DNA of 64,000 nucleotides. Origin: a virus. Taxonomy: Duplodnaviria; Caudoviricetes. The position numbers were made by a program, and so were the translations under genes. The notes beneath the pieces were generated by a model. It was not told where the DNA came from, ran no database searches, and was given only the letters and a program-made list of their open reading frames with translations. Positions within the stretch are counted from its first letter, which is position 1. The number at the start of each line of letters is the position of its first letter. Shown here one piece after another: positions 1-64,000 of the stretch. The DNA lies in the IMG/VR virus record IMGVR_UViG_3300028864_000017; one strand, given 5' to 3'.

Positions 1-1
1 G

Positions 2-211
2 AAAATTAAAACAAGGCAAAAAATTAAGCCTGAATGGTACTCCTGGAAAACTTGTTTAGATACAATACAAGCATCTGGTAGAGGAAATAGAAGCATAACA
101 GACTATTGTGATACTTTTATATTAGACTCAAACTTTTCTGATTTATTGAAATATAATTCGAATATATTACCTCAATATTTCATAGATTCTATAAAGATTT
201 TAAAAATTTAG
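2..211 (+). CDS. 3' end of DinG/Rad3-like helicase (partial, starts upstream of window)
   Basis: My translation ...EWYSWKTCLDTIQASGRGNRSITDYCDTFILDSNF...LPQYF* matches the Q-x-x-GR-x-x-R-S-x-x-D...ILD motif of the DinG helicase C-terminal domain. Confidence 0.65.
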   Translation, partial: KIKTRQKIKPEWYSWKTCLDTIQASGRGNRSITDYCDTFILDSNFSDLLKYNSNILPQYFIDSIKILKI

Positions 212-260
212 TCGATAATAATGATTAAAATCTAAAATTTTTAATTAACTTTACTAAACT

Positions 261-578
261 ATGAAAGAAATAGAAAAATGGATGAATGATTGTAAATGTA
301 TTTACTTTAGTTTCGATAGAGTTTCAGATAATATAAATGAATTTAAATTAATTACAATAAATGATATACCAAAACATAATACTATAGGTTTTATACCTGG
401 TTTATATGGATATATTGAGGATGAAATATCATATTGTTGGATAGATTTAATAAATTGTAAAACAATAAGAAATGACTATGATGATAGTATTATACCAAAA
501 ATATTTGAATTTAATAGAAATAAATGGATTAGCAAAAAAAGGAAAGAAAAATTATTAAAAATATGTCATCAGAGATAA
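261..578 (+). CDS. hypothetical protein, RxxKLxxL-tail class
   Basis: ORF track; C-terminal KRKEKLLKI. Confidence 0.7.
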   Translation: MKEIEKWMNDCKCIYFSFDRVSDNINEFKLITINDIPKHNTIGFIPGLYGYIEDEISYCWIDLINCKTIRNDYDDSIIPKIFEFNRNKWISKKRKEKLLKICHQR

Positions 579-880
579 AACAAGGAGATAAAGTTTATTG
601 TATAAAAAATATACATAGAGAATCTGATGATATGTTGATATTTCAAAAAAATTATATATACACCGTTTGTAACATAAAGAGTGCAACAAAGAATAATTAT
701 AATTATAGTACATCAGATGAAACAATAATTTTAATAAATTATGATGATAGTTTTCATTATGCATTTTGGCTTAACACAAATAGAACAGAAAATCTTTTTT
801 ATGATTCATTTTGTGATTTTCAAGGATATAGAAAAAGAAAATTAATTAAATTATATGATATCGAAAATAATAGAAAATAG
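563..880 (+). CDS. hypothetical protein, RxxKLxxL-tail class (related to 1549-2511 family)
   Basis: GDKVYCIKN N-terminus, FYDSF..YRKRKLIKL C-terminus. Confidence 0.7.
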   Translation: MSSEIKQGDKVYCIKNIHRESDDMLIFQKNYIYTVCNIKSATKNNYNYSTSDETIILINYDDSFHYAFWLNTNRTENLFYDSFCDFQGYRKRKLIKLYDIENNRK

Positions 881-1034
881 ATTAGTTGAACTAAACAATC
901 AACTTTTAAATTTAACAGGAGATAGAATATGGGATAGCCGTTCTTCTAATAGAAGAGAAGAAACAATGATGTGCAAAAATACAATAAAAGAATTAGAAGA
1001 AATATTAAAAAAATCAAAAAAGCATGAAAATTGA
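855..1034 (+). CDS. small hypothetical protein, 59 aa (below ORF-track cutoff)
   Basis: MISKIIENRLVELNNQ...IKELEEILKKSKKHEN*; fills the gap and overlaps both neighbours like other genes in this operon. Confidence 0.5.
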   Translation: MISKIIENRLVELNNQLLNLTGDRIWDSRSSNRREETMMCKNTIKELEEILKKSKKHEN

Positions 1035-1254
1035 AATATTAGGTACTGGTTGTTCAAAGTGTAAATCACTTGAAAAATTAATAATTGAAGTAGTAGAAAA
1101 AAATAAAATTGATGCTATTATTATAAAAGTTAATGATATCAAGGAAATTATGAAATACAACGTTATGACAACTCCAGCATTAGTAGTAGATGGTAAAGTC
1201 ATAACAAAAGGTATTATACCATCAATAAAAGAATTAGAAGAAATATTAAAAAAA
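982..1254 (+). repeat. 32-bp perfect direct repeat (982-1013 and 1223-1254) bracketing the thioredoxin gene
   Basis: caataaaagaattagaagaaatattaaaaaaa present twice; encodes IKELEEILKK in both ORFs. Confidence 0.9.
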
Positions 1255-1269
1255 AATATTAAAAAATGA
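1024..1269 (+). CDS. small redox-active disulfide protein (MTH895/ArsE-type thioredoxin)
   Basis: MKIEILGTGCSKC (CxxC) ... VMTTPALVVDG, the hallmark of this family. Confidence 0.9.
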   Translation: MKIEILGTGCSKCKSLEKLIIEVVEKNKIDAIIIKVNDIKEIMKYNVMTTPALVVDGKVITKGIIPSIKELEEILKKNIKK

Positions 1270-1565
1270 GAAAGAAAGAAGATTTATTGATTTGTAGCTG
1301 TCATTCAACTGAGCATCAAATGATAATATTATATGATGAAGATATAAATGAGTCAGGAAATAGTTATCCAATGTGCTATGTTCATGTTCTATTAAATAAG
1401 AAAACATTTTGGTGTAGGGTAAAACATGGAATAAAATATATATTTGGTTATAAATGTAAATACGGAGCATTTGATGAATTTATTTTTAATCCTGAAGATG
1501 CATACAAAATTCAAAGATTAGCTAATTACTTGAAAATTGAATTAGATAATGAATCCAAAGATTAA
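1266..1565 (+). CDS. hypothetical protein
   Basis: ORF track, coupled to neighbours. Confidence 0.65.
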   Translation: MRKKEDLLICSCHSTEHQMIILYDEDINESGNSYPMCYVHVLLNKKTFWCRVKHGIKYIFGYKCKYGAFDEFIFNPEDAYKIQRLANYLKIELDNESKD

Positions 1566-1815
1566 TGAATTTTATTATTGTAAGAAATCAGTCAAATCTA
1601 TACTAAATAATAAAAATATTTTTAAAAAAGGACAACATTATAAAGTCATATATCATCATCATGGTGAAGTAGTACTGATTAATGATATTGGTGATATGAT
1701 ATTTTCGTTAGCGAAAGATATGATATATTTTTACTTTTATGAATATTTTGGAACAATTAAGGAAGAAAGAAAAGATAAATTGAAATACATTAAATATGAA
1801 ATACTTACTCAATAA
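1549..1815 (+). CDS. paralogue 1 of Y(L/F/Y)CKKS family, RxxKL tail
   Basis: FYYCKKSV...FYEYF..ERKDKLKYI. Confidence 0.75.
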   Translation: MNPKINEFYYCKKSVKSILNNKNIFKKGQHYKVIYHHHGEVVLINDIGDMIFSLAKDMIYFYFYEYFGTIKEERKDKLKYIKYEILTQ

Positions 1816-2059
1816 TAAATATCTTTGTAAAAAATCATTAGCAGGATTAGATTCTGAGATATATGAGGGAAGATATTATGAAATATCTAGAATAGCAAAT
1901 AATCATGTTATGATGTCATCTGATGCAGGATTTGAAATATTATATAAAGAAAAAGGTAATTCACCTGTTCATTATAATTTTACTGATTATTTCTATTCTG
2001 AAAAAGATATCAGAAAGAAAAAATTGAACAACTTGATATATGGAACTTCAAATCAATAA
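1796..2059 (+). CDS. paralogue 2 of YxCKKS family, RxxKL tail
   Basis: NKYLCKKSL...FTDYFY..IRKKKLNNL. Confidence 0.75.
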   Translation: MKYLLNNKYLCKKSLAGLDSEIYEGRYYEISRIANNHVMMSSDAGFEILYKEKGNSPVHYNFTDYFYSEKDIRKKKLNNLIYGTSNQ

Positions 2060-2318
2060 AAAATATTTTTGTAAAAAATCTTTAGATTTTTATCCATCAT
2101 CTGATACAAATCAAAAAATAATAAACGGAAATTATTACGAAATAATAAGTAAATATAAAGATTATGTAGTAGTTTTCACAGGAGAATACTATGAACCAAT
2201 GAATATACATAATTATAAAATAGTAGGTTTCCCTTGGGATTTTTATGATTATTTTGATACTGAGAAAGAGACAAGAAATAAAAAACTAAATAAATTAAAA
2301 AATGGAATTAATACTTAA
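2040..2318 (+). CDS. paralogue 3 of YxCKKS family, RxxKL tail
   Basis: KKYFCKKSL...FYDYF..TRNKKLNKL. Confidence 0.75.
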   Translation: MELQINKKYFCKKSLDFYPSSDTNQKIINGNYYEIISKYKDYVVVFTGEYYEPMNIHNYKIVGFPWDFYDYFDTEKETRNKKLNKLKNGINT

Positions 2319-2511
2319 TAAAAAATATCTTTGTAAAAAATCATTACAAACAGATATTACTGATATACAATTAGACAAATATTATGAAATAGTTAAAATA
2401 GGAACTAATCATATCATGATATTGTCAGATAAAGGATATGAAGCATTTTCAAAATTAGAGAATAATTCAGTATCACCTTATTATTTTTATGATTATTTTT
2501 ATACTAAATAA
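2302..2511 (+). CDS. paralogue 4 of YxCKKS family, truncated before the RxxKL tail
   Basis: KKYLCKKSL...FYDYFYTK*; closely similar to 1796-2059 but stops where the tail would begin. Confidence 0.7.
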   Translation: MELILNKKYLCKKSLQTDITDIQLDKYYEIVKIGTNHIMILSDKGYEAFSKLENNSVSPYYFYDYFYTK

Positions 2512-2519
2512 TAAATCAC

Positions 2520-3071
2520 ATGATAATGTATAAATTTTTAGATGTTGAATGTAAAATAGACTTTGAATCTTTTTTATCTATAGATGCTGTTACAGGTAGA
2601 TTATATAAAAAAGATTTTGAGTCATTTTATGCTTTATATGAGTACATTGAATTCAATTTGAAGGATATTACTCATATATTATTTGATAACTATGAGTACT
2701 TCCTAAATCATGGTAAGCTTCATAATCTATATGGTCCTGCTCACAAAAAATATGATATTACAAGTGAAATTTTTATAAATCCTATTAATATAAACAAATT
2801 CTACATTGACGGCAAATTAGTTTGTGATGATATAGGAAATCCAAGAAAAGGATGCAGCAGATTCGAATTTTTCAAATCAAGAGAAATTTTTTTTTATAAG
2901 GAATTAACAAATAAGAAATCAGGTAAAGATGATATAACTGGAAAATGGTATCGAAGAAAAGAAGGAATTGATTATGAAACTACCATAATAAATTTATCAG
3001 AGAGAATTAAAATTGACGAACGAAGATTAAAATTAATATCACTAAATGGAAGACAAAAAAATATACGATGA
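2520..3071 (+). CDS. hypothetical protein, RxxKL tail
   Basis: contains GKLHNLYGPA (resembles the common phage LHxxxGPA motif); ERRLKLISL. Confidence 0.7.
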   Translation: MIMYKFLDVECKIDFESFLSIDAVTGRLYKKDFESFYALYEYIEFNLKDITHILFDNYEYFLNHGKLHNLYGPAHKKYDITSEIFINPININKFYIDGKLVCDDIGNPRKGCSRFEFFKSREIFFYKELTNKKSGKDDITGKWYRRKEGIDYETTIINLSERIKIDERRLKLISLNGRQKNIR

Positions 3072-3345
3072 GATAACAAAAAATCTAAACAATTTAGTTA
3101 ATAATTTAGAATTAAATCCAAAATTTAAAGATGCACAATTAATGTGTGATATTTCAAAATATTTAACAAATGAATATATTAACAGATCAAAGATATTATA
3201 TTATAGAGTAAATTGTAAATATCCTATTGTAGATATTTACATAACTACCATGTATAATCATAATGATTTAAAAATAAATATAAATAGGTTTGATAGAATA
3301 TCAAAACTAATAAAGTTAAAAGAGATAGAAAATGCCACTATTTAA
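3046..3345 (+). CDS. hypothetical protein, RxxKL tail
   Basis: DRISKLIKL near C-terminus. Confidence 0.65.
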   Translation: MEDKKIYDEITKNLNNLVNNLELNPKFKDAQLMCDISKYLTNEYINRSKILYYRVNCKYPIVDIYITTMYNHNDLKININRFDRISKLIKLKEIENATI

Positions 3346-3541
3346 TTACGATAAAATATCAGAACTTTCAGATAATCCAATTGAAGGAGATTTATATTAT
3401 AACAAAATAAATTATTCATTATACATATATGAAAATAATAATTGGTGTAATATTGATGAATACACAAAAGATTTTGATGTTTATGATTCAAAAATTGAAA
3501 GAAAGAAAAAATTGGAAGCTCTTAATAAAATAACAGAATAA
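3332..3541 (+). CDS. hypothetical protein, RxxKL tail
   Basis: ERKKKLEAL near C-terminus. Confidence 0.65.
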   Translation: MPLFNYDKISELSDNPIEGDLYYNKINYSLYIYENNNWCNIDEYTKDFDVYDSKIERKKKLEALNKITE

Positions 3542-3544
3542 AAT

Positions 3545-4249
3545 ATGAATAAATTTATTAACAAATGGTCTGAATTTACATTAAATGAAACATTAAAAAC
3601 AAATGATATCGATTTTACAATAAAAAATATTGATAATGAGTTATCATTATTAAGTTTTAATTTTTTAATTATTAAAAATAACAATTCAATAGAATTCACA
3701 TTAAATGAATTCTACTCAATTCAGAATTTTGATATTACATTTAATTATTTAGATAGTTTATTTGTTGATAGAAATGGTTGGTTTCCTTCTAAATATAAAA
3801 TAGTAAACTTATCTGGTAGAAAAAATACGTTACAATATGATGAAGAGTATTTAAGAATAAATCAAAAATATTTCAAGTCAATTACTATTACATATGAGCC
3901 AAAATTTGACATTGAATTAAATATTCCTGATAAATTATTTCATTTATCTATTCAACAATACGAAAAAAATATTTTAAAAAATGGTATAATTCCTAAATCA
4001 AAAAATAAATTATCTAAACATTTAGATAGAATATATGTATGTGATAATATATCGGATTGTCATAAATTAATACCAAGGATGAAAATGAACTACTTAAACA
4101 GTAAAATACCTAATATCAAATGGATTATATATGAGATAGACACATCAGAGTTAAATATTAAATTATACAAAGTTCCAAATTATAATAATGGTTATTATAT
4201 AATTGATAATATTCATCCCAATAAAATAAAAATATCAGATAAAGAATAA
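3545..4249 (+). CDS. putative ADP-ribosyltransferase-fold protein (Tpt1/DarT-like His clade) with capsid-targeting-like leader
   Basis: LFHLS...ILKNGIIP...RIYV motif order; leader MNKFINKWSEFTLNE. Confidence 0.5.
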   Translation: MNKFINKWSEFTLNETLKTNDIDFTIKNIDNELSLLSFNFLIIKNNNSIEFTLNEFYSIQNFDITFNYLDSLFVDRNGWFPSKYKIVNLSGRKNTLQYDEEYLRINQKYFKSITITYEPKFDIELNIPDKLFHLSIQQYEKNILKNGIIPKSKNKLSKHLDRIYVCDNISDCHKLIPRMKMNYLNSKIPNIKWIIYEIDTSELNIKLYKVPNYNNGYYIIDNIHPNKIKISDKE

Positions 4250-4250
4250 C

Positions 4251-4622
4251 ATGTTTAAAAATATTGAAATTAAATATGGAATAACTAGATTTTCTATATT
4301 AATTGGTAATATAGCAATAAAAATACCAAGAATAAAAAAGCACTTACATTTTTTACAAGGCTGCTATTCAAATTATAGTGAAAGAAATTTTTATAAAACA
4401 TTTAAAAATTATACTGGAGAAGTTAAATATCAAAACTATGTAGCACCAAGTTATTTTTGCTCTATATTTGGATTAATTCAAATTCAAAAAAGATGTATTG
4501 AAAATAAGAGAGAACTAACGGATGAAGAAATTAAATTATTTAGTAGTTTTGGAATATCTGAATTTAAACCATGTAATTATGGATATATAAATTCAAAATT
4601 GGTAGTTCTTGATTATGCATAA
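4251..4622 (+). CDS. minimal protein-kinase-like protein
   Basis: GITRFSILIGNIAIKIP (Gly loop/VAIK-like), FKPCNYG (catalytic-loop-like), VVLDYA (DFG-like). Confidence 0.45.
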   Translation: MFKNIEIKYGITRFSILIGNIAIKIPRIKKHLHFLQGCYSNYSERNFYKTFKNYTGEVKYQNYVAPSYFCSIFGLIQIQKRCIENKRELTDEEIKLFSSFGISEFKPCNYGYINSKLVVLDYA

Positions 4623-4629
4623 TTTAAAT

Positions 4630-4727
4630 AAAAAAGTCAGTCGATAGACTGACTTTTTTATTGTGTTTGTCAGTCGATAGACTGACTTTTTTATTGTGTT
4701 TGTCAGTCTATATACTGACTTTTTTAT
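4630..4727. terminator. three tandem copies (33-bp period) of an intrinsic terminator hairpin between convergent genes
   Basis: gtcagtc-gata-gactgac-tttttt at 4636 and 4669, degenerate copy at 4702; A-tract before the first copy. Confidence 0.85.
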
Positions 4728-4931
4728 TTAATCTTTTTTCCAAATTTCATGTAATCCCCATATTGCAGCTAAGCACACAGGAGAAATCATACCAAATATT
4801 GCAGTATAATTTAAATAAATTTCATTGTTTTGTCCATATACAGGCATGGCTAAAATAAAAAATATTGCTGTAATAAAATATGTAATACAAAATAAAGAAA
4901 TAATAACTCTATTGAATGTTAATTTTTTCAT
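4728..4931 (-). CDS. small two-helix membrane protein (paralogue of 4956-5180)
   Basis: MKKLTFN..CITYF..P(V/I)YG..N..Y..GM..P..IW..HEI shared by both. Confidence 0.75.
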   Translation of the reverse strand: MKKLTFNRVIISLFCITYFITAIFFILAMPVYGQNNEIYLNYTAIFGMISPVCLAAIWGLHEIWKKD

Positions 4932-4955
4932 ATTAGGTATGTTTTTTATAATAAA

Positions 4956-5180
4956 TCATTTATCTAATTTATCAAATTTGCCATTACGAATTTCATGCAT
5001 AAGCCAAATTACTGATAATACTATTGGTATAACCATACCACACAACATAGCATAAGGTAAATACTCATTAGTATTATTACATCCATATATAGGAAAAGCT
5101 AAAAACATAAATATAAATGTCAAAAAATAAGTAATACACAAAGAAACTAAAATCAATTTATTAAAAGTTATTTTTTTCAT
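4956..5180 (-). CDS. small two-helix membrane protein (start moved to MKKITFN)
   Basis: alignment with the paralogue places the start at 5180. Confidence 0.75.
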   Translation of the reverse strand: MKKITFNKLILVSLCITYFLTFIFMFLAFPIYGCNNTNEYLPYAMLCGMVIPIVLSVIWLMHEIRNGKFDKLDK

Positions 5181-5193
5181 ATCATTTATATTT

Positions 5194-5487
5194 TTATAAA
5201 CTATCTTTTGACTCTTTAATAATAGGTACAAAAAGTTTTCTCATATGCTTTACAGGTCGTATAGTATCATACACTGGAATGGTGTCATAAATTATTTTTT
5301 TAACTACTGGAATAATAGTTTTTTCAGATTCTGCTTCAATTTCAGCTTTATGCTTAGTTTCAATTTTGCTATATGCAAATGTAAAAATAGACACAATAAC
5401 AACAATAATACAGAATGCTGCAGCTGAATACATAGCTAATCCAGTATAATACAAAGTTTTGAACTTATTCTTATTAATCTTTTTCAT
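5194..5487 (-). CDS. membrane-anchored hypothetical protein
   Basis: single hydrophobic segment; DTIPVYDTIRP repeat. Confidence 0.65.
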   Translation of the reverse strand: MKKINKNKFKTLYYTGLAMYSAAAFCIIVVIVSIFTFAYSKIETKHKAEIEAESEKTIIPVVKKIIYDTIPVYDTIRPVKHMRKLFVPIIKESKDSL

Positions 5488-5492
5488 TTTTA

Positions 5493-5981
5493 TTATTTTA
5501 TAGAGTTATCAATGTTATCAAGTTCAACTAAAGAATCGTATATTTTTTTGAATGAATGTTTTACTTCATTTTCAATTTCATTCTCTTTTTCTTGCTCAAT
5601 ATTTTCTTTATTATCATCAAATATTTCCAAAAGATATTGATATTTAGTATCTGAAATTAAAGTTGGAGGATAAGCAGTCTTTTGATGATAAACAATAACC
5701 TGCATATTTCTAATAATGATGTATGAATCTGTTTTTTTATTGTCAATAATCCTTTTGTGAGTTCTTGGTGTCATTGATAAAATTGTTTCTGGATTTCTAA
5801 TGAGTTTTCTACATAAACTTATCACTTCATTTTCACTGTTGTTGACTTGATAAAATTTATTATTACTAACAGAAAAAAACTTAGCAAGTCTAATAGCTAA
5901 CTTTTGCGTATTACGACGGAATTTTTGTTTTTTAGCTTTAATATAAGCTTTCCTAATTTCAATTTTTTCTTTTAAGTTCAT
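5493..5981 (-). CDS. hypothetical protein
   Basis: ORF track, 162 aa. Confidence 0.7.
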   Translation of the reverse strand: MNLKEKIEIRKAYIKAKKQKFRRNTQKLAIRLAKFFSVSNNKFYQVNNSENEVISLCRKLIRNPETILSMTPRTHKRIIDNKKTDSYIIIRNMQVIVYHQKTAYPPTLISDTKYQYLLEIFDDNKENIEQEKENEIENEVKHSFKKIYDSLVELDNIDNSIK

Positions 5982-6001
5982 GTTGTTATATAATTAATTA
6001 A

Positions 6002-6199
6002 TTAAATTTCAAATTTATGTAATTCACCACAAGATGAACATTTTATTTCAATATATTTATAATTCCAATCCTCATAATATTGTCCATCACTGATTTTTGG
6101 ATTTTCAATTGTAGTAATAATTTTAGTTTTATTTTTTTCACACTCATATTCTAATGTCATAGTGTGTTTTAATACTTTTGCTATTTTTAGTTGATACAT
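6002..6199 (-). CDS. small protein with C-terminal CxxC (possible Zn ribbon)
   Basis: IKCSSCGELH. Confidence 0.55.
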   Translation of the reverse strand: MYQLKIAKVLKHTMTLEYECEKNKTKIITTIENPKISDGQYYEDWNYKYIEIKCSSCGELHKFEI

Positions 6200-6231
6200 A
6201 AGTATATTATTAAAATGTTTATATTACACTG

Positions 6232-6239
6232 CAAAGATA
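6232..6239 (-). promoter_or_regulatory. Bacteroidota-type -7 promoter element TATCTTTG
   Basis: TAnnTTTG consensus upstream of leftward operon; second copy TACTTTTG at 6312-6319. Confidence 0.65.
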
Positions 6240-6448
6240 CATATAATAATTGAAATATAAAAGTCAATAATTAATTATATAATTTTAAGTTTTTATAAAT
6301 TAATTACATCACAAAAGTAGATATATTATTTTAATAAAAAAAATTAATTCATATTATTTATATTTATTATACATTTATTAGACTTTTATCAAAACATGAC
6401 AATACAATAATAATATATAAATTTTAAATATAAGTATAATAATATCAC

Positions 6449-6748
6449 ATGATTGATTTTAGATATAGAGAATATTACGACAAAAAATGTGTCAAATTAA
6501 TTGAGTCCATAGGATATAAAAATAGATTTGATAAATTCACTTTATTTGAACAAGATGGATATATAAATATCAATTTTTATGTTTTAAATGAGGGTGATAA
6601 AATTATATCATTCAATAGATATCACAAAATTAAAAATGAAATTGAAGTATATACTAAAGAATTTTTTAATTTTGAAAAATTTGAAAAATTTCTAAAAGAA
6701 TATCACAAAAGATTATTCAGAAAATTAAAACTAAAAAACTTATTATGA
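6449..6748 (+). CDS. hypothetical protein, RxxKL tail (paralogue of 6745-7065)
   Basis: EQDGYININ..FFNFEKFEKF..YHK..FRKLKLKNL. Confidence 0.7.
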   Translation: MIDFRYREYYDKKCVKLIESIGYKNRFDKFTLFEQDGYININFYVLNEGDKIISFNRYHKIKNEIEVYTKEFFNFEKFEKFLKEYHKRLFRKLKLKNLL

Positions 6749-7065
6749 ATGATCATTTAGATAAAGATTACATTGATGAACGTGTATTAAAACTTATAAT
6801 ACCAATCGGTTATAAACTTAGATGTTCAAATTATTATATCATAGAAGAAAATGATGGATATATAAATATATCATCATATATAGATGAATACTCTACTGAA
6901 GTAATATGTTTTCATAAAAATTTTTATCAAACAGAACCTTGTACACATAAAGACTTAGAACAACAATTTTTAAATTTTGAAGATTTTGAAAATTTTATTG
7001 AATTATACCACAAAAAAACCTGCAGAAGATTGAAGATAGAAAAGTTAAATAATATTGAAATTTAA
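6745..7065 (+). CDS. hypothetical protein, RxxKL tail
   Basis: ENDGYINIS..FLNFEDFENF..YHK..CRRLKIEKL. Confidence 0.7.
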   Translation: MNDHLDKDYIDERVLKLIIPIGYKLRCSNYYIIEENDGYINISSYIDEYSTEVICFHKNFYQTEPCTHKDLEQQFLNFEDFENFIELYHKKTCRRLKIEKLNNIEI

Positions 7066-7116
7066 CTATTTATGTCATTCATAATCATATCAATTTTTCT
7101 AATTATATTATAAATC

Positions 7117-7145
7117 AAAACTTTACATTATTTTTTAGATATATA
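7117..7145 (+). promoter_or_regulatory. putative phage promoter AAAC(T/A)-N17-TAHAWW
   Basis: aaaact-17 nt-tatata; same spacing at seven other sites in the window. Confidence 0.5.
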
Positions 7146-7167
7146 CAATGTAAAAATTAATTAAAAA

Positions 7168-10100
7168 TTGATGAATAAGAAAACAATAGAGGATAGATAT
7201 AAGAAATTAACACCAATAGAACATGTATTAAAAAAACCTGGAATGTATATAGGTAACATATATACTGAACCTACAAAAATGTATGTATTTGAAGACATTA
7301 ATGAAATTAAAGATAATAAATTTGTATATAAAGAAGTAAATTATAATGCTGGATTTATTAAACTATTCGATGAAGCATTAACAAATGCATCAGATCATTA
7401 CATTAGAACAGATGGACAAGTTAAATATATCAAGATAAACGTTGAGAAAGATCACATAACAATTGAAAATGATGGACCAGGCGTGCCTATTGTTATGCAC
7501 AAAGAACATAAAATTTATGTATGTGAGCTTATATTTGGAAACTTATTAACTGGTGAAAATTTCACAGATGATGATAAAAGAATGGTTGGTGGTACTCATG
7601 GAATAGGAATTAAAACAACTAACATATTCTCAAAGAAATTCACTATTGAAACAGCAGACGGTAAGCATAAATATATTCAAACATTTACCAATAATATGTC
7701 TGATAAAACCAAACCAAAAATCACAGCATCAGATAAAAATTACACAAAAATTACATATTATCCTGATTTTGATAAATTTAATTTAACTGAAATCACAGAT
7801 GAAATTCAATCGATATTTTTAAAAAGAGCTATTGATATAGCAGCATATAGTACTGGAGTAAAAGTGTATTATAATGATATATTAATACCTATTAAGTCAT
7901 TTAAAGATTACATGAAGATGTTTATCAATGACGATGAGGAATTCTTTTATGAAAAAATTAATGACAACTGGGAGGTTGGTATAGCACGTACGCCTAATGA
8001 TACGTTTCAACAAGTATCAATGGTTAATGGTATATCTACTCACATTGGAGGTACTCATGTTAATTATATATCTAATCAAATTACAAAATTACTTGATGAA
8101 AAAATAAAGTCAACAAGTGTTAAGCAGTCAATGATCAAAAATCATTTATTTTTATTCCTTAGTTGTAAAATTCCTAATCCATCATTTGAAACTCAAACAA
8201 AAGAGAACTTAACAACAAGAATGATAACTGAAATAATAAAAGATGTAAATATATCTGAGTCATTTATTAAAAAGCTAATGTCATCTCAAATAAAAAATGA
8301 TATAGTAAATTTTGCGTCATTCAAAGAATTACAAGATGCTAAGAAATCAACTCAAAATAATCAGAAAATTAAAGTAAAAATTGCAAAGCTTGATGATGCT
8401 AACATGGCAGGAAAGCAACCTCATAGTATGAAGTGTCATCTATTCTTAACAGAAGGAGACTCTGCAGCAGCAACAGCCAAACGTGGGTTTTCTGTTACAG
8501 GTAATGATTTTTTTGGATTATTTCCATTAAGAGGTAAGCCACTAAACATTAGAGGATTATCATTACAAAAAATGAGGGATAATATTGAAATTTCAAGTAT
8601 TATATCTGCATTAGGATTAGAATTTGGTAAGAAATACACATCAACCAGAACACTAAGATATGGAAAATTGGTTATAATGTCAGATATGGATACTGATGGA
8701 AGTCATATTAAAGGTTTGATACTAAATATATTAGATAATTATTGGCCAGAGTTGCTTCAATTGGATTTCATATATGAATTTATAACACCAATTGTTAAAG
8801 TTAAAAAAGGAAATAAAGTTAAATATTTTTATAGGTTATCTGATTATATAACTTGGAAAGAAGAAAATGAAGTATCTGGATTTTTCATAAAGTATTATAA
8901 AGGGCTAGGGACTATTGAACCACCAGAAGCAAAAATATTTTTTAAAGATATCAATAAGCATTTAATAAAATTCAATTCTTCAAATTTTGAAAAGGAAAGA
9001 GATTTAGTTGATTTAGCTTTCAATAAAAAACGTGTTGAAGATAGAAAAGAATGGCTATTAAAATACAAGCCTGGTGTTGAGTTAGATAAATTTAAAACTA
9101 AGCAAACATTTGATAGTTTTTTCAATAAAGAATTTATTGAATTTAGTATGGAAGATAATGTTAGATCTATTCCATCAGTAATAGATGGACTAAAACCATC
9201 TCAAAGAAAAATAATTTATACATTATTCAAGAGAAATTTTAAAGATGAGGTTAAAGTAGAACTACTTATGGGGTCTATATTAGAATTGGCTGCTTATCAT
9301 CATGGTCCAGCGTCATTAGAATCAACTATAATTGGATTGGCTCAAGATTTTGTTGGAGCTAATAATATAAATCTATTGGATCCTACTGGAGAATATGGAA
9401 CAAGAATAAAGGGAGGACATGATGCATCAGCGAGTAGATACATATTTACTAAGTTAGCTAAATTCACAAAAGATATTTATAAGCAAGAAGATGAAGATTT
9501 ATTAGAATACTTAATAGATGATGGATATAAAGTTGAACCAAGATACTATATCCCTATTATACCTATGGTATTAGTGAATGGATCAAGTGGTATTGGAACA
9601 GGTTGGAGTAGTGATGTTCCTCATTTTAATCCTACTGATGTAATAACATATATTCAAAATTATTTGAAAAAGAGTAAGAAAAATATTGATTTAATACCTT
9701 GGTATAATGGTTTTAAAGGAGATATTATTCCTGATTTGAACAATAAAAGATATATATCAAGAGGAATTTTTAAAAAAACAGGAAAAAACAAACTAAACAT
9801 TTTAGAATTACCAATAATGACTTGGAACGATAAATATTTTGAATATTTAGATAAACTAATTGATGAAAAATATATCAAAGATTATGATAATTATTGTACT
9901 GATGATAGTGTAAATATAGTAATTACTATATCAGAAGATATTTTAAGTATACTGACAGATGAAATGATAGTTAAGAAATTCAATCTTGATTCTTATATAA
10001 GTATGAATAACATGAATTTGTTCAATTCAGAAAGTAAAATACAATTTTATAAAGATCAATATGATATAATTGATGATTTTGTTAAAATAAGAACAAATTT

Positions 10101-10446
10101 TTATGAACTTAGAAAGAAAAACATATTATACAAATTTGAAGAACAGAAAAAATACATAATAAATAAAATGAAATTCATTAATTGTGTATTGAAAAAGGAT
10201 ATAATTTTTGAGAATAAAACAAAAGATAAAATTATAGCTCAGATTGAAAATAATAAAATTGAGAAATATAAAGATAGTTATGATTATTTAATCAATATTT
10301 CATTAATTAGTTTATCAACTGAAAAATTATCTGAGTTAAAAGAAACATATGAGAAGATAAAAATTGAAATTGACAAAGTATTATCTACAACTGAAACTGA
10401 AATGTGGTTACAAGAACTGGATTATTTAAAGAAAAAATTAAAATAA
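7168..10446 (+). CDS. top2: type IIA DNA topoisomerase, single polypeptide (ATPase + TOPRIM + breakage-reunion)
   Basis: HVLKKPGMYIG, EALTNASD, EGDSA, PLRGKPLN, MSDMDTDGSHIKG, YYKGLGT, DGLKPSQRK, AYHHG, catalytic ASRYI. Confidence 0.95.
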   Translation: MMNKKTIEDRYKKLTPIEHVLKKPGMYIGNIYTEPTKMYVFEDINEIKDNKFVYKEVNYNAGFIKLFDEALTNASDHYIRTDGQVKYIKINVEKDHITIENDGPGVPIVMHKEHKIYVCELIFGNLLTGENFTDDDKRMVGGTHGIGIKTTNIFSKKFTIETADGKHKYIQTFTNNMSDKTKPKITASDKNYTKITYYPDFDKFNLTEITDEIQSIFLKRAIDIAAYSTGVKVYYNDILIPIKSFKDYMKMFINDDEEFFYEKINDNWEVGIARTPNDTFQQVSMVNGISTHIGGTHVNYISNQITKLLDEKIKSTSVKQSMIKNHLFLFLSCKIPNPSFETQTKENLTTRMITEIIKDVNISESFIKKLMSSQIKNDIVNFASFKELQDAKKSTQNNQKIKVKIAKLDDANMAGKQPHSMKCHLFLTEGDSAAATAKRGFSVTGNDFFGLFPLRGKPLNIRGLSLQKMRDNIEISSIISALGLEFGKKYTSTRTLRYGKLVIMSDMDTDGSHIKGLILNILDNYWPELLQLDFIYEFITPIVKVKKGNKVKYFYRLSDYITWKEENEVSGFFIKYYKGLGTIEPPEAKIFFKDINKHLIKFNSSNFEKERDLVDLAFNKKRVEDRKEWLLKYKPGVELDKFKTKQTFDSFFNKEFIEFSMEDNVRSIPSVIDGLKPSQRKIIYTLFKRNFKDEVKVELLMGSILELAAYHHGPASLESTIIGLAQDFVGANNINLLDPTGEYGTRIKGGHDASASRYIFTKLAKFTKDIYKQEDEDLLEYLIDDGYKVEPRYYIPIIPMVLVNGSSGIGTGWSSDVPHFNPTDVITYIQNYLKKSKKNIDLIPWYNGFKGDIIPDLNNKRYISRGIFKKTGKNKLNILELPIMTWNDKYFEYLDKLIDEKYIKDYDNYCTDDSVNIVITISEDILSILTDEMIVKKFNLDSYISMNNMNLFNSESKIQFYKDQYDIIDDFVKIRTNFYELRKKNILYKFEEQKKYIINKMKFINCVLKKDIIFENKTKDKIIAQIENNKIEKYKDSYDYLINISLISLSTEKLSELKETYEKIKIEIDKVLSTTETEMWLQELDYLKKKLK

Positions 10447-10463
10447 TATTAATATATAATACC

Positions 10464-10787
10464 ATGAAATATTTAAAATTTTTTGAATCAGATCAATATA
10501 CAGAGAAAGAAATTAAGCAATATAAGATGACATATTCTCAAGCTGGAAAAGCTTGGAACTCTTTATGGAGCGAACATAAATTTGTTTATCCAGGACAAAA
10601 ATTTTTTACAATTAAAATCACATTAGACTATGACGAAAATGAAGATATGGGATATTTTGAACTATTGAGATACAGCAAAGAAAATAAATCATATGTTAAT
10701 CTTGGTGGTAAATATTTAAGAGGAATTCCTGAGGATAGAATCAAATTCTTAAAGTGGTTGGATGAACTTCATATAATAATAAAATAA
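10464..10787 (+). CDS. MKYLKFFE-leader protein (start moved from 10404)
   Basis: leader motif at ATG 10464 preceded by taatatataa. Confidence 0.75.
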   Translation: MKYLKFFESDQYTEKEIKQYKMTYSQAGKAWNSLWSEHKFVYPGQKFFTIKITLDYDENEDMGYFELLRYSKENKSYVNLGGKYLRGIPEDRIKFLKWLDELHIIIK

Positions 10788-10790
10788 AAA

Positions 10791-10852
10791 TAGATTTCTA
10801 TAATTCATTATTTTTACTGTAAAACATAAATATAATACTTTATAGAAATCTA
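10791..10852. terminator. 13-bp inverted repeat with 36-nt spacer between convergent genes, followed by a T-tract
   Basis: tagatttctataa (10791-10803) / ttatagaaatcta (10840-10852). Confidence 0.5.
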
Positions 10853-10858
10853 CATTTT

Positions 10859-11023
10859 TTATAGTAATGGTTTTCTAACTATAAAATATAAAGGTAAAAA
10901 TATTATCATTATAAAAAATACTCCTAATCCCCATCCTAAAGCACTCATTCCTCTTTTTTCAGCATCTTTACCTACTAAAATTGCTACTACAAATGCTATA
11001 ATTAATCCTAAAATTGTTCCCAT
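10859..11023 (-). CDS. small two-helix membrane protein, 54 aa (missed by ORF track)
   Basis: MGTILGLIIAFVVAILVGKDAEKRGMSALGWGLGVFFIMIIFLPLYFIVRKPLL*. Confidence 0.8.
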   Translation of the reverse strand: MGTILGLIIAFVVAILVGKDAEKRGMSALGWGLGVFFIMIIFLPLYFIVRKPLL

Positions 11024-11068
11024 AAATTTTTATTATTTATAATAAAAAAAAAGAATTTAGTTTATATT

Positions 11069-11587
11069 TTAGCTAAAAATAACTACTCCTTTATCTGATG
11101 CCACTCTAAATGCTTCCTTAAATAATGAATATGTTTGATAAAAATCACCAAATTGCATCCTTGATATATTATCAAACTCAACAAAATCTTCATAAAGTTT
11201 CTTTGATACCTCAGGTCCTATAGTACCTTCACAATCACTGAAGCAAATTAATTCATAGAAAGGCTTAATTTTTATTTTTTCACCAGTTTCAATCTCTTTT
11301 AATTTCATTAATCTAATGTTTGGATCAAAATCATTAAACACATCTTGAATATTAACATAACCTAACATTTCTAATAAATGTTTTCTCCAAATACCATAGC
11401 CAGAACATGAGCCAGCATGAAAATGTCCTCCTTCAGAATCATGATTTTTATCTAATGATTGTCCATTTTTCAATGAACCTAATTGATATGTGAAATAATT
11501 ATTATTTTCAACGTAGTAATAATCTTTTTCTTCATCTCCAATTTCTCGAACTTTTATTTTACTGAAATATGATACATCTAATCCCAT
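11069..11587 (-). CDS. conserved phage hypothetical protein (MGLD- family)
   Basis: MGLDVSY start; ELICFSDCEGTIG motif. Confidence 0.75.
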   Translation of the reverse strand: MGLDVSYFSKIKVREIGDEEKDYYYVENNNYFTYQLGSLKNGQSLDKNHDSEGGHFHAGSCSGYGIWRKHLLEMLGYVNIQDVFNDFDPNIRLMKLKEIETGEKIKIKPFYELICFSDCEGTIGPEVSKKLYEDFVEFDNISRMQFGDFYQTYSLFKEAFRVASDKGVVIFS

Positions 11588-11591
11588 TTTG

Positions 11592-12068
11592 TTATTTTTT
11601 AAATTTTTTAAGTTTTTCTCTTCTTAGATATTTAACTGGAATACAATCAAAATATTTCATATTTTCAGATTCTTTTTTTCTCTTTAATTCATCTTTTTCA
11701 TATTTCAAAACAACCTTCTTATATTTACACAATATTTCATAAGATGGTGATTTTTCGGACCATTTCATTTTTCGTCCATTAGAAAATTCCATCTCACCTC
11801 TATACATCCATTTAGTATATCTATCATCATTCCATAAATTTAATGTTGAGCCATCTGAAAATGTAATATCTATGTAATATTTATCAGTTTTAATAGATGA
11901 TATCTTTACTATGTCTAAATATGCATTTAAAATATCAAGGACATCATAACATTTATATGCCAATTTTCCATGCCATAAAAAATGATAATACAATTTTTTT
12001 GATTTTTTAATTATGAACTTTGATAATTTTTTAAAATGATTTGATGAGAATTTTTGCAACTTACTCAT
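11592..12068 (-). CDS. paralogue 4 of four-gene array, RxxKL tail
   Basis: LDIL..YL..VKI.SI...I.F.D.S.L..WN...WM..G.M.FSNG....W....PSYE; LRREKLKKF. Confidence 0.8.
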   Translation of the reverse strand: MSKLQKFSSNHFKKLSKFIIKKSKKLYYHFLWHGKLAYKCYDVLDILNAYLDIVKISSIKTDKYYIDITFSDGSTLNLWNDDRYTKWMYRGEMEFSNGRKMKWSEKSPSYEILCKYKKVVLKYEKDELKRKKESENMKYFDCIPVKYLRREKLKKFKK

Positions 12069-12071
12069 ATT

Positions 12072-12515
12072 TTATTTTTTAATAGTTTTTAATTTTTCTT
12101 TTCTCAAATATTTAATTGGTAAGCAATCAATTAAATTGTTTTTTTCGATTTCATGCTGGGTTTTTGATAGTTCGCATAATCTTTTATTTTCATCTTTTTC
12201 ATATTTCAAAATAAGTTTTCTATATTCATATAATATTTCATATGATGGTGATTTATCATACCATGTTAATTTTTTTTTATTCGAAAATATCATTGTACCT
12301 TCACTCATCCAACAAGATTTAATAGTAGTATTATTAAATGTTAATACAGAACCATCTAAAAATATGATATTACACTTATAATCAGTTTTGCTTATACTTG
12401 ATATTTTAACATTCTTCAAATATATAAGTAAAATATCAAGTAAATCATAATATTTATATCTTGATGAACTGAACCATAAAACACGATAGTAAATTATTTT
12501 TAATATTTTATTCAT
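12072..12515 (-). CDS. paralogue 3 of four-gene array, RxxKL tail
   Basis: same motifs; LPIKYLRKEKLKTI. Confidence 0.8.
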   Translation of the reverse strand: MNKILKIIYYRVLWFSSSRYKYYDLLDILLIYLKNVKISSISKTDYKCNIIFLDGSVLTFNNTTIKSCWMSEGTMIFSNKKKLTWYDKSPSYEILYEYRKLILKYEKDENKRLCELSKTQHEIEKNNLIDCLPIKYLRKEKLKTIKK

Positions 12516-12516
12516 T

Positions 12517-12993
12517 TTATTGTTTTTTAATCTTTTTTAATTTTTCTTTTCTAAGTAGTTTAATAGGTAAGTATTCATAAAAATCTTCAATTTTTTTAAA
12601 CTTTTTTTCTTTCTTGATTTCTTTAACTTCTTCTTTTTTGTTAATTTCTTCTTGATTCAGTATCAATTTTCTATATTTATATAGAACTTCATATGATGGA
12701 GTTTCATATCTCCATTCTATTTTTTTTCCATTACTAAATACCATATTACCAATCACCATCCATGCATACCATCTATTACTATTCCAAAAAGTTAATATTG
12801 AATTATCATCAAATGTAATTTTATAATCATAATTTAAGTATTCAATAGAAGTTATTTTAACATTTTCCAAATATATCAATAATATATCCAATTTTTTAGA
12901 TTCTTCATATAATCTAAGTCCCCAACTATAATTATAGTAAAGCCTTTTAAAAGGCTTTACTATATTATCAATGATTTTTTTAAAAAATTTCAT
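12517..12993 (-). CDS. paralogue 2 of four-gene array, RxxKL tail
   Basis: same motifs; LPIKLLRKEKLKKI. Confidence 0.8.
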   Translation of the reverse strand: MKFFKKIIDNIVKPFKRLYYNYSWGLRLYEESKKLDILLIYLENVKITSIEYLNYDYKITFDDNSILTFWNSNRWYAWMVIGNMVFSNGKKIEWRYETPSYEVLYKYRKLILNQEEINKKEEVKEIKKEKKFKKIEDFYEYLPIKLLRKEKLKKIKKQ

Positions 12994-12995
12994 GC

Positions 12996-13457
12996 CTAAT
13001 TTATTGATTTATTTATATTCTTTAATTTCTCTTTTCTTATTAATTTAGCAGGCAAATATTGAGAAAAATCCATAATTGTACTGATTTTTTTTGTACTTCG
13101 TTTTTTTTCTCTTTCGTATTTTTTAATAACGTTTCTATATTTATTCAGAACTTCATATGATGGCATTTTACCATTCCATTTAAGTATTTTTCCATTACTA
13201 AATGACATTGATCCAGAACTCATCCAAGCATACCACCTGCTCTCATTCCAAAATATCAATTTTGAATTATCTTCAAACATTATTTGACATTCAAATGAAT
13301 TAGTATCAACAGAAAGAATTTCAATATTATTCAAATATATCAGCAAAACATCCAATTCACGATATGTTGAATAATTTCTCATACCCCAACTAATACAATA
13401 GTAAAATTTACAAACTTCATGTAATGAACTATTCAAAAAACTTTTAAAAAATTTCAT
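12996..13457 (-). CDS. paralogue 1 of four-gene array, RxxKL tail
   Basis: same motifs; LPAKLIRKEKLKNI. Confidence 0.8.
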   Translation of the reverse strand: MKFFKSFLNSSLHEVCKFYYCISWGMRNYSTYRELDVLLIYLNNIEILSVDTNSFECQIMFEDNSKLIFWNESRWYAWMSSGSMSFSNGKILKWNGKMPSYEVLNKYRNVIKKYEREKKRSTKKISTIMDFSQYLPAKLIRKEKLKNINKSIN

Positions 13458-13463
13458 ATTTAT

Positions 13464-13745
13464 TTATTTAATAAAAAGCCAGAAAAAAAGATAAAAACCA
13501 CCAATAATAACTACCCATCTAAGAATAATTGAAAATAATTCTGAAAGAGGATCAGCAAACCAATACAGTATTCTAATTACTCCATAAACAATCAAAGGCA
13601 AAAACAATTTAATAGGATTATAATCATTTTGCTTTCCTATCCAAGATAGAATTCCAAGTAGATTAAAATTAACATACCATAAGAATACAAATACAATCTG
13701 AACTACAACTAATGTCATATAAAAATTCCTTGATATTCCTTTCAT
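13464..13745 (-). CDS. small membrane protein
   Basis: three hydrophobic segments. Confidence 0.7.
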   Translation of the reverse strand: MKGISRNFYMTLVVVQIVFVFLWYVNFNLLGILSWIGKQNDYNPIKLFLPLIVYGVIRILYWFADPLSELFSIILRWVVIIGGFYLFFWLFIK

Positions 13746-13752
13746 AATATTA

Positions 13753-14241
13753 TTAATTACTAGTAAATATTAAATTTTCAAATTCCATATCAGCAAAACA
13801 TTCATCTGAAATAACTACATTCTCAATATCAGAACTCATAATCAATTCTTTTATTCCATTAATATTTTTATCTACTTTTTCTTTTAATTTGTATAATTTA
13901 TTAACATCTTTAATAATATTATCAAAATTCATAATGAATTTTTCAATGCTTATATTATACTCACATAAATCAAAAAATCTACCATAATTTCTATCAGAAG
14001 ATATATTAGTCCAACAACTTGATATTATATAAGCATCATCTATTTGAATAAAAAAGGTATAATACTTAATTTTTATTTCAAATATACCATAATTTAAAAA
14101 ATATTTTATTTTTTTTGATTTTAAAAATTTTATCATCATCTCAACAGTAGCAATGATTCCTAATTTTAATATTCTATTTTTTTTAATAGCAGATATCTCA
14201 TTCAATTTTGATATTCTCTCTTCTCTAATGTCATTTTTCAT
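13753..14241 (-). CDS. hypothetical protein (paralogue of 14245-14703)
   Basis: MKNDIREERISKL; FFIQI..CW.NIS...FDLCE..I.IEKFI shared. Confidence 0.75.
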   Translation of the reverse strand: MKNDIREERISKLNEISAIKKNRILKLGIIATVEMMIKFLKSKKIKYFLNYGIFEIKIKYYTFFIQIDDAYIISSCWTNISSDRNYGRFFDLCEYNISIEKFIMNFDNIIKDVNKLYKLKEKVDKNINGIKELIMSSDIENVVISDECFADMEFENLIFTSN

Positions 14242-14244
14242 ATT

Positions 14245-14703
14245 TTAATTATTATAAAACATTAAAATTTTTTCAAATACAAATTCATCTAAAAAATAGT
14301 CATTAACTTCTACAACATCACTAAGTCCAGAATTATCAATTGATTTTTCAATTAATTCTCTAAATTTGAAAATTTGAATTTCTATTTTTTCTTTAAATAT
14401 ATAAAAAATGTGAACTTTATCAATTATGTTATTTAAATCATTAATAAATTTTTCTATTAATATTCCATTTTCACACAAATCAAAATGATTATCATTATTT
14501 TCATTCGATATATTAATCCAGCATTGTATTTCCTCTCCACCTTCAATTTGTAAAAAAAAACAATGATTATCAATATTCATTTCAAATAATTCTACATAAT
14601 TAGTAAAATCAATTTTTCTTTTTTTTAACTCACTGCTTATTAAATTTATAGCAGTTATCATTTTCAATTTCAATAATCTTTCTTGCCTAATATCAGATTT
14701 CAT
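14245..14703 (-). CDS. hypothetical protein (paralogue of 13753-14241)
   Basis: MKSDIRQERLLKL; shared motifs. Confidence 0.75.
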   Translation of the reverse strand: MKSDIRQERLLKLKMITAINLISSELKKRKIDFTNYVELFEMNIDNHCFFLQIEGGEEIQCWINISNENNDNHFDLCENGILIEKFINDLNNIIDKVHIFYIFKEKIEIQIFKFRELIEKSIDNSGLSDVVEVNDYFLDEFVFEKILMFYNN

Positions 14704-14739
14704 TATATTATTATATTTGATTATTCAGTTTAATAAGTA

Positions 14740-14747
14740 CAAAGATA
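14740..14747 (-). promoter_or_regulatory. Bacteroidota-type -7 promoter element TATCTTTG
   Basis: TAnnTTTG about 36 nt upstream of the ATG at 14703. Confidence 0.65.
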
Positions 14748-14804
14748 AATATAATAGTTGAATAAAAAAAATTCACCAATAAATATTGATGAATTTTTAT
14801 TTTT

Positions 14805-16004
14805 TTATTTAAAGAAGAAGAAATCACAACGTCTATTACTTCTATATTTCATTTTTGGATAATCTATTTTACCTAATCCATTTACAATTATATGACTCTC
14901 TGATATGTGATAAACATTAATCAATTCATATTTAACTCTATTAACTCTGTTTACACTAAGAGTTTCATTATATGGTATATTACCCATATAATCACAATAA
15001 CCTCTAATTTCAACATTATATGTATGGAATTTCATCAATATTTCTGCAATGTGTCTAACAATTTTTGATGATTCATAATCTAAATTATATTTATCAAAAT
15101 CAAAATAAATACTTGGAATTCTATTAACAAAATCATCAGATATTCCATTATTATTTACATATGTTAAACTATCATTACAAGTTTTGCAACCATTATTAGA
15201 ATTAATATTAGAATTAATATTGTAATTATTAGTTATATTATAAGTATCACCACAACAATTCTTATCATTAATTACTAAGGTATCTTTCATAGGTATTTTT
15301 TCATCAAAATGAATTTTTGATTTTTTTGTTGAAAATTTATAGCGAGCATATAAAGTAAAAACATCAATATTATCATTTGAATTACTGTCATAACCACCAC
15401 TACTATAGTGCTTTACTCCTTCAGGAGTACTAAAAGCCAATACAATTCCTTCTAAATTATCTTTATTGTTTGATATGTACCTATATTTACAACCAATACT
15501 CAAATTATTAGATAAACTATACTCTGTATATAAAGAAACAGGAATAGTAAAAGAATTACCATAGTTAGGTATAGCTTCTGATGTAACAATAATATTTTTA
15601 ATAATTGGATTGAAAGTATAATGAGCATATCCAACTCCAATGGATCCGTTAAAAGACAATTTAGATTTAGATTTTGGAAAAATTAATTTTGTAAAATTAA
15701 CAGTAGAATTAAATTCTAAAGTATTATAATTAGTTTCAAATGATACATAATTATTTTCTCCTTTTAATGGTAGATGATAATAATTTAATGATAATCCCCA
15801 AATAGGAGTTAAAGAATATTCAATTTCTCCACCAAAAGTGAGTTGTCTTATTGATCCAGGAAAAATACTTATACTATTTTGACTGACATCTCCATCAAAA
15901 TAATTCACACCTAATTCACCAACAATTGAAATTTTATGATTATCTTTTTCTGAATATACAAAAACTGATGAAATCAAAAATAGTAATAGTAATATTTTTT
16001 TCAT
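14805..16004 (-). CDS. OmpA-family outer-membrane protein (beta-barrel + OmpA_C peptidoglycan-binding domain)
   Basis: signal peptide; alternating beta strands; IYFDFDKYNL..EIRGYCDYMGNIPYNETLSVNRV..GLG..NRRCDF. Confidence 0.9.
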   Translation of the reverse strand: MKKILLLLFLISSVFVYSEKDNHKISIVGELGVNYFDGDVSQNSISIFPGSIRQLTFGGEIEYSLTPIWGLSLNYYHLPLKGENNYVSFETNYNTLEFNSTVNFTKLIFPKSKSKLSFNGSIGVGYAHYTFNPIIKNIIVTSEAIPNYGNSFTIPVSLYTEYSLSNNLSIGCKYRYISNNKDNLEGIVLAFSTPEGVKHYSSGGYDSNSNDNIDVFTLYARYKFSTKKSKIHFDEKIPMKDTLVINDKNCCGDTYNITNNYNINSNINSNNGCKTCNDSLTYVNNNGISDDFVNRIPSIYFDFDKYNLDYESSKIVRHIAEILMKFHTYNVEIRGYCDYMGNIPYNETLSVNRVNRVKYELINVYHISESHIIVNGLGKIDYPKMKYRSNRRCDFFFFK

Positions 16005-16759
16005 ATTTTAATTTTTTTTAATTTTTTTAACTTTAACAATTTAATAGGTACATAAATTACCAACAATGAAATTAATATTATAGTACCATCACCGACTGGA
16101 ACTGCATTATCATCTCCACAACCATTATCATTATGTTCATTCTCATTATGATCATGTCCATTATGATCATGTCCTCCACGATCATAACCATCACAATCAT
16201 ATCCTTCATGATTATAACCATCATGTCCATAACCTTTATCATTATAGCCATTACAATCATAACCATGGTCATCATATCCGTGATCATTATAATTATTAGT
16301 TTTTTCTAATGAACCATTTGATAAATTAGTAGTTGTTGATATTGAGTTTGAATTTTTTTCAATTCTAGAACTTGAAGTTCTTCTAGATTCATATGAATTA
16401 AAAGAAGGATTTAATATATCTGGCTGTTCAATCATATTATTATGAGAATATGATAAATCATTATAAATAGAATTTCTCATTGATGGAAAATTTTCAGTAT
16501 TAGCAGAAATATTTTTATATGTCACATTAGAATTTATATTTAAAATAGGTTCATCACTATAATCTGAAGTTGTACTATTATTTGACACATGATACATTTT
16601 TTTATCATTATACGATGATGATTTTTCAATCACTTTATAATTATAATTTGATGTGTTATAAGTAGGATAATCTTTATTACATAAACTAAAGTTCATATAA
16701 AAAAAGAATGATATAACCACAACTGAGATTATTAATAATACAATTTCCTTATTTTTCAT
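16001..16759 (-). CDS. exported low-complexity protein with G(Y/H)Dxx repeats and PID-CTERM-like sorting tail
   Basis: N-terminal hydrophobic helix; about 10 five-residue G(Y/H)(D/N/G)xx repeats; AVPVGDG + TM helix + KLLKLKKLKK. Confidence 0.7.
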   Translation of the reverse strand: MKNKEIVLLIISVVVISFFFYMNFSLCNKDYPTYNTSNYNYKVIEKSSSYNDKKMYHVSNNSTTSDYSDEPILNINSNVTYKNISANTENFPSMRNSIYNDLSYSHNNMIEQPDILNPSFNSYESRRTSSSRIEKNSNSISTTTNLSNGSLEKTNNYNDHGYDDHGYDCNGYNDKGYGHDGYNHEGYDCDGYDRGGHDHNGHDHNENEHNDNGCGDDNAVPVGDGTIILISLLVIYVPIKLLKLKKLKKIKI

Positions 16760-16793
16760 ACTTGAATATTTTTAAAAATTGAATAATAAAGTA

Positions 16794-16801
16794 CAAAGAT
16801 A
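16794..16801 (-). promoter_or_regulatory. Bacteroidota-type promoter for the PID-CTERM/OmpA pair
   Basis: TATCTTTG with a TTTG further upstream on the minus strand. Confidence 0.65.
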
Positions 16802-16930
16802 ATAATATTATTACTATAAACCAAATTTATTATTATATTTTTTATGACACATATAATGTATTATGATATCAAAGTTTTTATAATTAACATCAAATAACTT
16901 AATTTCTATTATATTATACAACAATTTAAA

Positions 16931-16959
16931 TAAACTATTATTCAATTAATTCATATAAA
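16931..16959 (+). promoter_or_regulatory. putative phage promoter TAAACT-N17-TATAAA
   Basis: exact 17-nt spacer, 17 nt before the glycosyltransferase ATG. Confidence 0.55.
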
Positions 16960-16976
16960 AACATAAAAACAATTAA

Positions 16977-18200
16977 ATGAATAAATTTAAAGTTTTAGTT
17001 CTTAACTCAGATTGTGATGGAGTAGGATATCATCGTTTATTATCACCATATTCTTGCTTTAATGATCCTGATATTCAAGTAGATATAAGATTATTTATGG
17101 ATAGCACTCTACCATTATTTGATGAGAATTTTCTTAGTCAATATAAGATTATCGTATTTAATAAACCAATTCCTTATCCTGAACCAAGAGCTAAAGAAGT
17201 TTTTGATGCTATCATAAAAAAGCACAACATAAAAAAAGTGTATGATATAGATGATTATTGGATTTTATCAAATGATCATCCAAATTATAGATTATGGAAA
17301 CAAAATAATTCAAAATCTATAGTGGAACAGCAACTCAGAGAGGCAGACGCTATCACAACAACAACTGAAATATTAGCAGATAAAATAAGAGAGTTCAATA
17401 GTAATATTTTAATTGCTCCTAATTCAGTAAACTTAAAAGAACAACAATGGATTTCAAATAAAAAACCTTCAGATAAAGTTAGATTTTTATGGGGTGGAGG
17501 AATAACTCACTTAGTAGATTTGAGACTATTGAAAACATCTTTTGAAAAATTAGATAAATCATTCATAAAAAATACTCAAATGTATATGTGTGGTTTTGAT
17601 TTAAGAATGTCAACACCAAATGGAATAGTAAAAGATAATATAAATAGAAGTCCTTGGACATTTTTTGAATCAATTTTCACAAACAATTATAGACACATTT
17701 TAAATGGTAAATATAATGCTTGGCTTAGAACTGGTGACGATAATGGAAGAGACAATTATGGAATTAATGAAGAATTTAAAGATGAATTTTATCAAAGGCG
17801 TTTCACTAAACCAATATTATTATATGGTACAATGTACAATGATGCAGATGTTGTAATAACTCCATTAAAGGGGCACAATTCTTTTAATCTTGTAAAAAGT
17901 CAATTAAAAATAGTTGAAGCGGGAGCCCATCATTGTCCAATTATATGTAGTAATTATGGGCCATATACAATTGATGACATTGAAGGTAAGATTGATGGCA
18001 AACAAAAAGGATTCTTAGTTGATGAAGATACAGATAGTCCATTACGTTGGAAAGAAATTATGCAATATTATGTTGAAAATCCTGACAAAATTAAAGAACA
18101 TGGGGAAAATTTATTTGAACATGTAAGAGATAATTATGAAATTGGTATCACAAATCAGAAAAGATCTGAATTATTTAAAAAATTAGTAAAAGAACTATGA
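16977..18200 (+). CDS. GT-B fold glycosyltransferase (GT4-like)
   Basis: GVGYHRL, YDIDDYW, WGGGITH..DL, DADVVITPL..FNLVKSQLKIVEAG..PIICSNYGPY. Confidence 0.85.
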   Translation: MNKFKVLVLNSDCDGVGYHRLLSPYSCFNDPDIQVDIRLFMDSTLPLFDENFLSQYKIIVFNKPIPYPEPRAKEVFDAIIKKHNIKKVYDIDDYWILSNDHPNYRLWKQNNSKSIVEQQLREADAITTTTEILADKIREFNSNILIAPNSVNLKEQQWISNKKPSDKVRFLWGGGITHLVDLRLLKTSFEKLDKSFIKNTQMYMCGFDLRMSTPNGIVKDNINRSPWTFFESIFTNNYRHILNGKYNAWLRTGDDNGRDNYGINEEFKDEFYQRRFTKPILLYGTMYNDADVVITPLKGHNSFNLVKSQLKIVEAGAHHCPIICSNYGPYTIDDIEGKIDGKQKGFLVDEDTDSPLRWKEIMQYYVENPDKIKEHGENLFEHVRDNYEIGITNQKRSELFKKLVKEL

Positions 18201-18358
18201 TGAAAGCAGTTTTTATAAACGGAGATTATACTAAACAAAGTGACTTGATTGGATTAAATAATGAATTAAAAGATTGTAAATCTATACTTAAAGAATTAAA
18301 TTTATCATATGGAACAGTTTTAATCGTTGATACAGTCACAAGAAAAGATAAATTATAA
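18197..18358 (+). CDS. small protein, copy A of a duplicated pair; TAA interrupts the RxxKL tail
   Basis: MMKAVFING..LNNELKDCK..LIVDTVTRKDKL*KLEKLNE. Confidence 0.6.
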   Translation: MMKAVFINGDYTKQSDLIGLNNELKDCKSILKELNLSYGTVLIVDTVTRKDKL

Positions 18359-18409
18359 AAATTAGAAAAATTAAATGAATCATCTAATTTAAAATAAAAA
18401 TACAAAATT

Positions 18410-18586
18410 ATGATAAAAGCAATTTTCATAGGATATGATATTGGAATTAAAATGAATGAATTAAACAATGAATTAAAAAATTGTAAAAATATAATTGATA
18501 AAATAACAAATAATGACGGTTCAACAATTTTAATTGTTGATACTGTCACAAGAAAAGAAAAATTAGAAAAATTAAATGAATTATAA
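18410..18586 (+). CDS. small protein, copy B of a duplicated pair, RxxKL tail
   Basis: MIKAIFIG..LNNELKNCK..LIVDTVTRKEKLEKLNEL*. Confidence 0.7.
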   Translation: MIKAIFIGYDIGIKMNELNNELKNCKNIIDKITNNDGSTILIVDTVTRKEKLEKLNEL

Positions 18587-18938
18587 TATTAAAAAGGAAC
18601 TTCTGATAATAGTATATAAAATAAATGTATCAGGATTAACAAGACAGAATACAGAAGAAATGATGCAAAATTGTATTGAATCTGGAAATTTATCATCTGA
18701 TGAAGAATTAAAAGAAAATTATACTATACGTGAGCTATATTTACCTATACATATAGGAGATAGCAACATTGAAGTTATTTATCCAATAGCAGGAAATTCA
18801 TTACCATTAGAATCATATAATACAATAAAGGAAATAAATAAATTATTAAAAGAAGATAATTTTAATGACATTAAGCCATGTTGGAATAGATTATTAAGAG
18901 AGTTAAAATTACGAATATTAGAGGATAAAGATGAATAA
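18576..18938 (+). CDS. hypothetical protein, RxxKL tail
   Basis: LRELKLRIL. Confidence 0.7.
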   Translation: MNYNIKKELLIIVYKINVSGLTRQNTEEMMQNCIESGNLSSDEELKENYTIRELYLPIHIGDSNIEVIYPIAGNSLPLESYNTIKEINKLLKEDNFNDIKPCWNRLLRELKLRILEDKDE

Positions 18939-19767
18939 ACAAATAATAAAATGGAGTGGATCCAAAAGGTCACAATCAGATAGTATTTGTAACAAAATTC
19001 CAAACAAATCATTTGAAACATATTATGAACCATTTTGCGGTTCATCATCTGTTTTAATTGAATTGTTAAATAGAGATGACAAATCTAAATTTAATAAATT
19101 TCAATGTTCTGATTTAAACTCTGATTTAATTAATCTATGGAACATCATAAAAGATAATCCAATAGAATTAATGAAAGGATATACCGAATTATGGACAGAG
19201 TTCAATTCATCTGATATTAAACATAGAAAAGAATTTTTTAAATTAATAAGAAGCAGATACAATTTAAATCATAATCCTATTGATTTCATGTTCATAATGA
19301 GAACAACTACTAATGGAATGCCAAGGTATAACAACAGTGGAAATTTTAATAATTCTTGTCACTTTTCAAGACCAGGTATAAATCCTAAATCATTTTATGA
19401 TATTATATTAAATGCTTCAGATTTATTGAATGATAATAATGTAGAATTTAATCATTGTTCATTTGATGAATATAATAACACAAATAAAAATGATTTTTTT
19501 TATTTAGATCCACCTTATAATGCAACAAAAGGTATGTATTTTGGAAATTTTGACACTAATGGATTTTTCAATTGGATAAATAACAATGAATTTACCTATA
19601 TTTTATCGTATAATGGCAAGATTGAAGATGGTACTGATTCAACAATAAAAATTCCTATACATTATAAGAATCATGAATATTTAAAATCAGGAAATTCATC
19701 TTTCAGAAGAGTAACAGGTAGTAGCAATGATTCAATGATTTATGAATCATTATATATGAATTTTTAA
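18931..19767 (+). CDS. dam: DNA adenine methyltransferase (Dam/D12 class)
   Basis: IKWSGSK, YYEPFCGS (motif I), FYLDPPY (motif IV), ILSYN. Confidence 0.9.
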   Translation: MNKQIIKWSGSKRSQSDSICNKIPNKSFETYYEPFCGSSSVLIELLNRDDKSKFNKFQCSDLNSDLINLWNIIKDNPIELMKGYTELWTEFNSSDIKHRKEFFKLIRSRYNLNHNPIDFMFIMRTTTNGMPRYNNSGNFNNSCHFSRPGINPKSFYDIILNASDLLNDNNVEFNHCSFDEYNNTNKNDFFYLDPPYNATKGMYFGNFDTNGFFNWINNNEFTYILSYNGKIEDGTDSTIKIPIHYKNHEYLKSGNSSFRRVTGSSNDSMIYESLYMNF

Positions 19768-19783
19768 AATAACAAATAATAAA

Positions 19784-20614
19784 ATGAACAAAGCAGATAA
19801 ATATTACATAGAAAATTTAAATAGAATCAAAACTGAAGGATGTTTTGATGAAAATCCAAGACCAAGATATAAAGATGGAACTGAGGCATATACAAAATTC
19901 ATAACTCAAGTGTTTGAGGAATATGATATTTCAAAAGGTGAGTTTCCAATTCCAACACTGAGAAATACAGCGATAAAAACTGGAACAAAAGAAATATTTT
20001 GGATATATCAAAAACAAACAAACTCATTAGATGTAGCACATGATCTTGGAATAACATGGTGGGATGATTGGAATATTGGAGATAATTCAATAGGGCAAAG
20101 ATACGGTGCAACAGTTAAGAAATATGACTTGATGAATAAGCTATTATATGGTTTAGAAACAAATCCTTTTGGACGAAGACACTTAATTGAATTATATCAA
20201 TATTCAGACATGGATGAAACAAAAGGATTAGATCCCTGTGCTCATCTAACAGAATGGTCAGTTAGAAAAATAGATGACATTTTTTATTTGGATATGACAT
20301 TGACACAAAGGTCAAATGACTATATAACAGCAGGGTACATAAATAAAATTCAATATGTTGCACTACAGATGATGGTTGCTGGACATCTTGGATATAAAGT
20401 TGGTAAATTTTGTCATTTAACACAAAATCTTCATGTATATGATAGACATTTTGATGCATTAGAGGAATTATTACTACGAACTCCATTAGATGTTCAACCA
20501 CAATTAATATTAAAAGAAAATAAGAATTTTTATGATTACACTATTAATGATTTTGAAATTATAGGAATAGAAGGAATAGAGAAAATTAAATCTCCGTTGG
20601 AGTTGGCTATTTAA
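19784..20614 (+). CDS. thyA: thymidylate synthase
   Basis: GRRH, DPCAH (catalytic Cys), QRSND, NKIQY, NLHVYDRH. Confidence 0.93.
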   Translation: MNKADKYYIENLNRIKTEGCFDENPRPRYKDGTEAYTKFITQVFEEYDISKGEFPIPTLRNTAIKTGTKEIFWIYQKQTNSLDVAHDLGITWWDDWNIGDNSIGQRYGATVKKYDLMNKLLYGLETNPFGRRHLIELYQYSDMDETKGLDPCAHLTEWSVRKIDDIFYLDMTLTQRSNDYITAGYINKIQYVALQMMVAGHLGYKVGKFCHLTQNLHVYDRHFDALEELLLRTPLDVQPQLILKENKNFYDYTINDFEIIGIEGIEKIKSPLELAI

Positions 20615-20645
20615 AAAAAAGTTCAGAGAAATCTGAACTTTTTTT
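20613..20645. terminator. bidirectional intrinsic terminator
   Basis: A-tract gttcaga-GAAA-tctgaac T7. Confidence 0.85.
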
Positions 20646-20877
20646 ATATATTAAATTTTTTAGCAGTTAAAGCAGTTAATAAACCTTGTTCTTTAAGATA
20701 TTCAATTATTTTTTTTGATGTATCATATTTACTATTATTTGATATTTCAACATCACCATCACCGTATTCTACAGATTGAGTATATACGTTGTTATCAATA
20801 ATATTATATATTATACTCACTAATTCATCTATTTGTTTATCGAATTCAAATTCTTCATTAAATCTTTCTATTTTCAT
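20644..20877 (-). CDS. leader/KFNI-tail class protein
   Basis: MKIERFNEE ... AKKFNI*. Confidence 0.75.
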   Translation of the reverse strand: MKIERFNEEFEFDKQIDELVSIIYNIIDNNVYTQSVEYGDGDVEISNNSKYDTSKKIIEYLKEQGLLTALTAKKFNI

Positions 20878-21197
20878 AAGCTAAATTTATTTGTGTCTTT
20901 TTCTAATTTATATTTTTCTGTATCTCTCACAAAAAGATTAATATCATCATACTCATCTTTTTTAATAAATTTAGACGTTTTATAAAAATTACCTTTAATT
21001 GAAACAATAAGTTCATGATAATCTCTAAGTGAATCATAATAAAGATCATCAACTTTTAATACATCATATAATTTATATCTATTTCTAAAAATATCATTCA
21101 ATTTAATATATTCGCTAACCTTATAAAGTAATATTATACGCTGTTTTTTAAGATCATTTTCAAATTCTTTATATGTATCAAAATCTAATACTTTCAT
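20874..21197 (-). CDS. leader/KFNI-tail class protein (start moved to MKVLDF)
   Basis: MKVLDFDTYKEFEN ... TNKFSL*. Confidence 0.7.
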   Translation of the reverse strand: MKVLDFDTYKEFENDLKKQRIILLYKVSEYIKLNDIFRNRYKLYDVLKVDDLYYDSLRDYHELIVSIKGNFYKTSKFIKKDEYDDINLFVRDTEKYKLEKDTNKFSL

Positions 21198-21198
21198 A

Positions 21199-21585
21199 TT
21201 AAATATTAAATTTATTTGAATTTCTAATATGTTCCAAATCACCTAATACAACAGGATCATATTTCATATTTACAACATATTCTATAGCATTTTTAAAAAA
21301 TTCTTCTTTAAATTTTTTAATAAAAGGTTCAGGATTTTCCATATAGTAAATATCTCTTGTTTTATTACCCTCAAATACTACTGAATAATCATTTGATTCC
21401 TTACCTTCCACTTTAAATTTAATAACATATATAGGATAATTATATCTACTAACAGAAATGTCAGACCAATTTTCATTTAGAACTTCATCTACATTTTCAT
21501 TCCAATATATAACTGATGATTTTCTCTGAAAACTTTCATTTACATTAAAATTATCATTTATAAAATCTAAATATTTGTTTATCAT
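21199..21585 (-). CDS. leader/KFNI-tail class protein
   Basis: MINKYLDFINDNFNVNE ... SNKFNI*. Confidence 0.75.
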   Translation of the reverse strand: MINKYLDFINDNFNVNESFQRKSSVIYWNENVDEVLNENWSDISVSRYNYPIYVIKFKVEGKESNDYSVVFEGNKTRDIYYMENPEPFIKKFKEEFFKNAIEYVVNMKYDPVVLGDLEHIRNSNKFNI

Positions 21586-21640
21586 AAAATTTGAATATCA
21601 TTTTTTAATATATATAAAAAAATGATATTCAAATTTAATG
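21583..21640. promoter_or_regulatory. palindromic divergent promoter region spanning ATG to ATG
   Basis: 20-bp perfect arms aaatttgaatatcatttttt / aaaaaatgatattcaaattt around aatatatata. Confidence 0.75.
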
Positions 21641-22393
21641 GAAAAGAATAAAGAAGAAGAAGAATTCAAAATTCCTATTATAAAATCATCAAATGATTTA
21701 AATAAAATATTTGATGCAATATACGAACAAGGCTTTGGATATGTACAAAATCAAGATAATTTTCATAAGAGCAAAATTGAAAAAATCATTCAAAAATATA
21801 ATGTATTAAAAATAGATGTACCTAGTAGTTTTTATGCAGAATCATATAAAATAAAAAATTATGCAGAAGCAGAGAAAGAAATAAGTGCTCATTTTTCTAA
21901 ATTTAATCCTGATGATAAAATTAATGAATTTATAAAAAATAAATTCTCAATAAAATATGACGATAGATGTAAGCCACCTGAAGATAGAGGTGATAATTTA
22001 AGTACTGTAGTTGAATGGTTTAAATTTAAGACTAAATATAATCTCATAGATAAAGATTATAAATTAGGAGATAAATATTACATAAATGTTGATATTTATA
22101 ATTTAGATAAAAAATCATTGAAAATACATTTTGGAGATAATAACGATTTTAAATCATTATACAAATTAATATTCAATAAAGAATGTGCAGAGATCACTAA
22201 CAAATTAGGAGAATGGCAGAATCTTGGTGAAATAGAACTAAAATTTTTTCAAAATGGAACAGCTAGTATTAAAGGAAATTTGACTAAAATAAAAGAATAT
22301 TACTATAAAGATTTAATGAGTTCAGTTTTTTATAATAGTATTTATATCATATATTATAACAACAAAATTGAAAGAGTAAATCCAAAAAAATAA
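21638..22393 (+). CDS. hypothetical protein
   Basis: ORF track, 251 aa. Confidence 0.75.
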   Translation: MEKNKEEEEFKIPIIKSSNDLNKIFDAIYEQGFGYVQNQDNFHKSKIEKIIQKYNVLKIDVPSSFYAESYKIKNYAEAEKEISAHFSKFNPDDKINEFIKNKFSIKYDDRCKPPEDRGDNLSTVVEWFKFKTKYNLIDKDYKLGDKYYINVDIYNLDKKSLKIHFGDNNDFKSLYKLIFNKECAEITNKLGEWQNLGEIELKFFQNGTASIKGNLTKIKEYYYKDLMSSVFYNSIYIIYYNNKIERVNPKK

Positions 22394-22421
22394 AAAAATG
22401 TAGAGAAATCTACATTTTTTT
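22392..22421. terminator. bidirectional intrinsic terminator
   Basis: A7 tgtaga-GAAA-tctaca T7. Confidence 0.85.
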
Positions 22422-23540
22422 ATTTTTATAATATATTTTAATATCAAGTTCTATTTTTATTAATAAATCATTTAAATTCTTGATAATATCTTTATGTTTT
22501 TCTGATGCAGAAATTACATCAAATTTAAGAATTTTTTTATAAATTAGTATATCATTCTTATAATCTTCATAACGTAATCTATTATCATTTTTTACACCTA
22601 ACTTAAATATTTTTTCTTCTATACTATTGGATAAATTAGTAATTTCTTTACTTTTAAATTTTATATACTTATCACTATTATTATAATCAATTAATAATTT
22701 TGATATAATATTATATGTACTTGTCAATAATGAAACACTCATAACATAATTTCCATAGTATGTCATTGAATTATTAAAATCATCATCATTCAAACATTTT
22801 AAACTTAATTTTAAATTAAATTTCATATTACTGGTATAATATTCAAAATCTGTTTTTACAATTGAAATATATCTATTACCAACTTTAACATATTCTAATA
22901 TTTTTCTATTATTTTCACATACCAAATTTAATTTATTGAGTTCTGATATTCTATTATCAAAATTTCTATAATCAGAAATTATATTATTAATCTTTACTAT
23001 TTTATTTAAGAATTTAGTTAATTTATTATCTAATACTTTCTGCTCATTAATAAGTCTGTTCATCCTAACTTTATTATAATCATTATCATTATCTACATAA
23101 ATTTCAGTGATAAATTTATTTAATTCTTCCTTAATATATTCTTCACAATAAGGATAATTATACTGTATATAATTTAGAATATCTGATTTACTTTTTGATA
23201 TTGATATAATTGAATTATCAATACTATTAACAATTTTCTTATATTCAATTAATGATTTATAAAGATTTTGTAATTTTATATAATAATTAGTTGTCACTAT
23301 ATCATTAGTTATATAATCAAATACAGATTCATCATAACTATTTAGAAATTCACAAGGCAAATCAAAATATGAAAACTTTAGTTCTTTGATATTATTATTC
23401 AATGAGATTATATTATTTTTCAGAGTTTTAAAATTTCTAATCTGAATATATTTTAAATATATACAATTAAATAAAACATATAATATAAATATCATAATTA
23501 GTAACAATGCAATAACTGATATTAAGATCAAAATTTTCAT
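22410..23540 (-). CDS. membrane-anchored helical/coiled-coil protein
   Basis: N-terminal TM helix, then heptad-rich sequence. Confidence 0.7.
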   Translation of the reverse strand: MKILILISVIALLLIMIFILYVLFNCIYLKYIQIRNFKTLKNNIISLNNNIKELKFSYFDLPCEFLNSYDESVFDYITNDIVTTNYYIKLQNLYKSLIEYKKIVNSIDNSIISISKSKSDILNYIQYNYPYCEEYIKEELNKFITEIYVDNDNDYNKVRMNRLINEQKVLDNKLTKFLNKIVKINNIISDYRNFDNRISELNKLNLVCENNRKILEYVKVGNRYISIVKTDFEYYTSNMKFNLKLSLKCLNDDDFNNSMTYYGNYVMSVSLLTSTYNIISKLLIDYNNSDKYIKFKSKEITNLSNSIEEKIFKLGVKNDNRLRYEDYKNDILIYKKILKFDVISASEKHKDIIKNLNDLLIKIELDIKIYYKNKKM

Positions 23541-23544
23541 AAGT

Positions 23545-23573
23545 ATTATAATATTAAAAAGGTTTTAAGTTTT
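23545..23573 (-). promoter_or_regulatory. putative phage promoter AAAACT-N17-TATAAT
   Basis: exact 17-nt spacer upstream of 23540. Confidence 0.5.
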
Positions 23574-23580
23574 TATTTAT

Positions 23581-23590
23581 TTATATATAA
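23581..23590 (+). promoter_or_regulatory. putative late promoter TTATATATAA
   Basis: same box at 45331, 45359 and 56921, TATATATA at 26943, all upstream of structural or leader-class genes. Confidence 0.5.
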
Positions 23591-23607
23591 AGAAAAAACA
23601 GTCTATT

Positions 23608-23970
23608 ATGATTGATACAAGAAATGAAGATTTAGTAAAAAAATATTTTGATTTGGTTCAAGAAGAAATCAAAAGATTAATATCTCAAGATAAAGAGATA
23701 AAGAAAAGTGAAATACAAACATTCAATGATGAAATATTCAATCAATCTGATGAGATAAAAAGTGAAATAAGTAATTATATCAATCAAGCAACAATGAATG
23801 ATTTAGAGATTAGTAAAATAGCTAAAACTCTTTATGATAAGTTTAAAGTACAGACTAAGAATAATGTTTTCAATCAAACTGATACACAGAATGTACCTAA
23901 TACCTTAATGGGTGAGAATAAGCACATAAAAACATTTGAAAAATTTAATTATGATAACAAAAATAGATAA
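23608..23970 (+). CDS. hypothetical protein with the leader-like motif at its C-terminus
   Basis: LMGENKHIKTFEKFN near C-terminus; helical. Confidence 0.7.
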   Translation: MIDTRNEDLVKKYFDLVQEEIKRLISQDKEIKKSEIQTFNDEIFNQSDEIKSEISNYINQATMNDLEISKIAKTLYDKFKVQTKNNVFNQTDTQNVPNTLMGENKHIKTFEKFNYDNKNR

Positions 23971-24322
23971 TTATATATTAAATGAAGAGAATAAAAATAA
24001 TGAAAATTTAAAGTTAAAAATGACATTAGATGTATTTGATTTAGTTAAATTTATAGGTGGTAGTGACGATATAAACATAAACATTCCTTATCGTAAGCAT
24101 CATAATATAACTAAAATATATATAAAAAAATTTGAAGGTTTTGAACAAGATTTATTTGTAGAACTTACTACTATATTAGATAATTATACCTTTGATGTAG
24201 GATTTCTTAGTAATTTAAACATTAAAGAAATGACTAAAGTTTATAATTATTTAAAAAATAAATATCCTGATGAATACAATCAAATCATAGTCAAAAAAGA
24301 ATCAGAAAAATTCAACATATGA
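23951..24322 (+). CDS. leader/KFNI-tail class protein (start moved to MITKID)
   Basis: MITKIDNYILNE ... SEKFNI*. Confidence 0.75.
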   Translation: MITKIDNYILNEENKNNENLKLKMTLDVFDLVKFIGGSDDININIPYRKHHNITKIYIKKFEGFEQDLFVELTTILDNYTFDVGFLSNLNIKEMTKVYNYLKNKYPDEYNQIIVKKESEKFNI

Positions 24323-24627
24323 AATATCTTAAAAAATTTGAAAGTAATTATGATATTATAAATGTAAAGAAATATGTCTTATGGAAAATGAAACATTTTA
24401 TTTTTATATTAGAAGTTACTAAAATTTATGATAATTTAGTCCATATGAGAAGATTATATAAATATAGCGATGAATATGATAATATATCACCAACTGATAT
24501 AATGGAATTTGATTTTTCATATGAAGACATATCAAAGAAAGTTATATACAGTTCAGATAATCTTAATGACTGTTTAGATTTAAATTTATTAGCGGCATCA
24601 TTTATAACAGATAAATACAACATATGA
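24319..24627 (+). CDS. leader/KFNI-tail class protein
   Basis: MKYLKKFES ... TDKYNI*. Confidence 0.8.
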   Translation: MKYLKKFESNYDIINVKKYVLWKMKHFIFILEVTKIYDNLVHMRRLYKYSDEYDNISPTDIMEFDFSYEDISKKVIYSSDNLNDCLDLNLLAASFITDKYNI

Positions 24628-24920
24628 TAACAAATTTTAAAATATTTGAAGAAGTTAAAGAAAGATCATCTAATGATAGATCAACTATACAAGATAATGA
24701 TTATGTTATATTAGATCATCATTATTTTCATTATAAACTTCACGGAGATATTATAATAGGTAAAATTATTTCAAAAAATAAAAATACTTATTTATCTAAA
24801 TTTATAAAATTTGATGATGAATCATATAATGGTTACTATTCTGTAGACAAAATTTTATATTGGTCAGAAAGCAAAGAAGATATATTGGCGTATTTATCAG
24901 CAAAAAAATTTAACATATAA
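24624..24920 (+). CDS. leader/KFNI-tail class protein
   Basis: MITNFKIFEE ... AKKFNI*. Confidence 0.8.
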   Translation: MITNFKIFEEVKERSSNDRSTIQDNDYVILDHHYFHYKLHGDIIIGKIISKNKNTYLSKFIKFDDESYNGYYSVDKILYWSESKEDILAYLSAKKFNI

Positions 24921-24922
24921 TA

Positions 24923-25621
24923 ATGATTACAAATTTTAATAAATATTCACTAAATGAAACATATGAATTATCTGGTAAGCACTCATTTTTAACATACTTA
25001 CAGATTGTATCAAATCATGATTATCATTTCATTTCAAATGACACATATAGAAAATTATATAAATACCATGTATTTTTTTCAACTGAAACAATAACAGGAA
25101 TAGAAGATTATGTAGATATATTCAAATATAAACACTCTTTATCTTCAGCATATGAAATATTATTACAAATAAAGGATAATAAATTAGCTTTCTTTTTTGG
25201 AATAAAAGAAAATTCTACATTGAGATATGGATTCTTAGATTTAGATACTCAAAGGAGTTATGTTGTTGGTGAATTTATGTTTACTAAAGATTTTTTTGTT
25301 TCAATATCTAAATATAAATCAATGCAGTTTGTTAATAAGGTAATTCAAAATACAGATGCTAAAAAATTACCCATATTATCAAAGATAAAACAAGATTGTG
25401 AGAATTTTTATAAAGGAAAAAAGAAAACAAAAGTGGAAATATCAGACAATAAAGTAATTATTTATATCACAAGAGATCAATTCACAGATGATGATATAAA
25501 TATGAATCGTCCATTTAGATCATTAGATAATTGGGCATCTAAAAAAATGTGGAGAAACAAAGTTGAATGCAGTGTTGATGATGAAGGGGATCCAATAAAA
25601 TTTATACTAATTGTAAAATGA
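24923..25621 (+). CDS. leader-class protein (no KFNI tail)
   Basis: MITNFNKYSLNE. Confidence 0.75.
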   Translation: MITNFNKYSLNETYELSGKHSFLTYLQIVSNHDYHFISNDTYRKLYKYHVFFSTETITGIEDYVDIFKYKHSLSSAYEILLQIKDNKLAFFFGIKENSTLRYGFLDLDTQRSYVVGEFMFTKDFFVSISKYKSMQFVNKVIQNTDAKKLPILSKIKQDCENFYKGKKKTKVEISDNKVIIYITRDQFTDDDINMNRPFRSLDNWASKKMWRNKVECSVDDEGDPIKFILIVK

Positions 25622-25947
25622 AATACTTAAAGAAATTTGAGTCCAATAATGATTATGGTGAATATTGGTCAGTTATTTATGATCCTATTATTATTAGAAA
25701 ATCTTTGAAAAAAATTGGATGTCCTGATAAAACAATAGATAGTATTATTTATTTTTTCTCTGATTCTGATATTTTTGATAGTGTATTATATATTGTAATG
25801 GAAATAAAAAATGATAATGTATATTGGGACGCATCATTAAATGATGGTACATATAAATATTATAAATATAATGGTGATATTAAACTATCAAAGAAAGAAT
25901 TAGAAGAAGTAGAAATAGAAAAACACTCAAATAAATTTAATATATGA
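25618..25947 (+). CDS. leader/KFNI-tail class protein
   Basis: MKYLKKFES ... SNKFNI*. Confidence 0.8.
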   Translation: MKYLKKFESNNDYGEYWSVIYDPIIIRKSLKKIGCPDKTIDSIIYFFSDSDIFDSVLYIVMEIKNDNVYWDASLNDGTYKYYKYNGDIKLSKKELEEVEIEKHSNKFNI

Positions 25948-26264
25948 AATACTTGAAAAAATTTGAATATAATGAATATGAATATGAAATAGGTGATTAT
26001 GTTTTAGTCGATTTACCTCTAATAAAAGACTATTATTTTAATTATGCTACAAATGGAATTATTGATGATCATGCTATTATAATTGAGGTAAATGATGATA
26101 AAGATGATGATCATGAAGATCATTATATTAGAACATATAAATTATTATTTTATAATGATAAAGTACTTGATGAAGTTAGACCAATATTAATTACTAGAAA
26201 ATTAACAAATACAGAAGCAAAAGATTTAATTTTTAAAACTAATTTAAAAAAATTTAACATATGA
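25944..26264 (+). CDS. leader/KFNI-tail class protein
   Basis: MKYLKKFEY..EIGDYV ... LKKFNI*. Confidence 0.8.
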   Translation: MKYLKKFEYNEYEYEIGDYVLVDLPLIKDYYFNYATNGIIDDHAIIIEVNDDKDDDHEDHYIRTYKLLFYNDKVLDEVRPILITRKLTNTEAKDLIFKTNLKKFNI

Positions 26265-26890
26265 AATACTTAAAATATTTTGAAAATAATAATATTATAG
26301 AACAGCAACCTTTTTATATTAGTAATAACACATTATATATATCAGATGATATGGCAAAATTATTAACTCCTACATATAATGATCTAAAGAAAAGATATAA
26401 AAATAATCAAAATGCTATTGACTATCAATTTCAAAAAAATGTTGATTTCTTAAATAATGAAAAAGATGAAAATGGACGCAATAAAGTCAGAGAAGTATAT
26501 ACTAATATTACAGTTAGATGGAGAAATATGTATGCTATGAGTATAATCATTAAATATCGTGGAAGTGGAAATACTATAGATAATAAATTTGGAAAATTTA
26601 ATTATTATATTACTGGAAATTCAGGTGATAGTGAGATGCATGGAAAAAATATGAAAAGAGCAACAAGAGAATGTAATTATAATCTTATGATAAAATTATA
26701 TCCTATTGTTAAATATATTGATAATTTCATGAAAATTTTTGAATCTAAAGAAAAAGGATTTTTAGAAATAATTAAAGATTCATTAAATAAAGATATTATG
26801 TTAGCTAAATACGGGGTACCAAAGGAATTAAAAAAATATTTCAAAGGAGCAGAAGAAGCTATTATAAATTCGGATAAATATAATATATAA
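26261..26890 (+). CDS. leader/KFNI-tail class protein
   Basis: MKYLKYFEN ... SDKYNI*. Confidence 0.8.
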   Translation: MKYLKYFENNNIIEQQPFYISNNTLYISDDMAKLLTPTYNDLKKRYKNNQNAIDYQFQKNVDFLNNEKDENGRNKVREVYTNITVRWRNMYAMSIIIKYRGSGNTIDNKFGKFNYYITGNSGDSEMHGKNMKRATRECNYNLMIKLYPIVKYIDNFMKIFESKEKGFLEIIKDSLNKDIMLAKYGVPKELKKYFKGAEEAIINSDKYNI

Positions 26891-26972
26891 TATATATATC
26901 ATGATCTTGCATCATTTTATTTCTTATGAAATAGAGTTTTTTTATATATAGATAAAAATTAAATTATTAAAC

Positions 26973-29900
26973 ATGATAAATCAACAAAACAGTTTTGTGT
27001 CTTTAGCTGAACAACTAGCTGTATTAAATAAGAATTCAGTAGAAGTTATGACAAAATTAAATGATGTTGTAGCTAGTAGAAATTCTGTTGTAAACGTTAA
27101 CTTAATGAATACAGATGGAACAACATCATCATATCAATTTCCAACAGTTGGTCAATTAAAAAATGAATTAGATATTGCAAATAGAAATATTCAGAAATTA
27201 GCAGGATTATCTGATAGTACAGCTTATGTATCAGATGGTACAACTATGAGAAGAATATATGTAGATGATTTGAATAGTGAGCCTAGTCCTATTGATAGTT
27301 TAGATAGTATAAAAAAATTCACATCTATAAACAATTCTTTTTTTGAATCTCTTTATAATCCTATGTTAGCGATAGAACTTGATTTAACTGATAGAATTGA
27401 TCAAAAAGTAAAAAAGGTATTATCACGTAGATATATAATAAAATTTCAGACAGATCAATATGGTAATTTAACATCAGATGGTTCAAATTCAAAATCAGAT
27501 TTTGAAACTAAATTCTTAAATAGAAATGATGTTTTTATTGATGATTTGACTTCATGGTACACAAATATAAAAAATACTGGTGTTTTTCATAGTAATCAAC
27601 CTTATGATGAGCAAGTATTTGACTTAGATTATGATAAACTTCAATATTATGGAATATTTGATGTGGTTGGTATTGATAATGATACAATTAATAGTAAAAT
27701 GTGGTATGTATTAGGATCGATAACTTATTATGATTATACAGGTAACACTAGACAATTATCAGTAGGAGATGAATTAATAATAAATAAAAAAGATTCATCA
27801 ACATTATGGACAATAAAGGAAGTTAGTACAGCTAAAAGTAATTATAGAGTTATTTTAGAGAGGTTGGAAGGGTTAGAACCTGTTCCAATACTATCACAAG
27901 GATTGAAGATTTATAGTCCTGTATTACCAGAAAAAACAATAAAAATATCTATTGGTTATGATGAATACAATGTAGTTTTTATCAAACCTATTAATACAGA
28001 TTCAAATGTCATTTCATCAACATGGTCTTATGGTACATCTTTTTATAGTAACAATTTAGTTTTAGATACAAATAGTACTGTTTCTATGACAAAATTCTAT
28101 AGTGATACTGTATTTGATTATGGTTCTATATTAAAAGATTTAATATCTAAAAATATACCTAGTAAATTTGGAATAACACCAAATGTACCAACTTTAGTAT
28201 CTAGTAATTTTAAAGTTTTACAAATAAATACACATTTAACTGATACAGCGGATTCAGCAAAAATTCAAAATTTAAATACTCAAAAAGTATCTATAAAATC
28301 ACAATTAGAACAATTAAGTGATGCTATAGTTGAACAGAATAAAGAACTTAGTACTAAGCAATACAAATCAACATCAGATAAGCAGGCAAGTCAAAATCAA
28401 TTAAATACTTTGATAAGTCAGCAATCATCATTAACTAAATCATACACATCGATAGTTAGTCAAATTACTGCTGAGAATACTGGTTCAATTTCAAGTGTAA
28501 CTGCAAAATTTAGGGTAAGAGGTTTTTGGAGTATTCCAGAACCTATTATAATTAATACAGTAGGAGAACAACAAAAACAAGAAGTTGTTCAGTTTATTGT
28601 TCAATATAGATATAAGGCTACAGGAGGTTCTGAGCCTACAACAGAAGGATTTAATTTAAATCTTACAGAAACTATATACACAAATTCTACATCTACTGGA
28701 GATATTACTGATCAAACTAAAGCATATCTTAATCCAAGTATAACAACTCAAAATGTTACTGAAACTGGATATTTTTCCAATTGGAATCAATATATGACAG
28801 ATGCAAGGACAAGAACTTATAATAGAGCTTTAGATGTTTGGACATGGGATGTTGAAAATGTTTCTGATGCAAATTCACCTAAAGTTAATCAATTAGACAT
28901 ATCTTTACATCCAAATGAAACAGTTGAAATTAAAATTAAATCTATATCAGAAGTTGGATTTCCAGACTCACTTATAGTATCTGATTGGTCTGACGTTATG
29001 ACAATTGATTTTCCAACTGATCTTTCTCAAGTAGGTAACGAAAATTCTACTATTTTACAATCTGCTCAAAATGAACAAATATATTCACAAATAGAAAGTG
29101 ATTTTAATGCAAAAGGATTAACAACGCATCTTCAGCAATCATATTATGTTAATGATTTATATGTTGCTCATACTGATGTAAATGTAGGCACATCATTTAA
29201 AGATAGCTCAGGTAATATAATTATGTTAAATGATTATTTAAAATTATTAACAGATAAAATAACTGCTCTTGAAGAAATTGTATCTAATGCAAAAGGAGAA
29301 CTTTCAATTAGTTTATATAAGAATTCAACAAATGTTACAATAGAAAATGGTGCATCTATAATTCAAAATATTACATGTGAAGATTATGCAGAATTATCTG
29401 GTACAACAACAAGAACATATTACAATAATATATATTCTTCTGATGATTTCTACATACAATTTGGAAATGTTTCACAATCTGCACAATTAGGATTACTTTC
29501 ATATAGAAAATATGTACCTACTGTTAATGGTGATAATAGATTTTATAATACACAATATTCAAATGGATCATTAGCAACTTATATTGATTCAGAAGATATG
29601 CTTAGAACACAAGTAGATAATCAATTTATTTGGATTTCTGATGTATCAGGAACAAATGCAATATATAATTCAGGAAAAACATATAATTCTAATGGATTAG
29701 GACAAGTTTTGTACTCTAAAAATTGGAATGTTGGATTAACTGGAACTACAACACCAAATTCAGGAGGTACTTATTCAACTCCAATAAATATATTTAATGA
29801 TGTTAATTGGACTGGAGTTACTTGGAGTGCTGACAATGATTATCAAACTGATTTTCCTGTTACGATACATCCACATATTGATAATATTTCAGATTATGTT

Positions 29901-30155
29901 TATTCTGATAAAAGTGGAGTTAAATTGATAAATTCTAATAGCAAATTTACATTACCTATTAAATTTTTATTTAAATTATCAGGAGGAACAAGTGATTCAA
30001 TATCATTTCCTACAAATTTATCTACATCTCCATCAGTTACAAAAAAACTCAGAATCTTTATTGAATCTGAAAGCTTAAATAGACCATTTGAATTTGAAAT
30101 AGTGTTTAAGATATTTAGAAACAGAACATCATCAGTAAGAAGTATTGGATCTTAA
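26973..30155 (+). CDS. large putative virion structural protein (coiled coil + FN3-like segment)
   Basis: S/T/N-rich beta composition, central coiled coil, VEIKIKSISEVG..SDWS FN3-like strand; TATATATA upstream. Confidence 0.65.
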   Translation: MINQQNSFVSLAEQLAVLNKNSVEVMTKLNDVVASRNSVVNVNLMNTDGTTSSYQFPTVGQLKNELDIANRNIQKLAGLSDSTAYVSDGTTMRRIYVDDLNSEPSPIDSLDSIKKFTSINNSFFESLYNPMLAIELDLTDRIDQKVKKVLSRRYIIKFQTDQYGNLTSDGSNSKSDFETKFLNRNDVFIDDLTSWYTNIKNTGVFHSNQPYDEQVFDLDYDKLQYYGIFDVVGIDNDTINSKMWYVLGSITYYDYTGNTRQLSVGDELIINKKDSSTLWTIKEVSTAKSNYRVILERLEGLEPVPILSQGLKIYSPVLPEKTIKISIGYDEYNVVFIKPINTDSNVISSTWSYGTSFYSNNLVLDTNSTVSMTKFYSDTVFDYGSILKDLISKNIPSKFGITPNVPTLVSSNFKVLQINTHLTDTADSAKIQNLNTQKVSIKSQLEQLSDAIVEQNKELSTKQYKSTSDKQASQNQLNTLISQQSSLTKSYTSIVSQITAENTGSISSVTAKFRVRGFWSIPEPIIINTVGEQQKQEVVQFIVQYRYKATGGSEPTTEGFNLNLTETIYTNSTSTGDITDQTKAYLNPSITTQNVTETGYFSNWNQYMTDARTRTYNRALDVWTWDVENVSDANSPKVNQLDISLHPNETVEIKIKSISEVGFPDSLIVSDWSDVMTIDFPTDLSQVGNENSTILQSAQNEQIYSQIESDFNAKGLTTHLQQSYYVNDLYVAHTDVNVGTSFKDSSGNIIMLNDYLKLLTDKITALEEIVSNAKGELSISLYKNSTNVTIENGASIIQNITCEDYAELSGTTTRTYYNNIYSSDDFYIQFGNVSQSAQLGLLSYRKYVPTVNGDNRFYNTQYSNGSLATYIDSEDMLRTQVDNQFIWISDVSGTNAIYNSGKTYNSNGLGQVLYSKNWNVGLTGTTTPNSGGTYSTPINIFNDVNWTGVTWSADNDYQTDFPVTIHPHIDNISDYVYSDKSGVKLINSNSKFTLPIKFLFKLSGGTSDSISFPTNLSTSPSVTKKLRIFIESESLNRPFEFEIVFKIFRNRTSSVRSIGS

Positions 30156-30176
30156 AAAATATAATAAAATATAATA

Positions 30177-33100
30177 ATGATAAATAACAGTTTTCAATTA
30201 TTAAGAACTAATCCCGCACTAACAACTAACATAAAATTAGTTGTTAGTTCTGATTATAAACTATACTTAGAATCATTTGATACTAATACTCAATTATCTA
30301 ATCAAAAATATAAACATTATTCAGTTGCTAAAAATAAACTATACGAAAATCAAATAGTTAATTATTATGATGGTTTGTCATCACAATTAGCATTTGATGT
30401 TAAATATGATTCTGATGTTACTAATGTATTCACTAAATATAATCAACAATTCGATGATATTTATTGGAGTGGAGCAAAATCAGTAGAAGATAATTGGTAT
30501 AATGAAGATTTTGAGTATTTAGCACCTTTATTTATAAGAAAAGAAAATTTACCAGATGGTTTTATTATTTTAAGAGTCGATGGCGCTGCACCTTATGAAA
30601 ATGAAGATGACGATTTAGGTTCAAGTAAATTAAATAAAGATAACTTTCATACTCAAATAGTTGATAAATGGAAATGTGTATCTGTAATTGATATGAGGTA
30701 TAATACTGATTTTGGGTTATTTTTATATACTAATTTCACAAACAATGCATCATTTCCAGAAAGATCATTTGATTTAGATTTTAGACAATATGAGTATTCT
30801 AAATTTTATGGAATTGATTATAATAATGGTAGTTATGTAAACAAATCGAATTTTTTACAATCAATACTAAAATATGAACAGCCACATTTTAAGCTTGAAC
30901 ATGAAATCATTAAATCTTTTGAAAATAATAATTTAATATTTCCGCATATTTTAAATCTGAAGTTTTTATTTGATGATGTTCCTGCTAATCCAGTTAATAT
31001 AAATAATTATTCTATAAATAGATATTATGGTTTTTACGCTGATAAATTAGAATTAGTAACAAATTTAACATCATATATTACTCCTGAACTAAAAAGTGGA
31101 TTTACATTAAAAAATAATATCTTCGGATATATGTCAGGTGATAAATTTGTAGAAAGTAATGAATCTCCTTTTATTGAAGGATTTTTTTTAGATAAAACCT
31201 ATTGGATTCAACTTACAAATTCAGATTATGATAATGAATTTTATAACGTCATAAGAGTAAATAATAATGGAAAAAATACATATAGAATTGTCAGTGATAT
31301 AGATTTGAGTGGATATACATTCAATGTTTCTAATGATAGAACTTGTTACATTAATTATACTAACGGATTTAATTATAATTGTAAAATTATTAATAATCCT
31401 TCTGGTATAACTAATCATATATCTGGATATACATCAAATTTTAATATTGATCCATATTATTCAGGAGAAACAACAGAATCAATGTATGGAGATTTATATC
31501 TAATACAAATAGACGGGATTTATCATGTATTAAAGAATAAAAATGGAGCTTATTTTATACAAAGTGATTATGCAATAAATTCATATTCAACAGGTTTAGA
31601 ATATTGGAAAGGTGGAAAAGATAGTATATATTATACCAAGAAAGAAATATATAAATATGGAAATAAACCAATAGTTTATCCTGTTTATAGAATAAAATTC
31701 AGCGACATTAAAGATTTTGATTTTAATAGGGTAAATTCTCATTTTGCAGATTTCGATTATGAGAAAGATACATATACGTCAACAGATGAACAAAAATTAT
31801 ATGCTGTTGATTATACTGATACATCATCATTAACTAAAAAAAATATGACTCATTCAAGAGGAGAAGATGGACAATACCAAGTAATGAATGTTTCATCTGA
31901 ATATGTTTCAGATGATGAACTTTATGAAATATCATTTAACAATTTAACTGAAATATGGAGAAAAAATCCATCAGTAGTAAAATGGGGATTTGCTGGATCA
32001 AATTCTAATTGTGATTATCCTTATAAATTAAACAATTCAATTAATATTGGAGATACTTTTAATTCTACTTGTAATGTGTTTAGTTTAATGCCAACTGAGG
32101 TAGAAAAAAACTTAGACTATTTTTATAGAATAGGAAATTTTTTCTCAGGAACTACTGATAATATTGTAAAATATTTAAATCAAACTACTAATATTGAAGT
32201 TGATTTTATGGAAATTTATAGTAAAAAATTTAACTTAGAATTATATTTAAATTCTGATATTGACTATTTTGATTATTTTTTCAAAAATAAGTCAAATTTC
32301 ACTATTGATGATATTGATTATGTTAAACAAACATTAAAATATTCTACTTTTCAATCTGGTGATAACTATACTGCATCCAATACATTATTTAAAGGATTAA
32401 ATATTAATGCGTTAAATGTATCAAATGTATCAAGAGATATCAACGGAAGAATAATAAACATAGTTGCTGATAATAGTAAAAATTTCAATAATTATAAATT
32501 TTCAATTATTCTAAATGATGTTTATGAATATTATGTTGATGGATCATATGATTCAACTTATGAAAACGGATTATCTAATAATAAAGTAATAGATAAAACA
32601 TCAAATTCCATCCATGTTATTTTAAATGAAAAATTTAAGAATTTTTTAATAGTTATTAATGTTAAAATTCCAATACAAAAAAAATATGTAAATATAAATA
32701 ATGTTGCTATTTTTGGAGAAAAATTTGGATTATATAATTCTAAAACATTAGATGGACATAGTTTATCATATCCTGCAACCAATGTTAATGATTTTGATTC
32801 ATCTTTAATTGTAGCTTCTAATATATTTGATGCATTTGATGATATGAATACATTATCTGAATTTGATTCTGGTATAACATACTACTATGTTAATTCAATT
32901 GGACAATCTGGATATACACATCCAATGAATATCACAGGAGGTACAATGAAAAATGTATCAGATTGGACTAAAAATTATCCACCTTTTATTTTTACATTTA
33001 ATGATCCAAAATTATTAGAAACAAATCAAAACTCTTATATTAAAAGTTCAATAAAAGGACCATCAGTTAATATTTATGATAAATATCAAATTTATTATGA

Positions 33101-33614
33101 CAATAATAAAAAACAAAAATATAATGTAACAGATCCTTTAGCAAGATCAATGTATCTAAATAATAATGAAACTATAATGAATACATCAAATGGAGTATCA
33201 TCAACGAATTCAATATATAGATATAACGGATCATACGAACCAATATTCAATAATGTGTCAATATTTAATAATGTATCTTTATATTTATCTGGTGATACTA
33301 TAAAATCATGGAATTCAAATTATAAATTTGATACAACATATGAAAATTTTGGAAGAATAGAAGAGTTGATGTATTCAAAAATAAATCCTATATCATCGCC
33401 ATTAAAATTGAAAAATACTGATACTGATTTATCAATTTACCCAATGGTGGATGAATTCGGTTATGAGTTCAGTTCAAGATTTATATTTAATTCATCTTGG
33501 GATAAAGATTTTTATGTTATTACTAATAGTGATCAAAATATGAATAATAATATATTTTCTAATTATTCTCATGTGGAATATATAATAGATCCTATAAAAA
33601 CTATAAATGATTAA
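30177..33614 (+). CDS. large putative virion structural protein
   Basis: 1145 aa, N/Y/S/T-rich, cotranscribed with 26973. Confidence 0.6.
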   Translation: MINNSFQLLRTNPALTTNIKLVVSSDYKLYLESFDTNTQLSNQKYKHYSVAKNKLYENQIVNYYDGLSSQLAFDVKYDSDVTNVFTKYNQQFDDIYWSGAKSVEDNWYNEDFEYLAPLFIRKENLPDGFIILRVDGAAPYENEDDDLGSSKLNKDNFHTQIVDKWKCVSVIDMRYNTDFGLFLYTNFTNNASFPERSFDLDFRQYEYSKFYGIDYNNGSYVNKSNFLQSILKYEQPHFKLEHEIIKSFENNNLIFPHILNLKFLFDDVPANPVNINNYSINRYYGFYADKLELVTNLTSYITPELKSGFTLKNNIFGYMSGDKFVESNESPFIEGFFLDKTYWIQLTNSDYDNEFYNVIRVNNNGKNTYRIVSDIDLSGYTFNVSNDRTCYINYTNGFNYNCKIINNPSGITNHISGYTSNFNIDPYYSGETTESMYGDLYLIQIDGIYHVLKNKNGAYFIQSDYAINSYSTGLEYWKGGKDSIYYTKKEIYKYGNKPIVYPVYRIKFSDIKDFDFNRVNSHFADFDYEKDTYTSTDEQKLYAVDYTDTSSLTKKNMTHSRGEDGQYQVMNVSSEYVSDDELYEISFNNLTEIWRKNPSVVKWGFAGSNSNCDYPYKLNNSINIGDTFNSTCNVFSLMPTEVEKNLDYFYRIGNFFSGTTDNIVKYLNQTTNIEVDFMEIYSKKFNLELYLNSDIDYFDYFFKNKSNFTIDDIDYVKQTLKYSTFQSGDNYTASNTLFKGLNINALNVSNVSRDINGRIINIVADNSKNFNNYKFSIILNDVYEYYVDGSYDSTYENGLSNNKVIDKTSNSIHVILNEKFKNFLIVINVKIPIQKKYVNINNVAIFGEKFGLYNSKTLDGHSLSYPATNVNDFDSSLIVASNIFDAFDDMNTLSEFDSGITYYYVNSIGQSGYTHPMNITGGTMKNVSDWTKNYPPFIFTFNDPKLLETNQNSYIKSSIKGPSVNIYDKYQIYYDNNKKQKYNVTDPLARSMYLNNNETIMNTSNGVSSTNSIYRYNGSYEPIFNNVSIFNNVSLYLSGDTIKSWNSNYKFDTTYENFGRIEELMYSKINPISSPLKLKNTDTDLSIYPMVDEFGYEFSSRFIFNSSWDKDFYVITNSDQNMNNNIFSNYSHVEYIIDPIKTIND

Positions 33615-33940
33615 TGAAAAATATTAAGCAATTCGAATCTTATCTATATGAATCTGAGAGTTATTGGCTTTTACCAACTGATGATAGATTTAAAAAATCT
33701 CTAATTCAAATAAAATGTGATAGAGACAAAATGAAAGAATTTTTGAATAATAGTAGAATACGAAATATGAAATATGTATTTATTTGTTATAAGCCATATT
33801 CACTTAACGAATGGGGTTGGAATCCATATAATGGTAAAATGACTAATGATTCATTTGAATCTGATAATTATCAATTTATGGGCACTGTAAATATAGATTT
33901 AAATGATGTAGAAATAGCAGTAAATAAATTTAACTTATAA
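33614..33940 (+). CDS. paralogue 1 of YWL(L/I/V)PTD family, leader/KFNL tail
   Basis: MKNIKQFE..YWLLPTDDRFKKSL..WGWN..VNKFNL*. Confidence 0.8.
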   Translation: MKNIKQFESYLYESESYWLLPTDDRFKKSLIQIKCDRDKMKEFLNNSRIRNMKYVFICYKPYSLNEWGWNPYNGKMTNDSFESDNYQFMGTVNIDLNDVEIAVNKFNL

Positions 33941-34281
33941 TGAAATATATTAAAAAATTTGAAAAATATAGTCAAAAAATGTATTGGCTAATACCAACAG
34001 ATAAAAGATTTAAAAAATCACTAAAACAATTGAATTTCTCTATTGAAAAAATAAAAGGTTTTTCAAATAGCAAAGAAATAAAAAAACATAATTATATATT
34101 TGTAGGTTATAATCCAAATCTAAATTCAAATAATAATAATAATATTGATGATTATAATTGGGGCTGGAATAGATACAGAGGTAAGCCAACTGAAGATTAT
34201 TATGAAGATAATAATTATAAATTTATGGGTAATATAAACATAGATGAATCTGAATTCGCCGCAAATAAATTTAACTTATAA
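33940..34281 (+). CDS. paralogue 2 of YWLxPTD family
   Basis: MKYIKKFE..YWLIPTDKRFKKSL..ANKFNL*. Confidence 0.8.
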   Translation: MKYIKKFEKYSQKMYWLIPTDKRFKKSLKQLNFSIEKIKGFSNSKEIKKHNYIFVGYNPNLNSNNNNNIDDYNWGWNRYRGKPTEDYYEDNNYKFMGNINIDESEFAANKFNL

Positions 34282-34616
34282 TGAAATATATTAAAAAATT
34301 CGAAAATAAAAGAAATTCTAAAAGGAAATATTGGTTACTTCCAACTGATGATAGATTTGTAAAATCATTAAAACAAATAAATTGTACAGATAGAAAAATA
34401 AGGGGATTTTTAGATAGTAGCAGCTTAAAAGAATGTAAATATATATTTGTTGGATATGACAATTCTAATAACAATTTTAATGTGGATGATAAATGGGGTT
34501 GGAATGAATATAAAAATAAATTGACTGATAATTATTATGAAGATAATAATTATAAATTTATGGGTATTGTAAATATAGATGATTCAGAATTAGCAGCAAA
34601 TAAATTTAATATATAA
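34281..34616 (+). CDS. paralogue 3 of YWLxPTD family
   Basis: MKYIKKFE..YWLLPTDDRFVKSL..ANKFNI*. Confidence 0.8.
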   Translation: MKYIKKFENKRNSKRKYWLLPTDDRFVKSLKQINCTDRKIRGFLDSSSLKECKYIFVGYDNSNNNFNVDDKWGWNEYKNKLTDNYYEDNNYKFMGIVNIDDSELAANKFNI

Positions 34617-34619
34617 AAT

Positions 34620-34967
34620 ATGAAATATTTAAAATTCTTTGAAGATGATTTATATGATGATACAATATATTGGTTAGTTCCAACAGATAAAAGATTCAAA
34701 AATTCTCTAAAACAAATAAGTTGTCCTAAAGACAGAATTCAAAATTATGTTAAGTATGCATTGGAAAATGTATTAACAATAAAAGATTATAGAAGAAATT
34801 ATATGTATATTGTTTATCATCCAGAATATGAACCTCTTAAAAAATGGGGATATGAGTACTATGATGAAGGTATAAATGACAAATGGATGGATAAAAAAGG
34901 TTATAAATTCGGCGGTATAATAAACATAGATGAATCTGAGTTAGTTGCTAATAAATTCAACATATAA
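34620..34967 (+). CDS. paralogue 4 of YWLxPTD family
   Basis: MKYLKFFE..YWLVPTDKRFKNSL..ANKFNI*. Confidence 0.8.
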   Translation: MKYLKFFEDDLYDDTIYWLVPTDKRFKNSLKQISCPKDRIQNYVKYALENVLTIKDYRRNYMYIVYHPEYEPLKKWGYEYYDEGINDKWMDKKGYKFGGIINIDESELVANKFNI

Positions 34968-34983
34968 AAAAAATTAAAAAATA

Positions 34984-35718
34984 GTGAAAAGTAACTTAAT
35001 ATTAAAAAAATTTTCAGTTAACTCTGTTCCTGGTACAATGAATCAAACAGAATTGAGAACTTTTTTTGGTGGTAAAATAATTTATACAGAAGATAAAATT
35101 TCTATTAATGATGATGCTATAAAATTTAGTCAGATAGTTAATGACACAACCAATGGAAATAATGGTTATCAATACTATGATATTAATACAATACCTGATG
35201 GATGGGAAGTTAATTATAATGAAAATCTATCAGATTTAAAAGAAAATAATCAAATAATATCGCCATATAGTCAAACTGAATCAGATAAGAATAATAATAC
35301 AAGATGGCAGATAAATATAAATGGTTCTCAAATATTAAAAGATTATTTATTTTTTAAAATTAAAGAACAAAGAGTATTTAAAATTATAAGACAAGATGAT
35401 ATATATTCAAATGATATAAATAATGCTATCTATGAATATATAAATAGTAATATTTTTAGTAGATATAGACTAGATACTATACAATTTTACGTTAACTATT
35501 ATAGCATAGCAGATCAAACAATTTATAATAATATCATTTTACAATATAATCCAAAATTTAATCCTGATGTATATAAACCTGAAAATTTGACAAATATAAG
35601 TGTTCAAGGTTATGATCCATATAATTTTAATAATATAACTCTTTTATATAATCAAAATAAAACTTCTAATCAATATAATTTTGAATATTATTTTGATCTT
35701 AATTTCACAAAAATTTAA
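34984..35718 (+). CDS. hypothetical, probably virion-associated protein (GTG start)
   Basis: ORF track; N/Y-rich like the structural genes. Confidence 0.6.
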   Translation: MKSNLILKKFSVNSVPGTMNQTELRTFFGGKIIYTEDKISINDDAIKFSQIVNDTTNGNNGYQYYDINTIPDGWEVNYNENLSDLKENNQIISPYSQTESDKNNNTRWQININGSQILKDYLFFKIKEQRVFKIIRQDDIYSNDINNAIYEYINSNIFSRYRLDTIQFYVNYYSIADQTIYNNIILQYNPKFNPDVYKPENLTNISVQGYDPYNFNNITLLYNQNKTSNQYNFEYYFDLNFTKI

Positions 35719-35744
35719 ACTATACTAGTTATTTATAATACATA
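35716..35744 (+). promoter_or_regulatory. putative phage promoter TAAACT-N17-TACATA
   Basis: exact 17-nt spacer upstream of uvsY-like gene. Confidence 0.55.
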
Positions 35745-35766
35745 AAAATAAAATAAAGTAATAACT

Positions 35767-36225
35767 ATGTCTGAAAACGAAGATTTAGATTCACGTCAAA
35801 AGTTACAAAAAAAGATGTTAGAATCTACTAAACAATGGATTGCTATTGTAAATAAATTAACTGGTAGATTAATTCATGATGATTTGAAAAATATTGCAGA
35901 TATTCAAGCTGAAGCAATAAGTCAAAGACAAATGGTAGTTGAAGAAATAAAAAATTATAGTGTTAAAATACATAAACTTGTTCAAAAAACAAAGGTATTA
36001 ACAAAAGCTAAATTTGAATTCTACGCAACATCATATCAAGTTAAAACTTCTGGAACTGAAAAATTGAGATTAATTGAAGCAGATTTATCTGAACATCAAT
36101 GTTTTATAAATGAATTAGATGAACATGTTAATTTTTTAAGAGATACATCTAAAAATTTAGAATCAATAAACTATTCTGTTAAAGCTAAAATTGAACTTGC
36201 AAATATACTAGGAGGATATAAATAA
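35767..36225 (+). CDS. uvsY: UvsY-like recombination mediator
   Basis: helical 152 aa with LIEADL..FL....K.....VKAKIELANILGG C-terminus; lies just upstream of uvsW as in T4-like phages. Confidence 0.65.
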   Translation: MSENEDLDSRQKLQKKMLESTKQWIAIVNKLTGRLIHDDLKNIADIQAEAISQRQMVVEEIKNYSVKIHKLVQKTKVLTKAKFEFYATSYQVKTSGTEKLRLIEADLSEHQCFINELDEHVNFLRDTSKNLESINYSVKAKIELANILGGYK

Positions 36226-36464
36226 TGTTAATCAATGAAGAATTAAAAACCTATGGAATTAAATCAGCTTCTATGATATCAGAAGGAATATTTAAACCAA
36301 GAATTATTATAAAACATTTAGATAACTCTGTATATAGTTATTATGTAAATGAAGAAATAATATCTATTGAATTATTAAATGATATAATTAATAAACATAT
36401 TAATACTGTTTGTATAAAAAAAATCAGAATTAATAAATTAAATGAAATAGATGAAAATAGATGA
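36225..36464 (+). CDS. hypothetical protein, RxxKL tail
   Basis: IRINKLNEI. Confidence 0.65.
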   Translation: MLINEELKTYGIKSASMISEGIFKPRIIIKHLDNSVYSYYVNEEIISIELLNDIINKHINTVCIKKIRINKLNEIDENR

Positions 36465-36636
36465 ATTAGCATATAAAATATTCCTTGATGAATTTTATGC
36501 TAAATTTGATTTCAAATCAAAAATTTATGGGGATTATAATTTTTTTTTAAAAAATAAAAAAAGTTATAAAAAATATTATATAAAAGCAAATTCTATCATA
36601 AGAAAAGAAAAATTAAAGGCACTAAATGAAATTTAA
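36451..36636 (+). CDS. hypothetical protein, RxxKL tail
   Basis: IRKEKLKAL. Confidence 0.65.
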   Translation: MKIDELAYKIFLDEFYAKFDFKSKIYGDYNFFLKNKKSYKKYYIKANSIIRKEKLKALNEI

Positions 36637-38182
36637 ACTAAATAAAGATAATTCAAAATTAATTTTAACTGAATCAACCAAAGGAGAATATAATCAACTT
36701 AAACTATATTTAACAAGAAAAGTTAATAATTATCGTTTTATGAAAAGATTCAAACTCGGTGTTTGGAATGGCGATATAAGCTACTTTTCAGACGGAGTAA
36801 TTAACTTTGGCTTATGGGGTGAAATATATAAATGCTGTAAAGAGTATGGTTACAAATTTATAATAGAAAATCAAGACCAATTTCCACGTAATAAAGATAT
36901 ATCAAAAGATAATTTACAAGAATTTATTGAGGATTTTTATAAAGATCATAAAACTCCTGATGGTAAATCATTTATGCCTTATGAGCATCAAGTAGATGCC
37001 ATATATCAATTACTCAAACATCAATATGGGTTAATTGAAATCGCAACTGCTGGAGGTAAATCATTAGTATTTGGTACTCTACTTTTTTATTACTTAAAAA
37101 ACGTAAATCAAAAAGCGAAAGTTCTATTGATTGTTCCAAGTATAAGTTTAGTTACACAATTTTATAATGATTTGAATGACTATAACTACGGTTTCAATAA
37201 TGATAATAAAACTCCATTAGATATTCGTATAGATGAAGTAATGAGTGATAAACCAAGAAAATATAGAGAAGGTGAAAAATTACCTAATGTATATATTGGT
37301 ACTTATCAATCTCTTGAAAAATATCCAAAAGAGTGGTTTTCACAATTTGAAATAGTCGCCTGTGATGAGGCTCATACAGCTAAGGCTGTTACCATTCAAA
37401 CTATTTTAACAAAAACTTTTGGAACTGCTAAATTTAGATTTGGTATGAGTGGTTCTTATCCATCTGATGCTTCAGTTGAAATATTAACTATTCAATCATT
37501 ATTGGGTCCAAAATTATTAAATATTAGTGCAAGAAAGTTAATTGATAAAGGATTAATTTCTGATCTTAAAATAAAAGTTATTATGTTACATCATGATAAT
37601 CATAAGTTTGCAGAAGGAGTTAATAGTATTAAAAAGTCAAATGGACAGCAAGCTTGGACGTTGGAAAGAGAATACATACACAATTCAGCTAAAAGAATGA
37701 CATTCATTAAAAACTTAGTAGATAAATTCAAATCAAATTCACTTATATTATTTCATACTATTGTATATGGTACAGAATTATATAATCACATTAAAGATAA
37801 TTGTATTGGAAAGGATGTATTCTATATGGATGGTGGCACATCTACTGAGAAAAGAGAATATATTAAGAAAAAACTAGAAGATACATCAGGTAATCCTAAA
37901 ATACTCATAGCATCATTCGGTGTATTTTCAACAGGTGTTTCTGTGAAAGCAATTGCTAATATTATCTTTGCAGATTCTTACAAAGAACCTAAAATAATAC
38001 GTCAGGCAATTGGTAGAGGATTGAGATTACATAAAGAAAAGTCAAAACTAATAGTGTTTGATTTGGTTGATATTTTTCATCCTGATTATAAAACAATATT
38101 GTGGAAACAATATGAATCAAGAAGAGATGAAGTATATAAATTACAACAATATCCATATGACGAATTAAAGATTAAACTATAA
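36626..38182 (+). CDS. uvsW: UvsW-like SF2 DNA helicase
   Basis: WNGDISYF, PYEHQ, ATAGGKS (Walker A), DEAH, GMSGS, ASFGVFSTGVS, QAIGRGLR. Confidence 0.92.
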   Translation: MKFKLNKDNSKLILTESTKGEYNQLKLYLTRKVNNYRFMKRFKLGVWNGDISYFSDGVINFGLWGEIYKCCKEYGYKFIIENQDQFPRNKDISKDNLQEFIEDFYKDHKTPDGKSFMPYEHQVDAIYQLLKHQYGLIEIATAGGKSLVFGTLLFYYLKNVNQKAKVLLIVPSISLVTQFYNDLNDYNYGFNNDNKTPLDIRIDEVMSDKPRKYREGEKLPNVYIGTYQSLEKYPKEWFSQFEIVACDEAHTAKAVTIQTILTKTFGTAKFRFGMSGSYPSDASVEILTIQSLLGPKLLNISARKLIDKGLISDLKIKVIMLHHDNHKFAEGVNSIKKSNGQQAWTLEREYIHNSAKRMTFIKNLVDKFKSNSLILFHTIVYGTELYNHIKDNCIGKDVFYMDGGTSTEKREYIKKKLEDTSGNPKILIASFGVFSTGVSVKAIANIIFADSYKEPKIIRQAIGRGLRLHKEKSKLIVFDLVDIFHPDYKTILWKQYESRRDEVYKLQQYPYDELKIKL

Positions 38183-38208
38183 ACTTTATTTAAAAAATTA
38201 TATATATA
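38180..38208 (+). promoter_or_regulatory. putative phage promoter TAAACT-N17-TATATA
   Basis: exact 17-nt spacer. Confidence 0.5.
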
Positions 38209-38257
38209 TTACTTATGAAAATTAATTTACATTCTCCGCCAATCATCATCATTAACG

Positions 38258-38479
38258 ATGATGAAAACAATATCTAAAACTCGACTTTGGAGAGTCGAAA
38301 TCGTAAACCGTAATGGTTACGAAGCTCCATCAATATTGATTGAAGCTAAATTAACTGAAGTACACAAAGATGTACAAAAATTAAACTTAAGATTATTAGA
38401 TTTTCCTAACAAATGGAGTTATCATTTGATTGATCTTGAAAAAAGATTTGATGACAGAAAGGGTAAATGGGTAGATTAA
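38258..38479 (+). CDS. small hypothetical protein with structured 5' mRNA
   Basis: 73 aa; own promoter and terminator; hairpins at 38243-38322. Confidence 0.65.
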   Translation: MMKTISKTRLWRVEIVNRNGYEAPSILIEAKLTEVHKDVQKLNLRLLDFPNKWSYHLIDLEKRFDDRKGKWVD

Positions 38480-38482
38480 AAT

Positions 38483-38512
38483 AAAAAAGACTGTCAATTG
38501 ACAGTCTTTTTT
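38483..38512. terminator. bidirectional intrinsic terminator
   Basis: A6 gactgtc-aatt-gacagtc T6. Confidence 0.85.
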
Positions 38513-38936
38513 ATATATTGAATTTATCAGATGATTTTTTTATTAGGAAGTTATCATAATTTTCTTTTGTTAATTTTTCAATACAATTTGGAATATCTTT
38601 TTCTGTTATATCAAAATAAATATAATTAAGATTAATATCGACATCAAAAATTTCATAAATAAAATCAACAAGATTTTCATTCTCATTTAAATTTGCATGA
38701 TACACATTAATTTTAATAAACTGTAAATTCATAGTTCTCATTTTATATGAATCAATAGTCAATAATCTAAGATTATTGAAATTATTATTTATTGATATAA
38801 ATCTTCCGTTTTTTTCATAATAACATTTTAAATTATAATCAATTGAATTAATAAAATTAACTAATGATTCTGCTAATTTAATAGTAGGACTTGTTTTTTT
38901 ACTAAAAAAATCTAAAAAACTTTCATACATCATCAT
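38511..38936 (-). CDS. leader/KFNI-tail class protein (paralogue of 38939-39352)
   Basis: MMMYESFL..IEKLTKENYDNF..SDKFNI*. Confidence 0.8.
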   Translation of the reverse strand: MMMYESFLDFFSKKTSPTIKLAESLVNFINSIDYNLKCYYEKNGRFISINNNFNNLRLLTIDSYKMRTMNLQFIKINVYHANLNENENLVDFIYEIFDVDINLNYIYFDITEKDIPNCIEKLTKENYDNFLIKKSSDKFNI

Positions 38937-38938
38937 AA

Positions 38939-39352
38939 TTATAAATTAAATTTATTTGCAGTATATTTAATGGAAAAATCATCAAAATTTTCTTTTGTTA
39001 ATTTTTTTATTACATATTTAATATCATCAATTGATACAGTAATATCTAAAATCGTCATATAATCTTTATTAAAAAGATGTAACAAAAATTCAATCACATG
39101 ACCACCTAGTATTGAATAATTCTGATTATAATGAAAATCACAATTGATATTATAGTATGATTTGTGATCACCTTTAACTATTTTAAATACAAATTTGTTC
39201 GAATTTGCATATATCCAAACATCATCATCAAATTTTTTATAACTCCAATTACATTCAGGCTTAACTATATTTAAAAAAATTATAATAGCATCAGCGAATT
39301 TAACTTCAATTGGATTAAATATTGTTTTTAAAAAACTCTCATACATCATCAT
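38939..39352 (-). CDS. leader/KFNL-tail class protein
   Basis: MMMYESFL..IKKLTKENFDDF..ANKFNL*. Confidence 0.8.
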   Translation of the reverse strand: MMMYESFLKTIFNPIEVKFADAIIIFLNIVKPECNWSYKKFDDDVWIYANSNKFVFKIVKGDHKSYYNINCDFHYNQNYSILGGHVIEFLLHLFNKDYMTILDITVSIDDIKYVIKKLTKENFDDFSIKYTANKFNL

Positions 39353-39355
39353 AAT

Positions 39356-40174
39356 TTATAAATTGAATTTTGCCATATCATCGTCCAAATTAAAAACATT
39401 AGTTATCTTACAATAGTATATAGAAGTAAATTTAATTCCTACTATTTCTTTATGCTCTTTTACTTTTGCTGTCATATATACAACATCATTTTTTCTAAGA
39501 GTTCTGCCAATATTATAAGCTATATATCTATTACCATCATCATCTATTAGTTTGCAGGTATATTGTGTTCCAAATGCGCTCTGAGTTGTATTAAAATTAT
39601 AAACAGTTGCTTTTATTTCAATTTTTTTACCAACTTCTCCTATATATTTACTTGTACTTTCTTCTTGGTTTTTCTTTGTCAATGTTTCAAAAAATAATTT
39701 TTTATATTCTTGAATTTCTTTTGCCATATCAGCATTTCCATTAAAATCTTTAGATAACCAAACAACATATTGAGGATCTTCTACAAATACTTCTCCAATT
39801 GTTTGCCCTCTATGTTTTCCAAATGTTAAGATTTTATTTTTTTCTGCTTGAAAAAGTCCAGCATATGTTCCAAATCTATCAATTATTACTTGAATCCTAC
39901 CTGAAGCTTTAGCTGCTTTTTTAACTGCAGTCATAAAGTCAGTACTTAGATTACAAATATAATAACAAGATGCAGATTTTGGATTCCATCTCCAAAATGT
40001 ATAATATACTGAGTATTTACCAGATACATCTATATAAAAACAACCAACATCTTTCATTGAATCTGGATCTTTTCCTTCTGCTAATATTTTTTCAGCTTCT
40101 TCAATTTCTTCATCACTTGGTTGAATGAGTTTAGACATTTTAGCTTCTTTGATGTATTGTAAATAATTTTTCAT
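39356..40174 (-). CDS. leader/KFNL-tail protein with FGKH (DUF3820-like) motif and C-terminal OB-like domain
   Basis: MKNYLQYIKEA; LTFGKHRGQTIGEV..DPQYVVWL; YIGEVGKKIEIKATV; MAKFNL*. Confidence 0.7.
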   Translation of the reverse strand: MKNYLQYIKEAKMSKLIQPSDEEIEEAEKILAEGKDPDSMKDVGCFYIDVSGKYSVYYTFWRWNPKSASCYYICNLSTDFMTAVKKAAKASGRIQVIIDRFGTYAGLFQAEKNKILTFGKHRGQTIGEVFVEDPQYVVWLSKDFNGNADMAKEIQEYKKLFFETLTKKNQEESTSKYIGEVGKKIEIKATVYNFNTTQSAFGTQYTCKLIDDDGNRYIAYNIGRTLRKNDVVYMTAKVKEHKEIVGIKFTSIYYCKITNVFNLDDDMAKFNL

Positions 40175-40178
40175 GTTT

Positions 40179-40949
40179 TTATAAATTAAATTTATTTAAA
40201 TTAAATTCTTTTTCAATATGAGTAATATTCTCTATATTATCATTATGTTCTTTCTGTTTTGATAATAATTTTTCCAATTCTTGATATTTATCAAATCCGA
40301 ATAATTTAGCGTTTTCAATTTCTTTTTTCTGATCAGAATTTAATATTATTCTATTTTTACTAATTATTTTAATTTCACGTAGACTTCCACTACTATATAT
40401 TGATATGTTATATTTATCATTAAGGTTATGTGTATCTATTATGTCATTAATTATGTTTGTTTCTTTTTCTTCTTCTATTTTTTCACTATTATTAAAACTT
40501 CTTGTTCTGAATCTAATGTAATAATATGACTTAAATTTTTCATCATTAACTTCTCTAGAAATTATATCAGACATGTGATTTCCTATTTTGGAAAAATATT
40601 TACCATTTTTCTCGTAAATAATAAATCTATTATAACCTAATTTTCCTGAATTGCAGTCATCATATATATCAATATAATCATTATTAATTATCATATTAAA
40701 CATTTTATGTAATTGAACAGTTACTGTATCTATTATAGGAATAAAGAATGATTCAGATAAATTTGAAAATCCAAAAAATGGCATTTCACATTTCACATTT
40801 AGTTCATTTTCAATATCAGTTTTAAAAATATTAAATATATTATAATCTTCAAAGTGATATGTTATCATTTTTAAATTCGAAAAAAACTCTCTAATATCAG
40901 TTATTTTTTTATTCATATAATTTTCATTGTGATGTTTGATATATTTCAT
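40179..40949 (-). CDS. leader/KFNL-tail class protein
   Basis: MKYIKHHNEN ... LNKFNL*. Confidence 0.75.
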   Translation of the reverse strand: MKYIKHHNENYMNKKITDIREFFSNLKMITYHFEDYNIFNIFKTDIENELNVKCEMPFFGFSNLSESFFIPIIDTVTVQLHKMFNMIINNDYIDIYDDCNSGKLGYNRFIIYEKNGKYFSKIGNHMSDIISREVNDEKFKSYYYIRFRTRSFNNSEKIEEEKETNIINDIIDTHNLNDKYNISIYSSGSLREIKIISKNRIILNSDQKKEIENAKLFGFDKYQELEKLLSKQKEHNDNIENITHIEKEFNLNKFNL

Positions 40950-40985
40950 AATAAGAGAACGATAATATGTTTTTATTAAACATCA

Positions 40986-40993
40986 CAAAGGTA
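40986..40993 (-). promoter_or_regulatory. Bacteroidota-type -7 element TACCTTTG
   Basis: TAnnTTTG about 36 nt upstream of 40949. Confidence 0.55.
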
Positions 40994-41094
40994 CTAAAAT
41001 CTTTGATATTTAATCTTATATATTAAAAAAAAATAAACAAAAAAAAATAATATTAATACAATTTATTAATAACAAAAAAAAAATTCGATATTAT

Positions 41095-41580
41095 ATGATT
41101 ATTACACTAACAATTGATGATATTTTTAGACGTTGCTTATGGTCAGACTACAAGCGATTTGTTCTTAAAGATAAAAATGAGCAAGAAATACAAGCAATTG
41201 TAAAAGAAAATAAACCAATTGTCATTTCAGAGAATGATGCATATGCAATAGGACTTCTTAAAACAATAGAAACAGATAATTTAGTACATAGATTTACTGT
41301 ACATATGAAAGATATGATAAGTATAAAATCAAATATATTTGATAAAAATGTTTATTTATCAGTTAGAATAGTAGAAAATGAATTAGAAAGTTTTAAGAAA
41401 AGATTTCCTGATTATTGGGATTCAGATCCAGTATATACTGAATCAATAGTAGATTTGAATAATTTCATTTGTAATTTGCAACAGCAGATTAAAACATTTG
41501 AAGCTTATGAATTTAAAATTAAAGATAAAAAAATTCGATATTATTTATCTAAAGATATTAAAAAAATGATTGAAAATTAA
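41095..41580 (+). CDS. hypothetical protein
   Basis: ORF track, 161 aa. Confidence 0.75.
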   Translation: MIITLTIDDIFRRCLWSDYKRFVLKDKNEQEIQAIVKENKPIVISENDAYAIGLLKTIETDNLVHRFTVHMKDMISIKSNIFDKNVYLSVRIVENELESFKKRFPDYWDSDPVYTESIVDLNNFICNLQQQIKTFEAYEFKIKDKKIRYYLSKDIKKMIEN

Positions 41581-41584
41581 AATG

Positions 41585-41613
41585 AAAAGAACCTTAATTA
41601 AGGTTCTTTTTTT
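41585..41613. terminator. bidirectional intrinsic terminator
   Basis: aaaagaacctt-aatt-aaggttctttt + T tract. Confidence 0.85.
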
Positions 41614-42472
41614 ATTTTCCTTTCCATACTAATTTATATTCATATGTTCCTGGTAGCATTATAATTTCTCTTTGATTAGTATGATAGTATTTCTTTGGTA
41701 ACATCTGTACATCAACTAAAATGTCATCTGGTGAAGTAGTCATAACTGCAACAAATGGAGGTGTTGATGGTTCATCATCAATAAATCTAATAGCTGTTAA
41801 TATGTTAGTAGTCCAAGAAGTTGGATAATTAAAAAATGATTTTATTGTTTGTCCTTTTTTATAAGGAGAATCTACTTCTGATGAATGTACAATTTGAACT
41901 TCTTCTAATCCTTTATATATTTTTATTGATTCAGTTGGTCTAAATTGTTTCAATTCATCTATAATATTTTGTGTCAATTTTGGTAATCTTAATGATCCTG
42001 ATATATATAAGTATAACCATCTATCAGTTTCTTCTGAATATTTTATTTTTAATCTTGATGTCTTATTTTTATCATACATTACAAATCCTCCTACAAGTTT
42101 GAAACTTACTACATCATTAACATCTTCTATATAAATTTGCCAATCATTCATATAATTCTTTAAAAAATATCCAGAATAACCAGAATGTTCATCTTTAATG
42201 TCCTTCTTATCACTAAAAATATCTTCATCATCTATCATATCAATAAGTCTTTTCTTTTTGTATATTGGCTTATTTAATTTAATTTGATAAATATATTCAC
42301 TACCTGTATCTGAAGCATCTGCTCTATTATATGGAAATATTAAAGCTTTACTAAAATTTTTTTTAGTCAAAGGTTTATCAGAGTATGCATATAAAAAACC
42401 GTCATATTCATCTATTTCATCAAAATCAGTTTCTTTATAATCTACTATTTCATATTTCTTAATATATTTCAT
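41612..42472 (-). CDS. putative R-S-E clade ADP-ribosyltransferase with capsid-targeting-like leader
   Basis: MKYIKKYE leader; C-terminal IYKG ... PTSWTT ... NQREIIMLPG (YRG / STS / QxE equivalents). Confidence 0.65.
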   Translation of the reverse strand: MKYIKKYEIVDYKETDFDEIDEYDGFLYAYSDKPLTKKNFSKALIFPYNRADASDTGSEYIYQIKLNKPIYKKKRLIDMIDDEDIFSDKKDIKDEHSGYSGYFLKNYMNDWQIYIEDVNDVVSFKLVGGFVMYDKNKTSRLKIKYSEETDRWLYLYISGSLRLPKLTQNIIDELKQFRPTESIKIYKGLEEVQIVHSSEVDSPYKKGQTIKSFFNYPTSWTTNILTAIRFIDDEPSTPPFVAVMTTSPDDILVDVQMLPKKYYHTNQREIIMLPGTYEYKLVWKGK

Positions 42473-42822
42473 ATGTTAAACTTATTTGTCTCTTTTTCTA
42501 ATTTGAATTGTTTTATATCTTGTTTTGTGACTTCAATTTCTCCTTGATACTCAAATCTACCTCGTTCTATATTACCTTTAACATATTCATCATAAATACA
42601 CCATTTAAAGTTATTAAAATTTCTATTTGGATCATATGTTATATAAATTTTATTATTCTTTTTTTTGTATGTGTACATTGAAAATGTTTCATCATCTTTA
42701 ATGTTTTTATAACAATTTAATGCATCAATTTTTTTCATACTTATTTCAAAATATGGCTCACGTACATTAACTACCCAATATTTTTTTTCATTAATACCTT
42801 CAAAAAATTTTATGTATTTCAT
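42469..42822 (-). CDS. leader/KFNI-tail class protein (start moved to MKYIKFFE)
   Basis: MKYIKFFEG ... TNKFNI*. Confidence 0.75.
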   Translation of the reverse strand: MKYIKFFEGINEKKYWVVNVREPYFEISMKKIDALNCYKNIKDDETFSMYTYKKKNNKIYITYDPNRNFNNFKWCIYDEYVKGNIERGRFEYQGEIEVTKQDIKQFKLEKETNKFNI

Positions 42823-45308
42823 TCCCATCTATCATTATAAATATTTTTAGTGAATAATTTTTTAGTAGCATTATCTGCTAATATCAAATTATTAGAATCT
42901 TGCACAACTCTCTGTAACAATAAATTAGATTTAGATTCATCAGGAATTACATCATCATATATTCTAATATTAGTTAATTTAATATCAGATGAATTTATTG
43001 TTATAGTTTGATCTATATTAAATGTGTTTAATGGAACAACAGAATTATTATATCCATCAACATATTTTATTGATGCAAGTTTATATAAACTAGTATCAGG
43101 TAATCTGGTAGCTATTTCAGTATTTTTAACTGGTCTATATCCATTTGAGTTATAATATGTAATACCAGATGTGTTAGTATTATCTAATATAACACTCTTA
43201 TAATCATGTGTAAACATTGTTATTTTATAATTGTATCTTCTTTTAAATAAATCTAAACTCACTTCTCTTTGTCTATTATCTAAATTTACAGTTAAACCGT
43301 ACCACATATTTGTTGTTAATCCTGTTGCAGTTAAACTATAATCAATATTATTTATAGTTAATGAAATTTTACTATTTTTATATGATAATTTATATCCTTT
43401 GTTATTAATTGAATCATAATTATTTAAAAATTCGAAATTACTAGTACTATTGATATTATATGACCTAAATGTACTTTCATCAATTGCTTTATTTGTATCG
43501 TAAATATTATTAAAATTGAACCAAACATTAAATGATCTATTATCACTAACTTTCAAATTTGAATCTTTGTAAGTATATGACACGGCTGTAATTCCAGATG
43601 GTAAAGAAGATAAATTATAATAACTATCAGCTATTTTTATATCCTTTAAAGAATTATAAATATCCTTTTTAATTATATTTAATTTAGGATTTACATTTAA
43701 TCTATAAACTTCATGTGTAATTGGTTTTAATTGTTTACTTACTATTTTATCTTCTTGCTCTCTTATCTCAACTCCAAATAATGAATCAATAGTATTATTA
43801 TTTGTTAATATATCTATCAAATTTGTTGATTTAGTAGAAAGATTTTTTTCATTTGCAAGTTTTTCATATTTTTCAAGTACAACATTATAATAAATACCCA
43901 TATACATCACATCTCTTTTTACTTGAGCACTTTTTACTCTGTACATACGATTTGCCTGGCAAAAAAATATTATATCTTTTTGTGACGGTCTTTTTTCAAT
44001 TCCAAACGCATTATGAAATTCATCTTTTAGTATTATAACTTGAAAGGTGTCCATCATATCTAGCATATATTCATTCACTTGAACTTGATTATCAGGAAAT
44101 GTATTTTCAGGTACTATTATTTTAATTTTTTGTGTATCTACTATATTATATAATTGATATTCATGAAGAATACTATCAATTCCTTTTCCGTCTGGATCTG
44201 TTAAATGATAATCAACTGTCCATCCGAATATTTTACCTACAGTGTTTGCTAAATATGCATACCAATTACCAATTTTAATAGATCCAGCATATGGATTAAA
44301 AATACCATCTGATGCTGCTGTTTGGGTTGAATTGAATCCAGGATCATTAACTTGTGAGCTTAACTTTGTTACTACATTTCCTGATAAATAACAACTCAAT
44401 CCCTTTGTTATCCAATCTCTATTATAATCAATTGCTCCTCCAGTTTGATAAATTGTTGTTCCACATAAACATATAGCATTTGGATTATCAACATAATCAA
44501 TGGTTGTACCAGTATTTAGGGATGGATATGTCAAAGAGCAATCCTCTCTAACTCCATATCTATTAAGTTTAAGATAATTTTTATTAATATTTTGAAAATC
44601 TCCTAATAATATTATATCGTATATTTTAGATGTAATTCCATTTGTTTTTTTAGAAACAGAATATTCAACTTGAGCAAATCTGATAGGATTTATTTTTACT
44701 GTTGATATATTTTCAGTTGTTAAAGGTTCCCATGGAGTATATGTTCTACCATTATCTTGAGTAAATCTATATTTAATTTGTAAATTATTTGTATTTACAC
44801 CATAAACTTCATATCCTGTTAATTTGAAAACTTTATAAATATTTTTAGGACTAAATATTATAAAATCATCATCTGGTATATCGACAATGGTATCAGTTTC
44901 CTCAATATTATAAGTTCCTTCAATTACAATTGTGTTTATTGCTAATGTAGGTATTGTATCAATATTTTCATCAATTCTATAATATGATAGATTTAAATAT
45001 AAGTCATTCAATGCACAATACACTTGAGTAATTCCTGTAATAGGCATAGATTCACTATAGCTCACTTCACTATAACTTACTCCACTTCTTAAATTACTAT
45101 AAGAAAAATATTTTTTAAAATAATGTTCATCTGTTTCACCTTTTATTACATCTGTGAAATTTGTAATTGATGATATACTTTTTAATGGTACAATTGAAAA
45201 TGTTTTAATATCACGAAGTTGAGTTGAGATTTCATCTGTATACATTGGAGCACCTATCCAACTCATTGTAAATGTACCATCAAATTTAGGCGTATAAATA
45301 TATCTCAT
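42819..45308 (-). CDS. neck/head-completion protein (T4 gp14-like domain) with C-terminal LamG-like domain
   Basis: VDYH..D..L.E...F.....D..F...F....P...D.IFF....RMY.V...YYNVVLEKYE pattern; SFNVWF..WYGLTV..IRIYD. Confidence 0.55.
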   Translation of the reverse strand: MRYIYTPKFDGTFTMSWIGAPMYTDEISTQLRDIKTFSIVPLKSISSITNFTDVIKGETDEHYFKKYFSYSNLRSGVSYSEVSYSESMPITGITQVYCALNDLYLNLSYYRIDENIDTIPTLAINTIVIEGTYNIEETDTIVDIPDDDFIIFSPKNIYKVFKLTGYEVYGVNTNNLQIKYRFTQDNGRTYTPWEPLTTENISTVKINPIRFAQVEYSVSKKTNGITSKIYDIILLGDFQNINKNYLKLNRYGVREDCSLTYPSLNTGTTIDYVDNPNAICLCGTTIYQTGGAIDYNRDWITKGLSCYLSGNVVTKLSSQVNDPGFNSTQTAASDGIFNPYAGSIKIGNWYAYLANTVGKIFGWTVDYHLTDPDGKGIDSILHEYQLYNIVDTQKIKIIVPENTFPDNQVQVNEYMLDMMDTFQVIILKDEFHNAFGIEKRPSQKDIIFFCQANRMYRVKSAQVKRDVMYMGIYYNVVLEKYEKLANEKNLSTKSTNLIDILTNNNTIDSLFGVEIREQEDKIVSKQLKPITHEVYRLNVNPKLNIIKKDIYNSLKDIKIADSYYNLSSLPSGITAVSYTYKDSNLKVSDNRSFNVWFNFNNIYDTNKAIDESTFRSYNINSTSNFEFLNNYDSINNKGYKLSYKNSKISLTINNIDYSLTATGLTTNMWYGLTVNLDNRQREVSLDLFKRRYNYKITMFTHDYKSVILDNTNTSGITYYNSNGYRPVKNTEIATRLPDTSLYKLASIKYVDGYNNSVVPLNTFNIDQTITINSSDIKLTNIRIYDDVIPDESKSNLLLQRVVQDSNNLILADNATKKLFTKNIYNDRWE

Positions 45309-45330
45309 GTTTAATTATTTTATATTTATA

Positions 45331-45368
45331 TTATATATAAATTTTTGGATGCTAAATTTTATATATAA
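45331..45368. promoter_or_regulatory. back-to-back putative late promoters (TTATATATAA x2) between divergent structural genes
   Basis: ttatatataa at 45331-45340 and 45359-45368. Confidence 0.55.
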
Positions 45369-45382
45369 GAGAAAACATTAGT

Positions 45383-46156
45383 ATGGCTATAATAACACCT
45401 AATTCTCTTATTAATACAACAGAGAGAACAATAAAAAATTGGAATTGCTCATTTATTGCGGTTGAAGGTCCAAATATAATTAATAAATTAAGTTTAGAGG
45501 ATTTAGCTATTCCATATGAATCACAATACAGATCAAGAATAGTTTTGAAAGCAGGAGAATCCAATAAATTACTTTATGGATTTGTTGGTAAAGCGGTTAC
45601 ATTTTTAATGATAAAAGTAACTTATGATAGTTTAAAAGATCCATATTATATATATGAGCAAATAAAATATAATATAAATTATTACTTCGAAAATGACCCA
45701 ATTTTAAGACCATTGAATAGATTATTGATAATGACAGGATCTTCTGAAGAAAGAATTCCACAAATTTATGTGACTAATCCACTTGATTATGATGTTGTTT
45801 TAGATATATTACATGCTACGGTCGATTCAGAATTTGATGATGAAACAGATGTACCATCTGATTACCAAATACATTATGGAGTAAAAAACATATCAAGCAC
45901 ATACACTGGTACAACAACAGATGAATATATCAGATGTTCTGGTACAACAGATAATTCCTCAACATATTCTTTATATTTACCAATATCAACAGGTTCTGGT
46001 AATGTATTAACAATTAAAAACATATCAGAAGGAGTTATAACTATCATTCCTGAAAGCATTCAAACAATAGATTATTCAACATCATATGAATATATTCATC
46101 AATATGAGGTTTTAAGATTAATTGATGCCAGTGTTGGAAACTGGGATAAAATTTAA
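45383..46156 (+). CDS. putative virion protein (paralogue of 46167-47036)
   Basis: IKNW..LSLEDL.I.YES.Y..R..L..FL.IKV.Y..DPYY..YNINYY..RLL...GS..IY..NP.DYDV.LD shared. Confidence 0.7.
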   Translation: MAIITPNSLINTTERTIKNWNCSFIAVEGPNIINKLSLEDLAIPYESQYRSRIVLKAGESNKLLYGFVGKAVTFLMIKVTYDSLKDPYYIYEQIKYNINYYFENDPILRPLNRLLIMTGSSEERIPQIYVTNPLDYDVVLDILHATVDSEFDDETDVPSDYQIHYGVKNISSTYTGTTTDEYIRCSGTTDNSSTYSLYLPISTGSGNVLTIKNISEGVITIIPESIQTIDYSTSYEYIHQYEVLRLIDASVGNWDKI

Positions 46157-46166
46157 TATAAATATA

Positions 46167-47036
46167 GTGGCTAAAATAACTAGTAATTCACTTAGTAGTA
46201 AAATAAAAAGAGAAATAAAAAATTGGGATAGAGATTTTAGAACATCTGATGGGCCTCAAACTTCAACATTATTAAGTCTTAGTGATATTGAAATATCATA
46301 TGAATCATGCTACAATGCAAGATTAATACTACCTGCTTACACTGAAAATTTTTTACTAGATTATGGAACATCAGGAGAATCTACTTTTTTATTAATAAAA
46401 GTTATTTATAATGGAAATTATAGTAGTACTAATGAGAGTTCTTATGATCCTTACTATTACTTTGATGAAAGTACATATAATATAAATTATTATTATGATT
46501 CTGATTCAGGTACAACATTTCCAATAGGTAGATTACTACTTTTAAATGGCTCTCTTACAAATAAAATAGGAAAAATTTATTTGAATAATCCTTCTGATTA
46601 CGATGTGGCATTAGATGTTATGCAAGCAAATATTGATTATCCTCCTGCTATTCCTCCAAGTAGTGCTATAACAATATCAAATTTATATTTTAATGACATT
46701 ATTACCAATCAAGTAAATTGTGAATCTATTAGCGGAATTACAACAGGATCAACAGAATTTATTATTAGTGAATATAAACCATCAGGAACAGGTTATACAA
46801 TATTTAAATATTATATTCCATATAATACTATTACATCATTGAGTTTAGATACAACACTAAATTATATATATTTAGGTACTACATCAACTTATTATACTAT
46901 TAAATTTTTAACAAATTTTGATAGTCAACAATCATATAATAGAATAATATTTTCATATTCTTCATATACATCAGATGTTTGTAGATATTTAACTAGTGAT
47001 GTAGCATATGATAATGGAATTATCACTAATTGTTAA
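46167..47036 (+). CDS. putative virion protein (start moved to GTG 46167)
   Basis: VAKITSNSL aligns with MAIITPNSL of the paralogue. Confidence 0.7.
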   Translation: MAKITSNSLSSKIKREIKNWDRDFRTSDGPQTSTLLSLSDIEISYESCYNARLILPAYTENFLLDYGTSGESTFLLIKVIYNGNYSSTNESSYDPYYYFDESTYNINYYYDSDSGTTFPIGRLLLLNGSLTNKIGKIYLNNPSDYDVALDVMQANIDYPPAIPPSSAITISNLYFNDIITNQVNCESISGITTGSTEFIISEYKPSGTGYTIFKYYIPYNTITSLSLDTTLNYIYLGTTSTYYTIKFLTNFDSQQSYNRIIFSYSSYTSDVCRYLTSDVAYDNGIITNC

Positions 47037-47054
47037 AATTAAAATATTAAATTA

Positions 47055-48308
47055 ATGAATATTATATATAACCCACATATATTATATAGCGTAACTGACA
47101 CTACTACTGACTATTATAAAGTAAGTTCAGGTATAAGTTCAGGTATTAATATTTATAGCGGATTTACTCTAAATATTGGTGATTTTGATAGAAATATAAT
47201 CAATAGGGTAGATATTATTAGTAATGTTATAAATTATATATCAGATGATGAAAATGAAAATGAAAATATAAATAGATTTCAATTAAATACCTTAATTGTT
47301 GATACTAATCAAATATATGAAAATATAACTAAAACAGGTAATTATTGTATTAAATTTTCATATGATGATAATGATGAAGATGATGATATAGCAGATTATC
47401 TTATTATGAATATAATTGATTTGAAAATAAATACAACAACAACTACAACATTTAGAATAATATCGACAACTACAACAACAAATATTAAAGAATCAGAAGG
47501 ACCAATTATTTATTATAAATATCCTATTAGCGGAACAACTTGGACTGGCGGAGGAACAATAGTACCTCACGATGCAAGGTTGCATTTATCTCATGACGGA
47601 ATAACTGGATGGACATCAGATAGTTTAAAATATTTATTTATTGATAGAATAATAGATTGCTTTAATTTGAATATATCATTAGATAATATTATTTTCTATT
47701 TATATGTAATTGATAAAAATATTATATTACCTGAAATAATTGAATATGGAATTTATAATATTTATATTTCAGTTTCAGATTATGTCGGCAATACTACATC
47801 AAGTTATATTTATAATATTATTGTTAATGATAGTGTTCCTGAAATTGTATTTATACCTAATGTTTTAACAACAGAAATAACAGGTAACACAAGTGATTTT
47901 TCAAATGCATCTGGAATAACTGGTGAAATTTATATTGAGAGTGGATTTACTCTTACTCTTAATCAATTTGATAAAAATATTATTCATACAATTGATATTA
48001 TTAATAATCTTATACTTTACATAGATGATGCTACTGATCCTAATATCAATAAATATTATTCAAATGTTTTAATTGTAGGAGAAAAATTTTCAGATTATGA
48101 AAATATAATATATCCTAATATTCAAAATCCTGGATATTATTGCATAAAAATATCAATAACAAACAATATAGGAAATGAAGGAATTTATTATTTTATTTTA
48201 AAGGTAACATATAATATTAGTATTTTTTCTCAAGGATATTGGCAAGATGGTAAAGTTTGGATAGATTCTTCTATATGGATAGATAATCCTATTATATCTA
48301 AAGTATAA
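47055..48308 (+). CDS. putative virion protein with internal duplication
   Basis: SGFTL..FD.NII..(V/I)DII.N.I.YI.D occurs twice; Thr-rich linker. Confidence 0.65.
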   Translation: MNIIYNPHILYSVTDTTTDYYKVSSGISSGINIYSGFTLNIGDFDRNIINRVDIISNVINYISDDENENENINRFQLNTLIVDTNQIYENITKTGNYCIKFSYDDNDEDDDIADYLIMNIIDLKINTTTTTTFRIISTTTTTNIKESEGPIIYYKYPISGTTWTGGGTIVPHDARLHLSHDGITGWTSDSLKYLFIDRIIDCFNLNISLDNIIFYLYVIDKNIILPEIIEYGIYNIYISVSDYVGNTTSSYIYNIIVNDSVPEIVFIPNVLTTEITGNTSDFSNASGITGEIYIESGFTLTLNQFDKNIIHTIDIINNLILYIDDATDPNINKYYSNVLIVGEKFSDYENIIYPNIQNPGYYCIKISITNNIGNEGIYYFILKVTYNISIFSQGYWQDGKVWIDSSIWIDNPIISKV

Positions 48309-48352
48309 AGATTAATTTAAATATATACATAAATAAATAAATAAATTATAAT

Positions 48353-50359
48353 ATGAGTGAATGGATATTGGAATATGAAAATGGTGGAAACATAAGAAAA
48401 AAACTAAATGACTTAAAATATACAGTTGATTCAATTGTTGAATCTGGAAGAACATCTACATCAGGAACAGATGGTACAACAGGTATCTCAGGAACAGATG
48501 GAACATCAGGAACATCAGGTAGTTCTGGAACATCAGGAACATCAGGTAGCTCAGGAACATCAGGTTCATCAGGTAGCTCAGGAACATCAGGAAGCTCTGG
48601 CTCATCAGGAACATCAGGTTCATCAGGAAGCTCTGGCTCATCAGGAACTTCAGGTACAGATGGAACATCAGGAAGCTCAGGAACATCAGGAAGCTCTGGT
48701 TCATCAGGTAGCTCAGGATCGTCAGGTACAGATGGAACATCAGGTTCATCAGGTAGCTCAGGATCGTCAGGTACAGATGGAACATCAGGTAGCTCAGGTT
48801 CATCAGGTAGCTCAGGAACATCAGGCACAGATGGTACATCAGGTACATCAGGAAGCTCTGGCTCATCAGGTAGTTCTGGTAGTTCAGGAACATCAGGCAC
48901 AGATGGTACATCAGGCACAGGCTTTGATACAGTAACTAATTACTCAAATAATAGAATATTAAAATCTGATGGTACTACAAACGGCGCATATGCTGATAGT
49001 GGATTAACATATAATGGATTAACATTAGAAGTAAATGGAGGAATTAATTCAACTGAAAATATAATATCAAAAGGAAGCATAATTTCTGCTATTGTATCAG
49101 TAACAGGAGGTACATCAAATCAATTTTTAAAAGCAGATGGTTCTATTGATTCAACATCATATTCTAATACTAATCATAATCATTATCAATTATATCAACC
49201 TAATGGATTAAATCCTTTTGTATATACTGATAACGGAGGATCATTTCATATTGATGGAAATATTATACAGTCAGGAACAACTTATGAAACTCATTCTGAA
49301 CAAATATTTACAACGAAAGATTATATAATATTAAGAAGTGGAGCAACAACAGGATTATCAGAAGGTGAATATACTGGATTTGAATCTGTAAAATATGATG
49401 GATTGAGTAATGGTAGATTAGTTTTTGATAATCATGGTATAGCTAGAGTAGGAGATATTGGATATGAACAACCTCTATCTACAAGAGAAGAAATTCCAAC
49501 AGATAATTATTTGGCTATTTGGAACTCTGGCAAAACAAGATTTGAATCTATAAATCCAATAGATTTACCTGTTTCAACACAGACTATAAATTTAATTAGT
49601 GATGAGACTATTAGTAGAATAAGCGGAGATACTATATTAACTAATTTAATAAGTGATGAAACATTCAATAGACTGTCTGGTGATACTTCATTAACAAGCA
49701 TAATAAGTGATGAAACATCTAATAGAATAAGCGGATATACATCATTAAATAATTTAATAAGTGATGAAACATTCAATAGAATAAGCGGATATACATATTT
49801 AAACAATTTAATTACAGGAGAAACATTTAATAGAATTTCTGGTGAAACATCATTAACAAACTTAATAAGCGATGAGACTATTGACAGAATAAGTGGAGAT
49901 ACACAATTGAATAACTTAATTACAGGAATAACACAAAATATTATTAATTATATTCCTTATACTGGTTCAACTTCAAATGTTGATTTAGGTAATAATAATA
50001 TTTCAGCCAGTTTATTTATTAAATCAGGAGGAACATCATCTCAATTCTTAAAAGCTAACGGTACGGTAGATAGTAATTATTATATAAATGCAACAATAAT
50101 AAATACAATATCTATATTAATTTTAAATTGGTCTAGTTCTGTAAATGCGAACGGTTTTTATTATTATACAATATCAGATACAAATGTATCAATAACATCA
50201 TGGATAGATGCAGTATTTTCAAATTTGAACTCATCTGATGTTTCAAGTTCTGGAATACAACCATCTATAACAACAGCATCAGGAAGTTTTATAATAGAAT
50301 CAACTTCTGTACCAAAAACTGATTTAACATTAACATACAAAATAATAGGAGGAATATAA
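48353..50359 (+). CDS. tail-fibre-like protein with Ser/Thr-Gly repeat block and 18-aa helical repeats
   Basis: about 155 aa of (S/T/D)G(S/T); GGTS.QFLKA(D/N)G twice; six LISDET.NRISGDT.L.N units. Confidence 0.75.
   Translation: MSEWILEYENGGNIRKKLNDLKYTVDSIVESGRTSTSGTDGTTGISGTDGTSGTSGSSGTSGTSGSSGTSGSSGSSGTSGSSGSSGTSGSSGSSGSSGTSGTDGTSGSSGTSGSSGSSGSSGSSGTDGTSGSSGSSGSSGTDGTSGSSGSSGSSGTSGTDGTSGTSGSSGSSGSSGSSGTSGTDGTSGTGFDTVTNYSNNRILKSDGTTNGAYADSGLTYNGLTLEVNGGINSTENIISKGSIISAIVSVTGGTSNQFLKADGSIDSTSYSNTNHNHYQLYQPNGLNPFVYTDNGGSFHIDGNIIQSGTTYETHSEQIFTTKDYIILRSGATTGLSEGEYTGFESVKYDGLSNGRLVFDNHGIARVGDIGYEQPLSTREEIPTDNYLAIWNSGKTRFESINPIDLPVSTQTINLISDETISRISGDTILTNLISDETFNRLSGDTSLTSIISDETSNRISGYTSLNNLISDETFNRISGYTYLNNLITGETFNRISGETSLTNLISDETIDRISGDTQLNNLITGITQNIINYIPYTGSTSNVDLGNNNISASLFIKSGGTSSQFLKANGTVDSNYYINATIINTISILILNWSSSVNANGFYYYTISDTNVSITSWIDAVFSNLNSSDVSSSGIQPSITTASGSFIIESTSVPKTDLTLTYKIIGGI
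48456..48920 (+). repeat. 9-bp-period repeat encoding SG(T/S) tripeptides
   Basis: tcaggaaca / tcaggtagc / tctggctca units. Confidence 0.95.
49592..49927 (+). repeat. six 54-bp tandem repeats (18 aa)
   Basis: tta-at..gt-gatga.ac in register at 49592, 49862 and 49916. Confidence 0.9.
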
Positions 50360-50360
50360 T

Positions 50361-52484
50361 ATGTCAGGAATAATAAGATTACCAAGTCAAACATCAATAT
50401 CATCATCACCAGTAATAACACCGATAATACCATGGACCCCACAACCAGATTGGATAGATATTTCAGATACTAGTATAAATGAGATTAAATTGCTTGTAGC
50501 TGATGATTGTATCGCATATTGTTTTAACGTTATAACATCAACTGGGTCAGTATATACTATTGATTGGGGTGATGGAATCGTAACAACTAATAATATTAGC
50601 GGAACAAATTATCAGCATAAGTATGTAATTGGTACTGGGCAACCTTGTTCTCTCGGGTATACAACATTTGTGATTAGTATTCGTAGTGTAATTGGGAATC
50701 TTAGTACGTTTGCCATAAAAGCTCATACACTTACTAAATCTACTCAAATACAAAAAATTTTATATGCGAATATTATGAATGCTATTTATTTAACAACTTA
50801 TAATAGTATGTTTTATAGTAACTATTCTTTATTCTCTCTTCCTTTTTTGGAAAGTGTAATCTTTCCGTTAAATTCTACAGGTCTATCAATAAATTCAAGT
50901 TCTATGCTTAATAATAGTGGAGTGATATCAATAGTATTACCATTAGATTTTAATTTAATTACAGATTCAAGTTACATGTTTAATAATTGTACTAAGTTGA
51001 AATCAATAGTTATGCCAGTATCATGGGGTGCAAATAAAAACACCAGTTATATGTTTCAAAATTGCGCAAAATTACAATCAATTACATTACCATCTAGTTT
51101 TAATTTAGTTACAACCTGCACATATATGTTTTCACGCTGTGATATTTTAATTGACGTAAATTTTTCTTATTGGGGTAATGTTACGAATACAAGTTATATG
51201 TTTTACGTTTGCCCTTATATATCTTCAATTATATTACCATTATCTTGGGGTAAAGTAATAACAACTAGTAATATGTTTGCCTTATGCCCAAAATTAAAAA
51301 GCATAAGATTTCCGTCATCTTGGGGAAGTGTAAATACTATTACTTATATGTTCTTTGCGTGTAATTCTTTAGTGTCAGTATACCTACCTGAATGGGGAAG
51401 TGTGACAAATGCTAGTTATTTATTTTATAACTGTGCTTCTTTACAGAATGTAAGCTTTCCAACATCTTGGGGAAACCTTAATACTATAGCATATATGTTT
51501 TATGGATGTACATCTTTAGTGTCAATAAAATTTCCAACATCATTTACAAACGTAACTATCGCTACTTTAATGTTTTATGGATGTACCTCTTTAGTGTCAA
51601 TAATTTTTCCACCATCTTTTGGAAGCCTAACAACAGTTCAAAATATGTTTCAAAGTTGTACATCTTTATCTTCAATTGCTTTCCCAGATTGGGGAAATGT
51701 TACAAACGCAAATGGTATCACTTATGGGTGTTCTTCTTTAGTTTCTGTAACATTTCCACCAACATGGGGTAACGTTACGGATGCGAGTCAAATGTTTTAC
51801 GTGTGTAATAGTTTATCATCAATAATATTGCCATCGTCTTGGGGAAAAGTTACAAATCTTAGTACTATGTTTTGGTATTGTAGTTCTTTAACAAAAATAG
51901 AATTACCAACATCTTGGGATCTAGTTACTAGTATTTCAGTTATGTTTTCACATTCTTCTATTTCTTCATTAGTACTACCGTCTTCATGGGGTGTCGTGAG
52001 TAATATTGGGGGTTTTGCGTCTAACATGCTAAGATTACAATCAATTGTTTTGCCATTAGCATTCGGAAATATAATTGACGCTAGTAATATGTTTTCTGGC
52101 TGTCCTAATTTACCGAATAACCCTGGCTTTGAATATATAGGTAGCTTAACTTCTCAATGTAATTTCAATGGGGCATTTCTTTCTACTGAATATGTTAATG
52201 GTGAAATGATTTTAGATTCTAAAATTTCTTCGATTACGATTGCTGGGACTTCAGGAATTCCAAATCAAGTTACAAGCATAAGGCTAACTAATACTGGTAG
52301 TACATTCACTGGTTCTTCTCCTCAAGTTGATGTTTCTTATTGTAATTTAGATGCGATAGCCTTAAATACATTATTTGGAGACTTACCAACATTATCTGGT
52401 AAAGCAATAAAAATTACAGGTTGTTTAGGATTTTCTACTTGTGATAAAACTATTGCAACAAATAAAGGTTGGACCGTATCCTAA
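50361..52484 (+). CDS. BspA/DUF285-like leucine-rich-repeat protein, probable receptor-binding fibre tip
   Basis: about 15 repeats of 24-25 aa, L.SI.(F/L)P.SWG.VT....MF..C.S; WTPQPDWID and TIDWGDG N-terminal domain; ATNKGWTV end. Confidence 0.8.
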   Translation: MSGIIRLPSQTSISSSPVITPIIPWTPQPDWIDISDTSINEIKLLVADDCIAYCFNVITSTGSVYTIDWGDGIVTTNNISGTNYQHKYVIGTGQPCSLGYTTFVISIRSVIGNLSTFAIKAHTLTKSTQIQKILYANIMNAIYLTTYNSMFYSNYSLFSLPFLESVIFPLNSTGLSINSSSMLNNSGVISIVLPLDFNLITDSSYMFNNCTKLKSIVMPVSWGANKNTSYMFQNCAKLQSITLPSSFNLVTTCTYMFSRCDILIDVNFSYWGNVTNTSYMFYVCPYISSIILPLSWGKVITTSNMFALCPKLKSIRFPSSWGSVNTITYMFFACNSLVSVYLPEWGSVTNASYLFYNCASLQNVSFPTSWGNLNTIAYMFYGCTSLVSIKFPTSFTNVTIATLMFYGCTSLVSIIFPPSFGSLTTVQNMFQSCTSLSSIAFPDWGNVTNANGITYGCSSLVSVTFPPTWGNVTDASQMFYVCNSLSSIILPSSWGKVTNLSTMFWYCSSLTKIELPTSWDLVTSISVMFSHSSISSLVLPSSWGVVSNIGGFASNMLRLQSIVLPLAFGNIIDASNMFSGCPNLPNNPGFEYIGSLTSQCNFNGAFLSTEYVNGEMILDSKISSITIAGTSGIPNQVTSIRLTNTGSTFTGSSPQVDVSYCNLDAIALNTLFGDLPTLSGKAIKITGCLGFSTCDKTIATNKGWTVS

Positions 52485-52508
52485 TACTTATAAATATTAT
52501 AAATTTAT

Positions 52509-52540
52509 TTTGTATATGTCAATTATTATATGTATTTTTG
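52509..52540 (+). promoter_or_regulatory. Bacteroidota-type promoter TTTG-N20-TATTTTTG
   Basis: both -33 and -7 elements with canonical spacing upstream of nadE-like gene. Confidence 0.7.
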
Positions 52541-52567
52541 TAGTCAAATTAAAAACATTTACAAATT

Positions 52568-54340
52568 ATGATTGAAAATGCAAATATTTCAGTACATCAA
52601 ATCAATACTGTAACAGGAGATTTAATTGGTAATACTAGAAAAATACTACAATGTTTAAAATTAGATCATAGCTATGACTCTTATGTAGACATATCAGTGT
52701 TTCCAGAAACTTCAATTAGTGGATATTGTTGTGGTTCTCTTTGGGATCGAGAAGATTTCATTCGTGATCAAATAACAAAATTGAAAGATATAGAAAGATA
52801 TAGAAAAGAATTGAATATGTCAGGAATTATCGTGATAGGATTTGTTTCATCTCACGGTAATAACAGAAATGGATTTCCAGTATTAAAAAATTCAGTAGCT
52901 GTTATTGATAATAATGGTATTCGTACATATGATAAACAATTATTAGCTGATACAGATCATCACGAAGATAGAAAATATTTCACAGAAGGAACTGAAACTA
53001 AAGTTTTTGAAGTTTATTTACCAAATGTAGGTAAAACTATAATTGGAACTCCAATATGTGAAGATGCATGGTTTATGAATCATCACAGAGATATTCCTCA
53101 AGAAATGGTTAACATGGGAGCAGAAATTTTGATTATTCCAAATCAATCATATTTTTATTATGGAAAGCAAAAAATTAGAAAAAATCTTTTTTCTAAAATA
53201 GCTAAAAATAATATGGTTCCTGTTGTTTCTGTAAATTCAGTTGGTTGTGGTGACATCGTTAAAAATATTATAATTTATGATGGTGGATCTCTTGTTTATA
53301 ATAGTTATGGAAGATTAATTAAAGAACTACCTAAATTTGAAGATGCAAATTCAAATTTCAAAATATCAGATTGTGATCCAATTATAGGAAGTGATGATAG
53401 TAAATATAAAGAAATAACTGATGCTATTCTATTTGAGCAAAAAGAATTCTTCAAATTGTCAGGAATTAAAAATGCTCAAGTTCATGTATCAGGAGGACTT
53501 GATTCATCTATTGTAGCAGCATTAGTTTATAAAGCTATGGGTAAAGAACATACCATATTTATTTCAAATCCATCATCATTGAATACTAAATCAAGAGATT
53601 ATGTGACTCAATTAGATGAAAAATTAGGAACTACTACCTATTGGCAACCAATTCAATCTACTGTCAATGAAATATTAGAAGTTGATAAAATTCATATGAG
53701 TGATGCTCCTGAATTAAGTGATACAGGTAAAGCATCAATACATGCAGTGTTAAGAACTGTACTAGGATTAGAAGATACTCACAGATTTAAAAGTGGCATT
53801 GTTTCAACAGGTAATCATACTGAGATCGTTTTGGGTTGGGCATCCTTCCATGATATTGGTTCAATTGGTGTTCATGCTATAATTGGAGATTTAACAAAAG
53901 TTGAATTGTATGAATTATCAGATTATATTAACACTGAATTATATAAAGATGAAATTGTGCCTTTTGATTTATATAATGGAAAATTTAAACCTGCCGCAGA
54001 ATTACCTGATGCAAATGAAGATCCAATTGATTATTGGGTACAAAGTGGAATATGTGCATCTTTAATTCGTGATAGAATGACAAGAGATGATTTAATTTTG
54101 AATTATAAAAATCATTCATTGAATATTGACTATTTTCCTAAAATGGAGGAAGTTTATAAATATGATATTAAACAATGGGATGAGCAAGTTAATTTTGCAG
54201 TTAGTAAAATGAAAATATCAGTATATAAAGCTGCTCAAAGTTCTCCAATTGTTATCATGAGTCCAAGGAGCAGAGGATTTAGTAATCGTGAAACATTAAT
54301 TAATAAATATACACCAATTAATACAGTATCTTTAGATTAA
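52568..54340 (+). CDS. nadE: glutamine-dependent NAD+ synthetase-like enzyme (nitrilase domain + ATP pyrophosphatase domain)
   Basis: QINTVTGDLIGN, FPET..SGY, YDKQLL, ICEDAW (E-K-C triad), YDGGS, SGGLDS, TGNHTE, DLTKVELY, PAAEL. Confidence 0.88.
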   Translation: MIENANISVHQINTVTGDLIGNTRKILQCLKLDHSYDSYVDISVFPETSISGYCCGSLWDREDFIRDQITKLKDIERYRKELNMSGIIVIGFVSSHGNNRNGFPVLKNSVAVIDNNGIRTYDKQLLADTDHHEDRKYFTEGTETKVFEVYLPNVGKTIIGTPICEDAWFMNHHRDIPQEMVNMGAEILIIPNQSYFYYGKQKIRKNLFSKIAKNNMVPVVSVNSVGCGDIVKNIIIYDGGSLVYNSYGRLIKELPKFEDANSNFKISDCDPIIGSDDSKYKEITDAILFEQKEFFKLSGIKNAQVHVSGGLDSSIVAALVYKAMGKEHTIFISNPSSLNTKSRDYVTQLDEKLGTTTYWQPIQSTVNEILEVDKIHMSDAPELSDTGKASIHAVLRTVLGLEDTHRFKSGIVSTGNHTEIVLGWASFHDIGSIGVHAIIGDLTKVELYELSDYINTELYKDEIVPFDLYNGKFKPAAELPDANEDPIDYWVQSGICASLIRDRMTRDDLILNYKNHSLNIDYFPKMEEVYKYDIKQWDEQVNFAVSKMKISVYKAAQSSPIVIMSPRSRGFSNRETLINKYTPINTVSLD

Positions 54341-54355
54341 TTTATTATTTTTAAT

Positions 54356-54391
54356 AAAAAGCATCATTGATTTTCAATGATGCTTTTTTTT
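54356..54391. terminator. intrinsic terminator after nadE-like gene
   Basis: gcatcattga-ttt-tcaatgatgc T8. Confidence 0.9.
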
Positions 54392-54401
54392 GTTAAAATT
54401 A

Positions 54402-54430
54402 TAAACTTATCATAAAAGTTAGAATAAAAA
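54402..54430 (+). promoter_or_regulatory. putative phage promoter TAAACT-N17-TAAAAA
   Basis: exact 17-nt spacer upstream of 54451. Confidence 0.45.
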
Positions 54431-54450
54431 ATAAAAATAAATAATTTATA

Positions 54451-56916
54451 ATGAAAATATTGATAATTTTGCCACATGCCAGTACTGGCGGACTTCCTTC
54501 TGTGTCATTAAAAAGAGTAGAATCTTTAATAAATACAAATGATGTCTATGTAATTGAATATAGACAAATCTCTTGGAGTTTTGTAGTACAAAGGAATAGA
54601 CTGATTGAATTATTAGGAGATAAATTCATTTCACTTGGAGGAATGGAAGATGAAACAAAACGTGATTTTTTTCAAGAAATAATTAATACTATTAATCCTG
54701 ATATTGTTCATATGGAAGAAATACCAGAATTATTTATTTTTGGAATGAGAAATGATCATGTGAGTTGGTTATATAGAGATGATAGACCATATAAAATAAT
54801 AGAAACAACTCACACTTCAACTTTTGATATTAATAAAAAAATATACTTTCCAGATAAGTTTTTATTTGTATCTAAATATTCACAACTACAATATAGTAAA
54901 TTTGACATACCATCTTCTGTTGTTGAATATCCAGTAGAAAAATTAGCATGTAATAACGGATTAGCAATTGATGTATTGAAATTTGATCCTGAGTATTTTC
55001 ATGTTTTGAATGTTGGATTATTTACATCAGGAAAAAATCAAGGATATGTTTTTGATATAGCAGAAAAATTGATAGATTATAAAATACAATTTCATTTTGT
55101 AGGCAATCAAGCAGAGAATTTTTCTGATTATTGGAGTCCATTATTAAATAAAAAACCAGCCAATTGTATAATTCATGGAGAAAGAAGTGATGTTGATTTA
55201 TTTTATCAAGCATCTGATTTACTAATTCATTCATCTTTACTAGAACTTAATCCATTAGCTATCAAAGAAGCAACATCGTATGATTTGCCTGTTTATTTAA
55301 ACAATCTTAATACATATTTAGATACATATGATTTATATAAAAACATTAAATATTTGACAATGAATGTTGATAAAGATTCTAAAAGAATATTAGATAATTT
55401 CAATATAAAAAGATTAGATGATAATATAACATTTCAAGATATATTATTAAAAGAGTATAATAATACTCTTTATATAAATAAAACAACTCAAAGAATAGTA
55501 GAACCACAATATGATTATAATATTGATTTCATTAAAGGAGCAAAGGTAGAAATTGTTGGTGATTCTCCATCTGAATTTTATGTTGAAATATTAGATAAAA
55601 ATACAAATGAAATTATATACAAAAAAATGTTAAACAACAATAATTGGTGTCGTACTAATTATGAATGTTATAAAGAATACAAAATTAACATATTTAAAAA
55701 TAATAAATTAGTAATTACTCATGATTTTGATTTAACTAATAAAAATGTATTGATAACATTAGAAAGCAAATCAATAGGAGATACATTGGCATGGTTTCCA
55801 TATATTGAAGAATTTAGAAAAAAGCATAATTGTAAAGTTCAGTGCTCAACATTTTGGAATAGTTGGTTCATAAATCAATATTCAGAAATAACTTTTGTTG
55901 AACCAGGACAAGAAAACACTGAAAATTTGTATGCAAAATATAAAATAGGTTGGTATTCTCCATATGACAACAATAGAAATCCTATTGATTATAAAACTAT
56001 TCCTTTGCAAAAAACAGCAAGTGATATACTTGGATTAGAATACGAAGAAATTATACCAAAAATTGAAATTCCTGAAGGAATTAGACCAATCAAAGAGAAA
56101 TATGTTTGCATTGGTCAATTCTCAACAGCTAACTCTAAGCACTGGCATTATCCTTGCAAAGATAGCAATAAAGGCTGGCAAATTTTAGTTGATTGGTTTA
56201 ATACACAAGGATATAAAGTTATGGTAATAAGTAAACAACCAACCAATCTTAAAAATATAATAGATAGAACTGGAAATTTTCCTATTGAACACAGAATCAA
56301 TGAATTAAAATGGTCTGAATTTTATATTGGTATTGGATCAGGATTAAGTTGGTTGGCATGGGCTGTTGGTAAGCAAGTAGTAATGATGTCAGGGTTTTCT
56401 AAACCTTTTTGCGAATTTAAAACTAATAACATAAACATACATAATTTTAAAGTGTGTAATGGATGTTTTAATACACACAAATTTGATCCAGGAGATTGGA
56501 ATTGGTGTCCGATAAATAAAAATACTGATAAGCAATTTGAATGCTCTACTAGCATAACACCAGAAATGATAACTGATAGAATAATAGAGTCAAAATTAAT
56601 TGAAAATCCAAAGAAATTTGATTTTAAAAAATATGATGTTAAATATAACTTAGATAAAAACAATATAAATATAACGTATGATAAAAATGAAAATAAATTG
56701 ATGTTATATTATAATGGAGAAGATATGCAAGCATTAAATATTGATATTAAAGATTTAAAATCAAACAAAATATATTATACTTTATCTGAAACATCATTAA
56801 ATAAAAATAGTGTGATTTGGTGCATACCAAAAATAAATTTAGCTGAAGATACAAATAAGTTGAATATAGTATTTTATGAAAAAAATAAAATATTAGAAAT
56901 ACAATATGGAATTTAA
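54451..56916 (+). CDS. two-domain glycosyltransferase: GT4-like N-terminus + TibC/AAH-like protein O-heptosyltransferase domain
   Basis: N: STGGLP, NVGLFTSGKNQ, SDLLIHSSLLELNPLAIKEA; C: SKSIGDTLAWFPY..EF..KH, FYIGIGSGLSWLAWA, CxxC-x13-C-x11-C. Confidence 0.85.
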   Translation: MKILIILPHASTGGLPSVSLKRVESLINTNDVYVIEYRQISWSFVVQRNRLIELLGDKFISLGGMEDETKRDFFQEIINTINPDIVHMEEIPELFIFGMRNDHVSWLYRDDRPYKIIETTHTSTFDINKKIYFPDKFLFVSKYSQLQYSKFDIPSSVVEYPVEKLACNNGLAIDVLKFDPEYFHVLNVGLFTSGKNQGYVFDIAEKLIDYKIQFHFVGNQAENFSDYWSPLLNKKPANCIIHGERSDVDLFYQASDLLIHSSLLELNPLAIKEATSYDLPVYLNNLNTYLDTYDLYKNIKYLTMNVDKDSKRILDNFNIKRLDDNITFQDILLKEYNNTLYINKTTQRIVEPQYDYNIDFIKGAKVEIVGDSPSEFYVEILDKNTNEIIYKKMLNNNNWCRTNYECYKEYKINIFKNNKLVITHDFDLTNKNVLITLESKSIGDTLAWFPYIEEFRKKHNCKVQCSTFWNSWFINQYSEITFVEPGQENTENLYAKYKIGWYSPYDNNRNPIDYKTIPLQKTASDILGLEYEEIIPKIEIPEGIRPIKEKYVCIGQFSTANSKHWHYPCKDSNKGWQILVDWFNTQGYKVMVISKQPTNLKNIIDRTGNFPIEHRINELKWSEFYIGIGSGLSWLAWAVGKQVVMMSGFSKPFCEFKTNNINIHNFKVCNGCFNTHKFDPGDWNWCPINKNTDKQFECSTSITPEMITDRIIESKLIENPKKFDFKKYDVKYNLDKNNINITYDKNENKLMLYYNGEDMQALNIDIKDLKSNKIYYTLSETSLNKNSVIWCIPKINLAEDTNKLNIVFYEKNKILEIQYGI

Positions 56917-56920
56917 AAAT

Positions 56921-56930
56921 TTATATATAA
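56921..56930 (+). promoter_or_regulatory. putative late promoter TTATATATAA
   Basis: 21 nt upstream of IPT-repeat gene. Confidence 0.5.
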
Positions 56931-56951
56931 CGAAAAGAAAAATCGTTATAT

Positions 56952-58991
56952 ATGAGTTATATTAAAATTAAAAAAATACTTAAAGATGATGTTGAAACTC
57001 CAGAGAAAGGTTATATTTATTTTGGATATGAAGATACAACAGTAAGTAGTGGAAGTACTAAAGGATTTTGGATAAAAGATGATGATGGTAGTGAAGCATC
57101 ATATATATTGGAAGGATATTCAAATGCCCCAATTATTTCAGATTTTGATCCTACAAGTGCATATAATGGTGATTTGATAACAATATATGGAATAAATTTT
57201 GTTAAAAATACAGTTGCATCTTTTAGCGGAATAACAGGAGTAACAACATTAGTTTCTCCTAATCAATTAAATGTTGTAATACCTGATCTTACTAATTATG
57301 ACAATGAAGTTGAAGTGGTATTAAAATCTCCATTAGCGACAGGTCCATCAGCAAAATATAAAGTATTTAAACAAAATAATAAACCTATAATAACAATAAG
57401 TCCTACTAGCGCAGATATAAATTCTACTATAACAATAGAAGGATTATATTTCATACCTGGAAAAACAGAGTTATTTTTTGTACCAGTAACTCATGCAATT
57501 ACTACTGTTATTAGTTCAACAAAATTAACTGCTATAGTACCATTATTAACACTTGGTCTTACTCAATTATATCTTCAAACAGATCTTGGATTGATAAATC
57601 CTGGACAAAGTTTATTTGCAAACATAATAATTAACAATGGAACAATTCCTTTATTTGAAAGTTTTTATCCATCATCTGCAAGTCAAGGTGGATATGTAGA
57701 TATATTTGGAGCAAATTTTGATGTCTCAACTACATTAGTTCATATTGGTCCTACTCAATCATCAAAAATAACTTTTATAGATTCTGGACATATAAGAGCA
57801 GATATTTCAAATGATACTCCTATTGGAGATACAATAATTAGAGTTGATGAAATATCAAAATCTGGATTTACAGTTTATGGATCTACTAGTACTCTAATTC
57901 CAACTATAACAAATATAAATCCATCAGTTTATCCAGGTAATACAGTAATTCTAACAGGAACTAATTTAAATGTTCCTTTGACTATTACATTTAGTGGAGT
58001 TATATGTAAATCAACACCTATAAATTTCAATTCTTGTTCGATTTATATAGGAACTGATGTTACGCCAGGTATAAATAGCGTTATAGTAATTAACAAATAC
58101 GGATCATCATTACCATATTCATATAATTTACTAACAATTGGAAATTTATCATTAAGTAGTTTTAGTTCTACACATATGAAAAGAGGACAGCATTCAATAG
58201 GTGTATATGGCACTGGATTTATAAACAGTCCATCAATGAGTGTTTATGTAGGAAATGTATTATCAAGGTTTTCATATAATAGTCCAACAGCATTAACAGT
58301 CCAGATATTAAATTCTACATCAACTAATGACACAATACCAACTGGTAATGTTGATATTAGAGTAGAAAGTATAAACGGTAATTATACATTAAATGGTTTC
58401 ACTGTTGATACAACAAATCAACCTATAATATCAAAAATAAGTCCTATATTTGGAAAATATGGTGATTCTATTGATATATATGGTAGTCTATTATCAGGAG
58501 GACTTATTAGTTTTGGAACATCTTATCCAGGTACTTATGGTGTAACATCTACAATAGATAATAGTCATTTAAAAGTAATTGTACCATCTGGACTAACAAC
58601 TTCAGGTATGAATGAAATAATGAATGTTTATGCAACAACATCTAATGGTTCTATAACATATTCACCGTTTGAATCTTATATACAAGCGACATCAGCTCCA
58701 TCTATTTTAAGTTTTACTCCAATGGATGTCACAGGATCTACTTCATCAAAAGGAACATTAATTACCATATCAGGACAAAATTTTTCTAAATATTATACTG
58801 ACGCTTACATTAGTATAGCGCCATCTGGTAATCTTAAATATATATATTTAGATTCACAAGAATATATATCTGACACAGAAATAAGAGGTATTATTCCTAA
58901 AACGTTAGGATATATTGGCTCATCAATTATTAAAGTTGTAACATCTGCAGGTGTTGATCAAGAAGCGAATTTATATATATCAAAACTATAA
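56952..58991 (+). CDS. IPT/TIG (Ig-like) repeat protein, probable virion decoration/fibre
   Basis: about 7 repeats of P.I..(F/I).P..A..G..(I/V)TI.G.NF. Confidence 0.85.
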   Translation: MSYIKIKKILKDDVETPEKGYIYFGYEDTTVSSGSTKGFWIKDDDGSEASYILEGYSNAPIISDFDPTSAYNGDLITIYGINFVKNTVASFSGITGVTTLVSPNQLNVVIPDLTNYDNEVEVVLKSPLATGPSAKYKVFKQNNKPIITISPTSADINSTITIEGLYFIPGKTELFFVPVTHAITTVISSTKLTAIVPLLTLGLTQLYLQTDLGLINPGQSLFANIIINNGTIPLFESFYPSSASQGGYVDIFGANFDVSTTLVHIGPTQSSKITFIDSGHIRADISNDTPIGDTIIRVDEISKSGFTVYGSTSTLIPTITNINPSVYPGNTVILTGTNLNVPLTITFSGVICKSTPINFNSCSIYIGTDVTPGINSVIVINKYGSSLPYSYNLLTIGNLSLSSFSSTHMKRGQHSIGVYGTGFINSPSMSVYVGNVLSRFSYNSPTALTVQILNSTSTNDTIPTGNVDIRVESINGNYTLNGFTVDTTNQPIISKISPIFGKYGDSIDIYGSLLSGGLISFGTSYPGTYGVTSTIDNSHLKVIVPSGLTTSGMNEIMNVYATTSNGSITYSPFESYIQATSAPSILSFTPMDVTGSTSSKGTLITISGQNFSKYYTDAYISIAPSGNLKYIYLDSQEYISDTEIRGIIPKTLGYIGSSIIKVVTSAGVDQEANLYISKL

Positions 58992-59010
58992 TAAAAATAT
59001 AAAATAATTA

Positions 59011-59050
59011 AAAAAAATAACTTGTAATATTTATTACAAGTTATTTTTTT
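59011..59050. terminator. long intrinsic terminator (18-bp arms including A/T tracts)
   Basis: aaaaaaataacttgtaat-attt-attacaagttattttttt. Confidence 0.85.
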
Positions 59051-59079
59051 TAAACATATTAATATTTTTTACATACAAT
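59051..59079 (+). promoter_or_regulatory. putative phage promoter TAAACA-N17-TACAAT
   Basis: exact 17-nt spacer upstream of the three-GT operon. Confidence 0.55.
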
Positions 59080-59101
59080 AAATAAATAAATAGAAATAAT
59101 A

Positions 59102-60013
59102 ATGAAAATATTAGTAGCAACTTTTGATCATAATTATTATTTGTGGCAAGTACTTGTACAGATAAATAATTTTATGAAATATGGATATGATAATGATACA
59201 ATTTATGTAGTATCAACTTCAAATCCTAGTCCAATTTTAAAATCATTAATGAATAATGAAAAAATAAAATCTAAATTCTTCATTTATAACGATGAAAGAG
59301 TAAATCCAAAATATCCATCATCATTAAGACCTCACATATTAGAAAAATTATTCATTGAACATCCTGAATATAATAATGAAACATTTTTTTATTGTGATCC
59401 AGATATGATTTTCACAAAAAAATTAGATTTCACGGATATGGTGAATGATAATAAATGGCATTTGAGTGATACTAGGTCTTATATTGATACCATGTATATA
59501 AAAAGTAAGAGTGAACAATTGTTTAATGAAATGTGTGAAATATCTAAAGTAAAACCAGAAGATATTGTAGCAATTGATAATAATGCAGGAGGAGCACAAT
59601 ATTTAATGAAAGGAATAAATTCTGATTATTGGAAAAAGGTGTATGATGATAGTGAAAATTTATATTCTCATATGAAAAACACAGAAAGTATATATAATCC
59701 TGAACATCCTATTCAATCATGGACATCTGATATGTGGGCAGTTTTATGGAATGCCGTTTATTATAATCATGAAGTCGAGATTAATAAAGATTTAGAATTT
59801 AGTTGGGCTACTGATAATATAAAAAGATGGGACGAAACTTATATTTTTCACAATGCTGGAATAGTAGGCAAAAGTGATACACATTTTAGCAAAATTGAAT
59901 ATCAAGTTTCTCCATTCAATAAAGAAATAAAAGTTGATAATGATAATTGTACATATAATTATGTGAAAGAAATAAAAGAAACAGAAGAAAATTTTAAAGA
60001 TATAATCTGGTAA
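59102..60013 (+). CDS. GT-A glycosyltransferase resembling peptide O-glycosyltransferases (GT95 HPAT / GT96 SGT1-like)
   Basis: YPSSLRPHIL, FFYCDPDMIF (DxD), GGAQY, WTSDMWA. Confidence 0.6.
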   Translation: MKILVATFDHNYYLWQVLVQINNFMKYGYDNDTIYVVSTSNPSPILKSLMNNEKIKSKFFIYNDERVNPKYPSSLRPHILEKLFIEHPEYNNETFFYCDPDMIFTKKLDFTDMVNDNKWHLSDTRSYIDTMYIKSKSEQLFNEMCEISKVKPEDIVAIDNNAGGAQYLMKGINSDYWKKVYDDSENLYSHMKNTESIYNPEHPIQSWTSDMWAVLWNAVYYNHEVEINKDLEFSWATDNIKRWDETYIFHNAGIVGKSDTHFSKIEYQVSPFNKEIKVDNDNCTYNYVKEIKETEENFKDIIW

Positions 60014-60028
60014 AAAATAAAAAATTAA

Positions 60029-60784
60029 ATGAATATAGGAATAGTTGTATTAGCTACAAATGCTTATTTTGTGTTAGGAATAAGATTTATTAAAAGATTT
60101 ATGAATTTTTACAAAGGTGATAAAAACATCACCTTCTATTTTTTCTCGGATAATAATCCAAAAAATTATATACCTGATAATATTGATGTTGAATATTTTC
60201 ATGTGACTAATAATAATTGGGTAGATGGAACAAACTTAAAATTTACATCTATATTATCAATTAAAGATAAATTAAAAAGTGATTATCTATTTTATTTTGA
60301 TGCTGATACTAATGTAAATAAAGATTTTATTGAAGATTGGTTTATTGGAGATTTAGTTGGTGGTCAGCATTATGGAGATCAAGATTGGATGAAAAATGAA
60401 AAATCATTTGATAGAAATCCATCATCAAAAGCATATGTACCATTTGATACTAAATTATCACAAATGTATTTTTATGGTGCATTTTTTGGAGGTAATTCTA
60501 ACAATATGATAAATTTTTGTGAAACTATGAGATATTATCAATTAGAAGATAAAAAAATACCTTATGAGCCTGGTGTGAATGATGAAAGTTATATCAATAG
60601 ATATTTTCATTTTAATCCACCTACAAAAGTAGTATTATGTCCAGATTTTTCATTTGTAATTAGTGATAAAGGTGGTATTGGTGAAACTAGAGATATAAAT
60701 TTGAATATCGAAGAACTCAAAAAAGAATTATTAATAAATAAAAATAACTCTATTGATATACAGAGTAATAAATTAATTTTATGA
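60029..60784 (+). CDS. GT6-family (ABO/alpha-1,3-Gal(NAc)-type) glycosyltransferase
   Basis: IGIVVLATNAY..F..RF..FY, YFFSD, YLFYFDAD, YFYGAFFGG, NDESYINRYF. Confidence 0.85.
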   Translation: MNIGIVVLATNAYFVLGIRFIKRFMNFYKGDKNITFYFFSDNNPKNYIPDNIDVEYFHVTNNNWVDGTNLKFTSILSIKDKLKSDYLFYFDADTNVNKDFIEDWFIGDLVGGQHYGDQDWMKNEKSFDRNPSSKAYVPFDTKLSQMYFYGAFFGGNSNNMINFCETMRYYQLEDKKIPYEPGVNDESYINRYFHFNPPTKVVLCPDFSFVISDKGGIGETRDINLNIEELKKELLINKNNSIDIQSNKLIL

Positions 60785-61638
60785 TAAAAATATATTCAAT
60801 TCATTATATTAAGCCAGAATTTGTTGAGTTACAATATCATCAATTCAAAAAAAATTGTAATGATGAATATGAACTAATAATTGTAAATAATGCATTTGAT
60901 GATAACACAAAAAATAGTATTATTGATATTTGTAAAAAATTTAATATAAATAGCATTAAAATAACTGATAATAATAGTGAAAAATTTACATCACAATCTC
61001 ATTTTTTTGCATTAGAATATATTTTACAAAATTACATAAAAATAGATGATACTAATAATATAAGTGTTATTTTAGATTGCGATGTTTTTCCTTTTAAAAA
61101 ATTTAGTTTTATTGATATATTAAATGGTAAAAAAATTTGTGGATTATATCAACAAAGAAATATTAATAATACATCATATGAATATTTATCTGCAATATTT
61201 ACAATATTTCATAATGATATAGATTTATCTAATTTCACTTTTAATGGAATTGCGGATACTGGATCTGGAACAAATATATTAATGAAAAAATATAGCACAG
61301 AGTTAGTTATACACACAGCAGCAATAGATATTGAATCCGATTATATATTTACTAATAATAAATTGGAATATCCATATAAACAAGAATATAGATGTCAATT
61401 TATAAGTAATGAATTCATACACTATTATAGAGGTTCAAATTGGTCAGAATCTGATGAGAATTATCACAATAAAAAAAATTTATTTTTGTTAAATTTTATA
61501 AATAATTATAATATTTACAAATTAAATTTAGATGATGTTGTATTATATGATACTGCTCATAGTGACAAAGGACTTAACGGAGTTGATCACAATTATAATA
61601 ATTACAGATATATCGAAAAAATGAAAAATGAAAAATGA
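60781..61638 (+). CDS. GT-A fold glycosyltransferase-like protein
   Basis: YELIIVNN, SHFFALE, VILDCDVFP (DxD), DTG, FIHYYRGSNW. Confidence 0.65.
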   Translation: MIKIYSIHYIKPEFVELQYHQFKKNCNDEYELIIVNNAFDDNTKNSIIDICKKFNINSIKITDNNSEKFTSQSHFFALEYILQNYIKIDDTNNISVILDCDVFPFKKFSFIDILNGKKICGLYQQRNINNTSYEYLSAIFTIFHNDIDLSNFTFNGIADTGSGTNILMKKYSTELVIHTAAIDIESDYIFTNNKLEYPYKQEYRCQFISNEFIHYYRGSNWSESDENYHNKKNLFLLNFINNYNIYKLNLDDVVLYDTAHSDKGLNGVDHNYNNYRYIEKMKNEK

Positions 61639-61660
61639 ATTAATTTCATTTTTCATTTTT
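61624..61660. terminator. bidirectional terminator-like inverted repeat
   Basis: aaaaatgaaaaatgaa-ttaat-ttcatttttcattttt. Confidence 0.7.
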
Positions 61661-61679
61661 ATTATAAATAGAATGAAAA

Positions 61680-62081
61680 TTATTTATATAATAACTGAAT
61701 TAAATTTTCAGTTAGAAAAGTAATCATTTTTTTACCTGGTTGTACTTCTACATCAGGAATTGATTTTATTATACTAAATTTATCATTTCCTTCAATTTTA
61801 AGCTCATCAATATATTTCTGAATATGTTCATCCTTTTCGTAATATGATTTCATTCCTTCTATTAATACTGTCAAATTTACACCCATCTTATTGTTATATT
61901 TAATGCACTGTAATTCATTCTCATCTTTTTCAATAAGAATGTACCACAATTTACTTTTACTAACCTTTATATTTTCTAAAAATGTATAAGCACTCTTAGC
62001 TTTAGTATTTCTAGGCATTTTAGCAACTTTACCAGTAAATTGTACTATTTTATCTTTATCATTCTCTTGATTATTCTCCAT
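61680..62081 (-). CDS. hypothetical protein
   Basis: ORF track, 133 aa. Confidence 0.75.
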   Translation of the reverse strand: MENNQENDKDKIVQFTGKVAKMPRNTKAKSAYTFLENIKVSKSKLWYILIEKDENELQCIKYNNKMGVNLTVLIEGMKSYYEKDEHIQKYIDELKIEGNDKFSIIKSIPDVEVQPGKKMITFLTENLIQLLYK

Positions 62082-62224
62082 TAAATATATTTATTTTTAT
62101 ACATCTATATATTAACATTAAAAGGTTCAATTTGTTTCAATTTTTGTTATATAAAAACATTTTTATATAAAATATAAAGATTATTTAATTTAACTATAAA
62201 TACTAAAATGAATCAGTTTTTAAA

Positions 62225-62253
62225 TAAACATTTGGACGAAATTATACTAAATA
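62225..62253 (+). promoter_or_regulatory. putative phage promoter TAAACA-N17-TAAATA
   Basis: exact 17-nt spacer upstream of the polymerase gene. Confidence 0.45.
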
Positions 62254-62304
62254 AATAAAAGTTCGTTGAAACTTTAATTGAAAATAAATTAAAATAAATA
62301 ATAT

Positions 62305-63786
62305 ATGCTTGTAGATTACGAATATAAAAATAACAATTTAATATTAAGTTTTATAAACTCCAAAGGTAATATTGAACTTAAATATTATCCTTGGGCTAGA
62401 CCAACAAAATTCATAAAAACTACTGATGATGATTCAGAAAAAAGTGGTAGATATGTAACCTGGGATGGCTCCTCAGTAAAGGAAATTTATTCAAAATATC
62501 CAAATCGTTATTCAGTTTATGATTTTATTGATAGTTTTGATAAAAAAGAAAGGGATGAAATTTATTCATATAATGAACCTGATATATTCTTTGTAGATAT
62601 AGAAAATGAGATATTAGACAAAAAACCTGAGCCTCATTTAGCTGAAAGTGCAATTCAAACAATTTCAATTGTAAATAAGAATAAAGTGTTAGTAATTGGT
62701 ACAGAACCATTAGATTCCAAACAAATTTTAAGTATAGAATCCGATTTGGTTACATACTTCAAAAAATTTGATATTGATTATAAATTTAAGTATATTCATT
62801 ATAAAACTGAATTTGATATGCTTCATGCATTTTTTAATAAATTAGTTCCAAAGATGGCTGTAATAACTGGTTGGAATTTCATTGGTTATGACTGGACATT
62901 CTTAGTTGCAAGAGCTAGAAAATTAGGACTTGAACCTGAGGTTGCATCATTCACAAGAAAACTTAATAAACCATTCAACCCACCAAATGCAATACATCCA
63001 GATTATTCTGAATTACCTGCTCATAGAGTTATTGTTGATTATATGGAATTATTTAAGAAATGGGATCAATCTGTTAAAGTTAAAGAAAGTTTATCACTTG
63101 ATTTTGCATCTGAAAAAATACTTGGTAAAGAGATTAAGAAAATTAACTATGATGGTGATTTAAAAAGATTACACAGAGAAGATTTTAAAAAATTCGTGTT
63201 TTATAATGCAGTAGATAGTTGTCTTGTACAAAGGATTCATGAAAAAATGAAATATGTAGACATTCTTTATGGTATGGCTGTATTAGGTAAAATTAAGATT
63301 AAAGATGCTATTTCTACTCTTGCTCTAACAGAAGGAATTTTAAGAGAGAAATTAAGAGATCAAAAAAATATTGTACTTGTAAGAAATGAAGATAGTGAAT
63401 ATGGAGACACAGAATCTGAAGCTATAAAAGGAGGATGGGTTAAAGATCCAGTAAGAGGTATGGCAACATGGACATGTTGTTTTGACTTTGCATCTCTATA
63501 TCCTACAACAATGAGGGAATTTAATATATCAGCAGATTCATATAAAGGACAAAAAGTAAAAGGAAAAGACTACTCAATTTTTAATGGACATCAATTAGAA
63601 ATTGATTCTGATGATATTGTTACTCTAAATGGTTCAGTATTTAAGAATGAAGACGGAGTTGTTACTCAAGTAATGGCTGAAGTATATTCAGATAGAAAAA
63701 AATGGAAGAAAGTAATGAATCAAAAGCACGAAGAACTTGAAAAATTAAAAGATGAATTAAAAAAATTAGAAGAAACTGCATTATAA
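62305..63786 (+). CDS. family-B DNA polymerase, N-terminal subunit of a split gp43-like enzyme
   Basis: ExoI VDIENE, ExoII GWNFIGYD, ExoIII YNAVD, motif A DFASLYP, RKKWKKVM; stops before motifs B (KxxxNSxYG) and C (DTDS). Confidence 0.88.
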   Translation: MLVDYEYKNNNLILSFINSKGNIELKYYPWARPTKFIKTTDDDSEKSGRYVTWDGSSVKEIYSKYPNRYSVYDFIDSFDKKERDEIYSYNEPDIFFVDIENEILDKKPEPHLAESAIQTISIVNKNKVLVIGTEPLDSKQILSIESDLVTYFKKFDIDYKFKYIHYKTEFDMLHAFFNKLVPKMAVITGWNFIGYDWTFLVARARKLGLEPEVASFTRKLNKPFNPPNAIHPDYSELPAHRVIVDYMELFKKWDQSVKVKESLSLDFASEKILGKEIKKINYDGDLKRLHREDFKKFVFYNAVDSCLVQRIHEKMKYVDILYGMAVLGKIKIKDAISTLALTEGILREKLRDQKNIVLVRNEDSEYGDTESEAIKGGWVKDPVRGMATWTCCFDFASLYPTTMREFNISADSYKGQKVKGKDYSIFNGHQLEIDSDDIVTLNGSVFKNEDGVVTQVMAEVYSDRKKWKKVMNQKHEELEKLKDELKKLEETAL

Positions 63787-63800
63787 GTAATAATAAAAAT

Positions 63801-64000
63801 ATGGTAATTCCAATATATTTAAAGCCAAAATTTAAAGTAGGAGATATAATTATATCATTATTTGATATTAATTTAGAATATTATCGTTTCACTCCTTATC
63901 ATGAATTTACAATAATTAGTCATAATGATGAAGATGGTTATACAATTAAAGATAACGAATTAGGAATAGAATTAGTAGTAGATTCACATTATAAAAAAAA
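63801..64000 (+). CDS. hypothetical protein (partial, runs off window)
   Basis: MVIPIYLKPKFKVGDIII...; not polymerase-like. Confidence 0.55.
   Translation, partial: MVIPIYLKPKFKVGDIIISLFDINLEYYRFTPYHEFTIISHNDEDGYTIKDNELGIELVVDSHYKK

Follow-up and report, generated by a model that had tools for sequence, protein, structure and literature searches.

Two short terminal tags that look like address labels on many unrelated small proteins of a giant Bacteroidota phage

Encapsulin cargo-loading peptides and the C-termini of scaffolds are C-terminal peptides that dock on HK97-fold shells. Legionella Dot/Icm effectors with an E-block tail and poxvirus Ank-PRANC/F-box proteins pair variable protein-binding repeats with a constant signal at the C-terminus. 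The capsid-targeting sequence (CTS) of phage T4, MKTYQEFIAE, is cleaved once and the internal proteins that carry it are highly basic (PMC8442874). Across T-even phages, internal proteins are "highly diverse ... with only a conserved CTS" (PMC3012670). In the giant phage SPN3US, ~50 proteins make up the head, 20 of them members of one paralog family. Some paralog families of giant-phage heads have identical N-termini, which a gp21-related protease cuts after Glu (PMC5694885).

The 64,000-nucleotide stretch analyzed here (the window) comes from a Mahaphage-like huge phage of Bacteroidota with a GC content of 22%. In this uncultivated giant phage and its close relatives, approximately one-fifth of genes are for small proteins of unrelated structure, tagged at both ends with a common N-terminal start of ~8 residues (leader) and a common C-terminal end of ~6 residues (tail). 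The tags resemble address labels, which might serve to load the virus particle. Of the 560 ORFs in the 330-kb relative G001, 100 (~18% of genes) are tailed, 87 tailed ORFs also have the leader, and 56 of 63 strict leaders are paired with a tail, for a co-occurrence of ~87–89%. On the 286-kb contig L005, ~48 of 51 consecutive genes have both tags, with the tail as a KYNL variant, and in G015, 15 of 137 ORFs are tailed. The junction pattern is present in at least 117 stretches of IMG/VR; the tail was found in none of four complete published Mahaphage genomes searched. The tagged gene set turns over rapidly. Between the window and G001, untagged neighbors are mostly 84–99% identical whereas tagged genes are often 48–58% identical or have no ortholog.

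Tagged ORFs are on both strands of the window. Two promoter-like motifs are distinguished, P2 (a T-run plus TATATATA) and P1 (host-type TAnnTTTG). A palindromic P2 motif (21609..21616) lies between divergent genes 21585(-) and 21638(+). The former is the head of a minus-strand array, a 128-aa ORF (21199..21585) with a long leader ending ...NVNE and tail NKFNI. Its minus-strand companions are a 107-aa ORF (20874..21197; leader MKVLDFDTYKEFE, variant tail NKFSL), for which no ortholog was found in G001, and a 77-aa ORF (20644..20877; leader MKIERFNEE, tail KKFNI), the last gene before a convergent terminator, a bidirectional hairpin at 20615..20643. On the plus strand, the first gene in the tagged array 23608-26890 starts 24–26 nt downstream of a P2-like motif (T-run plus TATATATAAA; 23582..23591). 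This array includes ORFs of 123 aa (23951..24322; leader MITKIDNYILNEE, tail EKFNI), 102 aa (24319..24627; MKYLKKFE, DKYNI; ATGA overlap on both sides), 98 aa (24624..24920; MITNFKIFEE, KKFNI), 232 aa (24923..25621; leader MITNFNKYSLNE without a tail, 95% identical in relatives), and 109 aa (25618..25947; MKYLKKFE, NKFNI). Next are a 106-aa member of the GDYV family (25944..26264; MKYLKKFE, KKFNI) and a 209-aa ORF (26261..26890; MKYLKYFE, DKYNI) that closes the array immediately 5' of a 1060-aa putative virion gene.

Tagged genes also share operons with putative virion genes. A P2 motif on the plus strand (26943..26950), 30 nt before the 1060-aa gene, heads an operon that includes four plus-strand YWLxPTD paralogs (YWL genes) of 108 aa (33614..33940; MKNIKQFE, NKFNL), 113 aa (33940..34281; MKYIKKFE, NKFNL), 111 aa (34281..34616; modeled with AlphaFold2), and 115 aa (34620..34967; MKYLKFFE, NKFNI). 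The start at 33614 overlaps the stop of a 1145-aa putative virion gene, to which the YWL genes are predicted to be coupled translationally. Likewise, a P2 motif on the minus strand (45332..45339) is 31 nt before an 829-aa putative virion gene, and the operon runs on into two minus-strand ORFs. The 119-aa ORF (42469..42828; tail NKFNI), directly 3' of the 829-aa gene, has MG before its leader MKYIKFFE and its true start is therefore probably 42822; BLAST gives a more distant link to YWL-type proteins. The 286-aa ORF (41612..42472) has the leader MKYIKKYE only. Between these operons is a tagged array that, alone in the window, has a P1-like site, a host-type -7 box TACCTTTG (TAnnTTTG; 40986..40993, minus strand) 44 nt before 40949, with a P2-like AATATATAAG further upstream. 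Its minus-strand members are a 256-aa ORF at the head (40179..40949; MKYIKHHNE, NKFNL), a 272-aa ORF (39356..40174; MKNYLQYIKE, AKFNL) with an ExoX-like_C motif and a beta-rich C-terminal domain, and a pair of paralogs of 137 aa (38939..39352; tail NKFNL) and 141 aa (38511..38936; MMMYESFLDF, DKFNI), the latter being last before a convergent terminator, again a bidirectional hairpin (38480..38510). Outside of the 20644-42828 block, plus-strand ORFs of 234 aa (3545..4249; leader-like start ...EFTLNE) and 107 aa (10464..10787; MKYLKFFE) lack a tail.

The tags are concentrated at protein ends. K[FY][NS][IL] directly before the stop ends 18 ORFs, all within 20644-42828 (10 KFNI, 5 KFNL, 2 KYNI, and 1 KFSL). 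Internally, the 4-mer is found 14 times in 19,637 positions, a rate that predicts only 0.06 among the 88 C-termini (binomial p = 5e-39). The strict leader, M(GM)?K[YHN][IL]K.[FY]E, begins 11 of 88 ORFs and is found internally once in 19,285 positions. Ten copies are MKY[LI]K.[FY]E (10464, 41612 and, after MG, 42469 among them) and the other is the MKNIKQFE of 33614. Looser leaders (e.g., MITNFKIFE, MKIERFNEE, ...ILNE, and MMMYESFL) begin the ORFs at 20644, 20874, 21199, 23951, 24624, 24923, 38511, 38939, 39356, 40179, and 3545. The union of strict leaders, loose leaders, and tails is 22 ORFs, in agreement with a preliminary description of this DNA, which had likewise counted 18 tails. That description treated the tail as a four-residue tag. 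The K[FY]N[IL] end stands, but the conserved element is longer, ~15 residues of the form hydrophobic-x-[ED]-hydrophobic-E-hydrophobic-x3-[AST]-[NK]-K-[FY]-N-[LI], and its last part, the tail consensus [AST]-[NK]-K-[FY]-N-[ILV]-COOH, ends an acidic C-terminal helix. Information content of the leader, with consensus M-K-x-[IL]-K-x-[FY]-E, is restricted to residues 1–8.

Selection acts on the peptide and not the DNA, as first proposed, because at each tag codon synonymous usage is at least as varied as in the genome background. In the tail, Asn is encoded by AAC in 8 of 17 cases (11% in the background) and Phe by TTC in 4 of 15 (16% in the background), which corresponds to a 2–4 fold enrichment of C-ending codons; Ile and Leu are encoded by ATA, ATT, and TTA. 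Shared ends could instead be a by-product of DNA or RNA, left by cassette-shuffling crossovers like those of T4 PeSL or by the context of translation coupling, and have no function as peptides. Many junctions are indeed ATGA or TAATG overlaps that are near-identical over 30–40 nt, and the gene content of arrays differs among close relatives. We nonetheless consider this explanation very improbable. The variation at synonymous sites of both tags is opposite to the DNA identity expected of PeSL-like crossovers, and the terminal Leu in L005 alone uses five codons. The operon-last genes 20644 and 38511, on the minus strand, are tailed despite having no downstream gene and facing a convergent gene and terminator. 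The tail always abuts the stop, either TAA or TGA, however far away the next start lies. Phages with putative virion proteins that are only ~80–90% identical retain both tags, and L005 has its own KYNL ending. Junction recombination may yet aid the expansion of arrays.

The tags are modular and present on unrelated folds, as the preliminary description had it for the cores. A total of 77 tagged proteins separate into 61 BLAST clusters, and Pfam matches among 97 tagged proteins include 11 ankyrin, two LRR, and one ExoX-like_C. Two AlphaFold2 models have different folds. The 34281..34616 protein is modeled with an alpha/beta core (pLDDT >90), with leader residues 1–11 and the last three residues below 50, and the 25944..26264 protein as an SH3/Tudor-like barrel plus a C-terminal helix, past which the last three residues extend (mean pLDDT of the final block is 64). 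In both models, leader residues 1–10 or 1–11 have a pLDDT <50. The termini modeled at low confidence are nonetheless the positions that do not vary within the family, and the tags are predicted to be flexible and to hang outside the fold. These data also bear on the possibility that all carriers belong to one hyper-diverged paralog family, in which the ends serve the protein itself, by closing the fold or making head-to-tail or homo-oligomer contacts, rather than acting as addresses. Paralogy is evident locally in tandem arrays (four YWL genes, the MMMYESF pair, and 32 GDYV genes), the C-terminal element is a helix of ~15 residues and thus more than a four-residue tag, and leader and tail co-occur at the high frequency given above. 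However, ankyrin, LRR, Tudor-like barrel, and alpha/beta cores cannot be a single family, and in both models the leader and the terminal F-N-I lack confident contacts to the core and to one another. Moreover, ~25 proteins of LR756500 and several of the window have the leader and no tail, so the two ends do not require each other. We therefore judge a single family improbable.

Promoter motifs suggest that tagged genes are expressed with virion proteins and not with early genes of host-type promoters. In G001, operons behind P2 include 54 tagged and 58 untagged genes, versus 3 tagged and 115 untagged genes behind P1 (Fisher p = 2e-17), in a count that has 43 tagged genes outside of both classes and takes timing from promoter motifs alone. 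The host-type TAnnTTTG class is presumably early. The TATATA motif of P2 is 5' of the capsid and protease genes in LR756500 and of the protease gene in G015. P2 also drives a topoisomerase II and a homing endonuclease, and hence denotes "not host-type early" rather than strictly late. Since tagged genes go with capsid and protease genes by promoter class and are rarely of the host type, the motifs speak against the exclusively early expression that had been raised as a contrary case.

The lineage has a portal of the T4 type and a gp21/gp175-like prohead protease. A search of four complete relatives found a Peptidase_S77 domain in each. Among the products of the tail-bearing G015 are a T4-type portal (Portal_T4, E = 1e-62) and a 781-aa protein that matches Peptidase_S80 at 26.8 bits (cut-off of 23.4) and S77 at 22.3 bits, below its cut-off; a tagged gene is immediately 5' of the gene for this protein. 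The shell protein of the lineage is seen as a 126-residue fragment only. No capsid, portal, or protease genes were found in the window or G001.

Our preferred reading, which we hold tentatively and at somewhat short of even confidence, is that tagged proteins are cargo made late and sent to the prohead, and that the tail is a new signal in addition to the leader. Leader and tail would be two short sorting peptides recognized by another component, most likely at the assembling prohead. The leader would act like the T4 CTS in docking on the scaffold or core, and a T4/phiKZ-type prohead protease may cleave it off behind the conserved Glu. The tail, exclusive to this sub-lineage, might dock on the shell, portal, or core, or order exit. 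The cargo includes ankyrin, LRR, Tudor-like, and numerous orphan domains, and would subsequently pass into the next host together with the DNA. We count in favor of this reading the constraint on the peptide, the modularity, the predicted flexible termini, the promoter class, the T4-like head module, and the turnover.

The leader was previously likened to the T4 CTS, and the likeness stands for position, length, and sequence. As with the CTS of IPI–III and Alt, it is a short N-terminal peptide on unrelated, fast-evolving small proteins, starts with MK, includes an aromatic residue, and ends with Glu. The lineage has the T4-type portal and prohead protease noted above, the genes may be co-regulated with head genes, judging by promoter motifs, and the loci are hypervariable. 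The likeness is closest in relatives, with leaders such as MKYILEYEEFLLE, MIKKYGQFLNE, and MKTYQQFNE (G001), and ~25 proteins of LR756500 that begin MKYIKEYEEF[IL]xE. The likeness is less clear at the cleavage site. Glu is the best-conserved leader residue after Met (55 of 64 anchored copies), but P3 is usually Lys and the T4-type (I/L)xE site is absent from most of the eight-residue leaders of the window; [IL]xE ends certain copies (ILNE, SLNE, and TLNE) and, as EF[IL]xE, those of relatives. We count this against the prohead. Carriers also number at least 100, compared with approximately five in T4, and are acidic (median pI of 5.3, with 64 of 100 below pI 6) rather than basic. A second, C-terminal tag is also present, and cleavage and packaging are putative. 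To our knowledge, at least 100 cargo species per particle is without precedent. Acidity, this number, the tailing of ~18% of genes in the relative, which is unlike a simple T4 analogy, the lack of a capsid, portal, or protease gene in the window, and the host-type -7 box at -44 of array 40949 to 38511 all count against the prohead as well.

Other systems resemble parts of the tag arrangement. Heads of phiKZ and SPN3US likewise have dozens of proteins and multi-member paralog families, but their propeptides mostly exceed 100 residues, the families are true paralogs, and there is no common C-terminal motif; no sequence relation of these head proteins to tagged proteins was found. The preliminary description knew no counterpart for the C-terminal tag. 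This is upheld for the sequence motif, for which no precedent was found, but not for the concept. The nearest concept is that of encapsulin and scaffold C-termini, where a short, flexible terminal peptide suffices to bring unrelated cargo inside an HK97-fold shell, and as in encapsulin cargo, a short, predicted flexible C-terminal peptide is common to unrelated proteins. The consensus there is different, cargoes have no N-terminal partner signal, and shell binding by K[FY]N[IL]-COOH is only putative; no partner of the tail was found. In ankyrin/LRR effectors of Legionella and poxviruses, an acidic stretch ~10–15 residues from the end and hydrophobic residues at the terminus are similar, but machinery and hosts are different, homology to their C-terminal signals was not detected, and the resemblance is one of layout only.

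The tags could also be addresses for a reader outside of the virion, such as a host or phage protease/unfoldase, a chaperone, a phage-built compartment, or export, which we regard as rather unlikely yet deserving of weight. With a protease/unfoldase, the tags would be a timed degron or an adaptor tether, and a tether would make the variable domains substrate adaptors. Such a reader leaves unexplained the avoidance of early promoters and the sharing of a promoter class with capsid genes, as well as why the leader resembles the T4 CTS and why a tagged gene is inside the head module of G015. A PDZ_2/Peptidase_S41 gene, on the phage side, was not found in five tail-bearing contigs (~1.2 Mb). Conversely, the tail is hydrophobic-x-hydrophobic-COOH with a basic residue upstream, a form shared with class II PDZ ligands and similar to MuA-type C-terminal signals for ClpX. 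The start of the leader, Met-basic-hydrophobic-hydrophobic, resembles one class of N-terminal signals for ClpX. Substrate recruitment is a typical role of ankyrin and LRR modules such as those in the cores, and the modeled flexible termini and acidity, the latter unlike T4 internal proteins, are consistent with a reader of this kind. The very many tagged species also suit a cytoplasmic system better than a capsid.

Shared peptides at both ends of small proteins are a real feature of the window. A tail of the form K[FY][NS][IL] lies flush with the stop codon in 18 ORFs on both strands, all within 20644-42828, where 0.06 are expected from internal 4-mer frequency (p = 5e-39); the preliminary description had claimed exactly this number. 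At the other end, a leader of the form MK[YN][IL]K.[FY]E starts 11 ORFs and occurs internally once in 19,285 positions, about 10 further ORFs have looser forms, and those at 3545, 10464, 24923, and 41612 have a leader only. The union of strict, looser, and leader-only ORFs is 22, in agreement with the approximate count made earlier. A paralogy check rejected the ORFs at 3545 and 24923 as paralogs. In a position-by-position logo built on 77 tagged proteins (those with these peptides), conservation of the leader is limited to residues 1-8 and the C-terminal element extends past four residues, its acidic and amphipathic pattern beginning at about -15 (hydrophobic-x-[ED]-hydrophobic-E-hydrophobic-x3-[AST]-[NK]-K-[FY]-N-[LI]). 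The untagged first gene of one array, 23608-23970, overlaps 23951-24322 and has the C-terminal end ...NKHIKTFEKFNYDNKNR, in which leader-like KHIKTFE is followed by KFN in a frame that differs from that of the start of 23951-24322. Such an end could be left over from an older junction or from a tagged gene that was frameshifted.

The tags are also found in relatives. The 111-aa ORF 34281-34616, used as a protein query, has 15 metagenomic homologs, all 15 with leader and tail, and the invariant columns among the homologs are M1, K2, K5, E8, K108, and N110. Across 20 kb of a 286-kb contig (L005), about 48 of 51 consecutive genes start with a leader and end in KYNL, and a contig syntenic with the window (L007) has the same tags. 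The tail is present in 100 of 560 ORFs of the closest relative, G001 (a 330 kb IMG/VR contig, 46% complete according to CheckV), and in 15 of 137 ORFs of the 96 kb contig G015. Of the 100 tail-bearing ORFs of G001, 87 have a leader as well, and 56 of its 63 strict leaders are paired with a tail. A degenerate DNA pattern of the tail/leader junction matches at least 117 stretches in about 40 IMG/VR contigs. In the complete Mahaphage-type genomes LR756500, -501, -502, and -504, matches to an N-K-F-N-x-stop pattern number 0-2 versus 47 in G001. Leaders are nevertheless present there: about 25 proteins of LR756500 start with MKYIKEYEEF[IL]xE, and the larger LR genomes have MIKKYGQFLNE, MKHLKKFNLFE, and similar forms. 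The leader is therefore clade-wide and older, and the tail was added in one sub-lineage. A leader-bearing paralog family of LR756500 (L041-L064) ends in another C-terminal motif, DFG[FM][FL]DN or DDFG[FL][IL] (for example, 11706-15077, 180972-181730, 197835-199531, and 313382-313912), which hints that C-terminal motifs arose more than once beside the leader. No relatives of the YWLxPTD (YWL) family of tagged genes (33614-34967, plus strand) were found in a GenBank phage set, and the papers searched contained nothing on these tags.

Tagged genes diverge faster than their neighbors. Untagged neighbors are mostly 84-99% identical between the window and G001, whereas many tagged genes share 48-58% identity or have no ortholog, and YWL copy number is four in the window, three in G001, and two in L007. 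In its turnover this gene set behaves like loci engaged in an arms race, for example that of the T-even internal proteins.

Codon usage and position indicate at which level the tags are constrained. Synonymous variety at each tag codon equals or exceeds the genome average, five codons are in use for the tail Leu of L005, and tails are followed by TAA, TGA, and, in L005, TAG. In all cases the tail is flush with the stop regardless of the distance to the next start codon, and it is kept on the last gene of two operons (20644 and 38511) that end at bidirectional terminators with a convergent gene opposite. The constraint is therefore on the peptide, as had been proposed from the sequence of the window. 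The same evidence rules out translation coupling or a pure DNA repeat as the cause of the tags, and makes it highly improbable that the shared ends are a by-product at the DNA level; arrays may still have expanded via recombination at similar junctions. The tail Asn is encoded by AAC in 47% of cases versus 11% in the background, and the tail Phe by TTC in 27% versus 16%. More broadly, the rare C-ending codons AAC, TTC, and TAC are enriched 2-4 fold at invariant tail Asn and aromatic sites in the window, L005, and L007, consistent with selection for accurate translation of tail residues.

The cores between the tags are mostly unrelated. With tags removed, BLAST sorts the 77 tagged proteins into 61 clusters. 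Pfam searches of 97 tagged proteins of G001 identified ankyrin repeats in 11, LRRs in two, and ExoX-like_C in one; among tagged proteins of the window, Pfam and PHROGs yielded nothing beyond ExoX-like_C on 39356-40174, and the ESM Atlas no usable match to 24923-25621. AlphaFold2, run on family alignments, predicts a confident alpha/beta fold for the YWL family, to which a fold search found no database match. The 32-member GDYV family (25944..26264 type, plus strand), which was put together by motif and alignment, is modeled as an SH3/Tudor-like barrel with a C-terminal helix and has weak Tudor/chromo/KOW-type matches only (E > 0.1); jackhmmer with the GDYV core alone recovered the ortholog only. 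Tagged proteins are acidic (median pI of 5.3 versus 6.8 for other small proteins; p = 6e-6).

In both models the leader (residues 1-10/11) has pLDDT < 50. The final F-N-I also has pLDDT < 50 in the YWL model, and in the GDYV model it projects past the last helix, where the final block has a mean pLDDT of 64. Because these ends are invariant yet of low pLDDT or outside the fold, structure is lowest where conservation is highest. As modeled, this is the pattern typical of linear motifs that another molecule recognizes, and it argues against ends that serve the proteins themselves through fold or oligomer contacts, which we regard as quite unlikely. A complex prediction of leader-tail pairing in trans between two tagged proteins of the window with unrelated cores scored 0.00, a result that speaks neither for nor against such pairing.

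Tagged genes are associated with one of two promoter-like classes that occur with fixed spacing in intergenic regions. The first, P1, is TAnnTTTG, mostly TATCTTTG, located 25-45 nt before the start codon; we take TAnnTTTG to be the consensus of the Bacteroidota sigma-A -7 box, and P1 thus provides independent support for a Bacteroidota host. The second, P2, consists of a T-run and then TATATATA[AG], located 22-36 nt before the start codon and reminiscent of the T4 late promoter TATAAATA. P1 boxes precede many untagged operons in the window (40986-40993, 6200-6448, 14704-14804, and 16760-16976) and throughout G001, and P2 sites in the window are at 21609-21616, 23582-23591, 26943-26950, 45332-45339, and 56917-56951. 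Operons of G001 headed by P2 have 54 tagged and 58 untagged genes and those headed by P1 have 3 and 115, respectively (Fisher p = 2e-17), in a count that leaves out 43 tagged genes not assignable to either class. One tagged array of the window (40949 to 38511) has a P1-like box.

P2 also heads operons of large putative virion genes, which in G001 are those encoding 1144, 1059, and 830 aa. Within the window it lies before the 1060-aa gene, the 829-aa gene, and the tagged array from 23608. Several tagged genes are embedded in such operons: the four YWL genes come after the 1145-aa gene, with stop and start codons that overlap, and the 829-aa gene is followed by ORFs 42469 and 41612. The same ATATATAA motif is at -25 to -30 of the capsid and protease-scaffold genes in the complete genome LR756500, and is also before the protease gene in G015. 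Because P2 precedes topoisomerase II and a homing endonuclease as well, we read it as the phage's own non-early class and not as strictly late.

We consider it likely that the tags are modular, peptide-level labels read in trans on a hyper-expanded set of non-early genes. A reader outside the virion is somewhat unlikely. Phage-encoded PDZ or S41 proteins, the obvious readers of hydrophobic-x-hydrophobic-COOH, were not found in five tail-bearing contigs, and no recurring untagged partner gene was found within tagged arrays. The prohead is a plausible destination, if not quite a probable one, where the leader would act as a capsid-targeting sequence (CTS) and the tail would add a second signal. 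The T4 CTS (MKTYQEFIAE) is removed by one cleavage, and about 1000 molecules of internal protein remain in the head (PMC8442874). Leaders share with it an MK start, an aromatic residue, and a terminal Glu, and its Y-Q-E-F-I-A-E is closely approached in relatives (Y-E-E-F-I-L-E in LR756500; MKTYQQFNE in G001), but its (I/L)xE is absent from most leaders of the window. T4 internal proteins are highly basic, unlike the acidic tagged proteins here; the tail has no T4 counterpart, and the analogy is strained by scale, with the tail on about 18% of G001 genes. The start of gp270 of Sphingomonas phage PAU (L010, 33136-34179), MKGLHNLYEAKLNEA, is leader-like with LNE at its end, and gp270 is the sole gene of its PAU region annotated 'internal capsid protein'.

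Genes for T4-type head assembly are found in relatives. A Peptidase_S77 (gp21) domain is present in four of four complete relatives searched. G015 encodes a T4-type portal (E = 1e-62) and a protein of 781 aa whose N-terminal domain is of the Peptidase_S80/S77 type, and it also includes the start of the capsid gene. Within its head-assembly module, a 102-aa tagged gene (L275, 13065-13370; MKVNRFNE...KYNL) with its own TATATA promoter lies directly upstream of the protease-scaffold gene, with the portal region on its other side. A search of G001 and the window found no capsid, portal, terminase, or protease genes; no protease was found in contigs G001-G010 and no capsid protein in four of them, and a capsid-profile scan of IMG/VR identified only Mahaphages of about 30% GC. 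The giant-phage head of SPN3US has about 50 proteins, including a 20-member paralog family (PMC5694885). More tentatively, a Mahaphage-like sub-lineage may combine a CTS-like leader with a new K[FY]N[ILV]-COOH to send 100-200 small, structurally unrelated proteins per genome into the virion, from which they would be delivered to the next host.

The majority of huge-phage genes are small and of unknown function; here about one-fifth have one shared readable label, so their purpose is approachable via finding a single reader. If the label is a virion-loading address, these phages would have on board a very large, rapidly changing repertoire of proteins directed at the host, ankyrin, LRR, and Tudor-like binders among them, and both peptides would be transferable tags with which to package foreign proteins, a use already made of the T4 CTS. 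A two-ended address code of this kind, if true, would be by far the largest known virus-encoded cargo-tagging system and the first in which a C-terminal signal is dedicated to packaging or ejection. If the label instead means degradation, compartment, or export, it would represent an undescribed sorting system in phage-infected Bacteroidota. Under either meaning, the tags are a simple sequence marker of this phage lineage in metagenomes.

The window has a GC content of 22% throughout, no tRNA genes, and no match in an Rfam scan. Its 1060-aa protein (26973-30155) is 35.5-37% identical to proteins of LR745206 and LR756501-504 ('uncultured phage', 634-735 kb), with weaker relatives in LR756500 (462 kb), Sphingomonas phage PAU, Lak phages, and Tenacibaculum and Flavobacterium jumbo phages. 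The genomes of 634, 636, 642, and 735 kb are Mahaphage genomes with predicted Bacteroidetes hosts (Al-Shayeb et al. 2020; PMC7162821). Putative virion genes (those of 1060, 1145, and 829 aa, a collagen-like fibre, and a BspA-type LRR protein) are interspersed with DNA-metabolism genes that include thymidylate synthase, a UvsW-like helicase, and topoisomerase II. Upstream of the 829-aa gene, 565 nt (45309-45873) lack an ORF of at least 50 codons and have several TATATA motifs and no Rfam match. Three convergent junctions have perfect bidirectional hairpin terminators consisting of an A-run, stem, and T-run (20615-20643, 38480-38510, and 41581-41611). At 4623-4727, three tandem units of about 35 nt, each a GTCAGTC...GACTGAC hairpin followed by a T-run, form a triple terminator with convergent genes on either side. 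Untagged genes also occur as tandem paralogs: four genes of about 70-90 aa at 1549-2511 have a common ...KKY[FL]CKKS[LV]..., and four of about 150 aa on the minus strand at 11592-13457 have KLKK-type tails.

What the first reader, a model, noticed from the sequence alone, without database searches (positions are those of the whole stretch)
26973..61638. Candidate virion O-glycosylation system: an [S/T]-G-x-T sequon scattered through structural proteins next to phage-encoded protein glycosyltransferases
Seen (hand counts): [S/T]-G-x-T occurs about 55 times in eight unrelated structural-type ORFs totalling about 5,350 aa. By ORF start: 26973 x7, 30177 x10 (of its 14 [ST]G sites), 42819 x5, 45383 x2, 46167 x4, 47055 x6, 48353 x16 (outside the SG block) and 56952 x6. 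Examples are SGYT, SGIT, SGTT, TGVT, SGFT and SGDT. I found 0 matches at about 32 [ST]G sites in about 4,500 aa of enzymes (Top2, NadE-like, UvsW, PolB, ThyA, Dam, two GTs). The proteins have different folds, so shared ancestry does not explain the motif. The same region encodes TibC/AAH-like, GT95/96-like, GT6 and GT-A enzymes, the first two resembling enzymes that glycosylate Ser/Thr or Hyp of proteins. Inference: the phage writes its own modification sequon into exposed virion proteins and builds a glycan coat, perhaps for shielding, adhesion or host-glycan mimicry.
Basis: partly seen in the sequence, partly recalled or inferred. Interest (0 to 1): 0.88.

Follow-up and report, generated by a model that had tools for sequence, protein, structure and literature searches.

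The report
Lineage-specific [S/T]-G-x-T tag on megaphage fibres
A huge uncultured phage and its close relatives carry about eight times more copies of the four-residue motif Ser/Thr-Gly-x-Thr in their outer tail and fibre proteins than chance predicts, next to a true relative of a bacterial adhesin-glycosylating enzyme, so the motif is probably a sugar-attachment tag, though no experiment shows this.

Summary
SGxT and TGxT are the two most enriched of all 8,000 a-b-x-c patterns. The motif is strict: the reverse motif, [ST]GxS, non-S/T-GxT and [ST][A/N/D]xT all sit at expectation.

It is not a property of the folds. Orthologues in the sister megaphages LR756502, LR745206, LR756504, LR756500, Lak-A1 and pT24 are at baseline. 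LR756501 and 120 metagenomic homologues keep 7-13 copies each, at shifting positions.

ORF 54451 is a GT4-like module fused to a true TibC/Aah (BAHT) O-heptosyltransferase domain, with all catalytic and iron-finger residues intact. It lies among the motif-rich genes in three diverged lineages, and relatives encode GmhA or RfaE-II.

The link between enzyme and motif is only circumstantial. TibC homologues occur without the motif, and the phyletic match is confounded by ancestry.

This scan has reported similar Ser/Thr-Gly excesses and TibC-plus-collagen-fibre pairings on other phage DNA. My verdict is a real, selected short linear motif, most likely an O-glycosylation sequon (about 45%).

The parts
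26973..30155 (+). 1,060-aa conserved megaphage protein (phrog_29329) carrying the motif
   Evidence: It has 7 [ST]GxT against 1.08 expected. Orthologues: G001 6/0.90 and LR756501 4/1.07, but LR756502 2/0.60 and LR756504 0/0.37.
30177..33614 (+). 1,145-aa conserved megaphage protein, the strongest motif carrier; probably baseplate or outer tail
   Evidence: It has 10 against 0.50 expected, and 10 of its 14 [ST]G sites carry the motif. Its 120 homologues hold 930 motifs against 82 expected. Orthologues in LR756502, LR745206, LR756504, LR756500, Lak-A1 and pT24 have 0-3 against 0.5-1.4. In the model, most motifs sit at loop-to-strand junctions. No fold match was found in the PDB. The pT24 homologue lies next to portal and DNA-end-protector genes.
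42819..45308 (-). 829-aa protein carrying the motif
   Evidence: It has 5 against 0.54 expected. Orthologues: LR756501 4/0.32, LR756502 1/0.41, LR756504 0/0.40.
45383..46156 (+). 257-aa protein, paralogue of 46122
   Evidence: It has 2 against 0.19 expected. It is 39% identical to 46122. The LR756501 homologue has 7/0.42.
46122..47036 (+). 304-aa paralogue carrying the motif
   Evidence: It has 4 against 0.37 expected.
47055..48308 (+). 417-aa clade-specific protein with an internal duplication (SGFTLxIxxFD[RK]NI occurs twice)
   Evidence: It has 6 against 0.38 expected. The G001 homologue has 8/0.45.
48353..50359 (+). Collagen-like fibre: a proline-free (G-[TS]-[SD])n block at aa 35-190, then a fibre shaft with 18-residue repeats
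   Evidence: Pfam Collagen at E = 1e-21 and PHROG tail-fibre families. It has 16 motifs against 1.4 expected outside the collagen block. The sequence is shown.
54451..56916 (+). Two-module glycosyltransferase: a GT1/GT4-like module (aa 1-350) fused to a TibC/Aah-type O-heptosyltransferase domain (aa 355-711)
   Evidence: Pfam Glycos_transf_1 at aa 176-291. TIGR04414 scores 307 bits against a cut-off of 200. PDB 4RB4/4RAP match at E = 6e-57, with D110, T226, K230, R286, W305 and Cys339/342/358/370 equivalents kept. Both modules are present in G001, G007 and LR756501, neither is in LR756502, and only TibC is in LR756504 and Mel-JY01.
56952..58991 (+). 679-aa IPT/TIG-repeat protein (Ig-like adhesin or fibre) carrying the motif
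   Evidence: Pfam TIG, three stretches, at E = 5e-23. It has 6 against 1.6 expected. The G001 homologue has 11/1.69.
59102..60013 (+). GT-A-fold protein, a structural relative of the hydroxyproline O-arabinosyltransferase (HPAT/GT95) family
   Evidence: Atlas structure matches to HPAT-bearing clusters at TM 0.75-0.77. No Pfam or NCBIfam hit. Absent from LR756501 by tblastn.
60029..60784 (+). GT6-family glycosyltransferase
   Evidence: Pfam Glyco_transf_6 at 67 bits against a cut-off of 25. NCBIfam Gltr_6 at 90 bits, below its cut-off of 250.
60781..61638 (+). Probable GT2-like (GT-A) glycosyltransferase
   Evidence: Language-model neighbours at 0.97-0.99 are viral GT2 clusters. No HMM hit.
16977..18200 (+).
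   Evidence: Present in G001 (94%), G002 (75%), G003 (53%) and LR756501 (55%). Absent from LR756502, LR745206, LR756504 and the other phage records. The model has pLDDT 85, and its nearest folds are GlgM, MshA, BshA, PimB and WaaG.

Best explanation
[S/T]-G-x-T is a short linear motif that selection maintains on the outer virion proteins of one megaphage lineage: the window's clade plus LR756501-like phages. These proteins are of baseplate, fibre and adhesin type.

It sits mostly where a loop (S/T-G) runs into a beta-strand that starts at the Thr. Its number per protein is held at about 5-13 while individual sites come and go, as with glycan-shield sequons of animal viruses.

The most likely function is an acceptor site for cytoplasmic O-glycosylation before or during assembly. 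The phage's own enzymes would do this, centred on the GT4-like/TibC-like fusion 54451. That enzyme would add heptose from ADP-heptose to the Ser/Thr, or modify the neighbouring collagen-like G-[TS]-S block. Further glycosyltransferases (16977, 59102, 60029, 60781) would start or extend glycans.

Shown:
- the motif, its specificity and its restriction to this lineage;
- its turnover with a maintained number;
- the family membership of the TibC domain;
- the gene neighbourhood.

Inferred:
- that the motif is modified at all;
- which residue is modified and which enzyme does it;
- that the carrier proteins are in the virion.
For: (1) Enrichment and specificity. The count is 40 against 4.7 (z = 17). 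The reverse motif (4 vs 4.7), [ST]GxS (6 vs 5.4), non-S/T-GxT (24 vs 18) and [ST][A/N/D]xT are all at expectation. A generic turn preference would tolerate Asn or Asp in place of Gly and Ser in place of Thr.

(2) Not required by the fold. Four window families have 26 motifs and their LR756501 orthologues 27. Their LR756502 orthologues have 7 and LR756504 orthologues 2, each against about 2.5 expected. Genome-wide, after masking collagen repeats, proteins with p < 1e-3 number 6 (window), 8 (G001), 18 (LR756501) and 15 (G002 plus G007), against 0 in both LR756502 and LR756504.

(3) Selection on the number. The 120 homologues of 30177 carry 930 motifs against 82 expected. In a 47-sequence alignment, 51 different columns host a motif and 26 of those are used by only one or two sequences. 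Motif Thr is kept in 71% of sequences against 44% for other Thr, and motif S/T in 72% against 56%. The x position is kept in only 15%, against a mean of 61%.

(4) Enzyme identity. 54451 is a true BAHT-family member with all catalytic, sugar-binding and iron-finger residues. TibC heptosylates Ser313 in the sequence N-S-G-G of TibA (PMC4358343). NCBI names the family 'strand-loop-strand O-heptosyltransferase', which matches the predicted structural context of the motif.

(5) Neighbourhood. The GT4 and TibC genes lie among motif-rich genes in three lineages that are only 49-82% identical in these modules. In G001 the fusion is at 123-126 kb, between motif-rich genes at 121-123 and 130-135 kb. In G007 it is at 147.6-150.1 kb, between 143-145 and 154-159 kb. 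In LR756501 the two modules are at 580-586 kb, between 568-571 and 586-588 kb.

(6) Donor supply. G001 encodes GmhA and G007 encodes RfaE domain II.

(7) Controls. The phi92 structural module shows only 22 against 12.7. Known sequons (D[ST][AILVMT], NxS/T, SGxG) are not enriched.
Against: - There is no biochemical evidence.
- TibC homologues exist without the motif: LR756504 (93 vs 81 genome-wide), Mel-JY01 (42 vs 41), and about 70 IMG/VR loci with 40-48% identical TibC and unenriched flanks. TibC alone is therefore not sufficient, and it may instead serve the collagen-like G-T/S-S repeats.
- In TibA only Ser is heptosylated, not Thr. Here position 1 is Thr in 32-44% of copies.
- The phyletic match of 16977 and of the GT4 module with the motif reflects one or two events on the tree. 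Another 73 genes share the pattern.
- 16977 is a generic GT4 fold with no feature specific to protein substrates.
- 59102 is missing from motif-positive LR756501, and 60781 is not found in either G001 or LR756501.
- The 30177 model is only moderately confident (pLDDT 66), and no coordinates were available to measure exposure.
Confidence: 0.45

Rival explanations
1. The motif is a lineage-specific structural or folding element. A tight S/T-G turn followed by a beta-branched Thr would nucleate beta-hairpins or beta-arches. It spread in this clade's beta-rich fibre proteins for stability or assembly, or as the docking site of a clade-specific fibre chaperone. No covalent modification is involved.
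For: In the 30177 model the motif lies at loop-to-strand junctions. Two clear two-residue hairpin turns are seen at 429-432 and 1038-1041. Gly in the motif is no better conserved than other Gly (0.71 vs 0.72). Motifs often arise on pre-existing Gly turns, for example PGLK or PGLT in relatives against SGFT here. Thr is a better strand former than Ser, which could explain the Thr-only position 4. A weak hydrophobic preference at -1 fits a strand end.
Against: Orthologous proteins in six related phages do without the motif. Sites turn over fast while the number is kept. Asn and Asp do not substitute for Gly and the reverse motif is absent, which is unlike general turn statistics. The fibre-rich structural module of phi92 shows only 1.7-fold.
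Confidence: 0.27
2. The motif is a recognition site for another activity that is not glycosylation. Examples are Ser/Thr phosphorylation, ADP-ribosylation or another small adduct, proteolytic maturation, or a ligand-binding (receptor or metal) site repeated on host-recognition proteins.
For: The motif behaves as a short linear recognition motif. The set of genes shared only by motif-positive genomes also includes an ADP-ribosylglycohydrolase, ATP-grasp enzymes and radical SAM enzymes. None of the glycosyltransferases is tied to the motif by anything but context.
Against: No kinase or protease with the right phyletic pattern was found among the 20 best candidates. Hydroxyl residues flanking Gly, next to a cluster of four or five glycosyltransferases that includes a protein O-glycosyltransferase, point more simply to glycosylation.
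Confidence: 0.15
3. The enrichment is a by-product of internal repeats, collagen-like periodicity or amino-acid composition, and has no function of its own.
For: About half of the copies in 48353 come from an 18-residue tandem repeat. In LR756502 the two apparently enriched proteins are collagen-like GATGSTGSQ repeats, where TGxT arises from the Gly-X-Y period.
Against: Excluding 48353 still leaves 40 against 4.7. Masking collagen repeats leaves 59 against 9.9 in the window and 335 against 105 in LR756501. The contexts of the copies are unrelated, and per-protein shuffles control for composition.
Confidence: 0.03

Closest known systems
Bacterial autotransporter heptosyltransferases TibC/Aah acting on TibA and AIDA-I (BAHT family; TIGR04414; PDB 4RAP/4RB4; PMC4358343)
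   Same: The domain at aa 355-711 of 54451 is a sequence member of this family, with the catalytic base, four sugar-binding residues and four iron-finger cysteines. As in TibA, the presumed acceptors are beta-rich surface adhesin-like proteins with many sites at strand-loop-strand positions. A known TibA site is Ser in N-S-G-G. The reaction is cytoplasmic, and ADP-heptose pathway genes are present in relatives.
   Different: The host is a phage, and there is no autotransporter. The enzyme is fused to a GT4-like module, and its thumb hairpin is about 9 residues shorter. TibC Pro300, the stereoselectivity determinant, is Gly here. The candidate acceptor motif needs Thr at +3 and accepts Thr at position 1, whereas only Ser was modified in TibA. 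TibC homologues in other phages are not accompanied by the motif.
Mycobacteriophage virion glycosylation (Che8, Rita; Freeman et al. 2023, Cell Host Microbe 31:1216, cited in PMC11256854)
   Same: Phage-encoded glycosyltransferases put O-linked glycans on the phage's own virion proteins and form a glycan shield.
   Different: In those phages the capsid (and, from my own knowledge, the tail tube) is modified, and no tetrapeptide sequon is described. The hosts are Actinobacteria and the enzymes are not BAHT-type. Here capsid-type proteins are not enriched: the rest of LR756501 shows 105 against 74.
N-glycan sequon (N-x-S/T) shields of enveloped animal viruses (general knowledge)
   Same: A minimal three-position motif whose number per protein is maintained while positions drift, with a hypervariable x position.
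   Different: The chemistry, compartment and enzymes differ. The analogy is evolutionary only.
Earlier notes of this scan on other phage DNA: Ser/Thr-Gly or [ST]-G-S excess on outer tail proteins, and TibC-type enzymes beside proline-free Gly-Thr-Ser collagen-like fibres
   Same: The same theme recurs here: an S/T-G-based motif on fibre and baseplate proteins, a TibC-type enzyme, and a proline-free G-[TS]-S collagen block (48353).
   Different: Here the motif is sharper: Thr is obligatory at +3, and [ST]GxS and [ST]G without Thr are not enriched. The enrichment is 8-fold rather than 2-3-fold. Sister genomes with orthologous proteins provide natural negative controls.

Membership tests
BAHT (TibC/Aah) O-heptosyltransferases, TIGR04414 | Profile score above the curated equivalog cut-off | tested here: met
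   307.2 bits against a cut-off of 200, over aa 355-711 and profile positions 11-371 of 374. PDB 4RB4/4RAP match at E = 6e-57.
BAHT (TibC/Aah) O-heptosyltransferases, TIGR04414 | Catalytic base Asp110 and sugar-binding residues Thr226, Lys230, Arg286 and Trp305 (PMC4358343) | tested here: met
   All five are aligned to identical residues in the HMMER alignment to 4RB4. That chain itself carries Ala at position 110, where the phage protein has Asp.
BAHT (TibC/Aah) O-heptosyltransferases, TIGR04414 | Iron-finger Cys339, Cys342, Cys358 and Cys370 | tested here: met
   All four Cys are aligned.
BAHT (TibC/Aah) O-heptosyltransferases, TIGR04414 | Beta-hairpin thumb that builds the dodecameric ring | tested here: inconclusive
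   The alignment shows a gap of about 9 residues in the thumb region, TibC 259-275. The oligomeric state was not modelled.
BAHT (TibC/Aah) O-heptosyltransferases, TIGR04414 | Acceptor is the beta-helical passenger domain of a self-associating autotransporter | tested here: not met
   No autotransporter is encoded in the window. The candidate acceptors are phage fibre and baseplate proteins, so the enzyme works like a BAHT but on other substrates.
BAHT (TibC/Aah) O-heptosyltransferases, TIGR04414 | Transfers heptose from ADP-heptose to Ser | not testable with these tools
   Indirect support only: GmhA in G001 (207.6 bits against a cut-off of 209) and RfaE domain II in G007 (202 bits, above its cut-off).
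Collagen triple-helix repeat proteins (PF01391) | Gly-X-Y repeats scoring above the Pfam threshold | tested here: met
   48353 scores 76.7 bits against a cut-off of 27.2. The block is proline-free, G-[TS]-[SD].
Bacteroidota general O-glycosylation sequon D-[ST]-[AILVMT] | Enrichment of that sequon in the candidate glycoproteins | tested here: not met
   28 against 22.0, z = 1.4.
N-x-S/T sequon (OST or cytoplasmic NGT/HMW1C type) | Enrichment of N-x-S/T | tested here: not met
   88 against 83.3, z = 0.6.
GT6 glycosyltransferases | Pfam PF03414 above the gathering score | tested here: met
   60029 scores 67.2 bits against a cut-off of 25. The NCBIfam subfamily model is below its cut-off, 90 against 250.
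HPAT / GT95 hydroxyproline O-arabinosyltransferases | Sequence or structure membership for 59102 | tested here: inconclusive
   No HMM hit. Atlas structure matches reach TM 0.75-0.77 to clusters carrying PF23452.
Mycobacteriophage-type virion glycosylation | Glycans on the major capsid and tail tube proteins | not tested
   Capsid and tube genes were not identified in the window. Proteins outside the enriched set of LR756501 are near expectation.

The most novel reading that the evidence does not exclude
[S/T]-G-x-T is a true sequon for cytoplasmic O-glycosylation of phage tail, fibre and baseplate proteins. It is written by a phage GT4-BAHT enzyme, with further phage glycosyltransferases extending the glycan. 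It evolves like the glycan shields of animal viruses: the number is kept while positions drift. It was gained, or later lost, together with the enzymes within the megaphage radiation. That would be the first defined O-glycosylation sequon of a tailed-phage virion, and a programmable tag for cytoplasmic protein glycosylation.
Probability: 0.35. Interest if true: 0.85.

Novelty: new variant of a known kind. Interest (0 to 1): 0.72.

Why it matters
Virion glycosylation is established for tailed phages only in a few mycobacteriophages, and no sequon is known there.

Here a sharply defined tetrapeptide marks the host-recognition apparatus of an abundant group of 0.6-0.7 Mb environmental phages. Orthologous proteins in sister phages lack it, which provides built-in negative controls. 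A true protein O-heptosyltransferase sits in the same gene cluster.

If the link holds, three things follow:
- a new layer of phage-host and phage-environment interaction, such as shielding of fibres, adhesion or protease resistance;
- an explanation for why TibC-type enzymes are common in phages;
- a short portable tag plus enzyme pair for cytoplasmic O-glycosylation in glyco-engineering.

If the motif is not a modification site, it is still an unusually clean case of a lineage-specific, number-selected short linear motif in phage structural proteins, and that needs an explanation.

Tried and rejected
- **DNA-level motif:** rejected, because the codons are heterogeneous.
- **Composition, repeat or collagen artefact:** rejected by per-protein shuffles, by excluding 48353 and by masking (G..)x4 blocks. 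The artefact does explain the two 'enriched' proteins of LR756502.
- **Generic property of tail fibres:** phi92 shows only 1.7-fold, and pT24, Lak-A1 and LR756500 show none.
- **Shared cryptic domain:** all-against-all BLAST found only the 45383/46122 paralogy.
- **TibC presence as predictor of the motif:** fails in LR756504, in Mel-JY01 and in 70 IMG/VR loci.
- **GT 16977 as the unique phyletic correlate:** its pattern is perfect in 11 genomes. However, 73 genes share the pattern, its fold is generic GT4, and its distant relatives in phi92-like phages are not accompanied by the motif.
- **Known sequons:** not enriched.
- **Fold identification of 30177:** no PDB match.
- **Whole genome of the window:** not held, and no near-identical phage record exists.
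- **The 26973 homologue in other TibC-bearing contigs:** not found in the two contigs that could be searched; three others are not held.
- **The NAR 2026 DNA-glycosylation paper:** it does not mention the phi92 or rV5 glycosyltransferase relatives.
- **The TALE hits of 59102:** a repeat artefact; no stretch passes on its own.

Full report
**What the window is.** The window has 22-30% G+C and is tightly packed with ORFs. It encodes a single-chain type II topoisomerase, a UvsW-like helicase, PolB, NadE and many orphan genes. Its large proteins find 35-42% identical homologues in the 0.63-0.74 Mb 'uncultured phage' genomes LR756501-LR756504 and LR745206. More distant homologues occur in the Lak Prevotella megaphages and in Tenacibaculum phage pT24. 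IMG/VR holds relatives at 91%, 79%, 67% and 45% identity. The window is therefore a piece of a megaphage, probably of a Bacteroidota host. No whole genome is held for it.

**The observation.**
- Shuffling each protein gives 9.0 +/- 2.9 expected. Without 48353 the count is 40 against 4.7.
- The remaining 14,294 aa of the window have 3 against 3.7 expected.
- In an unbiased scan of all 8,000 a-b-x-c patterns, SGxT (p = 5e-18) and TGxT (p = 8e-8) are the two top patterns. The next best has p of about 4e-4.
- Codons at the motif are mixed, so the signal is in the protein.
- The motif is strict and directional: [ST]GxT has z = 17. The reverse T-x-G-[ST], [ST]GxS, non-S/T-GxT, [ST]Gx-nonT and [ST][A/N/D]xT are all at expectation.
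- Flanking positions show only a weak hydrophobic preference at -1, in 427 copies from four genomes.
- Two caveats apply. 45383 and 46122 are paralogues. About half of the copies in 48353 belong to an 18-residue tandem repeat.

**It is not a property of the folds.** I stitched together whole records and masked collagen-like (G..)n blocks. The number of proteins enriched at p < 1e-3 is then:
- 6 in the window;
- 8 in its 91% relative G001 (330 kb);
- 15 in the G002 plus G007 contigs (660 kb);
- 18 in LR756501;
- 0 in both LR756502 and LR756504.

The two apparent hits in LR756502 are GATGSTGSQ collagen repeats. Orthologue by orthologue the contrast holds. The four window families that have orthologues everywhere carry 26 motifs here and 27 in LR756501. 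They carry 7 in LR756502 and 2 in LR756504, each against about 2.5 expected. The 30177 orthologues of LR745206, LR756500, Lak-A1 (read with TAG as sense) and pT24 have 0-1. The fibre-rich structural module of phi92 shows only 22 against 12.7.

**Selection acts on the number of sites.** The 120 metagenomic homologues of 30177 (38-79% identity) hold 930 motifs against 82 expected, with a median ratio of 14. Sites are conserved among relatives above 65% identity, but distant homologues carry their own sets. In a 47-sequence alignment, 51 columns host a motif and 26 of those are used by only one or two sequences. Motif Thr is retained in 71% of sequences against 44% for other Thr, and motif S/T in 72% against 56%. 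The x position is retained in only 15%, against a protein mean of 61%. This is the behaviour expected of a short linear recognition motif in fast-evolving surface segments.

**Structural context.** An AlphaFold2 model of 30177 has mean pLDDT 66 and pTM 0.67. It places Gly in coil in 7 of 10 motifs and Thr in a strand in 7 of 10. Clean two-residue hairpin turns occur at 429-432 and 1038-1041. No coordinates were available to me, so exposure could not be measured. No PDB fold match was found. Virion membership is inferred from three things:
- domain types: collagen-like with tail-fibre PHROGs for 48353, and IPT/TIG for 56952;
- position beside a BspA-type LRR protein;
- for the 30177 family, a pT24 homologue next to portal and DNA-end-protector genes.

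**The enzymes.** ORF 54451 is a fusion of two modules. Residues 176-291 match Glycos_transf_1. Residues 355-711 are a true TibC/Aah domain:
- TIGR04414 scores 307 bits against a cut-off of 200.
- PDB 4RB4/4RAP match at E = 6e-57.
- The catalytic Asp110, Thr226, Lys230, Arg286, Trp305 and the four iron-finger cysteines are all aligned to identical residues.
- The thumb hairpin is shorter, and TibC Pro300 is Gly here.

The residue roles come from PMC4358343. That paper maps TibA heptose to Ser313 in N-S-G-G and to Ser322, and finds no Thr modified.

The other glycosyltransferases are as follows. 59102 is a GT-A protein structurally close to HPAT/GT95 clusters. 60029 is GT6. 60781 looks GT2-like. 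G001 encodes GmhA and G007 encodes RfaE domain II, both steps of ADP-heptose synthesis.

**How well are enzymes and motif linked?** In favour:
- The GT4 module and the TibC domain are both present in every motif-positive genome that could be examined: G001 at 82% and 86%, G007 at 71% and 68%, and LR756501 at 49% and 50% (there on separate genes 4 kb apart).
- LR756502 has neither module. LR756504 and Mel-JY01 have TibC only.
- In all three motif-positive lineages these genes lie among motif-rich genes.
- 16977 shows the same phyletic pattern.

Against:
- TibC homologues occur without the motif in LR756504, in Microcystis phage Mel-JY01 and in about 70 IMG/VR loci.
- The tree of the 26973 family puts LR756502, LR745206 and LR756504 in one clade and leaves the motif-positive lineages unresolved. 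The pattern therefore equals one gain, or one gain plus one loss.
- Another 73 genes share the pattern, among them a GT2, an ADP-ribosylglycohydrolase, and radical SAM and ATP-grasp enzymes.

A reasonable split of roles is that the TibC domain serves the proline-free G-[TS]-S collagen block of 48353, while the motif is read by the fusion as a whole or by another glycosyltransferase. Such blocks also abound in LR756501 and Mel-JY01. This split is conjecture.

**Comparison with what is known.** Phage virion glycosylation is documented for the mycobacteriophages Che8 and Rita (Freeman et al. 2023, cited in PMC11256854), without a sequon and with unrelated enzymes. BAHT enzymes are known only on autotransporters. 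Known bacterial sequons are not enriched here. Earlier notes of this scan reported Ser/Thr-Gly or [ST]-G-S excesses, and TibC-plus-collagen-fibre pairings, in other phages. The present case agrees with that theme. It adds a sharper motif, because Thr at +3 is obligatory and [ST]GxS is not enriched. It also adds an 8-fold effect and orthologue-level negative controls.

**Verdict.** I put about 45% on an O-glycosylation sequon, 27% on a purely structural or assembly motif, 15% on another modification or binding site, and 3% on an artefact.

Noticed in passing
L261:4572-7013 (G002 284572-287013); homologue in LR756501 near 19.6 kb: An 813-aa megaphage protein with Pfam MVP_shoulder, Vault_3 and Band_7 domains, so it is like a major vault protein. 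It is shared by G002 and LR756501 (50% identity) and absent from LR756502 and LR756504.
   Followed up: no
L041:14267-14851 (G001), L244 (LR756504 430182-430640), L246 (G007 47815-48228): Megaphages that carry TibC encode single steps of ADP-heptose synthesis. These are GmhA in G001 and LR756504, and RfaE domain II in G007. No complete pathway was seen.
   Followed up: partly
window 7168-10446 (+): A single-chain type II topoisomerase of 1,092 aa (HATPase_c, DNA_gyraseB, Toprim, TOPRIM_C and TopoIV-A). This differs from the split T4 arrangement.
   Followed up: no
window 14805-16004 (-): A phage-encoded OmpA-like protein with an outer-membrane beta-barrel domain plus an OmpA C-terminal domain.
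   Followed up: no
window 11069-14703 (-): A head-to-tail run of eight ORFs of 93-172 aa on the minus strand. Their mutual similarity was not tested; several window ORFs hit the same stretch of G001.
   Followed up: no
window 52568-54340 (+); L029:2664-3851 (G001): NAD metabolism genes. A glutamine-dependent NAD synthetase (CN_hydrolase plus NAD_synthase) lies directly upstream of the TibC fusion, and G001 encodes a NAPRTase.
   Followed up: no
P0187 versus P0185 (homologues of 30177): P0187 has 0 [ST]GxT against 0.92 expected, while its 54%-identical relative P0185 has 7. All seven sites are replaced in P0187. This may be an independent loss of the motif, but the contig is only 9 kb.
   Followed up: partly
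L241 (Lak-A1 239605-280474): Coding density under table 11 is 0.40 and rises to 0.93 when TAG is read as sense. This fits stop-codon reassignment in Lak phages. The window itself reads normally under table 11.
   Followed up: partly
window 59102-60013, aa 139-168: One 30-residue stretch gives summed phmmer hits to every TALE repeat protein in the PDB, although no single stretch passes. This is an artefact of repeat summation and not a TALE relative.
   Followed up: partly
window 20644-64000: Earlier readers of this scan noted a shared C-terminal K-F/Y-N-L/I-stop tag on many small proteins of this stretch. I did not examine it.
   Followed up: no
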